A DNA stretch of 64,000 nucleotides, from assembly GCA_965178125.1 (NCBI GenBank), contig OZ237759.1, positions 496,001 through 560,000 of the forward strand, given 5' to 3'. The translations under genes were made by a program, and so were the position numbers. Origin of the DNA: Bilabrum cf. latius (taxonomy: Eukaryota). The notes beneath the pieces were generated by a model, which was given only the letters and a program-made list of their open reading frames with translations, was not told the origin of the DNA and did no database searches. This document shows, one piece after another, positions 1 to 64,000 of the stretch; the stretch's first letter is position 1; every line of letters starts with the position of its first letter.

Positions 1-3000
1 TTTCTCGATCTCCCGGGCCAGCGCGTCCGAGACCGCCATTGGGTCCCCACCCCCTGGGGCCGCCCGCAGACTCCGGAGCCCGGGAGACACCTCCGGCGCC
101 GCGCGGCAGTCCTCAGCGGAACATCTTGCGACGAGCCTCCACGGCATGGCGCACCTCCAGCCCCGCCTGAGCACCTCCTCCGTGTCCTCCTCCACGTCTA
201 GGCCCCCGTGCCATACCAAGGGGGCTGAAGTTGTCCGGGCCTGGCTGGTGGAACCGCTGCCGTGCAGTGCTCCAAATGTGGCACCTTCGTGCGATGCACC
301 CATGGTGTTTTGTTCCCCGGGGGTAGGGGAGCCCTCACCCAGCAGTGCGGCTCGCACGGATTCGGCTGTGGGCAAAGAGCCGTCAGCCCCTCCGGCGGCC
401 CAGCGAAGCGGAGGCTGCGGCATCGCCAGCTTGACCATTTGCTCCTCCCTCTCGTCGTCGGAGGGGTTCCCCTGGTCCCCGGGTCCCACCACCCTTCGCG
501 CGCACACCTCGTAGCAGCGAACCTTCGCTCCCCTGGACCGCGGCGCGCTCCAGCGCAGCAGCAGAGAGAAGCCCGTCCCCGCCACCACAAGGGGCTGCCC
601 GGGGACACCTGGCTCCAGGGAGGGCAGACGCACTGCATTGCCGCGCACGGACGGCGCGGACCACTCGTCACACCGATTGCCCCTGGCAGATACCCGGAAC
701 TCGTACCTGCGCCCCTGCCGGAGCCCCCTCACGACCGCTTGGCACAGCCTGCCCGCGATGCCCGTGGTCTCTGGTACGAGCGGGCCGGTCACGCCGGCTG
801 TGCCCCTCCCGCTGGCCTGTCTCCTCATTAGAGCGTCCTGGATCTTGGGACCACCAATGCTGTGTGACGAGTGAGTGGCCGGGGGCAGGGGCACGAGGCC
901 ACGTTCCAGTTCCCACGCCCTCTGCCGGTCCTTGGCAAGCAGACCCTGCCTCGCCCCTGCTGCCTCTGCCCCTGCTCCGGCATGCAGGGAGACTTGAAGG
1001 GCCGCTCCATCCGCGACGTCCTCACTCGTCACACCAGACACCCCTGTGCCGGTCCCTGTGCCACTCTATGCTGCTGCCGTGGGTAGCCCCTGGCCCTGCT
1101 CCGATGGAGCCTCTTGCGACCAGCGCAGCTGCTTGGCCTCGCGCTCGCTCAAAACCACCCATGGATTGCGGCCCCGCCCGCTTGCGAGCACTGCGGAATG
1201 CGACTGACCGTCCGAGGCGCCCGATGTGACACTGCCCGCAAGCTGCTCATCTCTCTCGACTCCTTCTCCTCCTCCTTCTTCATTTTCTTGTCCTCCCTGC
1301 AGCAGGGCAGCCTGGTCCCCTGGCTCCCTCAGGATGGCCTCCTCACCGGTTACAACCAATTCCAGCGGAACCACGGCGGCGCCGGGCACGTCCTTCCACC
1401 TCCCGCGCGACACGTACTCTCCTAATCCTAATCCCGGTGCAGCAGCAGCAGCAGATCTAGATGGTGACCCGGGGCGATTGCCCACCACCGCCCCGCGACC
1501 ATGTCCACCTGCGCTAGCATCGTTGACGTCGATCTCAAGGTCAGACGAACCTTCGCTCTCCGCGGCAGGTTCCTCGGGCCTCTTGGTCGCGACCGTGCTC
1601 GCCCAGCCGCACCGCACGAGCAAGTGCCTGGCTTTCTGCGCGGCCTGCAGCACCCGCTCCAGCGCGGCGCCCTCGAGTGCGGAACCTCCTCCCCCACCCC
1701 CACTGCCACCCCCTACTGTCCCGAGTGCGGCGGTCGCTCGTACCAGCTCGGCGGCTTGCTTCCTCGCCTGCTCCTCGAGCAATGCCCGGCCAGCACCCCC
1801 CTTTCCGATGGCCTCCGACCCCCCGTCACCGGCCTCACTCGTCACATGCAGAAGCTCGGAGGTAGTGGCGCTGCCGTGCGACGCTCCGGAATACCGAGGC
1901 TGTTTTCTGCGACCAGTTCCACCCAGCCCTTGGTTCCGCTCTGCGCGGCGCCTGCGGAACCTCCACCCGCCCCACGCGTCGGACTCGCGACCAAAACCCC
2001 TCGCCGCCCGCTCCAGCCCGTCGCTTTCCGACTCCGAGTCGCTCGCGTCGCCGTCGGGCGCGTTCCCGGCGACGGAGCCCGCCGCCAGCCGAAGCGCGGC
2101 GCCGGCCACCCTCTCCTTTAGCGGAACCGGCAGTCCCTCCCAACTGGTCGCAAACGGCCCCTCCCCTCCGCCTCCCTTCACGCCCGTTGCTCCCCTGAAC
2201 CCCACACAGGCCCGCTGCGATCCTCCCAGCAGCACCTCATCGTCTAGGGGATCGATCTGGTCCCACCCCAGTCTGCCAGTGAGGCCACAACCACTGCTGC
2301 TCTCCCCGCCCACAACATCCCTCTCTTCCTCCTCTCCTACCTTGCTCTTTATCTCATCGATTGCGCCACTTGTGCCCAAACTGCCGCTAGCAGCAGCAGC
2401 AGCACTCGTCATCACAGCCCTGGCAGCCGTCAAAGCGCCGGCCACAGGAAGCAAGGGGACCCACTACGGAACCGGCGCCGCGCGCAGCACGTCCATCGGC
2501 TGCTCCACTATAGAGTGCCCCTTGTTCCCCGCGGAGGATCCTGTGTTCCCTGATCCTCGCCGGCCAGCAGCAGCCGCCGAGAACCGGTCCATCGCTAGCG
2601 ATGCTTGGCCCACCATGCCGACGCTGCTGATGTTGGCCCGCTGCCGGCTGCGGGGCCGACTGCCGGAGGATCCACCCTGCCCTAGCCCCGCCGCTTTCGC
2701 CACCCACCAGCGCTACTTCCGGTCTCTTTGGCTGCCCAGCTTGCTGCGGGGTCTTGCAGCCATATACCCGAGGTGCTGGGCCTGGGCCTGCCCCCGATCG
2801 GAGCCGATCCACCGCGTGGCGGAGATTCCCCGTGTGACGAGTGCGCTGCTCGGGACAGCGCCGACAGACTCTCCCAGAGCGAGCTCGGTCTCCGCCGATA
2901 CGCCGGCCCCGGGGTTCCGCTCGTCTCCCCAGCGCGGCGCCGGTCCCCTGCCACGGACGCGCCTGCATTGGATCCGAAACGCCGCCACGCCGCCCCCGAA

Positions 3001-6000
3001 GGAACGCGGAGCCGCCCAGCGCAGGACGACAGCGCCTGACATGGCATGGTGCGGCAGCAAGGATTCGTCGGCAATTCCGAACGTTCGTCGAAGGCCACCG
3101 GTGGAGTACCTCTGGGCCAGTGCATCGAGCCACGGCTCGTTCTCGGGCTTGCGACCAGCCGAAAGCATCTGCTCGAGGGCCCGCTCCCGCAGTTTCCTAC
3201 CCGCAGCTGCTGCCGCACGCCCAAGAGCCTCGATGGCGAACGCAAGAGGAACCGCGAGGGGAGGCAGCGGCCGTGAGGGGGGCAGGAGGGCGGTGCGGGT
3301 GAGACCAGAGGCCAGCGACATGGGCCCCCAGCCCACCACGTTGCGGAACACAACCCGGAACTGGTACCTGGCCCCGGGGCTCAGGCCGCCCACGGCCCAT
3401 GTGAGTACCTGCCCCTGCGAAACCGCCCGCTGCCCCTGCGCCTTGAGACGAGCCGCCTGCAGAAGCTCCTGGTCGGCCTTGGCGGAGTAGTACGACGTGC
3501 GTGCCGCGCCGCTTTGACCACCCTTGGATCCAGGGGACTCGTCATCCACGGACTTATCTGGTGCACGCGCAAGAACTCCGCGCTCGAGCAGGTGCTTTGG
3601 ATCGGCAAGACCGGAACTGAGCCCCGCAGCCGCCCGCGGGTCCACCTCGGCGCTTGCGTCCCGCCACGCGCCCCACACCCCGTCCGGGCTATCGATTCCG
3701 AGCAGTTTCGCGTCTCTGCCGCTGCTCGACGGCACCGGCTTGTTCCCTCGCGCGGCCTCCTGCGCCGCAATGCGATACCCCTCGCACCGCATCAGGGTCT
3801 TCCTCTTGTTCCTCCGCATCGCCTCTGCCCTGGCGGCCGGGGAGGCTCGCGCCAGTTGGGCCCTTGCCAGCCTCTGCTGCTCGGAGGGAACAGGCGGCCG
3901 GAATACCCTGCCTCTGCGGGTGCTGCTGCTTGCGTCGCCTCCGGAGTCGCCCGCAACCGCGCTGCCGTCGCCCGCAACCGATTCCTCCGGTGGCAGTGGC
4001 ACACCCTTCAGGGACCTCCACAGCCCGGGGTCTCCGTCGGACCCGGAATCGGATTCCTCCCGCTTGACCCCGCCGTAGAGCCGCCGCCGCTGCAGCCGCA
4101 TCCCGAGCAGCCTGGACCCGGAATCGAAAGGCGCGAGGCAGTGCAGCACCACGCCCCTCGGGCGGGACAGCGACACCATCGGCGGGTCGGGCTGCAGAGG
4201 CACGGCGGACCGGACCCTCACCCGGCGGGATACGGGGCTGGTCAAACCGGCGCCAGCGGCGTTCGAGTACTGCAGGCGGAAGCAATGCTCGCTGCCGGGA
4301 TACATGTCGCTCAGTGTGACGAGCGCGACGGGACGCAGGCCGGACGGCCGGTCTGCTGGGGGGACGGTCCTAAACTTAGACCGAATCTCGCTCCATGACG
4401 TGTGCCCTCCCCCTTTGGCCACCTCTCGAGGCAGATCCACCGGGACCCATTCGGCCCTGAGCAGTTCTTTGCCAGTGGGCACGTCCCCACGGCCGTTCGA
4501 GACGTCATCCATAGCCCTCTTCTCCCGGAGCACGTCTGCGTCGCTGGGTTCCTTGTTCCCCAACGAACCTTCGGTGGCGGCATCGCCGGGTTGCGAGCCG
4601 GTCTTGACCTGCCACCTCCACAGCTGGCACCCGTCCAGCGCCCGTCCGTTGGAGCGAGGCAATTCCCACGCGACAGTGATGCTGCTTGAATCGGCAGACA
4701 CGGCGACTGGCGCACGGGGCTGCTCCGGCACGTCAGCTGCAGCCCGCGCCACGTCAGAGGGATCGGACCATGGACTCCACCCCACGGCGTTCCTCACGCG
4801 CCACCTCACCTGGTATTTGGCTCCGGGTCGGAGCGCCGTCACGGGCCACTGCAGCACCTGCCCCAGCCTCGCCTGAATATTGGAGTCAGAACCGGCACGC
4901 CCTGCACCCACAAGCGATGATGATGATGATGATGACGATGACCCACGCCTCGTCACCATGGCCATCGGCCTTTCGCTGCTAGAATGCATCCCTGACCTGT
5001 CCGATCGGATCGATGACTCGTCCCTCACCGGTGGGTCTGCATTGCTTGCTTGAACGGGCTAGGTGGCCCTTGTGGTCTCCCCCGCACTCTCCCTATCGAC
5101 CTGCTCCTCCTCTGTGCCCACGGCCAAGGGCAGCATGGTCACCGTGTGCTGCCGGTGCACCTCCCGCAGTGGCACCCTCGTCCTCGGCGCGCCCTCCCCT
5201 TCCCAACCCGGTGCCTCGTATCCATGAAGACGCGAGTCCTGTCGGGCACCCGGAGGGAGCGATTGCGGCAACGGACCCGTTGTTCCCTGAGTTGTTCCCT
5301 GGTTAAGGCCCGCATTCACGGCACGATGCATCACGGTCGCTTCCAGCGGAACATCCTCGGAGGCGCCGCGCAACCCAGAGAGGTCCACCCTCGAGGGCCG
5401 CGCGGGCCGCCTTCGCGGTGGCGCTGGGGGCCGTTTTCGGTCTCCAGCGGCGCTTGGCCTTGCTGGCTGCATTGCCGACCCAGACTCACAACGATCATCC
5501 GAAGTCTCACTGCCTTGCGGCTGCTGGTCTGCAGCAGCTGCGGCAGCAGCTGTCGATGCGCCATCGTGCGATGCACCCGCCCGCTGCGCCGTCCGAAGCG
5601 CCGCCCTCTGCGCCACCGCGCCCGCCGCTTCCTCCCTCCCCAGCACGTGCTCGCCCCTCCTCGAGAACTCGGAATCCAAAATCGCCGCGGGGAGCACCGA
5701 CGCCAGTACCCTGCCAGGGTCAGCGAGCGGCTTGCCACAGTCCGAGACCAGCGCCACCGCTGCCCCTCCCAAAAACTCGCCCCTCCGGACAGCGGCCCCG
5801 GGATCCATCCCCTACGCCGCGTCGATCAGATCCTGGGCCGGAAGTGGGAGCACCATCCAGCGGGGCGGGTCAGCCGCGGGGCCGGGGCACCAGGTCGGGG
5901 GCAGCCCAAAGCCCAGCATGGTGGCTGCCTCAAGCAGGGCCAGCGCTGCAGTGCGATGCATGCCGCGGGTCAGCTGGGGCCCAGCCAGGTTGGGGGGCAG

Positions 6001-9000
6001 GGACACGGGAGCCCCCTCGGTGCTTATCCCAGAGCGGTACGTGGCGAGAGCGGCCTCTGACGACTCCGGTGACTCGGATGAAACGCCTCCCGTGGGGCTG
6101 CTGCCGCGCACCTGCATGCGCTGCACCTGTTCCAGCACCCACCCAAAGTTGAGGGAATCCTGCAGCAGCACGGTGCCCGCCCTAGCGCCTTGTTCCCTGG
6201 AATCGACCGCCCCCAGCTCCCTGGCTCGCTCCCAGGCCGCGGCCGGGTCACCATGCGTGAACCCAGCGGTGCGGCCGAGCTTCCTGGCCCTGACCCGCCT
6301 CCTCATCTGGGCGATGGAGCGCTGCAGCGGCTCCGACCCTGGGATAGTCTGCCATGGGTCCAGCCCACTACGTCGCACGATAAGGCCGTGGGTCCCAGGC
6401 CGCACGGCGTCGTCGTGTCGCCTGGAGTGCGGCTCGAGCTCCAGTGCGGAAGCAGGTGTTGCTGGCGACTCAGTCTCGCTCGGCCTCAGGTCCACGACGC
6501 TGGCGGGCCGTCTCTGAATCTCTGCATACTCTGCGAAATTTCCTGCAGCCCCACCAGCCTCGCCACCATTGCTCCTGCGACTGCCAGAAAATTCTCCCGC
6601 TCCTGCCGCATCGTCATGATCGCGCCCCGCTGTTTGATTACTCGGAGCCAAAATGCTGCGGTGCACCGGGTCACGAGTGGAAGCACGGAACAAACTGGCC
6701 TCGCCCGCACTCGTCACACTAGATGGCACCTCAAAGCCCTCTTCCGACTCTCCCTGCTGGCAATGCGGCTGATTGTGATTGTGCTGGCTGCCAGCGGCGG
6801 GCCTACGCCCCGACGTGGGCAGTGCTGGGGCTGACGCCGGCACCACGCAGCGCATACTGCCTGCACCAGCCCCCTTGGTCCTGCCCTAGTCACTCCTGCT
6901 CTTGCTCCTGCTATTATAGTCAGCACCGATCGTGGTCCAATTGAACCCAGGCTCGGTGGCCAAGTCGCCAAGACCGGGCAAGGTTGCGAAACCAGTGGGG
7001 TCAAACGGCACGTCATCCAGGCCGATCTACGAATCGCCCTCGGCAAGCGAGCGAACCTTCTCTAAAGCTTCACTGAGCTCACTCGGCACCTCGTGCTTCT
7101 TCTGCTCCAGGTGCGCCAGCTTGTCGCTCAGCAATCGGAGCCAGCGCCTCGCGTCCTCCCGCCTGTCCTGGGTCACCTGCCCCATGCCCTCCTGTTGCAG
7201 GAAGGCGAGCGACTCCTCGGTTTCTAGCTCCGAGTCGCTGTCGTCCACGTCCGAGGCCCACTCGGGCCGTCCATGCAACGAGGCCCCCGCCCCCTACGGC
7301 TCCTCTTGCCCTGCGGGCCGCCAGTGAAACGGGGCGCGGATCCGCTTGCGGTTGCGGTGTCCCGGGGTCGAACCCGGCTGCGAGGACGTCCACCTTCTTT
7401 TTCCTGTGCCCTCTACTGACGACCCACCAACAGCCAAGTCGGCCTCATTTCCGGTTTTGGGTTCCTCTTGTTCCCTGGCGTCGCTCCCAGAGTCGCTGGC
7501 CTCGAGCACTCGACGCGTGGGGGCACCCCTGACCCTGCGGATCCGGAATTCAAATCCGAGCACCCCGGCCCCGTTGGTCCTCGGCACGCACCCCACGAGT
7601 CTCGCCGCAGACGGTGCCACCACCAGCACCATGGGCGCGGGGGGCCTCCTGGGCCTTGAGGCCGGCACCCTGAACCAGGAGGATGCCACGGCGTCCCCCC
7701 ACGGCTGCCAGCGGTTGAGGGCGCTCTGGAAGGCAATGGTCGAAGGCGTGAGTCCGGGCTCTGCCTGGGCCGCCAGGCCTAAGGTGTGACGATCGCAGAG
7801 CACCTGGAATCGGACCCGGAATCGGTACCGCGTGCCCGGCAGAAGCGGGGTGCAGTCAGCGTACAGCCCCCTCTGAAGAGACTCCACCATGGCCCCGCTC
7901 GTCTGCCACTTCTCTCCCTCTCCCTCTTTCTCTCCCTCTTCCTCTTCCCCCTTTTCAAATCCAGTCTTACGTGTGCTAGCAGTGTTGGATCCGTCTCCCT
8001 CCTTGCCTTGTGTCCCCTCTGCCCGCTTATAACTCGATCCATCGACGAACGTTCGCTCGTCCTAGAGGAACACCATCTGCAGCTGGCTTTCTTCGCGGTA
8101 CTTGTCCGGGTCACCATCCCTCAGCACTGCCGCCAGCGGTTGCAACCAGGGAGGCGGGGCCGGGTCACCGACCGCAGGGGACAGTGCATCCATGCCTCGG
8201 CTGTGGGCCACCGCGGGGGGCACGATCAGGGCGGCACCCAGCTGCCTGGCAGCTTGCACAGAGCTGTCGTCGGTTCCAAAGAATATGGTCAACGGATCCG
8301 AATGGTCATCCCCCTCGGTAAGTTCCGCAGAGGCGGCGCTGCGCACCCGCATGCCCTCGGCTAGGACGTGCCTGGCTGCCTCCCGGCAGGCATCCACGTC
8401 CGGCTGGCCGCCCCCACCCGATTGCGCGGCGCCTGCGGAACCTGCTTGGTGTGACGGCACCGTGAGCTCCAATGTATCATCACCCCCGCCATATCCACTT
8501 GTTCCCTGGCTCCCATCCAGGGTCCGCCGAGGAAGCAGCCCACGGAGCACAGCCGCGACTTCGCCGACCCTGTGCCTCCAAGGTGTCACTCCGGCGGCAA
8601 GTGACACCACGGGATCTTCTTCATCGGCACCAGCGCCTCGATCCAACCCTCTGCTTCGTTGTTCCCTGGCCCGCTGTTCCCCGAACACGTCTTGCTCCGT
8701 GGCACCGTCCAGAAAATCGCTCCTCTTGCGCTGCGTGCTGGCCTAGAACCGAATGTCCACGGCCGCATTGACCAGGTCCTCAAGATCAGGCTCGGTCCTT
8801 GATTCGTTGCCACTACCGCTCTGATCACGCCGACGCACTGCCGTCTCTCTCGCCAGTGCCTTTTGCAGGTCATGCCATTTCTGAGTCGATCTCTCCCTGA
8901 GCGTCCTCGCGCCCCAGGATGACCCCAGCACGGGGTCATCCCCGGAGAGCACCCGCCGGACCCCTCGCCTAAGCATGCGGAGGAATGGGAAATCCGGAGT

Positions 9001-12000
9001 GGCCCATCCAATTCTGGCTCCGGATTGGTTGCAGTCCCTCCGCCAGGTGCGCACGACCCGCGGCGCGGGCGGGGTCAGTACAGAGGACGATGCGGGGGAC
9101 CGCAGGCCCCACCCGCGGCCGTTCCGGGCCACCACCCTAAACCGGAAGACCCACCCGGAGTTGACCCCGGGGATGGTCAGCGAGTGCACGCCGGGGGGCA
9201 GCGAGTCCACGACGGTCTCCCACCTTGGCGGCGGGGCGCTGGCTTCCCGCGCTAGCTGGGAATGCATGCCGACACCTCGGCCGTGAACAGAGCTGAATTT
9301 CTCGTTCCCCTAGGGGATCATCTGACCAGCCATGCCATCTTCATCTCCATATTCATTCGCATCCTCGCCCTCTTCCTCATCCGATGTCGACTCGTCTAGC
9401 GATTCCTCCTCATCTTGTTCGTCTTCAACGTCATCGCTACCGCGCGATGTGCCTGGCCCTGTGCTGCTGCCACCACCCTTACTGTCATCTCGACGGCTCC
9501 ACCTGCCTTGACCAGCCACCCTTCTTGCATCCTCTTTGGCCACCTGCCCCTCCAATGATCGGAGCATGGCAAGGTCAACTCCCAGCGCACCAGCAGCGCG
9601 CATCATTCCAGAACCAAGATCAGAAGCATCCGTTGTCGTCTGCCGTGCACCGGCATGCGATGCACCTGTCCGATCAACGGCATTGGCAGCACCCTGCTAC
9701 CTCGACTAATTCTTGCTCCGAATTGCCACGTCATCTCGCTGGCGGTGCAGCGCGACTTGCCGCTGAGCATGGGGTGAGTCCCTCTCCACCGCCTCCTGCG
9801 CCTTCTCCTCTCGCCTTTCTTCTGCTGACAGCAGCCCGGGCCTTGAAGTGATCGACTGTCTGCCTGCATTCTCCGAAGATAGGTTCGTCCCATGGCGCAG
9901 GATGCCTCGAGTGGGACCAAAACCAGTCGAGGCCTTTGACGAAGAGGCAGCAACCCGCCGTGCAGCCTCAACCAGCACGCTCCCGCTCGCCCTCACTGGG
10001 TCAATCCAGGAGAGAGAAGACGACGATGACGACTACACGGAGTGCTGAAACTCAACGGATCCGTTGGATCCTGCCTGCACGACCCCGAGTGCCTCGATCT
10101 TGGTCGATCTCGGCCTCAACCGTCCGAGCGGGCCCGCGATACTCGACCGCACCAGGCCCAGCCGCCGCTGCGGATCCAGATCTGCCGCCGGTCCCCCCAG
10201 CACCCTCGTAGGGAGCTGCTCGGTGACTTCACTGCTCCCACCACCATGCTGCCGCCCCGATCCTGACCCCTCCGAGATGGACGGGCTCGAGAGGGGTACC
10301 TCCCCCTCCTGCCCTGTCTGCCCTGTCTCCACAGCGTCGATGTTGATGGACTGCTCGCCGTACCCCTCCAAGTCGACCTGTTTGCTGTTGGCGGCGGCGT
10401 CATTCCTTCGCATCCGCATCACTCGACGAGTTCTCCGCCGCTCTGCCTTGTGCCAGGCCCACAGGATCTGGCGCTCTACGGCGTCTGACTCAGGATAACG
10501 ACTACGACTGCTCAGCCGCTCGTCTCCTCCGGCCTCCCCAGGACGACTCGCAGTCTCTGGGCCTCCTGCATGCTGCTGCATCACCAACTCGATCGGAGGG
10601 AGCACTCTGTTGCTACTCTCCGCGTCAGTCTCCAGAATACCATCGGCGTCTGCGTCTGCACCAGACTATCCCGCCAGCATGCGTTCTCTGGCAATCTGTC
10701 GACTCTGCCTCTGCTGTTGTTCCCTGGCATGCATGGACGCATTCAAGCGCGCAGTGGTGCTCGCACTCGCTGGACGATCTGCTCTGGACCCTATCTGCAT
10801 TGCATTGCGGCGAAACGCCTCCTCGTATTCGAACGTCGCCAGCGCCAGCTCGGGACACGCTGCCTCCCACTCGCGCCTGTACTTGCGAATCCGGTCTTCT
10901 TTCGCTCTCTGCTCGGCCACTCTGGCGATTTCTAACGTGTGCTTCCCATCCAAGTATATTTGGCGCTTCTGCATGACCCACGGCTCCCAGCGGAAGAGAC
11001 CTTCGCCGTACCACCGCCCCGTCCCGTCAGTCACCATGACCCCACCTAAGCTGGTGCTGGACAGGTCCTGCAGCCTCGGCTCTGCCTGGGAGACAAGGTG
11101 GCCAAACTCGCCCTTTGACTCGCTGGAGCTACTCCCTTGGCCACCCATCCGCACCCGGGCCCCACCCGATGCCCCTGTCACGGTCGCAGATGCACCCCTG
11201 CCGCCGACGGGGGCCGGCCCCAGCATGGCTCGGGCGGCCGCGGCTGCCCCACTAGGATCCACCATGGTATTCCCGCACTCACTGACAAGGGTCCACCAAG
11301 ACGGCATGTTCTACTTATTCTGTGCATTGCCTTGTTCCTTGGAATCGTGATCCCTTATTTCTTGTTCCCTGACGAACGGCTGGCTGGGCAGCCGAAGGGA
11401 CAGCTTTCTCAGCCCGCCGATCTCACCCCCTGATGAGCCCGCCGTCCCGGCTATTACCCCCGTACCAGCTCCAGACCGGGGCGTCCCCCCACGCCGGGGT
11501 CTATCTAGCTCCGAGTCCTCCCCCCTACCACCGGTCACCGCCCTCACGGCGAATGGAGCGGCCGCGCGCCTGACGATGCGGTCCTCATCGCTGGAGGAGC
11601 TCCCGTCCTCTGCCCCATCGCCCTCCCCATGATATCGTTTGCTCGATCCATCGTTTTCTATTCCATCATGCACCCTGTCATCTACATCCGATTCCGAGTC
11701 CCCGAGCATGACCCCAGGAGGGGGCCGGAAGCCGGACCGGATTGCAACCAAAGTGGCCGTGCTGGCAGTGGCACCCCCGGGCACTGCACCTGGAGTCGCC
11801 GATGCGCGGCTGCCTGCAGCACCCATGCTGGATTGCGATGCGTCCGCTAGACCCACTGCGCCGCCCATGGAGCCGCTTTCTGGCACTACGTCTTTCCAAT
11901 TGCCTGACTGTTTGCCACCCATGCGCAAGTCCTGCTCGCCGTCGCCCTAGTCCTCGCCCTAGTCGTCGCCATCATCGCTGCCATCGCTATCTGATTCCGA

Positions 12001-13570
12001 ATCTGATTCCGAGTCCGACAGGCCGCTGTGAAGGCTGTCAAGAATGCACGATGTCGGAACCTGCACCTCCTCCCCTGCCTCTGCCCCTGCCTGCCCTTCC
12101 TGGCTGGACCCATCGCTTCCTCTCTGCTGGGCCGATGGACCTAGTCCCTTCACTTTGCCTGATTGAATCGCATGCCTTGCAGCCGCCACCATCCAAGGCG
12201 GGTAGGCCAGCATCTCCACCCTCCAAGCGCTGATGGGGGCCCCGTTTGTGGAGGGCACGGGGTCGCCCCACCGGATCCTGACGCTGTGAGATGAGGCATC
12301 TTCGATGACCGGAGCAAGGGCCGCGCACGGTACGCTCGCCGGCATGCGGAACCGGCGCCACGCACTGAAGGGGCCGTACCCCACGAGCGAGTGCGCCCTG
12401 CATCGCACTGCAAACTCCGTGTCTGGTCTCAGCTCGCCCACCTGCACCCTGCCCCCGTCCCTGTCGCTGCCGGCCCCAGGGAACAACGAATACCCGTCCC
12501 CCCTGCACCACCCCAGCACCCTGGGTACCGTCGCCTCCTACGGCTGCAGCTGCATGGCCCGCTCGAGGAGCCAGTTGGCTGGGCCCTCGGGTTCCAGTCC
12601 ATGCCTGTGGCCGGTCCGCGCCTCGGCCTGCTCTTCCGGCCGGAGGGACCAGGACCAGGGAACCAGACGATTCGGAATCAGATCTCGATTTCGATCAGAT
12701 GTGCCTCTGGTGCCAGCCCCAGTGGACGCTCGACTGGTCCCGGCGGACACGGTGTGACGAGTGACTGTCCCTGGGCTGCCTGGTGACCCCGAAGCGCGGG
12801 AGGCCGCTAGCGATGGCAATGGCGACGATGCCTTCGCGGCTAGCTCTGCTCTCCGACCGAGGCACACCATCTGAATCTCGTAGTGATCGACCACCATTCC
12901 ATCGGCGAAAGGTGGCTTGCACTGGAAGGCCGCGCTGTACGGAGTGAGCAGAGCTACCTGTGGCGGAGCAGGTGCCTCGGGGAGGCCACCGAGCAGCTGC
13001 ACGGCGCTCCTGTGCCGATACTGCAGGGCGCATTCCAGCGGTCTCTATCCGGTCTCGTTCAATGCTTGCGGGTCTGCACCTGCCTGCAGCAGCGTGTGCA
13101 CGACCCCCGGGTGCCCGCAAGCCGCGGCGAAGTGTAGAGGCGTGTCACCAGTTTTCTGCGATGTAAGGACAAATAAGTGGCCAATTCGCTGGATATACAC
13201 ACCAATCGTGCATATATACACTCCAAGATCCTTCGACTTACCCGCCGGACAACACCAACGCTTGCACCCAGCTCGATCAGAACAGCAACCATCTCCTCCA
13301 GGCCATTCCCGGCTGCCGCATGGAGGGCTGTATACCCCAACCGCTGCAAGACAAAATTCATCGTCGTTAAATTCAATCAGCCTACTATCGGTGGAATGGT
13401 TTGATGTATTCAATGCTAGTGATGGAAATGAACGGTGTCGCAACGGTCACCAGACTCACAGGGTGAAATACATTGACATTCTGCGCCCTTTTTACCCTTC
13501 GCCTGATCTCCTTGATGTCATTAGTTGCTGCTCGAAGTACGAACCCCTCACCGCCCAGAGTATCCGCCAT
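1..13570 (-). CDS. Giant ankyrin-repeat + multiple fibronectin type III domain protein (>4,400 aa, 3' end outside window); exons 13570-13460, 13343-13242, 13155-<1
   Basis: Seventeen minus-strand track ORFs (ending at 13045, 12538, 11959, 11311, 10666, 10033, 9706, 9310, 8743, 8062, 7294, 7027, 5812, 5059, 2713, 2464, 1066) share one frame and all end in TAG. I found no in-frame TAA/TGA from 13155 to 1. Two GT-AG introns (13459-13344, 13241-13156) join ankyrin repeats (LGYTALHAAAGNG, TGDTPLHFAAACGH, NETG[TAG]RPLECA). FN3 motifs include LRPGAKYQVRWRVRNAVGWSPWS, LSPGARYQFRVVFRNVVGWGPMS and LRQGRRYEFRVSARG. Confidence 0.88.
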
Positions 13571-13783
13571 TGTAGTGGCACAAACGCCCCATTTGCACTT
13601 GGTAGCAGTGCACTGCTGCGACTAGAAGCAGAAAGGCAAGTGTATGCCTGCAAAGGAAGGTCCGGCAAAAAGTAGACGCCTCAATTCAAGTGCGTTCCGT
13701 TGATTGTGGACTTACATTGTCGTAGCTGGCTATCGAAGGCCAGGTGGCTTCGGAAGGGCCCTGGCAAACCTTGACAGGGCATC

Positions 13784-14372
13784 ATGGAAAAACCTAGTGC
13801 TTCATCGAGTTCATCAAGAGCGTCATAGTCAGCGTCGCAATGGACGCTTGAATCTCTACCACCAAGATTTATTACTGGGCCCGGAACCTCTGCGGTAAGT
13901 CGCATGCAACAGAAATTTCGCTCAATCCGTCCAGATTCCTAGAATCCCTTATACTGCCATCCTACACGCCCGCACCGCATCGCAGGATATAGTGGATCTG
14001 GTGTCTGCCGAGCAAAAACTGCATGCTGAGATCGAAGGGCGGCTTCGAGCAGAGTACTCACGCACCGGCGCGAGCTTCACCGAAGACGAGCTTGCCGCTG
14101 ATGTTGAAATGGAGAAGCTGAGGATCCGATGTTTTGAGCATAGAAGGGATCTGCACCCAACCTTCATTAGTGGGGAAGACCCCGTGGAGCACTGGGCGAC
14201 TATCAGAGTCCCGGCAGACGAAGAGGCAGCAACGACGCTCGCTCACGCCGTCAGCCAAAAGCAAAGCGTGGCTTTGGATGTCCTTGCGTCGGGCAAGTTG
14301 CCAGCGAGCGACATGATACTGGGAAAGTCTGTAGCCAGCGAAGGAAAAGGGCGGCGAGCAGTCCGAAGATAA
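13784..14372 (+). CDS. Hypothetical protein (~165 aa); exons 13784-13894, 13986-14372
   Basis: ATG at 13784, one in-frame TAG, GTAAGT donor at 13895, CAG acceptor ending at 13985, phase-0 join into the 13992..14372 ORF, TAA stop. Lies head-to-head with the ankyrin/FN3 gene. Confidence 0.65.
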
Positions 14373-14547
14373 CCCAAAGAGTTTTTTGGATGAAGCAAAG
14401 CGGTGTGGCCCGGACGAGCGATTGATTGCGGCGTGCCACTGGCAGTGACAGCATTACTTTGTCAGTGTCACTAGGCCGATGCCTCATCCAAATGAACGGA
14501 AGCATATTCATACTGGGATTCTGTGTTTAATGCTGAAGGGCGAGCCA

Positions 14548-15794
14548 TCATGTGCTCATCGCGGCCTGCCCACTGCCGCTGCTCGCTGCAGCCGAGGACG
14601 AAGAGGAAGCAGCACCACTGGCAGCGGCAGCAGACCCCTGCTCCTGCTTCTGCGCCTCCCTGTCAGCACTTGCGACCAACTTGGCCTCGATCCACGCCCC
14701 CGCCAGCGCCCCGGCCTCCAATTTCTCCGACCCACCCGCCGCCAGCCTGTACTCCACGTCGGCCATCCGCTCCATCAGCAGCATGCGCATCGCATCCGGA
14801 ATCTTGATTGCCTCGGTCATCACCGCCAAATTCGTGATCAGGTCGCTGAGCGCCAGCCCGTGCACCCGCTGCAGCTCCTGGATGTGCTTGACGGCGGGCC
14901 CAAAGTCCTCGGTGAGCAGCGATTTCATGAGACCAGTCATCTGCTTGGGCGTGGGGTCCCCCGTACATGCGTACACCTCCTCCTCCCCCACCTCATCGAA
15001 TGCCATGGCGGTGCTCTGCAGCACGTTGAGCACCTTCCGCATGTCCCCCTTGGCCAGCCTGAGCACGGCCTTGACGCCCGCATCCGTGGTCTTGAGACCC
15101 TCGGTATCCGCAACACTTCTCAGCCTAGACTCGATTTCAGAGGGGCGCAGGGGAGCAAACCGGAACCGGGTACACCTGCTCTGCAGCGCGGGGATGATCT
15201 TGGAGACATAGTTGCAGATGAGGCAGAACCTCGTGTTCTTGGTGTACTTTTCTATGACCCTCCTGAGGGCGAACTGAGCGTCCGAGGTCATCGCATCTGC
15301 CTCGTCCAATATGACCAGCTTGACGCCCTTGGAGAAGAGCTTCTGCGTGCCTGCAAATTCCTTGATCTGGTGGCGGACCACTCCGATGCCGCGGTCGTCC
15401 GACGCGTTCAGCTCCAGGGTCATCGCCTTGTACTTGCTCTCCCCGTACAGCTGTTTTGCCACTGCTAGAATCGTGCTAGTCTTGCCGGTTCCTGGCGGCC
15501 CATAAAACAGCAGATGCGGCAGCCTGTTTGCCTTGATCAGTCGCGTAACTGCGGTCACGGAGCGGAGCGATACGATAATAGCTCCAATGAATCGACGCAT
15601 GCATGACATGTGAATATGCAATGAAACCATAGGTAACGAGCCTCACTCGTTGAAATAATGTGCTAATGTGCGATCAAATCGCCCAATCCTTTCGGCCTAT
15701 ATTTCTCTACCCAAGGCAAAGACGCGCGCTCTCGCTTGCCTGACGCAGCCGTGGCAGCTCCGCTAGAAGCAGGCATTTCATCACCAGTGTCCAT
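14548..15794 (-). CDS. RFC5: Replication factor C small subunit (RFC5 / yeast Rfc3 type); exons 15794-15647, 15548-14548
   Basis: Motifs LPWVEKYRP, PHLLFYGPPGTGKTST (Walker A), LELNASDDRGI, LDEADAMT, ALQSRCTRFRF and GDMRKVLN. Intron 15646-15549 (GTGAGG...CAG). The in-frame TAG at 15665-15663 falls at the conserved Gln. TGA stop. The exact start codon is uncertain. Confidence 0.93.
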
Positions 15795-16067
15795 GGCCTT
15801 GGACTCAACAACAGGACTGCGAGAGATACAACACAGAAATTGCCATGAGATAGCCATACCTGGCTTGTACTGCAGCAGCAGAAGTGAGGGCACCTGCGCG
15901 AGCGCGACAAATTAACTATAAACAAAAGTTCCTCTCACTCTGTGGAAGCCATTTTACTGCTACAGTCGTCTTGGAATGGCGCAAAGGGGCCAAATTTGAA
16001 TAATTGGTTGCGTGTATTTTTAAGTTGTATTCCGATATAAGCAGCAAAAGGCAACTCTGGCCAAAAC

Positions 16068-17356
16068 ATGAGGTAGCTGTCGCGATTACCGCGCCATGTG
16101 GCCCAATCTTGGTTTTTAAGGTAGCCTAAGTATGGGCTTAGATAGTTTCAGACCAGCCTGCAATCGTTGGCGAGTTCCGATAGGGCAAAGAACCCGGGCG
16201 AGTTCGCAAGCTAGTTCGGTTTCAGCTCTGTTGATGATTAGGACAAGAAAGGAATGGTGCATGACGTATTTCGAAGCGTAGCGGATTCGTGAGTGGCGCT
16301 GATTATCCCCGCGATCTACGCGCACAGATGCCCACCATCGCTGATGTGGCACGACGCTGACTGATCACATCTCCCCGCAGGTATGACGTTATGAACGACT
16401 TAATGAGTGCAGGAGTGCATAGGCTATGGAAGGACGAGTACGTTCGCATGCTAGGACCTACCTGGAATCCCGACGGCACCGCCAATTACCTTGACGTCGC
16501 CGGCGGCACGGGAGACATTTCCTTCCGCATCGCCGACGAGCTCGCTCGCATCCGCTCCTCCAGGGCCCCCTCCGGCCAGGGGCGTGTGATCGTGTGTGAC
16601 ATCAACGCCAACATGCTGCGAGTGGGCGAGCAGCGAGCGCGCGAGGCAGGCAGGCAGGTATCCGAGGACTCCACCTATGACGGGAGGGCTGAGACTTCCT
16701 CCACTGGCACTGGTACTGGCACTGGCACTGGCACTGGCACTGGCACTGGCACTGGCACTGGCACTGGCGACAGCTCTGGGAGCGGGAGCGGGATCGCCCT
16801 GCAGTTCGTGGAGGGGGACGCGGAGCAGCTCCCCTTCGAGGACGGGAGCTTTGACGCTTACACCATCGCATTCGGAATCAGAAATGTGACGAGGCTCGAC
16901 CTCGCCCTCAAGGAGGCCAAGCGGGTGCTGCGGCCCGGGGGAAGGTTCATGTGCCTCGAGTTCTCCCAGGTCACCAACCCAGTGATCGCCCAGGCGTACG
17001 ACACGTATTCCTTCAACGTCATCCCCGCTGTGGGGCAGGCCGTGACGGGAGACAGGGAGGCCTACCAGTACCTGGTGGAGAGCATCCGGAAGTTTCCCTC
17101 GCAGAAGGATTTCGCAGAGATGATGCGGGAGGCCGGCCTCGTGGACGTGTCCTGGACTGATTTTTCGCTTGGCGTGTGCGCGGTGCACTCTGGATTCAGG
17201 GCGCTGGGCGATAAACCGAGCACTGGTGGCAAACCGAGCATGGACGTGGAAACGGACGGAGGGAGCGAGGGCCCCAAGTCAGCCGCAGCGAGTGCAGAGA
17301 CGGATAGTATCGATGGATCTGGCGAAGGATAGGTACCAGAGGAAAAAAGAAGTTGA
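16068..17356 (+). CDS. COQ5: Mitochondrial ubiquinone biosynthesis C-methyltransferase COQ5 (UbiE family); exons 16068-16288, 16381-17356
   Basis: Motifs [83 protein letters not shown] and [12 protein letters not shown]. Exon 1 (Arg-rich presequence) has five in-frame TAGs. Intron 16289-16380. The frame reads through TAG 17330 to TGA 17354-17356. Confidence 0.93.
16703..16768 (+). repeat. (ACTGGC)11 coding microsatellite encoding (Thr-Gly)n inside COQ5
   Basis: Eleven hexamer units with one variant (ACTGGT), in frame. Confidence 0.95.
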
Positions 17357-17634
17357 AGCGAAGGTTGCAGCGGGGTGAGGCGCGAGGGGGAGAGAGAAGG
17401 TATGCAGCTGGGCATTCATGCTTTGGTTTGGATGCCATATCATGGCTTGCGATGGTATGCGTTGTGATGCAGTGCACAGGAAAATCCGGTGGCAAGGCCG
17501 CATTGTAGGCAGCGTTCCCATTCGCTGCAAGTGTTCCGGCGACGATACGTCCACTAGTAGGTTCCGCAGCAATGCGCGGCGCGGTGGCATGCCCAATTCG
17601 TCTGTTTACTCAATCCTGGTGCTTCTCAAGAAAT

Positions 17635-20600
17635 ATGAAACCATTTTAGCGATCACGAATTGCTGTGCGGTAGATAGTTCGAGAGCTTTAGCTGGCAGCG
17701 GCCAGGGCTCCGCTGCGTTCCGGTGGGATGCCCGGCAGCTTAGGGAGCCTTAGTTTGCACAGGCGCACCTTGGCATCGGCTCCAAAGTCAAAGTAGGAGA
17801 GTAATGAGCAACAGAAAGAAAAGAAAGAAGAAGGTTTCAAAGTCATGGAATGGCTCGTTGGAATGGCTGTGATGTATGCTGGGGTGCGGGGCATCATTTC
17901 GTTCATAAACTGGATCCATCCACACGAGCATGAGGCGGACGGAGAGCATGGAGACAAAGGTGATGATACCGATAGCCCCCGCTGGAGAGAGGTGGATCGA
18001 ATTGCCGCGAGAATTGGGGCTCGTATCGCTGCAATGGACGCATCTGGCGTGGTTCCCGCCGCATCGGCCGTAAGCGAGCATGGTGCAGCAGCGCTGGACC
18101 CTCGCGCACGCGTGCACAACCTGCGTGCCGCGTTGCGCGCCGCGGTACATTTCAATTAGGATTGCGAATTGGTTGCTCGGTCTGGTCTTCCCATCGTAGT
18201 CGTGTCGGGCCCGCTCGGTGCAGGCAAGAGCGCTCTTGTGCGAGCAGCGGCAGCCGCCCCCACGGCAACCCCCCATGACCCGAGTACCGACTCCGGCCCA
18301 GCAGCAGAGACAAATCCGAATTTGTCTTGCATTTGGATGTCACTGGCGCAGCCTGCCGACGGCCAGGCAGGGGGGATTGCCGGTGGGGCGGCGGGCGAGC
18401 ATGACTTCGATCTGGCCGAGACCAGCGGCGGCGCCGCGCGCCTGCTGGACCGGTTGCAACCGGTTTCGTGGGGCACCTTGACCGCCGCCCTGCAGGCCGC
18501 ATCCCCCCTGGGCCCCTCCCAGCAGCAGCAGCATCAACAGGGTTCCGGATCCCCGACATCTGCGGCCAAGCGACCTCAGTCCGGTGCTGTGGCAGGGTCA
18601 GGGTCAGGTGCAGGTGCAGGGTCAGGGTCGGGATCTGACGAGGTGTCCGATGCATTCGCCGCGGCTCGAGACCTCTTCCGCTCCCTGGCAAATTCGGCTC
18701 CGAGTCCGCCCAGCGGCACTGCCACTGCCGCCGGAGCCGGGACGGACTCAGGCGCCTCTGCTGATGCCAAGCCCATCCCGGCACAAGCCCCCCCCGCCCC
18801 CGCCCCCTTGCTTGCAGTGGACCTCGGCAGCCGCACCCTCCTTCCCAGGGGGTGTGACGACGGACTGCACTGCATTGCAGCGCTGGGCGCCAGCCGTCGG
18901 CAGGCCAGGGAGGCCGTGGCGGACTCGTGGGATGCCCTCGGGGATGGGGCTGCCCCTCTGGACGTGGCACTCAGGGCCGTGTCTGTGCTGGAGGGGAGGG
19001 CCGCGGCGGCTGCGGAACCAATGCGCGGTGCCGGTTCCGTGAGTGGCGCCGCGCAGGCGGGCCCCGTGCTCGCCCAGGTTCTCGAGGTGGCCGCCGCCGC
19101 CGGCCTCGCCGTGCCCGTGGTGGCCGGCCGGGAGAGTTCCGGTTTTGGGGTCGACGTGTCTTCGGAGTCGGTGGTTGGGGAACAGGGCCCTGACGGGTGC
19201 GTCACGGTGCGGCCTGTGTTCCCTGGGATCCCCGTAGAGGAAGCGGGTGCTGCGCTGCGACGACCATCAGAAGGGGGAGGAAGGGCGGGGGGAGACGGGG
19301 AGGCGCAAGAGGGGGGCGCCGTTTCGGATTCCAGGGAGATTCGGCTCCGAGTAGGTCCCTACCCTTTGCACCCAGAGGTGGCCAAAGACGTGCGCCATCT
19401 GGTTGCAACCAACGTTGAGGTGCAGGGAGAGTCCTCGCAGGCAGGCGGCGCGGGCACTGCTCAGCACGAGGGCGGGGACTCCGGCGGTTCCGCAGGGAAC
19501 AGCGGCAGCGGCAATGACGGTAAGGGTGTGGACAAGACCCAGGAGCAGCAGCAGCTGGCAGAGCGCACATCGCACCAGATTGCTGCGCTGGCTTGGAGGT
19601 ATGCGGCTGGACACCCGGGCGAGATGCTGCTGCTGCTGAGGGCATGCGAGGCCATCTTAGAGGCCAGGGCCAGGGAACAAAAGGGAGGTAAGGCGGCGGC
19701 GTCTGCCGGTGCAGGCTCAGGCACGGGGCAGGGCCAGGGCTCTGGGCAGCAGCAGCAGCAGCAGCAGGGAAAGGAGAAACAGGGGCGGAGGGGGCGGCAA
19801 CCTCGGAACCAGTGGTGGCAGGGGCAGAGCTCAACGGATAGGGCCCTGCTGCTCGCGGACCAGGCTTGGTCGCAGATCGTAGACGCGCGCATGGCCCAGC
19901 TCCGGGAACTATTCGTGCCCAGCGAAGGTGCGGGCCGCTCTGACGTGGGATCGGATCAGGCTAGGGCACAGGCTCAGGGTATCGTGCTTCCGTCGGTCCC
20001 GGGAGCCAGCACCGCCAGCCCTGCTGTCACCTCCACCACCACCCAGGGAAGAACGGGCCATGACTATGATTCGGGGAACAGCGCAGGTGCTGATTCTCTG
20101 GAGGCGCTTGTCTCCGCCTACGCGTGTCTCTCCGCCGTCACAGGGTACAAGGACCCCGTGGGCATCCCCCAGGTCAGGAGCTGGCACGACGGTGACCCCG
20201 ATGCGGGGGCAGTGGAAACCACCGGTGGATTCTGCCTGGTCCCTGGGGGCGGAGAGATTCCTCCTCGCGGCTCCGGATCCGTGGACCACCTCGAGGTCGA
20301 CGGTGACGCGCTGACGAGTGTGCTCGGTCGACTGGACGCCTCCCTGCTGAAGCAGTGGCCCGACGGCGGCGCCGCAGCCGTGTTCCGCAGGCCCGACGGC
20401 ACCGAGGCCCCCATTGGCGCGCAGGCTCGCGTGCTGCCCCGGGTGCAGGCAGTGCACGCCGCCCTGCAAAGAGGCCTGCTGTGGGAGGCGCCCATCGGCG
20501 AGGGGGCAGACAGGAAGCTGGCCAAAGAGGGGGGCGGCGACACGGCTGCCAACGGCGGCGTCACAGACGAAGGATCAGCTAACCAAGATAAGAGAGATAA

Positions 20601-21558
20601 CGGAGAGTCCACGGCCGGCTAGGAAGGTCCAAGTCCCGGGTTCGAGCCCCGGCACGAGGAGCAGACGGCCTTGCTGGTGCGTCCCTCTGTGGGCCACGCG
20701 TTCAGGGCACTGCAGCAGGACCCCCGATTCGTGACCTCGATGCAGACTGCGGGCAAGGGCGTGGCACTCAGGGACGACGCGGCGGGGATGGACCGGAGGG
20801 TGGCGGATCACTGCATTGCGGTGCGGCTGTGGCAGTCGGCCCGCAGCGTGTTCCTGGCCTCTGCAGAGGCGGGTGTGCTGGACGAGGCGGCCAAGCGGGA
20901 GGTGGAGATAGAGCTATGGGCCACCTTGGACTCCCTACGGGGAGAGGCCGAGACGCTGCGGAGGGCCATGGAGGGGCTGGAGCTGGTCCTGGACTACGTG
21001 TGCAAGCGTAAGGGGTACAGCATCATGATCGGGGGGGTAGGCGCGGCGGCACACGGCCAGGGCCAAGGCGGACCAGGCGGTGCTGTGAGCCACAACAGCA
21101 TGCGCAGGGTTGAAGACGCCGTGGGCGCTGAGCTGGGCTCCTTCATGGCCGGGGTGGAGGACCTCGGGGGGGTCAGCGTGGGGGTCGTGCGCGGCGCCGC
21201 GCGAAGCGGTTCCGCAAATCGAAACGCGTTGGAGGAGGGTCTGGAAGATGCCGTCGGTCGGGCCGCCGCCAGCCTCGATTTCGCGCGCAAGAGGCTCAGA
21301 ACCGGCGGGGCGTCTCGGCTGGTGGCCCGTGGCGGTGACGGGGGCCCAGCGGCGGGCGAGACTGACGAGGACAAGGAGGCCGCCCAGGTCGGAGTCCCTG
21401 CGGAGTACATGGGCCCGGACGGGCTCTTCAACCCGCCGCGAGGATCGGCCGCGCATCGAGTCATGAGTGCCCTGCGGCTGGGCATGGCAGCGAGTGCCGC
21501 GAGGGCCCAGTCGGCAGGGGAGGAATCATCTGAGCATCCTGCGTAGGGGCGGCAGTGA
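17635..21558 (+). CDS. Hypothetical P-loop-containing membrane protein, probably mitochondrial (~1,307 aa, single exon)
   Basis: ORFs 17845..18159, 18169..20622 and 20671..21546 are in frame and separated only by TAG; TGA at 21556-21558. The N-terminus MKPFQRSRIAVRQIVRELQLAAARAPLR resembles a presequence. It is followed by a hydrophobic segment (WLVGMAVMYAGVRGIISFINWI) and a Walker A-like motif (VVVSGPLGAGKSALV). Confidence 0.75.
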
Positions 21559-22732
21559 ACCGGCGCTATAGCATGCCAGGGATCCCGCATCGAGCCGTAA
21601 TTGTGCTCGACAGCTTTTCTGGTGCATGTTTGCACAGCATTAGTTTACTTTTTAAGGTGCTCAAGGTGATTGTTCTGCTCAGCTGTACCTACGACCGTAG
21701 CCAAGGCCAGTCCGAGATTCAAGGCTAAATACACGTACTATCAGCAATCCCATATGTTTGTCTTCGTGATGCCTGCATCAAGACAGAAAATTGATTTGCA
21801 TTACATGATTTGACTCATAGCGGGCAAGTGGATCATGCAAGATACTGCGGTGTGTCCAGCTTGCAAGACGTGCGAAGCTTGGTCGCAAGCTTGGTCGCAA
21901 GCAAAGATATGGCGGTGCGCACCCGCAGTCGGCATTGCGACCCCCAGGCGACGAGGTCCAGGTGAAAAATCGATTGCAAACAAACGGCTTAGGAGCTCAA
22001 GTCAACCATCTAGAGTTTCCAACCGTGAGAGAAACCCTGCTGGCTCAGCAAGTACTACAAATCCTCCCGAGTGACAGTGCGGTTCCAGCCGTGCCACTAC
22101 CAGTTTACCATTCCCATTCCTACTTGGTGGCTCCAATTGTATACAATACCTAATTTTGTTTCCTGTCTCGTCATTGGTGTCGTAATTTGGTTTACGTTGG
22201 TTGAAGAGGTGCATGCCAAGCGGCAAGGTCGGATTGTTCTTGAAATGCTATTTATTCTCGCCTCCCTGCCCCACGTGTACTTAAATGGATACTATGTTGT
22301 TACTAATAGTGTTTAATATAGATTTTAGCCCTTGATTGTAGGTTGGCTCCTCTTTGACGACGGTATCATGGTTTGCAACCATCGCACTTAGAAGACTGGC
22401 TCTGCCAGCCTCGGCGCCACGCCCCCTGCCTCTCAAGTCTGGATGGCACGATTGTTTTGCCAAGCAGCGGAATTCATGACGTTTAATACTTTGAATACTA
22501 TCAACTGCGCAGACGAATACCTGTAATATCACCGGCTGACGGCCCAGCGATCGGTTTCCTCAAGGCGGCGTAGTCAGAAGAACTGTGTCCACCCAGCGCC
22601 CCAGGCGACCGCTACCACCTTATTGGCGAGCTAAAAGCGATAAACTTCGCACGTACTTGCTTTTTTCCGCTTGCATCGTCTTGCTGCTGCGGATAGCAGT
22701 GGACCAACAAAACCGCAGTTCACACTGGCTCG

Positions 22733-23718
22733 ATGAGTTCTGCTGATTCCAAGAGGGGGGATAGTCCGATCGAGCATGTCGCGAAACCTGTAATATAGTG
22801 TGAGGATGCATTTGCGAACTGCCTGACTTCTTTCGGGTATGCTGGCTTGATTTGCTTTTGTGGTGACCAAACGCGAACAGACTTTACCGCCCATGCATCG
22901 CAGCAAGCAGCTCGCTCACCTTCCAAAGTGTAAGCAAACATTTGACAGATCCGTTGTATGCTGCTACAACCGGAAGATTTGGAGAAGGGCTTCAGATCGA
23001 GCTGGATGAAGATTCGAGGTCATTCAAGATCAGGTTCGACAATGTAGTTGTCAAAGAACGGATTGGGAAGCACCTCACGTGTGCTTGGCGCGCGGCAATT
23101 CGTTGCGCTGCCTCTGAGGAAGAAGTACTCGAGCGCCACGAAGTTAATCGGCGATGTAAGGTGGTTGCGTTCCGAGGCGATGACCTTTTGGCCGCCCTGT
23201 CCGGCGACCATGATACCTACACGGATATCTTGGAGGCCTATCGCGCCCTGCAAGGCACTTCAGGCAGCCCAGAGGAAGGTAAAGATACAGATGGTGTAGT
23301 CGCGCCAACGGAAGGGGCGGGGAAGGAAGGAGGTGACACCGCCGTGGTCGACTCGAACGAGACCGCAGCGTCAGTCGCGGATCTGCCAACCTCTTCCTCC
23401 TCCTCCACTTCCCTTGCCTTGACGACCCCATCATCGTCGTCGGTAGCATCAGCATCAGGGTCGTCATCGCCGTCCGCTGCATCGACATGGGTCTTTGCCC
23501 GGCCACCACATGGGCCCAAGGCAGCGCCGGAGCATGGACTGGCCACTGGCGGAACCGATACCGGCACCGGGCGCGGCGCCAGCATCGTAGCCGGGACTAC
23601 AGCGGCAGCAGTAGTGAGCGGTGCTTCATCGCCATCCGCCCCAGCCTCATCCTCACTACAACCAGCACCAGCGAGCAGCACCCCCCCTTCCATGCAGAGC
23701 GAGTTGCGAGATGACGGT

Positions 23719-23751
<33 letters not shown>

Positions 23752-24996
23752 ACTGCGTGCACCGCACTCGGGCCCTCATCCACCCCTGCACCTGCACCTG
23801 CACCTGCACCTGCACCTGCACCTGCACCTGCACCTGCACCTGCACCTGCACCTGCACCTGCACCTGCACCTGCACCTGCACCTGCACCTGCACCTGCACC
23901 TGCACCTGCACCTGCACCTGCACCTGCACCCGCACCTGCACCTGTACCTGCACCTGCACCTGCACCTGCACCTGCACCTGCACCTGCACCTGTACCTGCA
24001 CCTGCACCCGCACCTGCACCTACACCCGCACCTGCACCTGCACCCGCACCTGCACTCGGACAAGGGCAAGGAGAAGAACAAGAACAAGAACAAGGGCCAA
24101 AGACTCCACCCGATGCGTCGATCACGGCACCTGCACCTGCCATCAAGCATTACAACGTGCCGCTGTACCTAGGCCAGGCCTTCCTCCACGCCAAGCAGGG
24201 CACATACGGCAAGAGCATGACGCTGACCCTCGGTCCAGAGCCCACCTCGCCTTGGGCCATGCTCTTTGACAACACGCTGCTCAACAGAAGCGTGGGCTAC
24301 ATACGGTCGGGGGGCTGGCGAGCGGCAGTGCGTAGAGTGGCCGACTCGGAGCGGAATCTCAACCAGATTTCGCCCAGAACAACCGCCCGCATAGTGGAGT
24401 TCCGGGGGTCAGACCTGGCTGCGGCACTGCGATTCTGCGGCCAGATGCTGCTCGACCTGGGCTACTCGGCGGAGGAGGTGCGCCGGTGCGTGCCAGCGGA
24501 TCGGCTGGTGCTACTCGTGGGTGAAGAGCCGCCCATCGTGACGAGTGTGTCCTCTTCATCTGCACCTGCACCTGCACCTGCACCTGCACCTGCACCTGCA
24601 CCTGCACCTGCACCTGCCCCACCATGCAGTCCTGCTGCAACTTCAGCTGCCACGACGACAAAGCAGTTATCTAAAGGCATGCCGGTGGCAAGCACGCCAA
24701 TGGCTGCCACCGGCGACGCCCAGTCGGAACCATCGAGCGGCAAGTCAGGCGCCATTGGGAATGCTCCAGTCGCCAGTAGTGCCGCTTCAGCCGAGACAGA
24801 CGTGGTTCTGAGACCAGTCTCTCAAACGCAGGCCGGGGAACTGCCTGTGGTGACGAGCAACTCGGCATGGCTTGCGTGGCAGCTGCCCAGCAGTCATTTC
24901 ACGCAGCTTCCAGCCGTTGCTGCGGAGCATCATCACAGCTTGACCGCGCCTGCTTTAAACATGTCTGACTCGGGCGTTGGGGGAACCTCAGCAGCA

Positions 24997-25028
<32 letters not shown>

Positions 25029-27201
25029 CTCACAGTCATCGTATGTAGTGCCACCGTCATCCTCGTTGTCCAGGGTCGTTAGTCAGGACTCGAAGTCTGC
25101 CGTGGTGTTGGAATCCACCATTGCCCATTCGCCTATCCACGCTGCGATGGGGCCGCACACGAGCCCACGGATGGGCTTGCTGCCGCCGAAGGTGATTGTA
25201 GTCCCTAGCAGCCCCAACACGACGGACAGCACTGGATCGGTCGCTTCCAACGATGAGTCTGACAGGCGTGCATTGCCGCTGTAGTTTCGAGACACTCTGT
25301 GGCAGGGTGACGCGCCATAGTCAGAGCAGGCGCAGCCCGAGCAGCAGCAGCAGCACCGGGCACACAAGGAGCGCCAGGAGATGGAAAGGCGCAAGCAGAA
25401 CCAATCGGAGCAGCTGTTGCGAGCACAGGAGCTACAACGACAGCAGCAAGAGCGGCAACAGCACGAGCTAAAGATGAAACTAGAGCAATAGAAAGTTGAG
25501 CAGCAGGAGCAGCAGAGGGCGCAACAGAAGCAGCAGCAGGAGTACTCGCAGATGGCACTGGCGCCCATCCCACCTCCTCTTCCACCCTCCCCGAACGAGG
25601 GAGCAACTGTTGCATCTTCAACTGGACCAGATGGTCGTGCTGCCTCCACAACCCAACAGCACCACGCTGGCACGGCCTCATCTGGAAGCGGGCCTTCGAA
25701 TGCTCGCCCGGCATATGCATCTGACATGTCGCCCACCGTCGGAAATTCTTCCTCTGCTACTAGCAGGCGACCCACGGTCACATTTGAGCAGTCGAGTCCG
25801 ATCGGCAGCAAGCGAACCCGGCCTCTCTCCACTGGAGGGACCAACGGGAGCGCAGCTGCTCAGAAGTTCCTGCTGCTAGACCCTGCAGCATCAGCTGGCG
25901 GCACTACGACCTCGAGCAAGCCCAAGACCAAGCCGCATGGGACTGCCACCGGGAAGAAGAAGAAGGCCACTGCCGCAGCCAGTCGCCCCACTAGGACGTA
26001 CTCGACGCGTCCTCGCAATATGTCCATCGTGCAACGGCTCCAGCTGTCGTCGGGCAAGGGGCCCAAGGACGCCGGTGATGCTGTGGCACCCCGTAGTAAG
26101 CGCCCCAGGATCTCTGCAGAGTCCAGCACGAGAGACCGCATCCAGAACCTGACCATCGCAAGCACGCCAAGTGCTACATACGCACCACGTGCAGGAGCGG
26201 GAGCAGGAGCAGACTCTTGCCAAAGGTTCCCAGTTTCGCACCAGACGTCGCAGGCATCTGGCTGGAACGCGATTCTCGATCCGAACTCGATATCAACCGC
26301 CCCAGTCCCAGGCTCTCCAGAATTGGATATGGTAGGCGCACTCAAAGGGCTGCAGGCACTGTCCAGCGTTGCGAACAAGAAGCAGGTCAATGCGGCATCC
26401 GCCAAGAGTGCTCAAGCCGGCGGGCGAGCAGCAGCCGGCCTCGCCAACGGCGCTAGACAGGGCAAGCCAGTGTCAAAGGGTGCCGGGCCTGTCGTCATAG
26501 TTCAAAGCGGTCAAGGGCAGGCAGGTGCTGCAGGTGCTGGCCGACGTGTAATTGTCGTCACTAGCTCTGGACAATTCATCGTGAGCAGCAACTCTTCGCA
26601 CATGCAGAGCGTTGCGGCTCAGCAAGTCCCGTTGCACCCGGCGACAGGTGGGGTGCCCCAAACATAGAAAGGGGCCCAGCTCATGCTAATTCCGAATGAG
26701 CATGTCTCCTAGGTCAGGCAGGCCATTTAGATGCGCCAGGTGCAGCAGGTGCGCCAGGTGCAGCCCATGCAGATGCAGCTGCGACCTGTGCAGATGCCAG
26801 GCCAAGTGCAAGCGACGCAATCCGGATCGATGCAGCAAGTGCAATATGTGCAGGTGCCTCAGGCCTAGCCGTAGTTCGTGCAGATGCAGCAGGTACCAAT
26901 GCAACCCATGCCAATCCAGTCTGTGCCGGTGTAGGGAGCGCAGCCGTATCCTCCTTCCCAGGGATAGGTGCAGTTCTACACCATGCCGCAGCAGGGCAGT
27001 CGAAGTGGGGCCAGCTTCGTCCCACTGTCTGGACCAATGGTGGCACCCGCAGGGCAGCAGATAATCATGCAGCCAATGCACTCAGTGCAGATGGGAGGTG
27101 TCCCAAGCGCACCTGTGCCGTAGCGATTCATCGCTCTCCCATCCGGGGCTGCTGGTCAGGCTCCGCAGCAGGCGATGGGACACTACGTGCTGTAGGGCTA
27201 A
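22733..27201 (+). CDS. Pro/Ala-, Ser- and Gln-rich protein with two copies of an unidentified ~85-aa domain (possible transcriptional regulator)
   Basis: One continuous frame from about 22911 through ORFs 22942..25284 and 25552..26667 to TAA 27199-27201, interrupted only by TAG. The first exon (ATG 22733-22836, intron to about 22910) is tentative. Confidence 0.75.
23785..24054 (+). repeat. (CCTGCA)~45 coding microsatellite encoding (Pro-Ala)n; a shorter array lies at ~24562-24618
   Basis: Hexamer array seen directly, with a few variant units (CCCGCA, CCTGTA, CCTACA). Confidence 0.97.
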
Positions 27202-27432
27202 ATGCTCCGGCTGCTGTCATCAGCGGTTAGCAGTGCCTTTTCAATTTACTGACTTTTGGCCGACCCGGACCTGGTGTAGACTAGAATTGATGACCTGGTC
27301 CAGAGCCTGGTTGATCTTTTGTCAAAAATATCAAGACAATTACTCTGCTCAACCCCAAACAGAATTTGACCTAGCACCCTCGGATTCCATCCGACCCCAA
27401 AACTACTATCCAATCGGGATCCGGTGTGCAAA

Positions 27433-29115
27433 TTACGGGCTACCGTCCACGAGGATCTGCGCCACCTTGGCTCTCGTCTCCATCACGGCCACGGGGTCTT
27501 CCTAAAAGTCCTTCGGGCCCTTCACCACCTCCTGAGCCAGCTGTGCCACCATGGCGGGGTTCTTATTGGCAGCGAGCTTCAGCAGCTCCACGTCCTCCAG
27601 CCCGTCCCTAATGGTCTCGTACCGGATGGAGGAGATCGGGCCGTCCACGCCGGGCATGATGAACGACCCGTCACCGTTCGCGAACAAGTCTTGACGCGGA
27701 TACCAGATAAAGTTGGCGGCATCCCACTGCAGCAGCCTGGGGTCGTTCTTGACGTTGCCGTCGGCCGGTGCGAGCGGGCGGGCGAACCCGTGCGGTAGCG
27801 GATACGTCACGCCTACATCGTTCACGTAGCCGCTCACGAATGACGGATACGGGCCCCAGTTTCTCCATATATCAACGCCGTAGTACAGCATGCCAGTGGC
27901 ATGGTTCTGCCACGACAACCAGAAGAGCTGCCTAACCTGCGCCAGCGGTCGCTCGATGAACGTGTTCAGGTAACCCGCATCAGTTGGATTTACGCACCAG
28001 TACTGCCAGTACTCGTGACCCGCTGCCACCCACCGCTGCCGCATGGTTTCGTTGTGCGACTAGTACTGCAGGACCCAGATGTCCACCGGGAGATCGTCAG
28101 GCATCTCGGGCCAGTTGAGCACCGCCATCGTGCGCACCTCCGGATAGGCCTTCTTCATGGCTCCGAAAAGCTGCCTCACCTAGGGCTCGCACGAGATCGG
28201 ATTCTCGTCGAAGCCATACGCGATCAGCTTGTCCGACAGCCCCTTTGCCCGCATCGCCTCCACAGTGGGCTTCACTAGGGCCAGCATCGCGTCCACGTAC
28301 GCCTGCGAGTAGTTCGCGCACGACCCCTACACGCCTCCCGTGTGCGCGCGGCGGGGGGCCGGCTCTCCAGTGAGGGCCTGGGGCACGTTCTACACGTCGA
28401 TGAGGTTGAGGTGCCGGGCACCAAGAGAAGCCAGAAGCTCCAAGGTGGCGGGATCCCGCGGATGAGAGAGGTATACCATGTCTCCCTGCATGCGATGGTC
28501 CTGCGTGAACCGCGCCCACTGCTCCTGGACCGGCATGGGGGTGACACTGGAGCCGTTGCCGTACAGTCTGTTGATGTCTCCATCCTCCAAGCCAATCTGA
28601 AATGAGTTGCCGTATGCTTTCGGGTCCGAGGCTTGCGGAAGGAGGGCTGGGAGAACGACAACATTGATTTGCATGGCTCCGACTCCCTCTGCAAATAGCT
28701 GCACAGGGTACTTTCCGGGCTATGCATTAGCCCATGGCTTGAATGAAACCCAGAGAGCCTGAGGAGCCCCATACATGACCGGAAATGTGTAGTTTCCGCC
28801 GCTTGGCAGCGTTGACTTGGGCTACAGCAAGGGCTCAGCATGCCAACCGGAGTTGCTACCGGCGTATAGCGATGTGTACTGCGTGTACACGAAGCCAACT
28901 CTAGCAACCTACATGTCAAAGGCTTCGTTAGGGGCCGTGAAATTCACAGTGGCAGTCCCAGTGACTGAAGGCTCGAATAGAAGCTGTACCGGCTCAGTCT
29001 CGTTCTACAGCGCGTAAACGGTCGTTTCTGCTCCAATTCCAATGTCTGCACATGTATCATTGAGACTGTATTTCAGCAGGGTTGGAATAACGCACGCGAC
29101 CGAAAAAGCCACCAT
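27433..29115 (-). CDS. Glycoside hydrolase family 123-like / DUF4091 protein (~560 aa, intronless)
   Basis: Single frame from ATG 29115 to TAA 27435-27433 with TAG read as sense. Motifs include AL[TAG]NETEPVQL, QALWVSF..A[TAG]PGKY, YGFDE (putative catalytic DE), GMLYYGVDIW and NGDGSFIMPG..GPISSIRYETIRDGLEDVELL. The start could be further upstream (ATG 29256). Confidence 0.8.
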
Positions 29116-29557
29116 GTTGGATCCCGGATTGTCCGGCTAGCCAGGTTTTGCATTTGTGCGGAACCAACTGCCAGTGCTCGCGCCGCGGCGCCACTCATCC
29201 GGCAGTGGGCCGCACTGATCTTGCCGTCCGGGAGAGACGACCGCGTCTCTTTGCATGCGCGACAATGCATGCCTCTTCAGATACTTATACCAAGGGAGTG
29301 TGTGATGCTTTGGACGAAAGACTGAAAGTAGGAGGGGTGGTGAGCCGGCGCACCTCGCGGCATGCTCGAGCCTTGTCTGAGCTGGGAGATTTATTGCTCT
29401 CTATTGTTGTCGATCTCATTGTAGACATAGACATAGCTATAGAAATCTTGATTCGGGACAGGGGCAAGCAGGAGGACATCCGGGTGAGTCACATGCAGGG
29501 CTCGAGCTAGGTCGCACAACGGAACCTGCAGCAGGGTAGCGCACATCGAGTCGCTTG

Positions 29558-29839
29558 CAGCCCTGACTTGCCACGGGACCCACCGGGTGCTACCCAGCCC
29601 TGACTTGCCACGGGACCCACCGGGTGCTTCCCAGCCCTGACTTGCCACGGGACCCATCGGGTGCTACCCAGCCCTGACTTGCCACGGGACCCATCGGGTG
29701 CTACCCAGCCCTGACTTGCCATGGTACCCATCGGGTGCCACCCAGCCCTGACTTGCCGTGGAACCCATCGGGTGCTTCCCAGCCCTGACTTGCCACGGGA
29801 CCCATCGGGTGCTACCCAGCCCTGACTTGCCGTGGTACC
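29558..29839. repeat. 37-bp minisatellite, ~7.6 tandem copies (CAGCCCTGACTTGCCACGGGACCCATCGGGTGCTACC)
   Basis: Units start at 29558, 29595, 29632, 29669, 29706, 29743, 29780 and 29817. There are few substitutions and no spacers. Confidence 0.95.
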
Positions 29840-30188
29840 GAGCGAAACCATTATTTTCATTCTAGAAACAGTTTCGCAGGACCTCGCACTTGCCCTCACC
29901 CTGGTCATGTTTCAGCTGTCCGTCCTTCCGGCTTACGAGAGCTGGTTTGCATTTATTCCCGTACCCGCCGCTTCTGGTATTGTTAATACCTCATCAACTA
30001 TTATATCATTATCTAAGCCCTTCTCCTTATCTCCACTGCGCCCGCGTCTTGTCGATTAGCCCAAGCACTGCGTTCGGCGCGCGACTTCAGCCAACCCAGG
30101 TGCGAGCTCATCACGAGCGATTAGCATTAGTCCAAAACCATCACCGACCATAAGACCTGGGATCCGAATTCGCTGAAGCGGACACGGC

Positions 30189-32042
30189 TCAGCAGTCGTC
30201 GCACTCCGTTCCGTATGCCACTTGGCACACAAAGTCCATCCAACCCACTGCAAACTCCACGGGGGCCAGGAAGAGCTCAAAGATGTCCATGACAGCACAC
30301 CCGCACCAGTCCCTTTCGCAGTCCTCAATCGCCGCTCCGCAGCATTCTTCATCTTCACAAATAATGCATGGCATGCATACTAACATGAACGGCGTCAGCA
30401 ATACCATGCTCACCATTATGATGAAGACAAGAAGCAGCTGAATGATTCTGCGCGGGATCCACGGTGAAAACGGAACGAAATACCAACGCATCATATTCAT
30501 CCAGGCACGTCTCATGCGCAACAGCCTAGGCGAGAGGTGTGCAACGCAACTCACGGTGCCAGCACGAACCACAGAGGCCACAATGACCTGCAGCAAGCCA
30601 TTCGAGCTTCATGCGTCGCTGCGTCTGCCTCGATCTGAGCGTCTGTCCGGAACCGGCTCCTTGCCGCTCCACCAGTCATCTGCATGCCCGGACAGCCCCG
30701 CGGATTGTTCATGCTAAAGTGCTGCCCGACAGATTCAGTGGCCCCGCGACCGATGCGTCGCGTGCACAGCCAGCAGAATTCAACCCCGCAGCGGCACGTC
30801 ATCTGCGACTCATCTTAGAAACATTACACTACAATAAGTGCGCAGCGAACACAGCAAATGAAGCAGTATATTAAACAGATTGTGTGGGCTCACGTGGTTG
30901 CAACCTGCAAGAGTATCGTACAAGCAAATGGCTCCAGATGCGGTGAATGGCTTGTTGGGGCTGTACCGCACACGTCACCACATAGTAACTGACAAGGGCA
31001 AGTGCAGCAAGTTTCTCACCTGATCGCTTGTTCACATGCAGCCCGCACCCGGGGCATTCGCACGTAGTGCGGCTTAGCACCGAATTGCTTGCCTGCTCTG
31101 CGCGGACCGACCGTCGCAAGTACTGGTCGCACGTCTCCTTGTCGGGGTCGTGCTGCGACCCATGGTGGAAGCAGTACTTCGTGCTACAATTTGAGCACAG
31201 CATCTTCGGCGATGTTTCCGGATTGCCCTCATTCAAGAAGCCGCACTTGGGACACGCCGCGTGCTTCCCCGACTGCTGCTTGGCGAACCGGCTGTACCTC
31301 TGGAACAGAGGACCCTCGGCCCCCTCGGGGTCGATGGCCGATACGTCCAGGGGCGAGAAGGGAGCCTGGCACTCGTCCCCGATGGGACACGTCATCTCCC
31401 GGATGGCTCCTCCCCCCGACATGTAAGCAGACACGTACCCGCGCATGCACTGCTTGCACACGACGTGGGTCGCATCGGGGCAGGCGCGCAGGTGATACCC
31501 GTCAGGCTCGGGCAGGTTGCCGAAGCAGATTGGACTGCAAATACAACAACAAGAGAGTATTACATAGCAAGCTGGTGTCTGCAATAGCAACGCATTTGAG
31601 ATGCTTGATACTTCGAAAACACAACGACGTTGGATCGACCTCACCAAAGGAATGTATTGACCGGCTCCTAGGTAAAATCTTCAGCATTCTACCGATGAAT
31701 CAAAGAGCGGATAGAACTAGTCAAGAAAATGCGCCTACGGCTTCCCGTGGCCGCATGTCCCGCAGAGTCGCTGCTTCTGGTGCTGCCGCTACTGGTAGCA
31801 CGCTAGAATCCAGCAGCATATGCAGCACTAGGCGCTGCTGCAGCACCAACGGGAACCCGCGGGGCACTGCCACTTGCTGCTGTTCCATACGCAAGGTTAG
31901 CTTGGGGGGCATCGCCTGGGGTACTTGCACCTTGCCCAGCAGCACTCATTCCATCTCCAGTGCCTGGGGCAGATCCCCATTCAGCTATAGATGCAGCTAC
32001 ATATGCACGAGATTCTTCACTATTCTCTCTGTAGAAAGACAT
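30189..32042 (-). CDS. RBR-type (RING1-IBR-RING2) E3 ubiquitin ligase with C-terminal hydrophobic segment, paralogue 1; exons 32042-31645, 31534-31020, 30904-30894, 30802-30555, 30447-30189
   Basis: RING1: CPICF...C...HVVCKQC...CPIGDEC. IBR: CPKC...C..C..KYCFHH...H. RING2: CPGCGLHVNKRSGCNHMTCRCGVEFCWLC. All introns are GT-AG with consistent phases; TGA stop. Confidence 0.88.
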
Positions 32043-32134
32043 GAAATGGGTTAGCAAGCGGCGTGAATGTGTTTTCTTTGACTTTTCCGTGACAATTATA
32101 AACCGGAAATAGCATGTGCCACACTGGTCGCCAG

Positions 32135-32689
32135 CAGACCCCGGCGCCGGGGGGGGGGAGGCGCCGGATGCCGGGGGCCCCGGCGGTCCCCAGGAAGGGC
32201 CGATCGCCGCCCCCCCCCCCAGATCTCGTCCCACATTGCGCCAATTGAATAAATAAAGGCATATTTGATATTTACATACAAATAAAAGCTATATACTATG
32301 CTAGTATATGCTCACATCGCCTCCAAGATGATGTTCTGGAGGTGGTCTGATATCATTACGCAACTGCCCAAATCTGTATTGTTCCAGATTTACCATCTTC
32401 CGAGGTTGCGACCAGTGGATTCTCAATTTGCGCTGACGACGTCCTCCAGCTATCATCGACTCAATATGGGCGATACAAAAGGGAGAATAGGCAGTATTCA
32501 TTTCAAAGTTCAAACAAATACCATGATTTCCAAAATAGAAGCTGTTTCAGCCTGTAAGGCCAGAATCGGGGTGCATGACTGCAGCAGGAGGGGGGGGGCG
32601 CTGGCTGGGGGCATTTGAGGTCGATGGACACCCCCCTCCCACTCGTCACATGGCACCCAAACTGCGCCTCCCCCCCCCGCCGGGGTCTG
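32135..32689. mobile_element. 555-bp non-autonomous hAT-like DNA transposon (MITE)
   Basis: Perfect 12-bp terminal inverted repeats CAGACCCCGGCG (32135-32146) and CGCCGGGGTCTG (32678-32689). The 8-bp direct repeat GTCGCCAG lies immediately outside both ends (32127-32134, 32690-32697). It has inverted G/C-run subterminal motifs and an AT-rich non-coding interior. Confidence 0.85.
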
Positions 32690-32774
32690 GTCGCCAGAAG
32701 ACTGGGTGGCTGGCGAGGAGAGTTCTGTGCGAATCAGAAAGGGTACGCATCAACGCATTTATTTGCGAGCTTGT

Positions 32775-34061
32775 TCACCGAAAACACGCTTCTGCAGCAT
32801 CCACGATGAAGGCGAGCACTGTGGCAATCCCGGAGGAAACCATCGCCCCCTTTGTGTACAGCAGCTCTGTAGCCTCATCGATGGAGGGGATGGGGAACAG
32901 CGTTGGGATTGCTATGAACACAATGCCAGCGATCATGCCAGCCAGCAGAGCCACGGACCCGCTGGCAATGAATGTATCCACGAGCATTCGGGTGCAGCAG
33001 TTGGGCGGGGACCCTCGACTGCCCCCACTCGATCGTTTGTCGCCGTCCATGTACATGAGGCCCAAAGGCATGATAATAACGGCAAACACGTACATGGGAC
33101 ACACGAACAGGGGCCATGGTGGGTCCCTGCCCCCAAACAGGAAGCTGGACCGAAGGCCAGGCAGCAGCTCCTCCGCCAAAAACCCCGACACGATCAAATT
33201 GACCGCCAGATACGTCACGGCTGTGCTTAAAATTGTCGCCATGATCCCGGCGCCCGTGCAGCTGGCGCAGCAGCACACATCGTAGTCAGTATCGGGCTAC
33301 CTGCTGGAGCGCTCATCCTTGCCACCTTCCTGCGCCTGTTCGAATTTGTCCTGTATTCTTCTAGAAATGGCCGCAAAGATCCAGTTTAAGCTGACAGACT
33401 GAAATGTCACTGCGATGGCGGTCACGATTCCAATGGCCAGGTACAGGCCGGGCCGCGATGGTTCCCTGGCCACACCATACCCAACAGGCACACCCAATGG
33501 GATAGTGCCAGATGACCCATACACGAACTCACTCGCATCTGCGAGACACCTGTTGGTGGCGATCCCGCCGAACACAAACATGTTATCATCACTGGACGAA
33601 GACCCGGCTCGATTCCTAGGATCGTGGAGTGGGATGCTGTCAAGCCCAAGCGTGCCATCTTCCTCGCGATCCCAGCAAAGCACAGTAGTGCGATTTTCCA
33701 GAGACTCATCATTCACGATACCATTGATGATGATGGAGCTAAGGTTGCATTGCGGCTCAGACTAGCTAGTTGGAACAGAGAGCACAGCTGGCGTAGGGTC
33801 TCCTCGAGCCGTGAGATCGCTGCACTTCGGCAGTGTATATCCGTCAAAAGTGTGGACCTCAAGAAGTCTGATTTGCATTCCATACGAATTTTCTTGCCCA
33901 TGCAACGGCGCAGCAAGCACGTAGACTAGCGTCCAGACAGGGAGGACCGCAAAACCTGCTTTGGCTATCACACACAGAATTTGTACTACTGATATGCTCG
34001 TCGCGTCAATCTCACGCAGTACCTAACAAAACGAATCACAGCTATCATCCGACTATGACAT
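32775..34061 (-). CDS. Hypothetical multi-pass membrane protein (~428 aa)
   Basis: ORFs 33762..33971, 33297..33716 and 32775..33278 are in frame and joined by TAG. ATG at 34061, TGA at 32777-32775, about six hydrophobic segments. Confidence 0.7.
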
Positions 34062-34429
34062 GATGGCAAACGAAGTTGTAAAAAGCTTTCCAATCGCACT
34101 GAATAGCAGCTGATGCCAACAGCAACTCGAGAATCCGCTCCGAGTCAAATCACTCGTGCGTCGCAGGCCGCCACTGAGTGCGCTCGAGAATGCAAGCGGC
34201 GAAGGCTCTGCGCAACGCCCGAAGCATATACAGCAAGCTCACGCCGGTAAAACTGTGTGGTGCACCAGCTGCCACAATCAGTTGACCTATGCGGGCACGT
34301 GTGCTCGTATTCATCAAAGTCTACACAACCGAGCATCATCCCCAGCTGACTCCCAGGCATCGCTCACCAGGCTGTAGCAACACGAGCTCCTTGGCCGATG
34401 CAGCCCGAGGACCGTGCCCGAGCGTGCTT

Positions 34430-35656
34430 TCAACCCTTCGTCCCTTGCACCCTGATCGCCTGCAGGGAGCCCATCTCTTGCTCCAAGTGATACAGCCTGA
34501 CCATGGCAGCTGACAGGAACCCAATCACGTCTTCTTCTTGTTCTTGTTCTTGTTCTTTTTGTTCGCGAGAACCGCCCGACGCCTTCACCGCCTGCCCACC
34601 GGGACTAGCCTGCCGCCCCCTTGCCATCACCCGTGCAGCAGCCTCACCCAGCCCGACAGATCCAATCCCAATCTCAGCCCCGGCCCAGGCACCAGCTCCA
34701 GCCAGATCATTCCAGCCCCGAGCACCCGCTGAAATCGGCCATTCAGCATCACCCTGACGCTCCCAGCTCGGCTCGAGGCTGCCGCCATGCGCCGCTGACT
34801 TCGCAATGCCATTCGCATTCATGCTACCATCAGTACCAGTGGTTGCAGACGCACCCTAGCGGTTGCTGGCCCCTAGCCTGATTGATTGCTGGGATCCTGC
34901 TGACGCTGAGCGGGTCCTGCGACCCTGCATTGGCTGGGAATTCGAGCCTGAGCCAGATCCAGCCGGCTGAGCAGCTGCAGCACCATACCAGTGCTGCTAC
35001 GCTTGCCTACCTTGATACGCGCGCGATCTAGACGCATGCGCACTGCCGTGTGATGCACCTCCCGGACCGCCCCTGGCACCCACGTGCAACCCCACGGGCG
35101 AGTGAATGGCTCTCTTGCCACCCACGATCGAGCTTGCCGCGCTCGCCGCAGCACTCGTCGCACCGCGACTCACCCCGCCAAGCGCACCGCTCGTCACACT
35201 CGCCGCACTCATCGCCGTCCCCGCCCTGCTCTTGCCTGCCCGGAGAGCCGCCAGCCCGCCTCGTGACCGCGGGCCTCCAGGCAGCGTGAGTCCGGAAGCA
35301 GAGGACCACAGCCCGCTCCTGCTCCTGCTCCTGCTCCTGCCCGGGCTGTGGCCTTGTTGGTCTGGGTCGGAGGAGGTGGGGCGATGGGTACGCTCTTGTT
35401 CTTGTGCTGAATGATCGCGAGATGGAAGGCACGCCGCAGCGGGGCTGCCACCACCTCGGGGCCGTCTGCCAGCATCGTCACCAGCACCGTCGTGATCGCT
35501 CACATCGCCCTTGCGAGTGTCATGCCCGGTGGCTACGGCATGGTCTGCTGCACCTGCCTGCCCTTTTCCCTCAACGCGGTGTTCCCTCCCTGCCCTGTAC
35601 TCTAGTAAGGATCCGGTGCCTGTGCCTGTGCCAGTGCATGTGCCTGTGCCAGTACA

Positions 35657-35695
<39 letters not shown>

Positions 35696-38600
35696 ACCAG
35701 CTTGCGAGGTCGTGCTTGTGTGCACGGGCGATACGAATGTCTTGAAGGCGGAGTCTGCCTCAGGTGCCGAAACAGCCTCGTTTGGGCTCCTGATCGGTCG
35801 AACGGATCGATTTGAAACCACTGAGCTCACCGTTTGGTGTTGTTGGTCTAGCCTGCTTCTTGGAGCGCTGGGGCGGTGCATCCCATTTCTTGAAGACAGG
35901 GGCGGCAATGTCGACGACCTGGAGGAGGACGAAGAGGACGTAGAAGATGCCGAGGCTGAGGTCGAGGACTATGCGGCCGGGCCTTGCTCCAAACCCAGGG
36001 CAGCAGCCAGGCGGGCCCTGGGTCGACACAGCCTGACGTGGCGGGGTCCCGTGCCGTTCGACGCATCCATGCTTGCGTCATACCCTGATTCGAGCAAAGC
36101 TTCCCGTCGCTTACCGCCAGTCCTCTGGGTGCCCCTATCGGGCTAGCTTTCGCGGCTTCTACGTGAGCCCGGCTATTGGGCGGGCGTGACACTCGGGTCA
36201 ATGGCTGGCAGCGCAACACGGCGGGTGCTTCGAGTAGGGCCATCCACGGTCTCTCTCGCTTCCGGGCCATCCTGTGGACCAGGGGACGCGCTCGTCACAC
36301 CTACAGAGCTGGGGACGAGGTGCGTGGGTGAGTCAGAGGGCGTATCTGCCCTTGCCTACTGCTACTGCTGGAACTCGGGTTGGTCCTGCATCGCGAAATG
36401 CGATGTGCCTCCCACTTGGCCTCGTGCTGCGCTGGCGGCGCCCTTCGCACTGGTTTGTCCACTTAGCTACTTGTTCATTCTAGCAGGCTACGCTTCAACT
36501 TTAGTCTTCCTGTACTCCGGTGCTGCCCCCTACTGCCCCTTCGCGTGCGCGACGCCCAGCCCATGCCGCTCCCCAGGGGGGCCGCTACTGCCACTCTGAC
36601 CACCCTCCTGTGCTATGACTTTGGACACCGCTGTCTCTGGCCGCTCCCCTAAGAGCCGTATCGCAGGCGAGTCGGCGGACGGACCAAGCCCAGGCCCCCC
36701 ATCCGCATCCCTTGAGCCCCCCCTGGAGCCCCCCCTTGAGCTGGACCCCGCAGCGGCAGCGACCCGGGACCTTGGCCCGTGTGACGAAGATACCCTGCTG
36801 CTGTTGCGGAGGATGGAGCGGCTCCTCCTCTCCTCGACCCTGTGTTCTACCCTGACGTGGATCGATCCGATCCCAGCTGACTCTGACTCGCCGCGCTCAG
36901 CTGACTCCGCGCTGCCAACAGAGGACGCGTCAGCTCCGTCGGTTGAGGCAGCCACCAGAGCCAGCACGTCAAGCCCGCTTGAGGAGGGCCTCCGAAGCAT
37001 CATGTCAGCGGAGGATTGTTCCCTGGATTGGGCTGCATCCCGCTCGTCATCATGGTCGTCGCTAGGCAGTAGGAACTGCACCATGCCTACCTGCAGCACC
37101 CCGCCCAGGTGCCCCGGCCCGTCCGCCCCTTGCAGTGCGCTGTCGAGCCTCATGCTGCTGCGGGAGGCTCGCGAGGCTCCCCTGGACATCGATCGGCGGG
37201 AAGAGGATGATACCAAGGCAGATGCGGCGCTTGACGTGCGCAGCCAGATGGGCCGGCCCGCGCCTGTCTGGTGCCCTGTCGGGTTGTGCGTGTCTTCGCT
37301 ACGGCCCCGTGTGCCGCGGCTGTACCGGTCCACAGAGTGCAGCCCATTGCGGTGCGGTCCGCCCAGCCCGCTCGAGTTTCGGCTCACGGAGGTGCCGCGA
37401 GCTCTGGAGGCTTGCCTGGAGCGAACCCTAAAAGGAACGTTCGTCGGACTGAGCCTCTGCTCCCCTGCCTCTGCATCGTACCCCATGGGGGTGGACCACA
37501 GGAGCACGCTCCTTGGGGTGGCCCCGTCCCCCTGCCTGGACTGCCTCTGGTGTGACGAGTGCGGACGGAGGGCCCCAGTGCCTGCGCTGGACCTTCCAAC
37601 ATCCGCCGACTAGGATACCTCGCGAGTGTGACGAGTGGGGTGCAGTGCATGGTCACTCGAGTATTCGATGTGATCATGGGGGGGTCGCCACACAGCATCG
37701 TGCGATGCACCCGCAGGCCCAGCCTCCCACTACCTCTGCTCCTGAGCAGACCCAAGCCCATGGGTGGCATCACCATCTCGCTCGTCACCCGATTTCGAAG
37801 AAGCGCCATTCGACAGCAGCCCCATCAGCATGCTGGCAGAGCTGCTTCCGCTACCCATGGCATATCCAGAATCGGCTCCCTTTTCTTGACCCCCGCCCCC
37901 GTTCAAGTTTGTAGATCCTGCATCATCACGCCACTTCACGTGCTGAGTCTAATGGTGGTATGACGAGTGGTGGTGTGACGAGCGATGCCGGCTGGTGGAC
38001 CTCCCGACGATCCGCTGCAGCTCTGGCTCATGGCCCCCGTCTTGCGCCCACCTGGTCACTGGCGATCGGTCCCCGGATCGATTCCCACCACTACCAGCAA
38101 AACCAGACCCGGCATCATTACTTTTATTGGTTTGTTCCGAGTCCGTGAATCGCACCCTGTGCTTGGTGGGCTTGCTTCCTTGGTGACCCGCTGCCTAGCC
38201 CTCATTGCTTCCTTGGTGACCCGCTGCCTAGCTCTCATTGCTTCCTTGGTGACCCGCTGCCTAGCCCTCATTTAAGCCAGGGAGGGATGGTGGCTGGTGC
38301 TAGCGCTACTGCTACTGCCTACCCGCGGACGACGATCGGCTCGGTTTAGTGGCATCCCCCCCTTTCCCTTCACCCGGCTCTGTAAAGAACCTGCCCGTGC
38401 TACTGCCACCAGCTCCAGCCACGGATTCATTACCCGCGTGCAATGCACCCGCACCCGCACGCGAAGTGTCTGCAGGCGTTTCTGGCATGCCGTCGTGGCC
38501 TTGTTGTCCCGGATATGGCTCGTGCGGCCTATCGTCGAGGTAGGACTGATCGCCTGGCGCCTTGGGCTGGACCGCGGGGCTTCCGGAACTTGAGCTGGAG

Positions 38601-39037
38601 CTGGCTGAGCGCGGGGCGGAACAACCGGAACCGGAGCCGGAGCCGCTGGCGCTTAAACCACTGTTTTTTTGCACGGAGCTCTCAGCTGGTTGGTCGGGCG
38701 CGTGCGTGGAGCCGACAGGGACATCTGCGATGTGGAGGGGCGGCACCCCTTTGGCCGCGCTAGCGGGCAGCTGCAGGGACCGGCCGATTTCCGAAGCAGA
38801 GGGGGAAGGCTGTGGCATGACTGCGTGTCCTGCTGGAACAATCTGCAATTTTTTGTGCGGGCTGGACACTGCATAGTGCGAGGCATCGAGGCCCAGCAGT
38901 CGGGTTGCCGCTCGATTTCTAGGCATGTTTTGCTCCAGCGTCTGAACACGAGTGCCATACGGCGATACCTGGCCTCCACCCGAAATACGCCTCCGTTTCA
39001 TGTCTTGAATGCACTATTGGGTTTGTCGTTCTGCCAT
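34430..39037 (-). CDS. Large low-complexity Ser/Arg/Gly-rich hypothetical protein with short C-terminal coiled coil (~1,535 aa, single exon)
   Basis: ORFs 38312..39001, 36530..37507, 34997..35908 and 34430..34822 share one frame. I read the gaps and found only TAG. The frame includes a CAG CAG TAG CAG TAG run near 36356-36370 and ends at TGA 34432-34430. Confidence 0.78.
38172..38272 (-). repeat. 33-bp coding tandem repeat x3 (NEG-[TAG]-AAGHQGS)
   Basis: Units start at 38172, 38205 and 38238. Confidence 0.9.
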
Positions 39038-40940
39038 TAAACAAGTAGAGGAGCCTTTACGTTCCGCCGGAATTTGCAGAGCAACCCGAGACCGCTTTAA
39101 TCCTGCTGTACTATGGACCCGAGCCGACTAAACAGACGTAAATATATGTTTGTCAATGGCAGGAGATACTACGCTACCACTCGGGGTCTGACCAGCCTCA
39201 ACGAAACGCACTTTCCTTTCCATTATGATCGGATGCACCGACACGTCTGCACGCACCAACTGCGCTTAATTGGACCCAAAACTCCGATAAACTTCAAGAA
39301 ATTTGTACAGAGTCCCCAATCATACCTATTGGCTCGTTATTTACGAACATCTATCGCTGATCCAAAGCACTGCATTTTCTCCCCTTGAAACCGCAACTAC
39401 TGCCGCCCGGGGTACCGTCGACGATCAGAAAACTCCGCTTCTGCAACCAGAGCGTCTTGCTTCACGTATTAAGATAAGTAACAAGAATACGATGCAGCGT
39501 GAAAATAGCGAGGATGCAGTCGAATTCGTGACCGCCGCTGCTGCTGCACAACGCGCAAGCATTAATCACGGAGGGGTTGCTGCATCGCAAGCCAGTGCGG
39601 GCATCAGGGGACGTGGCGAGCACCACAGCATCGGAGATCCACTGAAAGCTTCCAATCACACCTTGCATGGTGCTGCTGCGCCAAGGGTTCCAGTCGGTGC
39701 TGGCTTTGCTCCGGCAGGCCCGAACCCGACACACAGCCAGAATCTGCCTCCCGTGCTTCGATCGGACAGCAGCGCTAGCACCTCCAGTACTCGCAGACGA
39801 GGACTTGGTGCATCAATTCGCAGTCTGTTCGGGAGGCAGCGTTCGCAAGACTCGTCGGGCGATCCTGTTGAAACGTTCCTGTGGTGAGCGATGCACCAGT
39901 GCCTGAGATTGGCACGCATCATTGCACTTACCACGACTCGTCGGCGAATTCAATTTATTATATTTATCGCTTCACATTGATAATATCTACCACTTGCACA
40001 GTCCGGTGTGCTTCGGCAACCTGCCCGAGCCTGACGGGTATCACCTGCGCGCCTGCCCCGATACGACCCACGTCGTGTGCAAGCAGTGCATGCGCGGGTA
40101 CGTGTCTGCTTACATGTCGGGGGGAGGAGCCATCCGGGAGATGACGTGTCCTATCGGGGACGAGTGCCAGGCTCCCTTCTCGCCCCTGGACGTATCGGCC
40201 ATCGACCCCGAGGGGGCCGAGGGTCCTCTGTTCCAGAGGTACAGCCGGTTCGCCAAGCAGCAGTCGGGGAAGCACGCGGCGTGTCCCAAGTGCGGCTTCT
40301 TGAATGAGGGCAATCCGGAAGCATCGCCGAAGATGCAATGCATTGAATGTAGCACGAAGTACTGCTTTCACCATGGGTCGTAGCACGACCCCGACAAGGA
40401 GACGTGCGACCAGTACTTGCGACGGTCGGTCCGCGCAGAGCAGGCAAGCAATGCGGTGCTAAGCCGCACTACGTGCGAATGTCCCGGGTGCGGGCTGCAT
40501 GTGAACAAGCGATCAGGTGAGTCGCGTGCATTGGAGTTTGAATGAGTGCAGTCATGTCGAGCAAGTGTATTACGAGCTGTGCTCGCTCGTTGCCGCTTTC
40601 GTACATGTGTGTAAGCATCTTGTCCGTTTGTATGAAATTTTATATCTACGCAGGCTGCAATCATGTGAGGTGGATGCATTGAATTTGCTGCTCGTCGCGC
40701 TGCGTGCTGCAATCGGCCGGTTTTGCTGGGCACTTGCTTGCTTCACGCTTGCTCTCAACTCCTCTCACAGATGACGTGCCGCTGCGGGGTTGAATTCTGC
40801 TGGCTGTGCACGCGACGCATCGGTCGTGGGGCCACTGAATCTGTCGGGCAGCACTTTAGCATGAACAATCCGCGGGGCTGTCCGGGCATGCAGATGACTG
40901 GTGGAGCGGCAAGGAGCCGGTTCCGGACAGACGCTCAGAT

Positions 40941-42563
40941 TGAACCTAGACTACAGATCAGATTTGTTCCTTCAACCACACCCATTGGCTCATCTTCACG
41001 GCTGCTGCAAACTCCACTGGTTGGCAGTTACCAAAAAGAAAAATTCCTGCCCCCGGTCCCGCGGACCCACTGGGCTTCACCCCGAACGACTGGTTCTTCA
41101 CCGGTCCACCTGAATGCGGTATTCATCTGACACTACGAATGTACACACCACTTTCCCCATGCACCCGACTGGCCTCGTCGCCACATGGCTTCCTGTTCCT
41201 GTTCCCCGCCCTAGGGACCGTGTGCTTTGCTCCCAGCATCGCCACCTTGGCCCTATCCTTTCAGCTTGCACGCGCCGGTCCTGGCCGACCTGCCGTGCGC
41301 CCCATCTGTCCACCCACCTGTTGGCCTTCTGCGTGCTGCTGGCCATGCAGTCCGCTGCCACCCGCGTCTCCCTCGTGCCTTGCACCTGGAGCCCCCATTC
41401 CTCCCGTTGTGTTCTCCCTGTTGACACCGCACTGTCGTCGCCTGTGCCGGTGTCCCCCTCTTCTTCTCCACCTCCTGTCCTTCCGCCTCGTCTTCCGTCT
41501 CACCTCTGCTCCCCGTTGCTTCAATCCTGATGTCCGAGTACATATAACATGAACCTAGACTACAGATCAGATTTGTTCCTTCAACCACACCCATTGGCTC
41601 ATCTTCACGGCTGCTGCAAACTCCACTGGTTGGCAGTTACCATTACTTCCATTACTTGCACACAGTTCGCGCTGCATGTGCCAGCGCGGCCGTCCACACC
41701 TGAGTTGGCTGGGACAGGTCCGTGCCGACCGGCAGGGGAAGGGCGCTGAGCGCGAACAGCGCCTCGTTGCAGTACCTGCGCACGGCCTTGGTAGAGGCCC
41801 ATCCACCGGCGCGCTGGATAGTGCCGTCACTGCAGCCTTGCCGGGATAGCGTGGAGATAGCTGTCACCCGAAGGCAGTGCCCGGTGAGGGTGCGCCCCTC
41901 GCTGGTGCAGCATCGCCGGAGCTCACGCGCGACTGTAGCTGACGTGAAGGCTGGTCCCTCATCGGCGAACAGGTAGTGCGATCCTGTGGGGGGCCGCTTC
42001 TCCACATAGTCCCGCAAAGTGCGGACGTTGGAAATGCCGTGACGCATCTGCAGCCATTCCAGCAGGATACGGAGCCCACAGAACCGCGCCCCTGTCACCG
42101 TGCCGGCCGCGTACCGGACCGGCTAAGCTGCGCTGAGAAGCAGCGTGCGTTTGTCCCTGCTCTTGTTCGGCCCCAACATCAGCTCGATGGACGTGACCGC
42201 CCCATCGCTTGTGCAGTTGACCACCATGAAGCCCCTGGCGAGGCCACGCTGCATGTCACTGGCATCAGCTCGGGTGATCTCGCCGAGCCGTGCTGCGGTG
42301 AAGAATGCGACCGCGCCGGCGACGCGTGCGGCATGCTGGCCCCGTGTGCCGCCGTTGGTTCCGAGCCAGCGTGCCAGGGCAGTGAGCTCCACGGGGTGCT
42401 TGCGGCCGCGGGCGGCACCGTTGTGTTCTCCCTGTTGACACCGCACTGTCGTCGCCTGTGCCGGTGTCCCCCTCTTCTTCTCCACCTCCTGTCCTCCCGC
42501 CTCGTCTTCCGTCTCACCTCTGCTCCCCGTTGCTTCAATCCTGATGTCCGAGTACATATAACA
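40941..42563 (-). mobile_element. 1,623-bp Ngaro-type (DIRS order) tyrosine-recombinase element with split direct repeats, lacking gag and RT/RNase H
   Basis: The boundaries are fixed by the empty site in the paralogues (GACGCTCAGAT|CGA). In element orientation: A1 42563-42418 (146 bp), YR coding region, B1 41642-41550 (93 bp), A2 41549-41404, a 370-bp spacer, then B2 41033-40941. There is no target-site duplication. Confidence 0.9.
41652..42557 (-). CDS. Tyrosine recombinase catalytic domain (~301-aa ORF)
   Basis: ORFs 42123..42671 and 41652..42098 are in frame across TAG 42125-42123. Catalytic motifs FFTAARLGEI (R), GPNKSRDK (K), GHCLR (HxxR), GGW and VRRY (Y) are present; TAA stop. The ATG lies inside repeat A1, so it may not be the ancestral start. 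Confidence 0.85.
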
Positions 42564-43428
42564 CGAGGCGGATGCAGCTGCGCATGAAGCTTGGATGGCT
42601 TGCTGCAGGTCATTGTGGCCTCTGTGGTTCGTGCTGGCACCGTGAGAGATGCTTATTGCATGAAGGCGCAAGTGCTTCCATGCTCCCCGGAGTTTCGTTC
42701 GGATCCTGCCACTAGACTAGGTCTGGCTACCGTTCTGCACAAGGGCACTGTCCAGCTGCGTTTATTTCTATGCATTCAATGCAGACTGATTCATTTGGTT
42801 TTAGGGATCGCCATGATATTTTTCATGATGCTGATCATTCCGCCGATGCTTCTTTGCTTGCCCTGCCTCTTCATGGAGGATGATGACTGCTGCTGTCCCG
42901 AACAGTGCCGCGAAGCCGAAATGCGGATGTGCGGAACTACGGTGGAGCCAATGTTTGAGTGGTTCTTGGCTCCAATTGACATAATTCCGGAGTACATGGA
43001 AGGGCTGTGCAGGGTGGCCTATGGCGACGAGTGTGCTGACGATTGCTGAAGGTGTGGATGGTGCTGCAAGCGGTGCGGTGTGCTGAGTCTCGTTCGAATA
43101 AAAAGGCAATATATGTGTTCGTTTGGCCATGTTGTCATGCGTGAAAGCAACATCATTACAAGCCGAAGTCATTCTGCGCGGTATTATCAATTGCGACCCC
43201 CTATGCTGCCCCTGTCCTGCTTCCCAGGCTGCCACTTGCTGCAATGGTTCTAGCTCGATCGCGAGCTTTATCGACACCCGCCAACATGCCCTTGCTCATC
43301 TTGGGTAGCTACCTGCCTCGTCATTGCACCCTTCTACCCGTTGCACATCAGGCAAGGCCTCATTCTTTTATCAGATAGCTGCTCCTCGCTCTGTCCTTCT
43401 CTTGCCTGGCGAGTGGGAGAGGAGCCCC

Positions 43429-43456
43429 CCGACGGGTAGACCGGTCTACCCGTCGG
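43429..43456. repeat. Perfect 28-bp palindrome CCGACGGGTAGACCGGTCTACCCGTCGG
   Basis: The sequence equals its own reverse complement, with no spacer. Confidence 0.95.
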
Positions 43457-44047
43457 AAGGGAAGGAGCAGCAGGGCCAAGAGGCCTTCTCGCTGTCGGCA
43501 GTCATCTCAATGTTCGCCTTGATATTCTCAGCCATGAGCCGGTTCAGTTCTGTCTTGAGTGTGCACAGCACTTTACAAACTTCATATCCGGATTACACAA
43601 CCGGAACGTGTATCATCTGACTGCCACTGCAGACTCTGGATTTCGGGAAGCAAAAATAGCAATACTCACAAGTAATGCGCTATTTTCTGGAGCGAGCAGA
43701 GCACGACCTCACGTGCCTCACAATCGAGTTTTTGTTCTGTAGCATGCACTGCTGACCCCACCCACCCAATCAGGTGCAAAGGTTCCCAAAGCAGCTTGGC
43801 AGGCATTCAGCCGGAATAACCCTCCCCACCGCCCCCTGCCCCCGGGAGGCGGTTCAAAAGACGGCTTAAGATTATCACCACAAAGCCACTGTATGAGTCC
43901 GGGTGGTTTCAATCTTCTTCTTGAAAGTTCCAGAGTGGTCTTAATCTTCTTCTAGAGTGGTTGCAACCGCGCACCGAAGCTCCGCTTCTGCAACCAGAAC
44001 GTCTTGCTTCGCGAATTCAAACTAAAGGGAAGAGATCTGTGAACACG

Positions 44048-45994
44048 ATGCAGCGTGAAAATAGCGAGGATGCAGTCGAATTCGTGACCGCCGCTGCTGC
44101 TGCACAACGCGCAAGCAATAGTCAAGGAGGCGTTGCTGCATCGCAAGCCAGTGCTGGCATCAGGGGACGTGGCGAGCACCACAGCATCGGAGATCCACTG
44201 AAAGCTTCCAATCACACCTTGCATGGTGCTGCTGCGCCAAGGGTTCCAGTCGGTGCTGGCTTTGCTCCGGCAGGCCCGAACCCGACACACAGCCAGAATC
44301 TGCCTCCCGTGCTTCGATCGGACAGCAGCGCTAGCACCTCCAGTACTCGCAGACGAGGACTTGGTGCATCAATTCGCAGCCTGTTCGGGAGGCAGCGTTC
44401 GCAAGACTCGTCTGGCGATCCTGTTGAAACGTTCCTGTGGTGAGCGATGCTCCAGTGCCTGAGATTGGCACGCATGATTGCACTTACTACGACTCGTCGG
44501 CGAATTCAATTTATTATATTTATCGCTTCACATTGATAATATCTACCACTTGCACAGTCCGGTGTGCTTCGGCAACCTGCCCGAGCCTGACGGGTATCAC
44601 CTGCGCGCCTGCCCCGATGCGACCCACGTCGTGTGCAAGCAGTGCATGCGCGGGTACGTGTCTGCTTACATGTCGGGGGGAGGAGCCATCCGGGAGATGA
44701 CGTGTCCTATCGGGGACGAGTGCCAGGCTCCCTTCTCGCCCCTGGACGTATCGGCCATCGACCCCGAGGGGGCCGAGGGTCCTCTGTTCCAGAGGTACAG
44801 CCGGTTCGCCAAGCAGCAGTCGGGGAAGCACGCGGCGTGTCCCAAGTGCGGCTTCTTGAATGAGGGCAATCCGGAAGCATCGCCGAAGATGCAATGCATT
44901 GAATGTAACACGAAGTACTGCTTCCACCATGGGTCGCAGCACGACCCCGACAAGGAGACGTGCGACCAGTACTTGCGACGGTCGGTCCGCGCAGAGCAGG
45001 CAAGCAATGCGGTGCTAAGCCGCACTACGTGCGAATGTCCCGGGTGCGGGCTGCATGTGAACAAGCGATCAGGTGAGTCGCGTGCATTGGAGTTTGAATG
45101 AGTGCAGTCATGTCGAGCAAGTGGATCACGAGCTGTGCTCGCTCGTTGCCGCTTTCGTACATGTGTGTAAGCATCTTGTCCGTTTGTATGAAATTTTATA
45201 TCTACGCAGGCTGCAATCATGTGAGGTGGATGCATTGAATTTGCTGCTCGTCGCGCTGCGTGCTGCAATCGGCCGGTTTTGCTGGGCACTTGCTTGCTTC
45301 ACGCTTGCTCTCAACTCCTCTCACAGATGACGTGCCGCTGCGGGGTTGAATTCTGCTGGCTGTGCACGCGACGCATCGGTCGTGGGGCCACTGAATCTGT
45401 CGGGCAGCACTTTAGCATGAACAATCCGCGGGGCTGTCCGGGCATGCAGATGACCGGCGGGGCAGCAAGGAGCCGATTCCGGACAGACGCTCAGATCGAA
45501 GCAGACGCAGCGACGCATGATGCTCGGCTGGCTTGCTGCAGGTCACTGTGGCCCATGTGGTTCGTTTTGGCACCGTGAGAGATGCTTATTGCATGGTGGC
45601 GGAAGTGCTTTCGCGATTGTTGGATTGCATCTGGGTACTCACAGTCTTGAGCCCGCTGACCGTTTTGATGAATCAATGCGCTTCCAGCAGCATCCATCTT
45701 TTTCTTCTTTTCCCCTACGTAGCCTACAGACTGATCCATTTGGTTTTAGCGATCGCCATGATGGTGTGTATGGTGATGATCATCCCGCTCATGATCATTT
45801 TCATACCCTGTCTCATATTCGAGGATGATGACTGCTGCTGTCCCGAACAGTGCCGCGATGCCGAAATGTGGATGTGTGGTATGACGATAGAACAAATCTT
45901 TGAGTGGTTCTTGGCTCCAATTGACATAATCCCGGCGTATATGGAAGGGCTGTGCAGGGTGGCCTATGGCGACGAGTGTGCTGACGATTGCTGA
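44048..45994 (+). CDS. RBR-type E3 ubiquitin ligase with C-terminal hydrophobic segment, paralogue 3 (intact, ~476 aa); exons 44048-44439, 44558-45072, 45210-45220, 45327-45574, 45730-45994
   Basis: RING1-IBR-RING2 Cys/His pattern. Exon lengths sum to 1,431 nt (477 codons) with GT-AG introns and a TGA stop. Confidence 0.9.
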
Positions 45995-47070
45995 AGGTGC
46001 GGACGGTGCATGCAACATGCAGCTATGTGCTCGTTTGAAATTGAGGACGACGTGGCTAATGTGTAGCCTCATGGTAGGCTTGGTGGGGACAGTCATACAG
46101 GCTGGACTCTTCATAACTTATTGAGCACCTAACCTGTTCTCTCCTGGCCTCAGCGGCAGCTGCTCGCGCTTTTTCGGCACCCATCAGCCGCAATTACCTA
46201 TCTCATTCTTAGATCTACGCATCAACGCCCCCGTGCGTGGTGCGCATCAGGCCAGAACTCAACTAGTTCCATGCGGCGGCTGCCAGTGCCCTTGCTATCT
46301 CTCACGCCAGCCTCATCAACCGGTTGCCAGGCTTGAGCTGGATACTTATGCGCCGGGTCGTGTCCAGCAGCTTACAAATGTCTTGTTGACCCTAAATACA
46401 CAGCGTCAACCAGGCATTTGGGCCTGTATTCCGGAAAACAGAGACCTCGAAGATGAAGCCTCGCTCGCATCGGGGCGTGAGGGGCTTGCACCTGTGAGGC
46501 TGAGGTCGCGCGCTGGGCACAGCGGTGATCCACCGTAGCGGGGGGTGATTGAGGTGCAGGTAGGGAGGGGGGGATAGAATGGAGGAAAGGTGGACGAAGC
46601 GGGAGACACGGACAGGGCAGGAATGTGGGAAGTGGGCGGTGGTGCCCGGAGGGGTTCTGGGCTAGGATGGGGTAGGAGAGTGTACCCCATACTCTGCCCT
46701 GTCTGTGTTACCTAAACACAGACGGGACGGCATCCCTCAATCCAAAAAAAAAAAGAAGGATTCTGATCCCGGATGCCGTCACCTCAAGGATCTGCAGTTA
46801 TCGAGTCTGACGCGGCGGGCTACAGCCGCAGGCCACATGCGAAAGCTACGAAGCACTTTGGTTTTTTTTGGCAGGTTTTGCGTTTTTGTTGTGTATGACA
46901 GTACAGATACCCATGGATACCCGTCTATACCAGGATCGGATTGGGCGGTCCGATGCCGGCGTAGATTTTGCTTTTGAAAATAGGCTATAGAAATATCCAT
47001 ACAAGTTGTTCCTAAAGCAATCTAAGTATCCAAATATGGGATACGAGAAAGACCCAACACTGGCAGTGTG

Positions 47071-47117
47071 ATCCGGATTCCGGATCCCGGATCCCGGATC
47101 CCGGATCCAGATCCGAT
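47071..47117. repeat. Short degenerate (CCGGATC)n array
   Basis: ATCCGGATTCCGGATCCCGGATCCCGGATCCCGGATCCAGATCCGAT, just downstream of the stop at 47152. Confidence 0.8.
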
Positions 47118-47151
47118 CGCCACATAGACAAGCCCCAGCCCACTCCCTGCA

Positions 47152-50100
47152 TCATACACCGAGCAGACCCTTTGCGACCATGTCACCCCCCTGGGCCATC
47201 CGCCCTGTCACCGAGGTCGCTTTCGTGCTGCCATCGTTGATCATGAAGGGCTTGGCGCTGCACATCTTGGCGGCTACGCACATCTCCTCCGTGTCATAGC
47301 CGTGCAGGTACCTATCCACCAGCGTGTCCAGGGCCAGGCGCAGGGAAGCGCAGTGCCCCATGAGAATGGAGGGCATGCCCAGGTCCTGGTCCTCACCGAT
47401 AGACACCTTCTCACCAGCGGAAGTGAACTCGGTGGCGTAGCTCCACTTGCCGCCGGAAAGCCGCCCCGCGCCGTCAAGGCCGTGTGCCATGGGCCGCTGA
47501 GGCATGCCCACAGGGGATTGTCCCCGCCACCCCTGCCCTGCACCTTCGCCTGATCCTGAAGAGCTCGTGCTGGCGCTGGTGGGCGCAGTCATTGTGCTGC
47601 TTGTCGAGCTCGTCGTGGTGGTCGTGACAGTAGCCCCGGTGCGCATCTTCTGCGACTCGACCGAGCTGGCATCCACCGCACCTGTGCGCATCTTCTGCGA
47701 CTCGACCGAGCTGGCATCGACCGCACCTGTGCGCATCTTCTACGACTTGGAAGGGTCGCCATCAGCACCCGCACGCTCCTGCAACAGCACCCCCGGCGCT
47801 GTTCCCTGGAACTGTGCCCCCGACCGACCCACTCCGTTCCGCTGCCTGTACGCCTCTTGCACGTTGTCGATGGACCCGATCTCTGCCCTCCGGCCCGACT
47901 GCTCTGCAGGTGCCATCTCATCGCCTGAGCTGGGCTCCTCGTTCAGCGGAGGCAGAGGGCCGCCTTCGCTCCCCTGCCCGCTGCACATCTTCCCCACCGC
48001 GATCCGGATCGTCGCGACGGCCCTGTCTAGTTCAGACCTGGCCTTGATCCGTCTGAGCCTCCTGAGCGCCGCGTAATCGCTCTCGCCCCTGTACCTCTAC
48101 CTGCAGATCCTCGTGCCCGGCCTGCACGCGTGCGGCATCGGAGTCAGCCCCAGGCCACCCAGCACGTTCGACACGAACGAATGCCCGTGCTCATGCCGGC
48201 TCTCTGCCCCTGACTCTGCCCCCGATGCAGCTGCGGATCCAGATGACGCAAACCGCATGGCCTCCGCACCCTCCTCCTCTTCCGGCCTCTCTTCCACTGC
48301 GGGCCCCTGCATGGCCTCGTCCAGCGACCTGTCCATGGCATCCAGCGAGGACAGCGACCGCCTCGTCTCCCTGGAGCGTGCACGCTCCGACACGCTGCCC
48401 TTGCCGCCTGCCTGTGCTTGGGACTGAAGCAAACCCATGCCCAAATTGCTCAGCGCCCCACCGAGTGCCTTCGATGCCGCCATGCCGCCAGCCGCTGCCA
48501 GCTGAGCCTTCGGGTCCATAGCCCCACCACCACCGGCACCGGCACCTTGCTGTCCTGCTGCAGCCTGACTGGACCTGCCCATCTCGATCGCGCGCGACTC
48601 TCTGGCCGCCACCGCCGCTTTGCCCATCTCTTCCGCCCTCCGTCTCACGCCAGCCTTCTGCACATCCGGCGAGATCTCGTCCACGCTTCCTGCATCCTCT
48701 CCATCGGCCCCAGCGCCGCTTCCGACACCCGCACCACCACCGCCATTGCCTTGCGCATGGGCTTTGGCCAGACCCATGCCCAGCTTCATGAGATCTGCCT
48801 GTGGACTGCCGCCCCCTGGAGAGGACGAGTACGAGGGGGGACCTGCGCCCTGCTGATCGCCCGCCTTGCCGTCCCCTGCCTCGGACACGGTCACGGGGTC
48901 AAACTCGTCGAAGAGCCCGTCAGTGGAGTCGTTCGAGCTGCCCGAGCTGGCCTCCCCGCCCCCTGCCCTGAAGTAGCCCCTCAGCTGGGGCCCCTCCTTG
49001 GCGGGTGCGGGTGCGAGCCCCAGCTGGCTCGCGATGCTGCTGGCGGCGCCCAATAGTTTCCCTGCCAGTGCGGCGAATCCCTTCGGCGCCGGCTCTGCGT
49101 TAGTGGCCTACCCCGGCGGCAGAGGCACGGCAGGGTTCATCCTGGGCTCAGGGGATGGCCCCGGCGAGGGCGCGTCCAGAAGGATGCCCACCGCGGCGGC
49201 CTCCCCCGGCGACAGCGGCGCCCCCTCCGCCACGATGCCGTTGGCTTCCCTCACGTCCTCCCCCGAGATCTTCCTGACCTCCTGGCTGACAGCAACCGGA
49301 TCGTCGAAGGGGCCCGTGACAGGGGTGCCGCCTGCTGCGGGGCCCAGCCCCGACTGGTCCAGTGCGTCCTTGGCCGCGGACTTGAGGGCAGACCCGAGCA
49401 TCTTGCCGAAGCTGCCCTGACCACCACCACCACCAGTACTACCACCCAGGGCTGCGGGGACGGGCTTCAGGGGACCGGGTGAGCCGGCCGCCCTCGCTTC
49501 CACGCTGTTGGGCGTGGACCGCATGGCTCGCTCGTTGGCAGCCGGCGCTTCCTGCCCAAGGATGCTGGCCAGGTCAGCGTCATGCACCTGTTCCGGCGGA
49601 ATGGCGGTCCCAGGTGCTGGCGATGCCAGTGGGAACGCAGAAGGTGCGGCTTCCTACGGCTCCAGCTTGCTCTCTACCTTCTCCATGACCGCCTTCTTGC
49701 CGGGGAACGGGGGGATGGACGGCAGCACGATGCCCCTGGATGCCAGCTCGGCGGCTACCTGCTCCTTGGCGTACTGGATGGCGGCGTTCTTCTTCTCCCC
49801 GTCCAGCAAGTCGCCCTGCTGCTTTACCGCGGCGGCCATGTCGGCGTCGATCTTCTTGAGCTTGCCGGGCATCTCCTTGACCTCACTGGCGCTGATGCCT
49901 GCGCCTGCCTTGCGATCCAGGCCATTGGCCAGCCAATTGGCGGGAAGCGCAGCCCCTGCAGACTGCCCCTGAGGCTCCCCCCCTGCCGCGCCTGCCTTGG
50001 CAGAGGCGTGCGCACTGGCACCGCCTGCCGACGCAGAGGCCTAGGCGACGGCTTCTGCTGCCGTCTGTCGGCGGTCCACGCCGCCCACCGCGGTCACAGT

Positions 50101-52416
50101 GGTGCCGGCGCCGGCTGCCTGCAGAGCGTGCGCCCCTCTCGGTCGCAGTTCCGACTCGAAGACCTGCTCCTCCCCCTCCAAATCGCGGTATCCCTTGGGG
50201 GAGTTGGGGTCCTCCGCTGGTTCCGCACCCTCCTGCGCGGGGGCCTTTAGGTCCGTGGCGGGGCCCACCCTTTGTTCCCTGAGGGGGTCTCCCTCTTCGC
50301 CCGGCCTCGCGCCCTCTGGTCCAGCACCACCACCACCGCCGCCGTCCTGCCGCAGGTGCCGATGCGTCGCCATTCCGGCTCCGAGTCCTTCCTGTTCCCC
50401 GAGCTGCAGGAGGGCCATCGTGGCTCGGTCCAGCGCGGCGCCGTCCTCCTCCAGGGCACGCGCCGCTGCGGAACCGGATTGCGCGGCGCCGATCTCCAGC
50501 AGGGAGGCCACATTCCCAGTGCCCTGACCGTTCTCAAACCTCTTCTGGTGCTGCTTGAGCCATTCCTGGAACTAATAATTCTAGTACTACCACGGTGCCA
50601 TGCCAGACATAGCGGGTGGCACGGGGATCGGGGCTGACCCCAACATGGGGGCAACGCCGGGGTATAACCCAGGGTACACGTGGAGCATTGCAGGGGTGGG
50701 TGCCCCCACGAAACCAGGGGCTGGTTGGTGCTGGTACAACCCTGGCCCCATGATGGGGCCAAACGGGCCGGAGGGGTACCCGAGGTAGGGCACTGCGTTC
50801 GGGGGCGTAGCCTTGATACCACCCTGGCTGCCTTCCTGCTTCCCGCTGCCTCCGCTTGATGATCCACTGCCATCACCTCCCTGCTTCTGCTGTTCTTTTT
50901 GAAGCATCAGGGCCTGCATCTATGCGGCAAAGATCGGGTTGTTGACATACCCCGGGGCCAGGCCGTACTGGTAGGGGTTGAATGCCCCCCACCCAGCCAC
51001 GGCATGACCCCAATTCCCCTGGGTGAACCCGGGGTAGCCCCCGTACGCAGCTTGGCTGGTTGCGTACCTCGCGACTAGCTGTGACGAACTTGAAGGAAGG
51101 TTCGCCACCATCGGACCCACACCCGCCACTCCGGGTGCGCCCAGGATCGGGCCACCGGACAGCCCCGCCGCCACGTAGGGGTTGTAGGGAACCACCGATT
51201 GCTGGGGAGGTGCCGGTTGCAACCCTTTCGAAGCCCCGCCCGATGACACACCCAGATTCGAGCCGCCCTTGCCCTTGCCCTTGCCCTTGCCCTTGCCCTA
51301 ACCCTTGTCGCCCGACCTGGCCCCGGTCCCTAGCTGCAGGAGGGTCGCACCCTCCTCATCTGCTGCTGCACCACCTTCCCCTGCACCCGATTCCAGGGTC
51401 TTCGTGTAGTCCAACTTGATGCCGTACGGATTGGGGTTCCCCACCCGCACCAGCGGTGACTCCCCCCCTGCACCTTCGTTCCCTGCACCCTCACCCTCAC
51501 CCCCTGCCTGCCCCATGGCCTGTTCTCCGGCCTCCCGCTCCCTCTGCATGAAGGGCATGAAGGGGATAGAGGGGGCTGGCATGCCCCCCTGCAGCGCCAC
51601 GGGGGAGGAAGGGGGACCCCATCCTGGGGGCGCCCCGGGGAATGGCCCCGACCCCTGGGAGTGTCCGTGGGTGCGGTAGGCCGATTTCATGGGAAACCGG
51701 ATGGGCACGCCGTCCACGCCGTAGCGGTCCCTGCCGCTGTTGGCCTCTCCCTGCATCCCAATGCTGTGCTTCTGCTGGGCGGCAGCCGTGTAGAAGGGCG
51801 ACGAATCGGCGATGGCTCGCTGCACCATGTACAGGCATGCGAAGCATTTGAGGCCCGTGGGAGGAGCAATGTTCCTGGCGAGGGCGTTCAGGCTTGATTT
51901 TCCTACCGCTGCACCTGTCTTTGCGATCGGTTTCCATTCGGAGCTTTCTCGCGCTTCCGACTGCAGTAGGCTCTGCTCCCCTGCTGCACCGTTTGCGTCG
52001 GCCGCGTTCATCTCCTGTTGTAAGCTATGGAGTTCCAGGAGAATCGGTTCCATCAAATTCAGTGCACGATGTTTCTATGAGCTAGATGAGCGCGCGTTTG
52101 TGGAAGCAGCCAGAACTTTAGCTCGCTCAGTGAGCAAATGAATCCTGAGGCTCGTATCATCGACTTGGACCCCACCGGCATCCGACAGCTCAGATGAGGC
52201 GTGACAGCCCCCCTCTCGACTACCTGAAGTAATGCACTCGCTTGAACCATCACCCAGGGTACCTGAGCTTGCCTCCGCTACGGTAGCTCCAGCAATAGAT
52301 AGGGCATCCATATCGAATGCAGTCGCCGATGCCTGGCCTGATTTCCACTAACTGAGGGGCAGGGTGCCGATACAGCACAAGGCAAGAATCAATTCAATAC
52401 ATGCACATCGATGCAT
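47152..52416 (-). CDS. Large secreted Gly/Ala/Pro-rich protein with dispersed saposin-B-like cysteine pattern (~1,754 aa, single exon)
   Basis: Ten track ORFs (47152 to 52311) lie in one frame joined only by TAG. Signal-peptide-like start MHRCACIELILALCCIGTLPLS. Cys motifs LKCFACLYMVQ, AVGKMC and MPSILMGHCASLRLALDTLVDRYLHGYDTEEMCVAAKMC; TGA stop. Confidence 0.8.
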
Positions 52417-52637
52417 ACTGACCGCAGCAACAGGCACTGCAGTCTTCGCACGCCCTTGGCTTTTGGCATAAAGCCGGCTTGTGTTTAAATACCATACTTT
52501 GCACGTTACAGAAATGTTGTTGCGGTTGCAACCAACTCGTGATCGTCATCTTTCGAATTCCATACGCAGAGGCCGTGTGAACGCACACAGCTACATTTAG
52601 CTGAAGGTATCCTCACATTTTATTTCAAAAGGGTTTG

Positions 52638-55600
52638 ATGCGGCAGAGACGAGTCATACCATCTGATCTAAACGATGAACCGCACGATGACGGTCACATC
52701 GAAATCAAGAATACGATCGAACTAGCCCCGCTGAAGGGAAACGCAGCACAAGGTCCGCCACGGCTGCATGAGAATGAAGATCTTCATCTCAGTGATAAGC
52801 AGGGACCCGGGGTGTCTTCTTCCCGTGGCCAAGCTGCCGACGTATCCAACGAAACATGCCTGGGTGCAGTAGAGCTCGCCTGTCGATACGTACTCGCTGC
52901 GACTCGTCGCGATGCAAGGAATTTTATAGTTGGAATGGCGGTTATTGCAATCGTCGTCGCGTTCTGCGCTGCTGTGCAGTCGGCGATTGAATCCACACCA
53001 GTAAGCCAAGTGGAGTTTTTCCGATCACTGATCCGATGTTTCAAATCTGACTTCGGTAACGATTAAGAAGTTCTCTATTACCCCATTCATGTTTCTATGC
53101 CCGTTGCTTCATGGTTTGCAGGCAATCTTTCTAAAGCTCGCCGAGGACACGATCGGCGAGGCGGATCTGGTGCTTCTGCCCGCAGCGCTCCCGGTCACGG
53201 TCGCTGCCAACGCGATGCGCAGCGCGTACAGCTGTGACGGGAGCGCTGGCTGCCTCTCATATGATTAGTTTCTGTCGATCACGAATGGCAGCACGAACGG
53301 AAGCAGCCTCGCGCCGGGCACCGCACTCGCTCTGCCGTTGCTGAACAGCACCGAAGTGGAGCAGGCGGTCGCAACCGTTGGTTCCGCTTCCGGCGCGGCG
53401 CCGCGCTGGCTGCTACTGGGCAGCCTGCTGAACGCCAAGGAGCGGAGCCGCAACACCTCGGTGCTTGTGCTAGCCCTGGACAGCGAGGCGGAGGAGAGGA
53501 TGGACCTGGGGAGGCAGTGGGGGAGGAGACCCCTGGGATACCTGGAGGCCTACGCTGTGAGATAGATAGATAGATGGGTGGGTGGGTGGAATGTGTGAAA
53601 TTGTGGTCGTGTGTGGGGGAGCGCTTCCGTGCTCGTCATGGTGCGTAGTGGGGCTCTCGTGTTCATTCGCAGTGTATCCTTGCTTGCATCTATTCCTCAA
53701 CCTCGGCCTCGGCCTCGTCCTCGAGCTTCACACCGCAGTCTGCAAGCGCACTCGGCGAGATAGGGGTGGAGGGTGGCATGGGGGAGAGAGCTATCGTGCG
53801 GATCGACCTGCTCAATATACTCTCTCTGTTCGGCGGAACCGGCGCTGCGCTTGATGGTGACACCCTCGATAGCGCTCAAGTGGCTAGCCAGCTTGTGCAG
53901 CTCCTGACCCTGGCTGGCGTGCAGCCTCCGGGCGTCCTTGCAGAGGCGGCAGGGAACAACGGCGTAGCCAGGGTGCCGGCTGATGAGCTGCTCCTAGCCG
54001 TTGAGACTGTGGCCGAGCAACTCGGAGTTGACTTGAACCAGACGATCAGCATTCCCACCGGGATCCCCGGCCTGCCGCCCATCGTGTTCAACCTCCTGCA
54101 GCTTGCAGAGGACGCTGCAGCTGGGCAGACCGTGGAGGTGGACATCGGTGGACTGATCGGGGCGCTCTTGTCAGCCGGTTCAGGAGGGACAGGTGCGACA
54201 GGGGATGCTGGGGTCGGTGACGGTGGGCTTGGCGGGCTAGATGAATTGCTTGCTTTGGAAAAGGAAGTGACGGTCGTGGATGGGGTGGACCAGCCGAGGG
54301 GCAAGTGGCCCGCCGCATTGGGCAACGTGGTCGTACTGGAGGCAAAGGAAATACCCGAGTGGATCACTGGCGGTGTGCTGGATGTTCTGCAGCCTCTCAC
54401 AAGCGGGCTGCTGGCACCCGTGACCGAGGCTCTTGGTCTGGAGGAAGCCTTCCTAGCTGCTGAAGAGACCGTTGAGAGTTTCGACTACGATGCCATGAAG
54501 CAGTTTGCGCTGCAGATCAACGTCATGATTGATGACAGGGAGGATGTGTACATCAGGGACAGCAACAGGGTGGAGCCAAGGCTGGTGCGATTCAGCGAGG
54601 AAGTAGCGGGTGCGCTGGGTCTGGATTTCCAAGGGACCTACACGGTCCCGTTGGCCGCGACTCTGGCTCAGACTTAGTTCATCGCCCTGTTCCTGGACCA
54701 GATTCTGACGGCAGTGATTTTCGTGCTTGCTCTGCTGGGTGCCATGGTCATGTACAGCCTGGTGGTGGGTGACGTGGAGGAGAAGACTTACGAGTACGGC
54801 ATGCTGAGGGCTCTGGGGCTGCGGTCCTTCACGCTGGTGTACGTGCTGGGGGCGTAGACGCTTGCGTACATGGTGCCTGGCATGCTGATTGGCCTGTGCG
54901 TGGCATCGCTGCTGCACCTGGTGGTGAGGGCAGTGGTGGTGGACCTGTCCGGTGCCGTGGTGCAGCCCGTCATGTGGCCGTCTGCGTGGATCTTCGGGGT
55001 AGTGTTCGGCATGACCGTGCCGGCCGTAGCAAACCTTGTGCCGATCCGCAGGGCCATGGGATCCACGCTGCGGGATGCTCTCGATCTGTACCACAACGCT
55101 CTTAACGACGTGACCGTGCAGGTCACGAGGCTGACGGAGAGCTACCTGAGCCTGCCCTACACGGCGCTTGCGCTGGTGTTCGTGATCGTGGGCTTCGTGA
55201 CGTACTACCTGCTGCCTTTGTCCTTCGCCATCAACAACTTCGCGCTGTTCCTTGGGACCCTGACCGGCATCCTGCTGTCGATGATCCTGGGCCTGGCCCT
55301 GATCGCGCAGATGCTGCAGGGCCCCCTCGAGCCACTGGTGGCGCGCCTCTTCCTGTGGGGGCCCAACGCGCCTCTGCACACGGTGGTGACCAAGAACTTG
55401 GGCGGGCATAGCCGCCGCAACAGCAAGACGTCGTTCATGGTGAGCATGACGGTGGCTTTCGTGCTGTTTGCCGGGGCCATGTTCGCGCTGTAGGCCAGCA
55501 GCATCCAGAACAACGTGAGGATGTTCCTTGGGTCAGACATCGTGGTGCTGTCGCCCGACTTCGGTGGGGGCGGGGACGATGACAGCGATGATTCGGCGGG

Positions 55601-58034
55601 TGGCACGGGGACCACACCTGCCGGGGTGGGTGCAGTGGGCAGCGAGGAACAGGCGGCGGGAGTGCGAGGGGAGGATCGGCTGGCCGTGCTGCCCCAGCGC
55701 GCGATGATCCGATCCCTGGAGTCGCTGATGCAGCCGCGGGAGGCGGATCCGGAGAGGGGCATCCCTGGCCGGCCCGCGCTGGTGGAGGGCTACACGTTCG
55801 AGACCTTCCCGCTGGGGTCGATCGCGGGCGAGGGCGGGTACAGCGTGAGTCAGCTGGGGCAGCCCGGGGGCGTGTACAGCACGCAGGTGGTGGGTCTGCA
55901 GCGGAACTACCTGGACGTTGCGTACTCTGAGTTCGCCATCCCGACTCAGTGGGCCAGTAACCTGGGCGCTCCGATCGACAGCGAGGATGCCTCAGCCAGC
56001 GACATCCCCGCGCGGCCTCCCGGCAGCGAGATGGTGGAGCGGCTGGTGGAGGACCGAGGCCGGCTGCGGCTGCCCGTGGAGGCCCTGGGGCGGGCGTCAG
56101 GGGGCAGGCAGCTGCCACCGCTGTACTCGACTGCCAGCGGGTATCCCGTGGGAGTAGCGTGCGGATACAGCAGCATATCGGATCTGCTTGAGCTGCAGGC
56201 TCAGCTGGCCGCGGCAGGGTCGAACGAGTCCCTGCCAGTGTACGCGGGGGATCTCGAGTGCGCTCTGGCGTGTACGATAAGTGCCAATGAGTCGCGGACT
56301 GGTGCAAGTGCTAGCACAGGCAGCAGCACGGACACGCGATGCCACCGACTCAGCACGTTCAACGCCTCGCTGGCGCAGGAGCTGTCGGACAGGCCCTATG
56401 GGCAGTACCTGGACGTGTTGATGACGGCGGCCTACTCGGGCCAGCTGAGCGTGGGGGTGGAGGCGCCCATGCTGGTGTACCCGGGAGAAGGTGGGTCACC
56501 GTTCCTGTCCAAGATGAGGGCCATGGTGAAGAAGCTGCCAGGGTTCTTCTTCTCCACCTATCGGGCGGGGGCCTTCTTCGCCCCCACGGTGGTGGGCATG
56601 TCCACTTTGGCCAGGGCAGCGGACGAGCTGGATGCCAGGGAACAGAGGTCACTCGTCACAGACCTGAGTCCCATAGACCCCGGCGAGCTGGATGCACTGC
56701 CCGGCACGTGGCAGTCCAGCCCTGCCTGGTTCGATCAGGGCGCGGTGGTGCCTGCCGGTGGAAGTGCATAGACCCTGCCCCCAGGCGTGTACCCATACGT
56801 GTCTGGGTCCAATGTCACCTTTGCCGCTGCTCCTCGATCCAGGCCCTTCAGCTCCTCCAACGGGACTGGATCCTGGGTGCCCTCGAATGCCAGCCAGTGG
56901 GAGCTGCTGTCCGACGGGAGGACCGACACGGGCCTCGAGTTCCAAGGGGGCCCGCCGGTGCGGCTGGCCACGCTGCTGCCTGCTTGCCGGGTGGCGACGG
57001 GGGTGCGTGTGCTCGCGGGAGGCGGGTAGCTGGATGTGACGTCAGTGGGAGTCAGGGCGGTGATGGAGGAGGTAGCCGAGCAGGCGGCTGCGGGGCGGGT
57101 CAGCACCGAGTCCTCACTCGTCACACGTGGCCTGGAGGCCCTGCCCGACTCGAGCGTGCTGTCTGCCTCGGGCCCTGGTGCTTCGGTGAGGTGGCACGCG
57201 TTCGAGCTGGGGAACAAACTGGCGGCCCGTCGGTTCCTGATCGACCTGGGAGCACTCGGGGCGGCGGGTGATGGTGGTGATGGTGGTGGTGGTGGTGGTG
57301 TGGCATCGACTCCAACGCTGCGTGTGTACGGGTTGCAGCTTCGGCTGGAGGCAGGGTCGGCCTCGTGCTCGAGTGCCCAGACGGCGGGTGCACCCCGGGG
57401 GAGTGCGGGGGAGGACCCCTCCCTCCCCCAGGTGGGGTCATCGGCCCTGGGTGACGCCTCCCTAGACCTGCCCAAGCAGAGGCTGCTGGTGAGGATGAGG
57501 CGGGGGGTCACTGCGGGGGAGCGGAGGGCCGTGGTGAACGCCCTGCGAACGCTGGTACCCGACGATCGGTTCCAGGTGCAGGATACCGCCAACCTGCTCG
57601 AGTCCACGGAGCTGGCAGCCGAGGGCATGCTGGTGTTCTTCAACGCAGTGGCCGTGATCTCGATCGCGCTGTGCTTCTTCGCGGCGTGGCTGAGTTTCTC
57701 TGCGACGATCCGGGAGAACTCGAGGGAGCTGGGGGTGCTTCGGGCCCTGGGGCTGACCGGGACGCAGACCACTGTGGTGTACCTTGCCGAGGCGCTGTCG
57801 GTTGTGACGAGTGCATTCGTGCTGGGCACGGGGATCGGTGTGCTGGTGAGCGTGACTCTGACGCTTCAGTTCAATCTGTTCACGGAGATGCCGTTCGTGT
57901 TTGTGTTCCCCGGCACGCTGTTCGGGACCACGCTGGGGCTGACGGCTTTGGCGGCGGTGGTGGCGTCGTACCTGCCTGCGCGGGGGCTGCTGCTGCTGCC
58001 GATCGCGAACGTGCTGAAGGGAAGGCTGGACTGA
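52638..58034 (+). CDS. FtsX/MacB-like (ABC3, DUF214) permease family protein (~1,697 aa); exons 52638-53000, 53122-53556, 53739-58034
   Basis: Two FtsX-type signatures (DVEEKTYEYGMLRALGL and TIRENSRELGVLRALGLT) and multiple TM helices. Track ORFs 53766, 54870, 55515, 56787 and 57036 are in frame across TAGs. GT-AG introns; TGA stop. Confidence 0.88.
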
Positions 58035-58213
58035 CTGCATTTGCATCTAGGTTCACAATGTTCCTGGAATTTTGCCTAATTTCTGTTTGGCTTGGTGGAG
58101 CTACGCCGGAACCGCAGGAAACTTGTGGCGATGTCCTTTGCGAAGATCCAAAAGGATAATCAACACTGCAGCCAGGATGAAGGTCAGGTTTGACGTTTGC
58201 CAGGATTTGGCCG

Positions 58214-59104
58214 ATGTTCCCGAAGAGGACCGTGCTGCAGCTCTAGAGCGGGTTCCGTGATCGCACACCACCTGTGATTTCACGACCGCCGAACAAAACC
58301 GCCCACCTGCGTCGCCCCCTGAGGGATAACCAGAATCCAGTTTCGAGAAGTCGTTCACGTATCTGGACAAGTCCTATGTGCAATGCCCATGATGACGATG
58401 TGGAGCTGCATGATGCCCTGGCTGAGGTGAATCCGAGTGGATTCGTTTTCCCGAAGAGTGTGAGGGGCAAGATCGTAAAGATCACGGGAGCTAGCCCTGT
58501 CCCGGTGGTCGGCGATGGCAGCAAGATGGACGACTGGCGTGCAATGTCCAGCACGAGCACAATATGGTACGGCTTCCACCAAAACGCTGGCTTGGACCTC
58601 GTGGTACACACCACGGACGGCACGGTGATCGGCGTGTAGGCCAAGCCGGGAGTTGACCTGGCGGACGCGGTGGCCAGCTGCAGCCTAGGGTGGCAGTACT
58701 TCTCTAGGAAGCCAATCACAGGCCAAAATTACGTGTTCTCGCAGGAGCCCGATGTCAAGCGGCGGTGGTTCCTTGATCATGCTCCTATCGCGGCGGGCGA
58801 GGAGCATCCGCGGCTGGTGTTCTTTGTGAAAGGCTTCAGCCCAAGTGTCCTGGATGCCGCGAATGCCTACAATGAGTTGCGCCCGCAGTCTGCCATTCTG
58901 CTGTGCCAATCGTCGGGCGCGGTGCTGGGCCCCCTGCATGGGGCTCTGGCAGGCACGAATGACTACACCTCGATTGGCATGGGACCTATCAGTGCTGCGG
59001 TGGCGCTGATGGTTCACCGGGACGTAGGTGGGGAGAGCGGGCTTCAAGGCGAGGGACAGTCTTTCAGCGAGTGGCTGGTGGAGGAGTAGAATGGGCGAAG
59101 TTGA
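58214..59104 (+). CDS. Putative PD-(D/E)xK restriction-endonuclease-fold protein (5' end uncertain, possibly decayed)
   Basis: ORFs 58274..58639 and 58670..59089 are in frame across TAG, with TGA at 59102-59104. Motif NAGLDLVVHTTDGTVIGV[TAG]AK reads as D-x13-Q-x-K. Confidence 0.55.
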
Positions 59105-59263
59105 GGCAGGTAGTACTACTTATATATAGGCTAGTATGCACGACCTAGGAATCCGGAATGATTCCAGATTCCAGTACATGCTCCGGTCAATGCATTGAAT
59201 GCCTCACTGCCAATTTCGTTCGACAATTCAATAATAAATATACCCGATGAAGATGTCCATGTG

Positions 59264-59995
59264 ATGGCTGTCAGCTCGCACCCAGAAATTGAGTCCATGA
59301 TCGACGCTGCCGAGCAGGCACTGATTTCTGGAGACCCTTTGCGCGCTGCTCGACTTAGCAGAAGAGCTCGAAACTCTCTATCCAGAAATGCCACACCTAC
59401 ACCGTCCGACTCGACGTCGATACGACTACGTGCGCGAATACGAGATATTGAAATGCGGATCTAGCGATCTGATAGTGGGCGTGGTGATCATACATAGTCT
59501 GATCAAGGCGGCACGCAACAGCCGGTCGAGCCACGAGCTTCGCAGGCCTCCACGCACAACAGGCAAGAAGGACATCCAGCCAACATCATGACCTTTCTAG
59601 GCTCCAGTGCATCGCGTGCGTGCGAGCTCGCTATGGATACATGGACTGCTACTCAGAGCGCATGGGCGACCGCTTCGGGGCACCTAGCAACTGCAACAGG
59701 GCTGCCAGGGGATGCATGCCGAGCCGGCGTAGCTCTAGGCGCTGCGCTCATAGCCGTAACGCTGGCAAGGTATTGCTTTCTGGATGGAAATGCGCTATTT
59801 AGTCCTGGTAGAATGCCGGGTGACCTGTACTACTCGCAAGCTGCCGAGCAGCCGAGGGGCCAAAACGCAGGGTATCCCAGGACTGGGGGCTTCACCTTCT
59901 CTGCACCTTTTGCGACAATGGCGGTGTTTTATTGGTCCTTTGCGTTTTTGTCTTGGGTGTGGAACTGGGGGGTGCCGATGGGACAATTCAGGTGA
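59264..59995 (+). CDS. Small membrane protein (~243 aa) with DUF2905-like C-terminus
   Basis: ORFs 59195..59464 and 59588..59995 are joined in frame through two TAGs. GRMPGDLYY...GGFTFSAPFATMAVF resembles the GRLPGDI...F.FP.TT motif as I recall it; TGA stop. Confidence 0.65.
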
Positions 59996-60209
59996 CGAGG
60001 CTGCGGCTGCGCTCGATGCGATTCTGTCGAGTTCTGGAGCTTACAAGCGCTGGATTGAATACGAAACTACAAAAGCAAAAACAATGCCATATAAGATGCC
60101 AACAGTGCATAGATCAGATCCATGTATGCCCTCAGACATAATTGTCGGATCGAGCAGCTATTTCAGCTATTCTTCGAGCTCACGGCATATCATCTCGTAC
60201 GCATCATTA

Positions 60210-63200
60210 TCAAACAGTCTCAGCCGCGCTGGCCATGCCATCCCCTATGCCACTGCTCTCTTTGGCACGACCATTGGTTACAGCTTCCTTGTTGCGTCTC
60301 CCACGCCCTTCGCGTGCAGGGACCCTCTCATCATCGGCAGCAGTCTCGCTTCCATCCGCATCCGCATCCGATCGAGCTGCCTGCCTAGTTCTAGACTACC
60401 CCGGAGATGTTACGCCGCGATCTGATTCGTTCGCGTGCCCGTTGTGCGATCCACGGTCATCACCCTGCACTGCACCGCCATGCAGCGCACCATTACCCTC
60501 CTCATCTGCATTGCCGTGAAGTCCCCACGGCCTCTGCTCTGGGCCAAGCTCGGCAAGCAGCAGCGGTAGCAGCACCATGCCATGCACTAAGCCGAACCCA
60601 ACCATCAGCGCAAACATCTTAAACAGCGTCTAGAAGCCACCGCTCTGGCTGAACGCCAGCACGAAAGTCGCCAGGAGCGTAGAGAACCCCCCATTCGCCA
60701 CTGCAGCTCCAGTGATGGCCAGCGACTCGGCTGCTCGGTCCGGCTTGCTACCCGTCGCGCAGCAAAAATGCTAAGCAACGTGGGCGGAGTAGTCGCAGGC
60801 GAATCCCAGCGCCATCACTAAATTGACCAGAGTTGCCACGTTGATCGGCAGTCCAAGCACGGTCATGCCTCCGATGATATCCACGCAGGTCAGCGCCACC
60901 ACACCGGTCGTCAGCAGTGCTGCCCTCGGGGGCTGGAACATAAGCATCGAGACCAGCACGGCCCCGCCTGCCAGCAGCAGGTTCTGGATGGTAATCCGAT
61001 CGATCGCCGCATACCGCTCCAGCCACAGGAACTCCCCCATGAACGCCACCACGTCAGTATCCGATCCACCGGTGGATGGGGATCCTGCTGCCGCCGCCTG
61101 CTATCGCGCCACTCGCTGCGAAAGTTCGATCGCATCTCTGGAGTCCAGCATGCGGTCGAGTCGTTTGGGTGTGTCGGCTGGTGGCCGCACCGTGACGACC
61201 GCCCGCCACGCGAACAGAACGTAGTCTCCCCGGGCCATGGCCGCCTGGTCGACATCGGCAGCCGAAACGGAAGGGCCCAGCCTTTCGAGCGGCTGTCCAT
61301 CGGCGCCGCGCCATCTGCGGAACCTGACATCCCCTTGCAGGTCCCTCCGCTCAGAATCGACGAGCTCGAATGCGGCCTGGGCCAGTACCGTGGAGTTCCG
61401 CGCAGCCGACCCTGCAGCTCGGGCGGACTGCAGCAACACTACCGTGCGGTTGGACAGGGCAAGTACCGCTGATGCTTGTTCTATGGTACCGCTATCGCTC
61501 TCTGCAGCAGTGTCCAAAGTGACATTCCTTACCAATGGACCCAGGCCAAGGGTCAGCTGCAGCGGCATCTCAGTGGGAGGAATGGAACCGGGCACGAGGA
61601 CAGCGGCGGCAGCCTCAAGAGCTCCAGACAGACCGAGCTCATATGACGAGGCAAAATCTGTGGCAGAGACATCGCTGATATATTCGTCCGGACTGGCTAG
61701 GTCATCCATACCCGACCCCGCCTTCCCGCCCTCCTGCCCGATCGCCGCTATGGTCAGCCGGTCTGCCCCCGCCCCGAACAATTCCGCGGACATCGTCAGG
61801 TATCGGAAGGGGATGGAACCCTCGGCAAGGTACTCCTTCTCGTCTAGCCCCTTAGTGACCATAGAGGCCTGCCAGCCCGCTATTGCCGCCAGAGCCAGGA
61901 ACCCCAGGATGATGGTGCGGCGCTGGCACGGCGACCGAATGATCGGAGCCACGTGATGCCTCACGAACGCACCCAGGCAGCGCTCCCCTTCCCACGCCTG
62001 CGGGTCGTGGTCCAGCGATCCATCGGATGCTCGGTCTTGGCTAACCTGGGCCCCTTCAGCCGATGGTGTCACTGCCTCAGATTTGTCGATGCTCTGATCC
62101 GTTGAGCCTTGGGCCGGGGCTGCCTGCTTCTTGTCAAGCGAGTCGATAGCACTGTTATTCCCGCTGTCTCTTGGCGCACTGCTTGGCGCCTGCTCCTACC
62201 TCGGTTGCACCTAGCCGGGCGTGCTGCCATCTGCACCCGGTCGATCCCGTCCATCAGCACCGACGGTGTCATCATGATCACTACCTGTCCAATTGGCATC
62301 GCCTTCCTCGTCTTGCCAGTGCACGCATGGACAGCAATCGACTCGGCCGGCCATTCTCCTCCGTGAATCGAGCACCAGAGCAGCGCAGAACGCAGTGACC
62401 TGTAGCACAAGCACCGCCACCACCGCAACCGCCGAGGTGATGCAGAACTGCCTGATGGCACCAATGTCGATTGCAGTCCCAATGGCGAAGGCGAGGGCAT
62501 CAGTGATGGAAGTCAGGGTAACGCTCGGCCCTGCCTCTCTGAGCGTGCGGGCCAGGCGCAAGGCAAGGCGATTGACGAGGGCACGGTCTTTGTCGTCTGC
62601 CTCGTCTGACGACTTCGAGTGGCTGTCGCCATTTCGATGCGCTGGCTCAGCCATACCCTTGGGACACACATCCGCTGGGTCTACCTGCCGAATATGCTCT
62701 TCTTGCTTGTGCTCTGTGGGCGGTGCCCGCGCCCCATTCACGTCCGTCGCTGGATAGGTGGCATCTGGGAATTGCTGGATCCCGCTCCTGGATCTCGCGA
62801 GGCCACGGGACGATTCACCGCTTGCAATTGCAGTTGCACTCTCGGAGTGATGCTACGGACCTTCGCGTCCCCGTGCACGTGACGCTTGCGTCTCATCCTA
62901 GCCCCCCTTCTGCTGCTGCTGCTGCTGCTGCTGGGCAAGTTCCTCCTATTCATGAGCAGTGATTCGGTCCCACACAGCGGACAGAAGCAGCCCGTCGTCC
63001 ACGCCGACCGCGACCAAAACGAAAAACGCCAGCTAGCTCATTGTATTGAACGGCACGCCAAAGTATCCGCCAAGCCCAAAACTGATCGCCAGCGACCCGC
63101 CTACGCACCCTAGCACGCACACCATCGCTAGCATCACTCGGGATCGAACCGGCGGGTAGTCTCCCAGCACAAGAGCGACATACACAATCATGAGCCCCAC

Positions 63201-64000
63201 CGCAGCACCAACCAGCGGCGTGTCAGCCGCGACCATGCGATCCTACTCATCTTGGAACGTTCTGGACGCGAAGGGAAGCACGTCGATGGAGTCGACGAGC
63301 GCACTGTAGGACCGCGGGGCTACTTGGCTCCAGTCCGCTGCGAATCTCCGCAGTCCACGCGCTGCGTCCTGCCCCAGGATTGCATCCTCTGCTTGGATTG
63401 ACTCGCGGCCGTCTCCACCGCACGAGTCGGGGCCATAGGCAGGGCTGGTCCTGGCTGAGTCTTGGCTGCTGCTGCTGCTGCTGCCGTCAGGCCGGACGGG
63501 CGCCGCGCTCCCGAGGTCCATGTCAGCGGAACCGACCGACTGCGGGCTGCTCCTCCTGAGCACTTTCCTGCCGCATTCCACCGCGTCGTTGACCCTCTGG
63601 ATCCACCTCTCCTCCAGGTCGCGGACGCGGTCTCTGTCAGCCTGCGTGGGCGGTGACTCGAGCTGCAGGAGCAGCTGAGTGGCAGAGGCGCCGCGCAATT
63701 TACCGGTTCCGCTACCCCCTCCACGCTGCGCGCCACCCACCACTGCGTCCACAGGCACCGGCACTCCCTCCGGGGTTCGAAACCCGGAGGAGTCGTGCAC
63801 CGAGTGCCCCGGGGTGAGTGCAAGCCCGCCCGCACCAGCAGCATCCACGCGCCCCAGCAAGTCGGCAGATGCGAGCAGCCCAGCCACGCCGGCGTTGCCA
63901 CTACCGGGCGCACCTGCCTGGCTGCTCCCTGCCGCGGCCCCCATGGCCGCCCCGACTGACACCTCAACACAAGGGCCTCCCGCGTATGCCCTCTGACAGC
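60210..64000 (-). CDS. Patched / NPC1-like sterol-sensing-domain (RND) membrane protein, 5' end outside window
   Basis: One frame from >64000 to TGA 60212-60210 with only TAG interruptions. SSD motifs FNTMS[TAG]LAFFVLVAVGVDD and EAGPSVTLTSITDALAFAIG, IRQFC. C-terminal motifs NLVMALGFACDYSAH, NGGFSTLL and F[TAG]TLFKM...HGMVLLPLLL. Confidence 0.9.

Follow-up and report, generated by a model that had tools for sequence, protein, structure and literature searches.

The genes of the window, by which we mean the whole 64-kb stretch of DNA analyzed here, are interrupted under the standard code by TAG exclusively, with no TAA, no TGA and no frameshifts. This raises the question of which genetic code the window is written in. 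An earlier note on the same DNA had proposed a nuclear code in which UAG specifies glutamine while UAA and UGA remain stops. Homologue likelihoods, codon pairs with a close orthologue, transcripts and gene ends all agree with this proposal, and the interpretation is supported in a sample of about 17 genes within 64 kb. The window (58-69% GC) very probably comes from the nuclear genome of an aerobic eukaryote, GC-rich and with introns, that reads UAG as Gln and terminates at UAA and UGA.

To describe the reading frames we took eight long, non-overlapping frames, five on the minus strand (1-13446, 27433-29415, 34430-39265, 47152-52545 and 60210-63998) and three on the plus strand (17215-21558, 22867-27201 and 53265-58034), and counted codons from the first ATG of each. 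They comprise 13,542 codons with 99 in-frame TAG, no TAA and no TGA; the two zeros follow from the construction of the frames, and the weight of the observation rests on the existence of frames of such length. The other two frames of the same eight stretches contain 174 TAG, 63 TAA and 429 TGA, and the expectation per random frame is about 31 TAA and about 214 TGA. TAG is equally common in frame (99) and in the other two frames (about 87 in each); it makes up 0.73% of the codons in the eight frames and about 13% of the Gln-type codons. The longest frame spans 4482 codons when TAG is sense, as compared with 821 when the standard code is applied or TAA is taken as sense. Reading TGA as Trp was also tried and rejected: it produces longer frames, but these overlap one another on several frames and appear chance-like, because TGA is the commonest stop triplet in GC-rich DNA. 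In-frame TAGs are found within the RFC, GH123, FtsX and sterol-sensing domains or the regions homologous to them.

The left edge of the window is occupied by a giant ankyrin and fibronectin-III protein frame (1..13446, minus strand; Pfam fn3 and Ank) that runs off the window. The earlier note had reported at least 20 in-frame TAGs in 1-13155, and exactly 20 were counted, all of them within that interval. A small spliced gene follows (13663..14372, plus strand; intron 13894-13984 with GT..AG borders, TAA stop at 14370-14372), for which the Pfam search returned no family. The gene for a replication factor C small subunit of the RFC3/5 type (14548..15794, minus strand; Pfam AAA and Rep_fac_C, TGA stop) carries its TAG (15663-15665) in exon 1 (15647-15794), which is separated from exon 2 (14548-15548) by an intron at 15549-15646. 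Next to it lie a COQ5/UbiE methyltransferase gene (16079..17356, plus strand; Pfam Ubie_methyltran, 3.3e-73; intron 16289-16380), a long low-complexity frame (17215..21558, plus strand; eight TAG after the first ATG, TGA stop) and a long frame with a Gln-rich tail (22867..27201, plus strand; TAA stop), upstream of which introns are found at 22025-22512 and 22800-22903. This last frame holds 12 TAG, nine of which fall in the tail at 26665-27195, matching the count in the earlier note. The GH123-like glycoside hydrolase gene (27433..29415, minus strand; Pfam GH123_cat, 2e-17; 2291 homologues) has nine TAG after Met-101 of the frame.

Further to the right, four TAG occur in a multi-pass membrane protein frame (32775..34238, minus strand) for which Pfam gave no family, and 21 in a long low-complexity frame (34430..39265, minus strand), where a 33-base repeat has three units at 38172-38272 with a TAG in each. 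A tyrosine-recombinase-like gene with a Phage_integrase domain (41652..42761, minus strand; two TAG, TAA stop) is flanked by two 1.5-kb duplicate segments. Another long low-complexity frame (47152..52545, minus strand) has 12 TAG and includes a tandem 45-base repeat. The FtsX-domain permease-like gene (53265..58034, plus strand; Pfam FtsX, TGA stop) contains five TAG in its homologous part, 53775-58031. At the right edge, a Patched/NPC1-like sterol-sensing-domain protein (60210..63998, minus strand; Pfam Sterol-sensing and Patched, TGA stop), whose 5' end lies off the window, matches the solved NPC1, NPC1L1 and PTCH1 and holds 11 TAG, including the one at 63033-63035. For this TAG and the one in the RFC gene the coordinates given earlier were exact, as were those of the stops: TAA at 14372, 27201, 27433 and 41652, and TGA at 14548, 17356, 21558, 45994, 47152, 58034 and 60210.

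TAA serves as the stop in five of the 13 tabulated genes, including the four just listed, and TGA ends the RFC, COQ5, FtsX-like, Patched-like and further genes. Every gene in the window can end without recourse to TAG, and the five genes whose C-termini are supported by homology (RFC, the COQ5 domain, GH123-like, FtsX-like and Patched-like) all end in TGA or TAA, the TAA of the GH123-like gene falling at the homologous C-terminus. Nevertheless, in three of the 13 genes a TAG precedes the TAA or TGA by only a few codons: two in the frame with the Gln-rich tail, four in 17215-21558 and eight in the COQ5 gene (TAG at 17330-17332). By a binomial estimate with TAG at 0.73% of codons, the chance of at least three such late TAGs in 13 genes is about 0.03, and in a genome with the standard code roughly that proportion, three of 13, of the stops would be expected to be TAG. 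From these late TAGs, UAG could still terminate in some contexts, and one may imagine a dual use like that of Condylostoma or Blastocrithidia, with UAG read as Gln inside genes and as a terminator near some mRNA 3' ends; on this point contigs cannot show where translation ends. However, late TAGs would also be expected if former TAG stops had survived only near a back-up stop, and with the gene ends described above we regard dual use as improbable.

The residue that TAG stands for was assessed in a main set of homologues at 55% identity or more (18 sites) and in a distant set below 55% (15 sites). In the main set, 11 of the 18 sites show only or mostly Gln, and the site-weighted log-likelihood is -32.8 for Q, -44.7 for E and -54.1 for K, placing Q ahead of the next residue by 11.9 natural-log units; in the distant set the values are -42.7 for Q and -45.2 for S. 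The other seven sites of the main set show E/S, A, T, E, R, V and E/K, the last being the RFC site. This number is about what one expects for a variable Gln site, because a Q of the query is conserved as Q in 53% of cells at that distance. Distant GH123 homologues (30-45% identity) have mixed residues at the TAG sites and only weakly favour Q, and a decision called for the closest relatives. Q is found at FtsX site 573 in all five covering homologues (one at or above 55% identity, four below). One TAG has Ser opposite it in a relative that is 95% identical.

Two individual sites had been put forward in the earlier note as evidence for Gln. The RFC site was placed correctly, but it is variable (E 38, K 28, S 8 and Q 7 among homologues of at least 55% identity) and by itself says little about Gln. 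At 63033 the note had matched the Patched-like protein to PTCH1; a direct PTCH1 match at this site was not seen, and the position has Q in the solved NPC1L1, E in NPC1 and Q in two close relatives. The interchange of CAG and TAG among paralogues and repeat units, also claimed there, was recovered. Three RING/IBR-like genes read TAG, CAG and CAG at one position: copy 1 (39907..40542, plus strand) has an in-frame TAG at 40381-40383, and opposite it stand CAG 44937-44939 in copy 2 (44478..45098, plus strand) and a CAG in the third paralogue (30874..31680, minus strand). One unit position of the tandem 45-base repeat at 47650-47742 likewise reads TAG, CAG and CAG.

A comparison at the level of codons is offered by L001, an FtsX-like orthologue on a metagenome contig with 73.6% identity to the window's copy. 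It is open over 656-5032 only if TAG is sense, contains nine in-frame TAG, and ends in TAA where the window's copy ends in TGA. CAG or CAA stands opposite TAG in nine of the 14 TAG-bearing columns, about as frequently as Gln is conserved as Gln (27 Q-Q pairs). That TAG might encode a residue other than Gln (Glu, Lys, Ser, Leu, Tyr or Trp) could be argued from the E, K, S, R, T, A or V present at some sites in relatives, from the RFC site with mostly E or K, and from published codes in which UAG is Leu, Ser or Glu (excerpt of PMC11687900). Set against the likelihood difference among close homologues, the codon pairs in L001, and the fact that every paralogue and repeat case is CAG, this reading is very unlikely.

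In relatives TAG occurs at different positions of the same genes, and seven of their protein fragments, predicted with the standard code, stop exactly before a TAG of the window (P0209, P0121, P0273, P0274, P0275, P0289 and P0280). Environmental relatives at about 60-95% protein identity have a like TAG pattern, and the pattern is therefore a trait of a clade, not of one strain. The more distant FtsX-like orthologues L002 and L003 (about 40% identity), located on metagenome contigs of 64-70% GC, are open under the standard code and have no in-frame TAG.

A code in which UAR as a whole is Gln (NCBI table 6 type), with TAA merely scarce from high GC, may be suggested by the fact that TAA is the rarest stop triplet of the window (179 and 193 on the two strands). 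Judging by the CAA count, however, a TAA used in the manner of TAG should occur about 31 times in frame. In-frame TAA as Gln, which the earlier note had named as the observation that would speak against its own proposal, was not seen in the eight frames (0 of 13,542 codons). Reading TAA as Gln lengthened no frame of note, and TAA ends five of the 13 genes, at the homologous end in the GH123-like gene, and the L001 orthologue as well. In this sample of one window we consider a UAR code to be practically excluded.

The fate of the TAGs in transcripts, a check that the earlier note had advised, was followed by comparing contigs (not raw reads) of the runs X1 and X5-X7 with positions 3701-23700, a stretch that leaves out the GH123-like gene and the Gln-rich tail. 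That X5-X7 contain RNA is deduced from their spliced contigs; none of the runs listed is recorded as RNA, and X5 is labelled 'RNA? (probably DNA)'. Five GT..AG joints are present in X5-X7 contigs and absent from X1: 13893/13985 (X5 and X6), 15548/15647, 16288/16381 (X5, X6 and X7), and 22024/22513 and 22799/22904 (joints in X5, X6 and X7). The spliced RFC contig of X5 (14532-15548 joined to 15647-15816) retains the TAG and has no other letters. TAGs at 6886, 7027 and 7294 of the giant ankyrin frame are included in an X5 contig piece, again with no other letters; six TAGs of 17215-21558 are found in X5 and X6 pieces, and the late TAG of COQ5 is covered by pieces of X6 and X7. Altogether, 12 of the 28 TAGs of the compared stretch lie within listed X5-X7 pieces, and for the remainder the support is a blank table of 'other letters'. 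No letter in X5-X7, three RNA-bearing runs from two studies, differs from the genome, and a 27.5-kb DNA contig of X1 has no differences from the window. Where covered, editing or splicing-out of the TAGs is excluded. The idea that unusual splicing or RNA editing removes or alters the TAGs ahead of translation, or that they reflect pseudogenes or assembly errors, draws on nothing beyond the 12-of-28 coverage and has a negligible probability, given the spliced RFC contig, the identical DNA contig, breaks that are exclusively TAG, and relatives with TAG elsewhere in the same genes.

Turning to the decoding machinery, the tRNA scan found no tRNA genes in the window, the Rfam scan found nothing there, and the window has no eRF1 gene. 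No tRNA was found by the scan in the two closest related loci, and across 14 related loci the sole tRNA was a tRNA-Ala(CGC) on L012. By analogy with the published mechanism, UAG would be decoded by a tRNA-Gln(CUA), which would pair with UAG and not with UAA and would be one base away from tRNA-Gln(CUG). The eRF1 would be predicted to have lost or weakened recognition of UAG while retaining that of UAA and UGA. According to an excerpt of PMC5304391, CUA is the sole anticodon that reads UAG but not UAA, and the GTS motif of Iotanema eRF1 has the substitution T32G.

As to the host, the earlier note had suggested a bicosoecid or other stramenopile, a guess that the RFC gene supports only in part: among the best 120 matches listed, the closest named one is Cafeteria (62% identity), and in the best RFC tree Cafeteria roenbergensis is sister to the query group, with branch support of 15-52 in this one gene. 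The query group itself, which unites the query with P0001 and P0004, has a support of 99 and falls outside the supported ochrophyte and oomycete clades. Colp12, the sole alveolate among the RFC rows, does not group with the query. Placing the query group in a clade with Fungi was rejected by the AU test (p-AU 5e-06; RFC, one gene). The presence of COQ5, an enzyme of ubiquinone synthesis, presumably means that the mitochondrion is aerobic, in contrast to the reduced organelles of fornicates.

Our literature search, which was thin on subscription journals, found no report of stramenopiles or bicosoecids reassigning UAG in the nucleus, and no paper describing an altered nuclear code among bicosoecids. 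That the UAG-only-to-Gln code arose independently in a so far undescribed clade of GC-rich, aerobic protists near the bicosoecids is a tentative reading to which we give slightly less than even weight. If it is true, several environmental data sets already contain the clade, and the change would be bracketed by its relatives with the standard code at about 40% protein identity. The TAGs just upstream of present stops would then be remains of former TAG terminators. The reassignment of a stop codon ending in G in a GC-rich genome would also not fit codon capture under AT pressure. A further case in a GC-rich, intron-rich and apparently free-living aerobic protist would provide an independent datum on how eRF1 can lose UAG while keeping UAA, and would bear on whether splits between UAG and UAA require AT pressure. 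There is a practical consequence as well. Standard-code gene callers fragment the proteins of this organism by cutting them at TAG, and therefore its genes and those of its relatives are mis-annotated in public protein collections; the genes of the organism and its environmental relatives need to be called again with table 15.

A split between UAG and UAA is rare in nuclear genomes; the excerpted literature names a single fornicate, a handful of ciliate lineages, and one case each in a rhizarian (Leu) and a green alga (Ser). NCBI table 15 ('Blepharisma nuclei; some phages: TAG=Q') corresponds to the window in having TAG as Gln and TAA and TGA as stops; the table is a description and not a lineage, and nothing links the window to ciliates. 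The window is not phage DNA, as its spliceosomal introns and its genes as long as 13 kb show. Most ciliate genomes are AT-rich, whereas the window has 58-69% GC and carries its genes on a long contig. Among ciliates, the Phyllopharyngea and Protocruzia tuzeti resemble the window in reassigning UAG alone to Gln, and repeated independent origins are reported (PMC11687900, in excerpt). The aphelid Amoeboaphelidium protococcarum also reads stops as Gln outside the ciliates, but does so for both TAG and TAA (excerpts of PMC6299283 and PMC5304391), whereas TAA is a stop in the window. An aphelid origin, considered for this stop-to-Gln code, was rejected on two grounds, the use of TAA as a stop in the window and the AU test on RFC, which speaks against a clade with Fungi.

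The same reassignment in a non-ciliate protist is known from the fornicate Iotanema spirale, with UAG as Gln and UAA as stop; the excerpt of PMC5304391 describes the same combination of a tRNA-Gln(CUA) and an eRF1 change, the tRNA part being a prediction there too. The window differs from Iotanema in encoding COQ5, and no fornicate appears among the named RFC matches in the best 120 listed. The nearest named RFC homologue among the matches listed belongs to Cafeteria roenbergensis, a bicosoecid stramenopile. The UAG-only-to-Gln code is itself already known, both from NCBI table 15 and from several published occurrences (PMC11687900, in excerpt), and the window probably represents a new lineage for this known code.

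Setting TAG as sense gives frames of 4482, 1798, 1612, 1590, 1448, 1445 and 1263 codons, and these seven, with the 661-codon frame of a GH123-like gene, tile the window without overlap. The standard code yields no frame longer than 821 codons, and setting TAA as sense leaves this unchanged. Read from their first ATG, the eight frames comprise 13,542 codons, with 99 TAG, 494 CAG and 156 CAA but no TAA and no TGA; the two remaining frames of the same DNA contain 174 TAG, 63 TAA and 429 TGA. The observation that TAG is equally common in frame and out of frame, whereas some 31 TAA and 214 TGA are absent in frame, reveals that TAA and TGA are avoided and TAG is not. An earlier note had proposed, from sequence alone, that UAG is read as Gln while UAA and UGA remain stops; its coordinates proved exact on checking, the observation is real, and we consider the reading well supported.

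Genes end in TAA (14372, 27201, 27433 and 41652) or TGA (14548, 17356, 21558, 45994, 47152, 58034 and 60210), and the TAA of the GH123-like gene (27433-29415, minus strand) falls at the C-terminus common to full-length homologues. Of 13 genes, three have a TAG shortly ahead of the final TAA or TGA, by eight (17330-17332), four (21544-21546) or two codons (27193-27195), an excess for which a binomial estimate gives about 0.03. One reading is that these are former TAG terminators, now followed by short read-through extensions, which survived because a back-up stop was close by. The same excess would favor a dual use in which UAG retains a stop function in certain 3' contexts, and the assembled contigs fit both readings equally; we consider such dual use rather unlikely. 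A code in which both UAA and UAG specify Gln is rejected for the window: with TAA and CAA in the same proportion as TAG and CAG, the frames should contain about 31 TAA codons, but none is observed, and TAA ends genes. Reading TGA as Trp also lengthens frames, but these are stacked over several frames of the same DNA and fit chance, TGA being the commonest stop triplet here.

TAG was rendered as X in all homologue queries, which kept the searches free of bias. Among homologues with at least 55% identity, Gln is the sole or majority residue at 11 of the 18 covered TAG sites, the other seven having E/S, A, T, E, R, V and, at the RFC site, E/K. Query Gln is conserved as Gln in 53% of the cells of these alignments, so this proportion is as expected for a Gln codon. 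The site-weighted log-likelihood, with substitution frequencies derived from the same alignments, is -32.8 for Q, -44.7 for E and -54.1 for K in this class, and below 55% identity (15 sites) Q is again best (-42.7 vs. -45.2 for S). Distant GH123 homologues (30-45% identity) carry mixed residues opposite TAG; judging from these alignments, the closest relatives are decisive for the residue. The site that the earlier note cited in the Patched/NPC1-like gene (60210-63998, minus strand) is Q in two close relatives and in the solved NPC1L1, and E in the solved NPC1. Site 573 of the FtsX-like protein (53265-58034, plus strand) is Gln in all five covering homologues, of which one belongs to the class with at least 55% identity and four to the class under 55%. 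Residue 999 of the same protein (TAG at 56769-56771) is Ser in the 95%-identical homologue P0280 and Glu in the orthologue on metagenome contig L001, which hints at a variable site or at UAG decoding being tolerated as more than one residue.

The interchange of CAG and TAG between paralogues and repeat units, also noted earlier, is borne out by three copies of a RING/IBR-like gene, which have TAG (40381), CAG (44937) and CAG at one conserved position, and by a 45-base tandem repeat (47650-47742) with TAG, CAG and CAG. The Gln-rich tail of the ORF at 22867-27201 does hold nine of its 12 TAGs. Three 33-base tandem units (38172-38272) have in-frame TAGs at matching positions, one per unit, so TAG was copied as an ordinary codon during repeat expansion.

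To examine the mRNA, contigs of four coded sequencing runs were matched to positions 3701-23700. Run X1 gave a 27.5-kb contig with even depth and zero differences from the window, which identifies it as DNA and probably as the source. X5, X6 and X7, from two other studies, gave short contigs whose depth fluctuates strongly. These contigs lack 13894-13984, 15549-15646, 16289-16380, 22025-22512 and 22800-22903, five skips with GT..AG borders that are absent from X1. The skip at 15549-15646 coincides exactly with the RFC intron predicted from sequence, and the spliced X5 contig (14532-15548 joined to 15647-15816, with no other letters) retains the RFC TAG at 15663-15665. At least 12 of the 28 in-frame TAGs of this region fall within X5-X7 pieces, among the pieces listed (625 more exist), and no letter differs from the window in any of the four runs. 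This evidence consists of assembled contigs rather than raw reads, and unspliced pieces could come from DNA; nevertheless, the spliced contig and the empty difference table exclude, where covered, the editing or splicing out of TAGs that the earlier note had singled out for checking.

The code extends to relatives. L001, found in one metagenome scan (6992 bases, 58% GC), encodes an FtsX-like orthologue with 73.6% identity and nine in-frame TAGs that is open across 656-5032 only when TAG is sense; under the standard code just 2960-5032 is open. It stops with TAA, its window counterpart with TGA. Aligned by codon with the window (53775-58031), 14 columns have TAG in either gene, nine of them opposite CAG or CAA and the others opposite GTG, GAT, CGC, GAA or GCC; none of the 14 is TAG in both. 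Seven public fragments of closer relatives (P0209, P0121, P0273, P0274, P0275, P0289 and P0280; 64-99% identity), by contrast, stop at the residue immediately preceding a window TAG, exactly what standard-code gene calling would yield. TAG and CAG/CAA appear to replace one another rapidly. Together with L001, the fragments show that the trait is shared by a clade found across several environmental data sets. The source field of P0274 and P0288 holds "-", the mark for window-encoded proteins; as both nonetheless carry Q opposite window TAGs, we take them, with some doubt, as close relatives. The orthologues on metagenome contigs L002 (2-4528; 64% GC, 40% identity) and L003 (1031-6184; 70% GC, 39% identity) have frames that stay open in the standard code, with zero TAG over about 1500-1700 codons; given a position on a tree, they might delimit where the code change arose.

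The window has a GC content of 58-69% and genes up to 13 kb long with spliceosomal GT..AG introns. Pfam matches identify a giant ankyrin/fibronectin-III protein, RFC3/5, COQ5, the GH123-like hydrolase, the FtsX-domain permease-like protein, the Patched/NPC1-like sterol-sensing protein, a tyrosine recombinase and the three RING/IBR-like copies; there are also several long low-complexity proteins. Two RING/IBR-like genes lie on a duplicated 1.5-kb segment (39430-40944 and 43977-45500; 97.3% identity, 32 mismatches, three gaps), and the third (30874-31680) is on the opposite strand. A tyrosine-recombinase-like gene (Phage_integrase domain, 41652-42761) sits between the duplicates, and the arrangement may represent a mobile element resembling Cryptons or DIRS, or else a segmental duplication of recent date. 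Long microsatellite-like runs encoding Ala-Pro and Thr-Gly occur within coding frames (23785-23992, 24560-24617 and 16720-16763); the run in COQ5 is an insertion inside the methyltransferase domain, and such repeats raise the depth of bin 16374-17040 about 40-fold in all runs.

As to the host, the nearest named homologues of the RFC protein (14548-15794, minus strand), among the matches listed, are two Cafeteria roenbergensis proteins (62% identity); P0001 (99%) and P0004 (79%) score higher. A 49-row tree was drawn from the best 120 matches, with P0002, P0003 and P0013 excluded for odd length and most environmental rows also left out. In it, the query, P0001 and P0004 group with support 99, join Cafeteria and other environmental rows at support 15-52, and fall outside the supported ochrophyte, oomycete, plant, animal and fungal groups. 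The AU test, on RFC only, rejects a clade with Fungi (p 5e-06). A bicosoecid or stramenopile host is plausible on this one gene. COQ5 (16079-17356, plus strand) presumably indicates an aerobic mitochondrion, which argues against a fornicate host.

Our evidence comprises the 64-kb window and sequences of relatives, and tRNA and Rfam scans of the window found no tRNA gene and no Rfam family. In the full-text literature (few subscription journals, without supplements) we found no nuclear UAG reassignment for a stramenopile or bicosoecid. The novelty may lie in the lineage and in its being GC-rich, with some environmental relatives that share the code and others, more distant, that lack it. The code itself is already known, being that of NCBI table 15 ("Blepharisma nuclei; some phages: TAG=Q"). 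The portions of PMC11687900 available describe UAG-only reassignment to Gln in Iotanema spirale, two phyllopharyngean ciliate lineages and Protocruzia tuzeti, to Leu in a rhizarian and to Ser in Scotinosphaera; in Amoeboaphelidium both TAG and TAA are Gln, according to sections of PMC6299283 and PMC5304391. According to the latter, CUA is the sole anticodon able to read UAG and not UAA, tRNA-Gln(CUA) is one mutation away from tRNA-Gln(CUG), and Iotanema, whose code is the same as the window's, has eRF1 with T32G in the GTS motif. By analogy, the most likely machinery here would be a tRNA-Gln(CUA) reading UAG and a changed eRF1, as in Iotanema.

Follow-up and report, generated by a model that had tools for sequence, protein, structure and literature searches.

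Ngaro elements carry a tyrosine recombinase (YR) gene and split direct repeats in the order A1-[ORFs]-B1A2B2, a layout that the accounts drawn on here describe as common to PAT-like and VIPER-like elements (PMC8547959, PMC6681497). Four Ngaro types (1–4) of the order DIRS have been described in Cafeteria burkhardae (Hackl et al. 2021, PMC8547959), with lengths of 6.0–6.9 kb, 6385 bp being the commonest for type 1 (PMC8547959, supplementary file 1). The same paper lists truncated copies of 1362, 1996, 2659 and 2844 bp, a 5′-deleted multi-copy subfamily of 4.3–4.8 kb (type 2b), and isolated AB repeats scattered in C. burkhardae genomes, which its authors compare with solo LTRs (PMC8547959). An earlier examination of the present locus from its letters alone, hereafter the sequence-only reading, had pointed to these Cafeteria elements and their insertion into endogenous virophages, and as a statement about the literature this is correct (PMC8547959).

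Two other systems bear on the locus. SIRE, a non-autonomous derivative of VIPER in Trypanosoma cruzi (Ribeiro et al. 2019, PMC6681497), is described as a short element that corresponds to the A2+B2 region of its parent (PMC6681497). Cryptons are described as DNA transposons whose only gene is a YR (Kojima and Jurka 2011, PMC3212892). The insertion analyzed here lies in a 64,000-nucleotide stretch of DNA (the window), and we read it, with a probability of about 0.72, as a defective, one-off deletion copy of a Ngaro-like YR retrotransposon in a host exon.

Results

Insertion site and disrupted gene

The inserted element occupies positions 40941–42563 of the window (1623 bp), with its coding sense on the minus strand. 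The gene that flanks it has two paralogs in the window, at 43977–45610 and 30550–31537 (minus strand), which are 97–99 per cent identical to the left flank and 86–93 per cent identical to the right flank, and each of them preserves an empty site. The empty sites read ...GACGCTCAGAT|CGAGGCAGAC... at 45496|45497 on the plus strand and at 30633|30632 on the minus strand, and the filled site reads ...GACGCTCAGAT, then the element, then CGAGGCGGAT..., so that the element stands between T 40940 and C 42564 with zero bases duplicated or lost. The clean insertion without a target-site duplication (TSD) that had been proposed earlier is thus upheld to the base against both sites. The ends set by the empty sites are also the ends of the repeats, to the base, and this coincidence is strong internal evidence that 40941–42563 is one inserted unit.

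Upstream of the insertion the host exon (40723–40940, plus strand) encodes ...CRCGVEFCWLC...RFRTDAQI, the C-terminal part of a paralog of a RING-between-RING (RBR)/IBR-type gene, and downstream of it (42564–42645, plus strand) come the final 26 codons and the TGA of the same host frame. The insertion interrupts an ATC codon and severs those last 26 codons from the frame, which is unbroken in both empty paralogs, where it reads ...CRCGVEFCWLCTRRIG...RFRTDAQI|EADAATHEA..LWPLWFVLAP*, and, with the element taken out, in the filled copy as well. The IBR family PF01485 matches the paralog at 30871–31680 with a weak E-value of 8.9e-4 that lies below Pfam's cutoff. One of the three paralogous RBR/IBR-type genes carries the element inside its final coding exon.

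Gene content of the window

Among the 150 open reading frames (ORFs) of at least 150 aa in the window, seven have Pfam matches at E ≤ 1e-5. These are a fn3/purple acid phosphatase-like protein, a small subunit of RFC, COQ5, a GH123 protein, the PF00589 recombinase of the element, an FtsX-like protein and a sterol-sensing/Patched protein; the six outside the element belong to ordinary cellular families, no virophage gene is found among the Pfam-matched ORFs, and elsewhere the window resembles ordinary nuclear DNA of a eukaryote. Reverse transcriptase (RT) and RNase H (RH; PF00078, PF17919) match 0 of the 150 ORFs. Within the element PF00589 is the sole Pfam match, in agreement with the earlier observation that gag and RT/RNase H are absent, and there is no room for a gag-like ORF1, as the interval of 775 nt between B1 and A1 is entirely recombinase. 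No tRNA genes were found in the window, and Rfam gave no match in 40500–43000.

Repeat structure and the internal junction

On the minus strand the parts of the element follow one another in the order A1-YR-B1-A2-B2, the split direct repeats of the Ngaro layout. A1, the 5′ terminal repeat in the sense of the recombinase, is 146 nt long (42418–42563, minus strand) and is followed by a recombinase remnant of 763 nt (41655–42417, minus strand; PF00589) and by B1, the 93-nt internal copy of the 3′ terminal repeat (41550–41642, minus strand), which adjoins A2. The proximal part of A2 that is common to A1 measures 146 nt (41404–41549, minus strand), and between this core and the 93-nt 3′ terminal repeat B2 (40941–41033, minus strand), whose outer edge is set by the empty sites, lies a segment of 370 nt that we call U (41034–41403, minus strand). 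Together these form an A2-B2 unit of 609 bp (40941–41549, minus strand), which reads B-U-A on the plus strand.

The two B copies are identical (93 of 93 bases, 40941–41033 versus 41550–41642), and the two A copies differ at one base (145 of 146 identical, 41404–41549 versus 42418–42563), position 41482 being T and position 42496 C. A single difference in 239 nt of repeat argues for little time since the insertion or the last conversion, in keeping with the young age already suggested for it. A2 stops at 41549 and B1 begins at 41550 with no spacer, and the internal junction, CATATAACA|TGAACCTAG at 41549/41550, is therefore the same as the ends of the element joined to each other, that is, a circle junction.

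U has no second copy within the window and no Pfam or Rfam match. It is most simply the remainder of a 516-nt A repeat that was lost from A1 by deletion; if 41034–41403 is counted as A, then A1 is shorter than A2 and retains 146 of the inferred 516 nt. The three bases CCG open both A copies, and the CCG at the 42418 breakpoint may represent microhomology.

The recombinase frame

An ATG stands 6 nt inside the terminus (42557–42555, minus strand), as the sequence-only reading had it, but the intact ORF of 301 aa that was thought to follow is interrupted. The frame encodes 144 residues and then, in the standard code, a TAG at codon 145 (42125–42123), beyond which the same frame continues to 41655. 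Its 301-residue read-through, with X at the TAG (P0001), matches PF00589 with E = 4.5e-9 and aligns locally with residues 287–326 of Cre, a span that includes HxxR, W and Y. The earlier claim that all catalytic motifs remain stands insofar as R90, K132, H227, R230, W253 and Y262 are all encoded, but the last four of them lie beyond the TAG.

The frame is also damaged at its other end. About 77 N-terminal residues of the recombinase are missing and 47 residues encoded by the A repeat stand in their place; these first 47 residues of the ORF are A-repeat sequence that is in frame by chance. Compared with an intact 332-aa relative (P0031), the 5′ truncation of the recombinase coincides exactly with the boundary of A1, as would be expected of the one-off internal deletion that had been offered as one of two earlier explanations. 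From the state of the frame, our reading is that the element would be unable to supply its own working recombinase.

At codon 145, P0031 has Q and P0002 has R, and an X1 contig over 42048–42188 carries the same TAG with 0 differences from the window. An intron at this site was considered and rejected because P0002 and P0031 align colinearly across it. Reassignment of TAG as a sense codon was likewise set aside, since the COQ5 and fn3/purple acid phosphatase-like ORFs of the window end at TAG; none of the conserved ORFs in the window requires read-through, which is consistent with the standard code without being proof of it.

Given that the repeats are nearly identical and little time has passed, a new nonsense mutation within 763 nt would be unlikely, and the TAG was thus probably inherited rather than newly arisen. 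In agreement with this, a separate contig of 1677 nt contains the same gene with its N-terminus, split at the very same codon (P0003, ending ...LLLSAV, followed by P0032). The recombinase of the element is nearer to the intact P0031 than to P0003, and the stop that it has in common with the P0003/P0032 contig may reflect descent, conversion or coincidence.

Relatives of the recombinase

Relatives of this recombinase are few: a word-based protein search recovered 2 of 6960 candidates, and 29 are found at E ≤ 1e-3 in 1.84 billion representatives, 6 of them at 1e-10 or better. From residue 77 to its end P0031 is identical to P0001 at 219 of 256 positions in an ungapped alignment, and its residues 1–76 have no counterpart in the element. 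More distant relatives (P0004, P0039, P0007 and P0017) are 23–34 per cent identical to P0031. Across the family alignment the R, K, HxxR, W and Y positions are invariant or nearly so, and P0001 encodes them; an N-terminal block (G.TI..YV..V.R together with RL..iL..Y) is conserved in the distant relatives and in P0031 and is missing from P0001. Since the Atlas model of P0031 (residues 1–319) aligns with whole XerC/XerD-like recombinases, the missing part lies in the N-terminal DNA-binding half of the recombinase fold. In the Atlas, the nearest clusters consist of eukaryotic YRs that stand alone, some of them carrying ALOG domains.

The chimeric N-terminus of A repeat and recombinase was found in no protein among cluster representatives of 30–527 aa, with 0 beyond P0002 and P0003 at 165–527 aa and 0 of 212 candidates at 30–164 aa. 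No fused RT-YR protein appeared in 8000 candidates, which is weak evidence. With YR alignments or P0004 as queries, no related locus emerged in viral or metagenome contigs, and a 22-nt pattern of the circle junction had 0 matches in metagenome, viral and genome contigs; a protein scan of the genome contigs returned only one weak bacterial relative (L001, 37 per cent identity over 51 residues). The distant YR relatives occur on contigs of 5835–6738 nt, those of the P0004 cluster measuring 6385, 6530 and 6738 nt; P0031 is encoded on a contig of 1776 nt and P0002 on one of 3390 nt.

Depth in public sequencing runs

Four runs of one coded organism contain 64–80 per cent of the words sampled from the window, and Logan contigs were compared with it at 90 per cent likeness for the runs X1 and X2 (organism A), X5 (organism B) and X6 (organism C, presumed to be RNA). 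All depths are sums of contig means and not copy numbers, and recombinase copies that are less than 90 per cent identical fall outside the comparison, such that diverged YR-bearing copies may exist.

The single-copy flanks have depths of 224.9 in X1 and 220.2 in X2. Over the recombinase bins of X1 (41671–42335) the summed depth is 218–456, and over the A, U and B bins it is 6275–38871 in X1 and 2924–65233 in X2. A, B and 41034–41403 are thereby present at roughly 13–300 times the depth of the flanks and are joined to many different flanks: A1 has a summed depth of 13230–28490 in X1 against 225 for the flank, and U, at 22798–38871 in X1 and 10399–65233 in X2, is as high as A and B. This over-representation of U alongside A and B fits the earlier suggestion that 41034–41403 belongs to a longer A repeat.

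The recombinase is traversed in X1 by single contigs at 41724–42077 (depth 238.7), 42048–42188 (103.2) and 42159–42420 (158.2), and in X2 a contig at 42274–42447 (depth 256.5, 0 differences) extends 30 nt into A1. From the recombinase side the reach across the 42418 junction into A1 is 30 letters in X2 and 3 in X1, and none passes the bridging bar of 31. The sequence-only reading had held that a unique junction at 42418 would mean a deletion after insertion and not a mobile mini-family; as far as the contigs show, the junction is at about single-copy depth in both X1 and X2, an outcome that counts against such a family. Separately, the 30-nt overhang in X2 is the k-1 length expected at the transition from a unique path to a high-copy repeat. 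X2 is uncovered over 41766–42145, which is a hole and not an absence, only 69 per cent of that run having been read.

The recombinase segment is not strictly unique. A form in which a single T takes the place of 41731–42222 is present at a depth of 96.4 in X1 and 86.4 in X2, and in both runs a contig departs from the recombinase at 42257 into unrelated sequence; by this divergence there is at least one other recombinase fragment or allele, in a more degraded state.

What is over-represented in the element is the 609-bp A2-B2 unit (40941–41549), which is highly repeated in organism A and parts of which are repeated also in two other coded organisms (X5 and X6). The unit has a very high summed depth with differing flanks at both ends, the contigs being too short to contain flank, unit and flank together. 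The contigs placed number 464 in X1 and 288 in X2, and in the repeat parts they show many base variants and indels; internal deletion variants of the unit are frequent (for example, a skip of 53 nt at 41033–41085 with a depth of 1750 in X1 and 4096 in X2). Loose ends at 40939, 41553 and 42563 have agreements of 0.56–0.88 and indicate different flanks at both ends of the element, and X1, X2 and X5 all have contigs whose sequence diverges upstream of about 40939. The repeat parts are present in X5 and X6, with repeat bins of 6–139 in X5 against a flank depth of 2; no part of the recombinase is covered in these two runs, which is a matter of holes and not evidence of absence.

Joints that skip 1623 bases in X1, X2 and X6 were considered as a possible empty allele and rejected, as their diagnostic bases are those of the paralogs in the window (A at 42594 being the base of the 30.6 kb paralog and A at 42622 that of the 45.5 kb paralog).

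Discussion

A probable deletion derivative of a Ngaro-like element

There is good reason to think that a single deletion accounts for the present form of the element. The parent may have been A(516)-gag-RT/RH-YR-B(93)-A(516)-B(93) and would have moved via RNA, after which a circular cDNA would be closed on the internal B1A2 template and recombined by the YR at its B|A junction into the target, leaving no TSD. A single deletion, with one edge at position 146 of the 516-nt A1 and the other near codon 77 of the recombinase, would then have taken gag and RT/RH together with 370 distal nt of A1 and ~77 initial codons of the YR, either by a template jump while the cDNA was being made or in the chromosome once the element had inserted. 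Such a deletion explains why the similarity of A1 and A2 ends where recombinase homology begins, and why U is without a second copy in the element and is nonetheless over-represented in the runs like A and B. If the element ever moved in its present form, both RT and YR would have been needed in trans. No relative that carries RT, RNase H or gag was encountered; that the family as a whole is one of retroelements we infer from its architecture and the lack of a TSD.

The successful non-autonomous form of the family looks like the 609-bp A2-B2 unit and not the YR-bearing mini-element. That this unit is itself mobile, with AB minicircles resolved by the recombinase seeding TSD-free insertions to the order of 10^2 copies, we consider improbable. 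By that reading a circle with split repeats would bear two B|A sites in direct orientation, which the recombinase could resolve to give one circle with the ORF and one AB minicircle, each with a single integration-competent site. Were it true, the plus-strand arrangement [B-U-A][B-YR-A] would be a snapshot of a lineage of YR retroelements sliding toward DNA-level, Crypton-like mobility.

Other origins of the element

A related origin for the element as a whole would be a product of tyrosine recombination at the DNA level, in which a 609-bp A-U-B minicircle and a 1014-bp A-YR-B circle formed a co-integrate, Crypton-like and with RT already shed. The plus strand can indeed be read as two units with the same ends, a TSD-free insertion is what integration of a circle by a YR should give, abundance of the 609-bp unit at many loci would be expected of self-integrating minicircles, and the clusters nearest in the Atlas are stand-alone eukaryotic YRs (some with ALOG domains). 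However, the layout is exactly the one that the retroelement model yields for Ngaro, PAT and VIPER in the accounts cited (PMC8547959, PMC6681497), and the recombinase of the supposed 1014-bp unit is cut where it meets the repeat, a sign of deletion and not of a natural unit. This origin would also need a source of active YR, and DNA circles and cDNA circles would look alike in the data. We judge this origin unlikely.

The second of the earlier explanations, that the element belongs to a mobile non-autonomous mini-family with an integrase of its own and RT alone borrowed, is very unlikely. It would account well for split repeats that are complete and nearly identical, for an intact circle junction, for six catalytic residues that are all still encoded and for an in-frame ATG so close to the terminus, and the form with the 492-bp deletion in X1 and X2 is a second one that bears a YR. 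Against it, the TAG at codon 145 precedes HxxR, W and Y; the ~77 N-terminal residues that are gone include the block conserved in the family, leaving no N-terminal domain; the interior of the recombinase and the junction lie near the depth of the single-copy flanks; and no protein with the chimeric N-terminus was found among the representatives of 30–527 aa.

An assembly or sequencing artefact of the window at the 42418 junction or the TAG is extremely unlikely: a high-copy repeat adjoins the junction, a typical site of assembly collapse, and window and X1 contigs differ at 5 of 354 positions in 41724–42077, but the junction is reached with 0 differences by the contigs at 42159–42420 (X1) and 42274–42447 (X2) and the TAG is spanned with 0 differences by that at 42048–42188 (X1), the run contigs being independent of the window's assembler, though possibly from the same DNA sample.

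Significance and comparison with known systems

The element belongs, as a defective copy, to a known kind, deleted Ngaro derivatives having already been described in Cafeteria (PMC8547959), and what it records is ordinary transposon decay by which the last 26 codons were cut from one of three paralogous RBR-type genes. Its modest value lies in ends that are fixed to the base, along with a circle junction and an empty site, for a family of YRs with few relatives (29 at E ≤ 1e-3). It also reveals an end-repeat unit that is far commoner in the lineage than any recombinase-bearing copy, and so raises the question of how such units multiply.

Of the Ngaro hallmarks, split repeats, an internal junction, a YR and insertion without a TSD are present in this copy, and RT/RH and gag are absent. 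Like the Cafeteria Ngaro elements, it has the arrangement A1-[ORFs]-B1A2B2 with no TSD, and its last ORF, immediately before B1, is a YR that has HxxR and Tyr; 5′-deleted or truncated copies and solo AB repeats are on record for Cafeteria. In contrast to those elements, it lacks gag and RT/RH, its YR is truncated and stopped, its A1 comprises only 146 of an inferred 516 nt, and it lies in a host exon, unlike the Cafeteria copies inserted into virophages. The nearest candidate relatives of Ngaro size, the P0004 cluster, are only ~32 per cent identical in their YR (as measured against P0031); one contig of that cluster, at 6385 nt, equals the modal length of Cafeteria Ngaro1, a coincidence of size and not a test.

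With Cryptons the element has in common that a tyrosine recombinase is its sole coding capacity and that there is no TSD of the cut-and-paste type. The YR-only state is here put down to a deletion that took part of the YR as well, unlike that of Cryptons, and where a Crypton would have an intact stand-alone YR this copy has a 5′-truncated remnant fused to repeat sequence. Cryptons are also not known to have long split direct repeats that bear an internal copy of the circle junction. The comparison with SIRE concerns the 609-bp unit: there is no sequence relation between the two and abundance in the present case is a depth ratio alone, but the over-represented 609-bp part, like the short high-copy SIRE, is equivalent to the A2+B2 portion of a YR retroelement that has split direct repeats.

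Genomic setting of the element

The RBR/IBR-type gene that hosts the Ngaro-like element is represented by three paralogous copies, all inside 16 kb of the window, and only the first of them (39430-40951 and 42564-43069) is interrupted by the element. The second copy (43977-46015), which shares 97% identity with the first across 1.5 kb, and the third (30550-31537, minus strand) are without it. The window also carries hexamer microsatellites of CACTGG (x11, 16702-16768), CCTGCA (x45, 23785-24055), CTGCAC (x10, 24560-24617) and GTGCCT (x13, 35616-35695), three of the four falling within long open reading frames (in the 18-25 kb region and in COQ5), together with minisatellites at 29558-29831 (37 bp unit, 7.4 copies), 38172-38272 (33 bp unit, 3.1 copies) and 47639-47747 (45 bp unit, 2.4 copies).

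Variant forms and relatives of the recombinase

Runs X1 and X2, both of one coded organism, contain a variant in which the 492 bases at 41731-42222 are replaced by a single T, at a depth of 86-96 (a sum of contig means rather than a copy number). At 42257, again in both runs, a contig breaks off from the recombinase and continues in unrelated sequence. This amounts to a second copy or allele that bears the recombinase in a more degraded state. Internal variants of the repeat family are frequent in the runs and include a 53-nt skip (41033-41085), which both X1 and X2 show at high depth; a 147-nt skip (41356-41502) in X6, a run of another organism; and small insertions near 42495-42499, the site of the sole difference between the two A repeats.

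Prokaryote genomes yielded no recombinase relative beyond a weak match in a Terriglobia MAG (L001, 8001-8144; 37% over 51 residues around HxxR...W), a resemblance that says little past general tyrosine recombinase kinship. Among closer relatives, the intact 332-aa P0031 has Q at the codon where the window copy has TAG (42123-42125). The relative represented by proteins P0003 and P0032 on one 1677-nt contig retains the recombinase N-terminus and is split at that same codon, which may reflect shared descent, conversion or coincidence.
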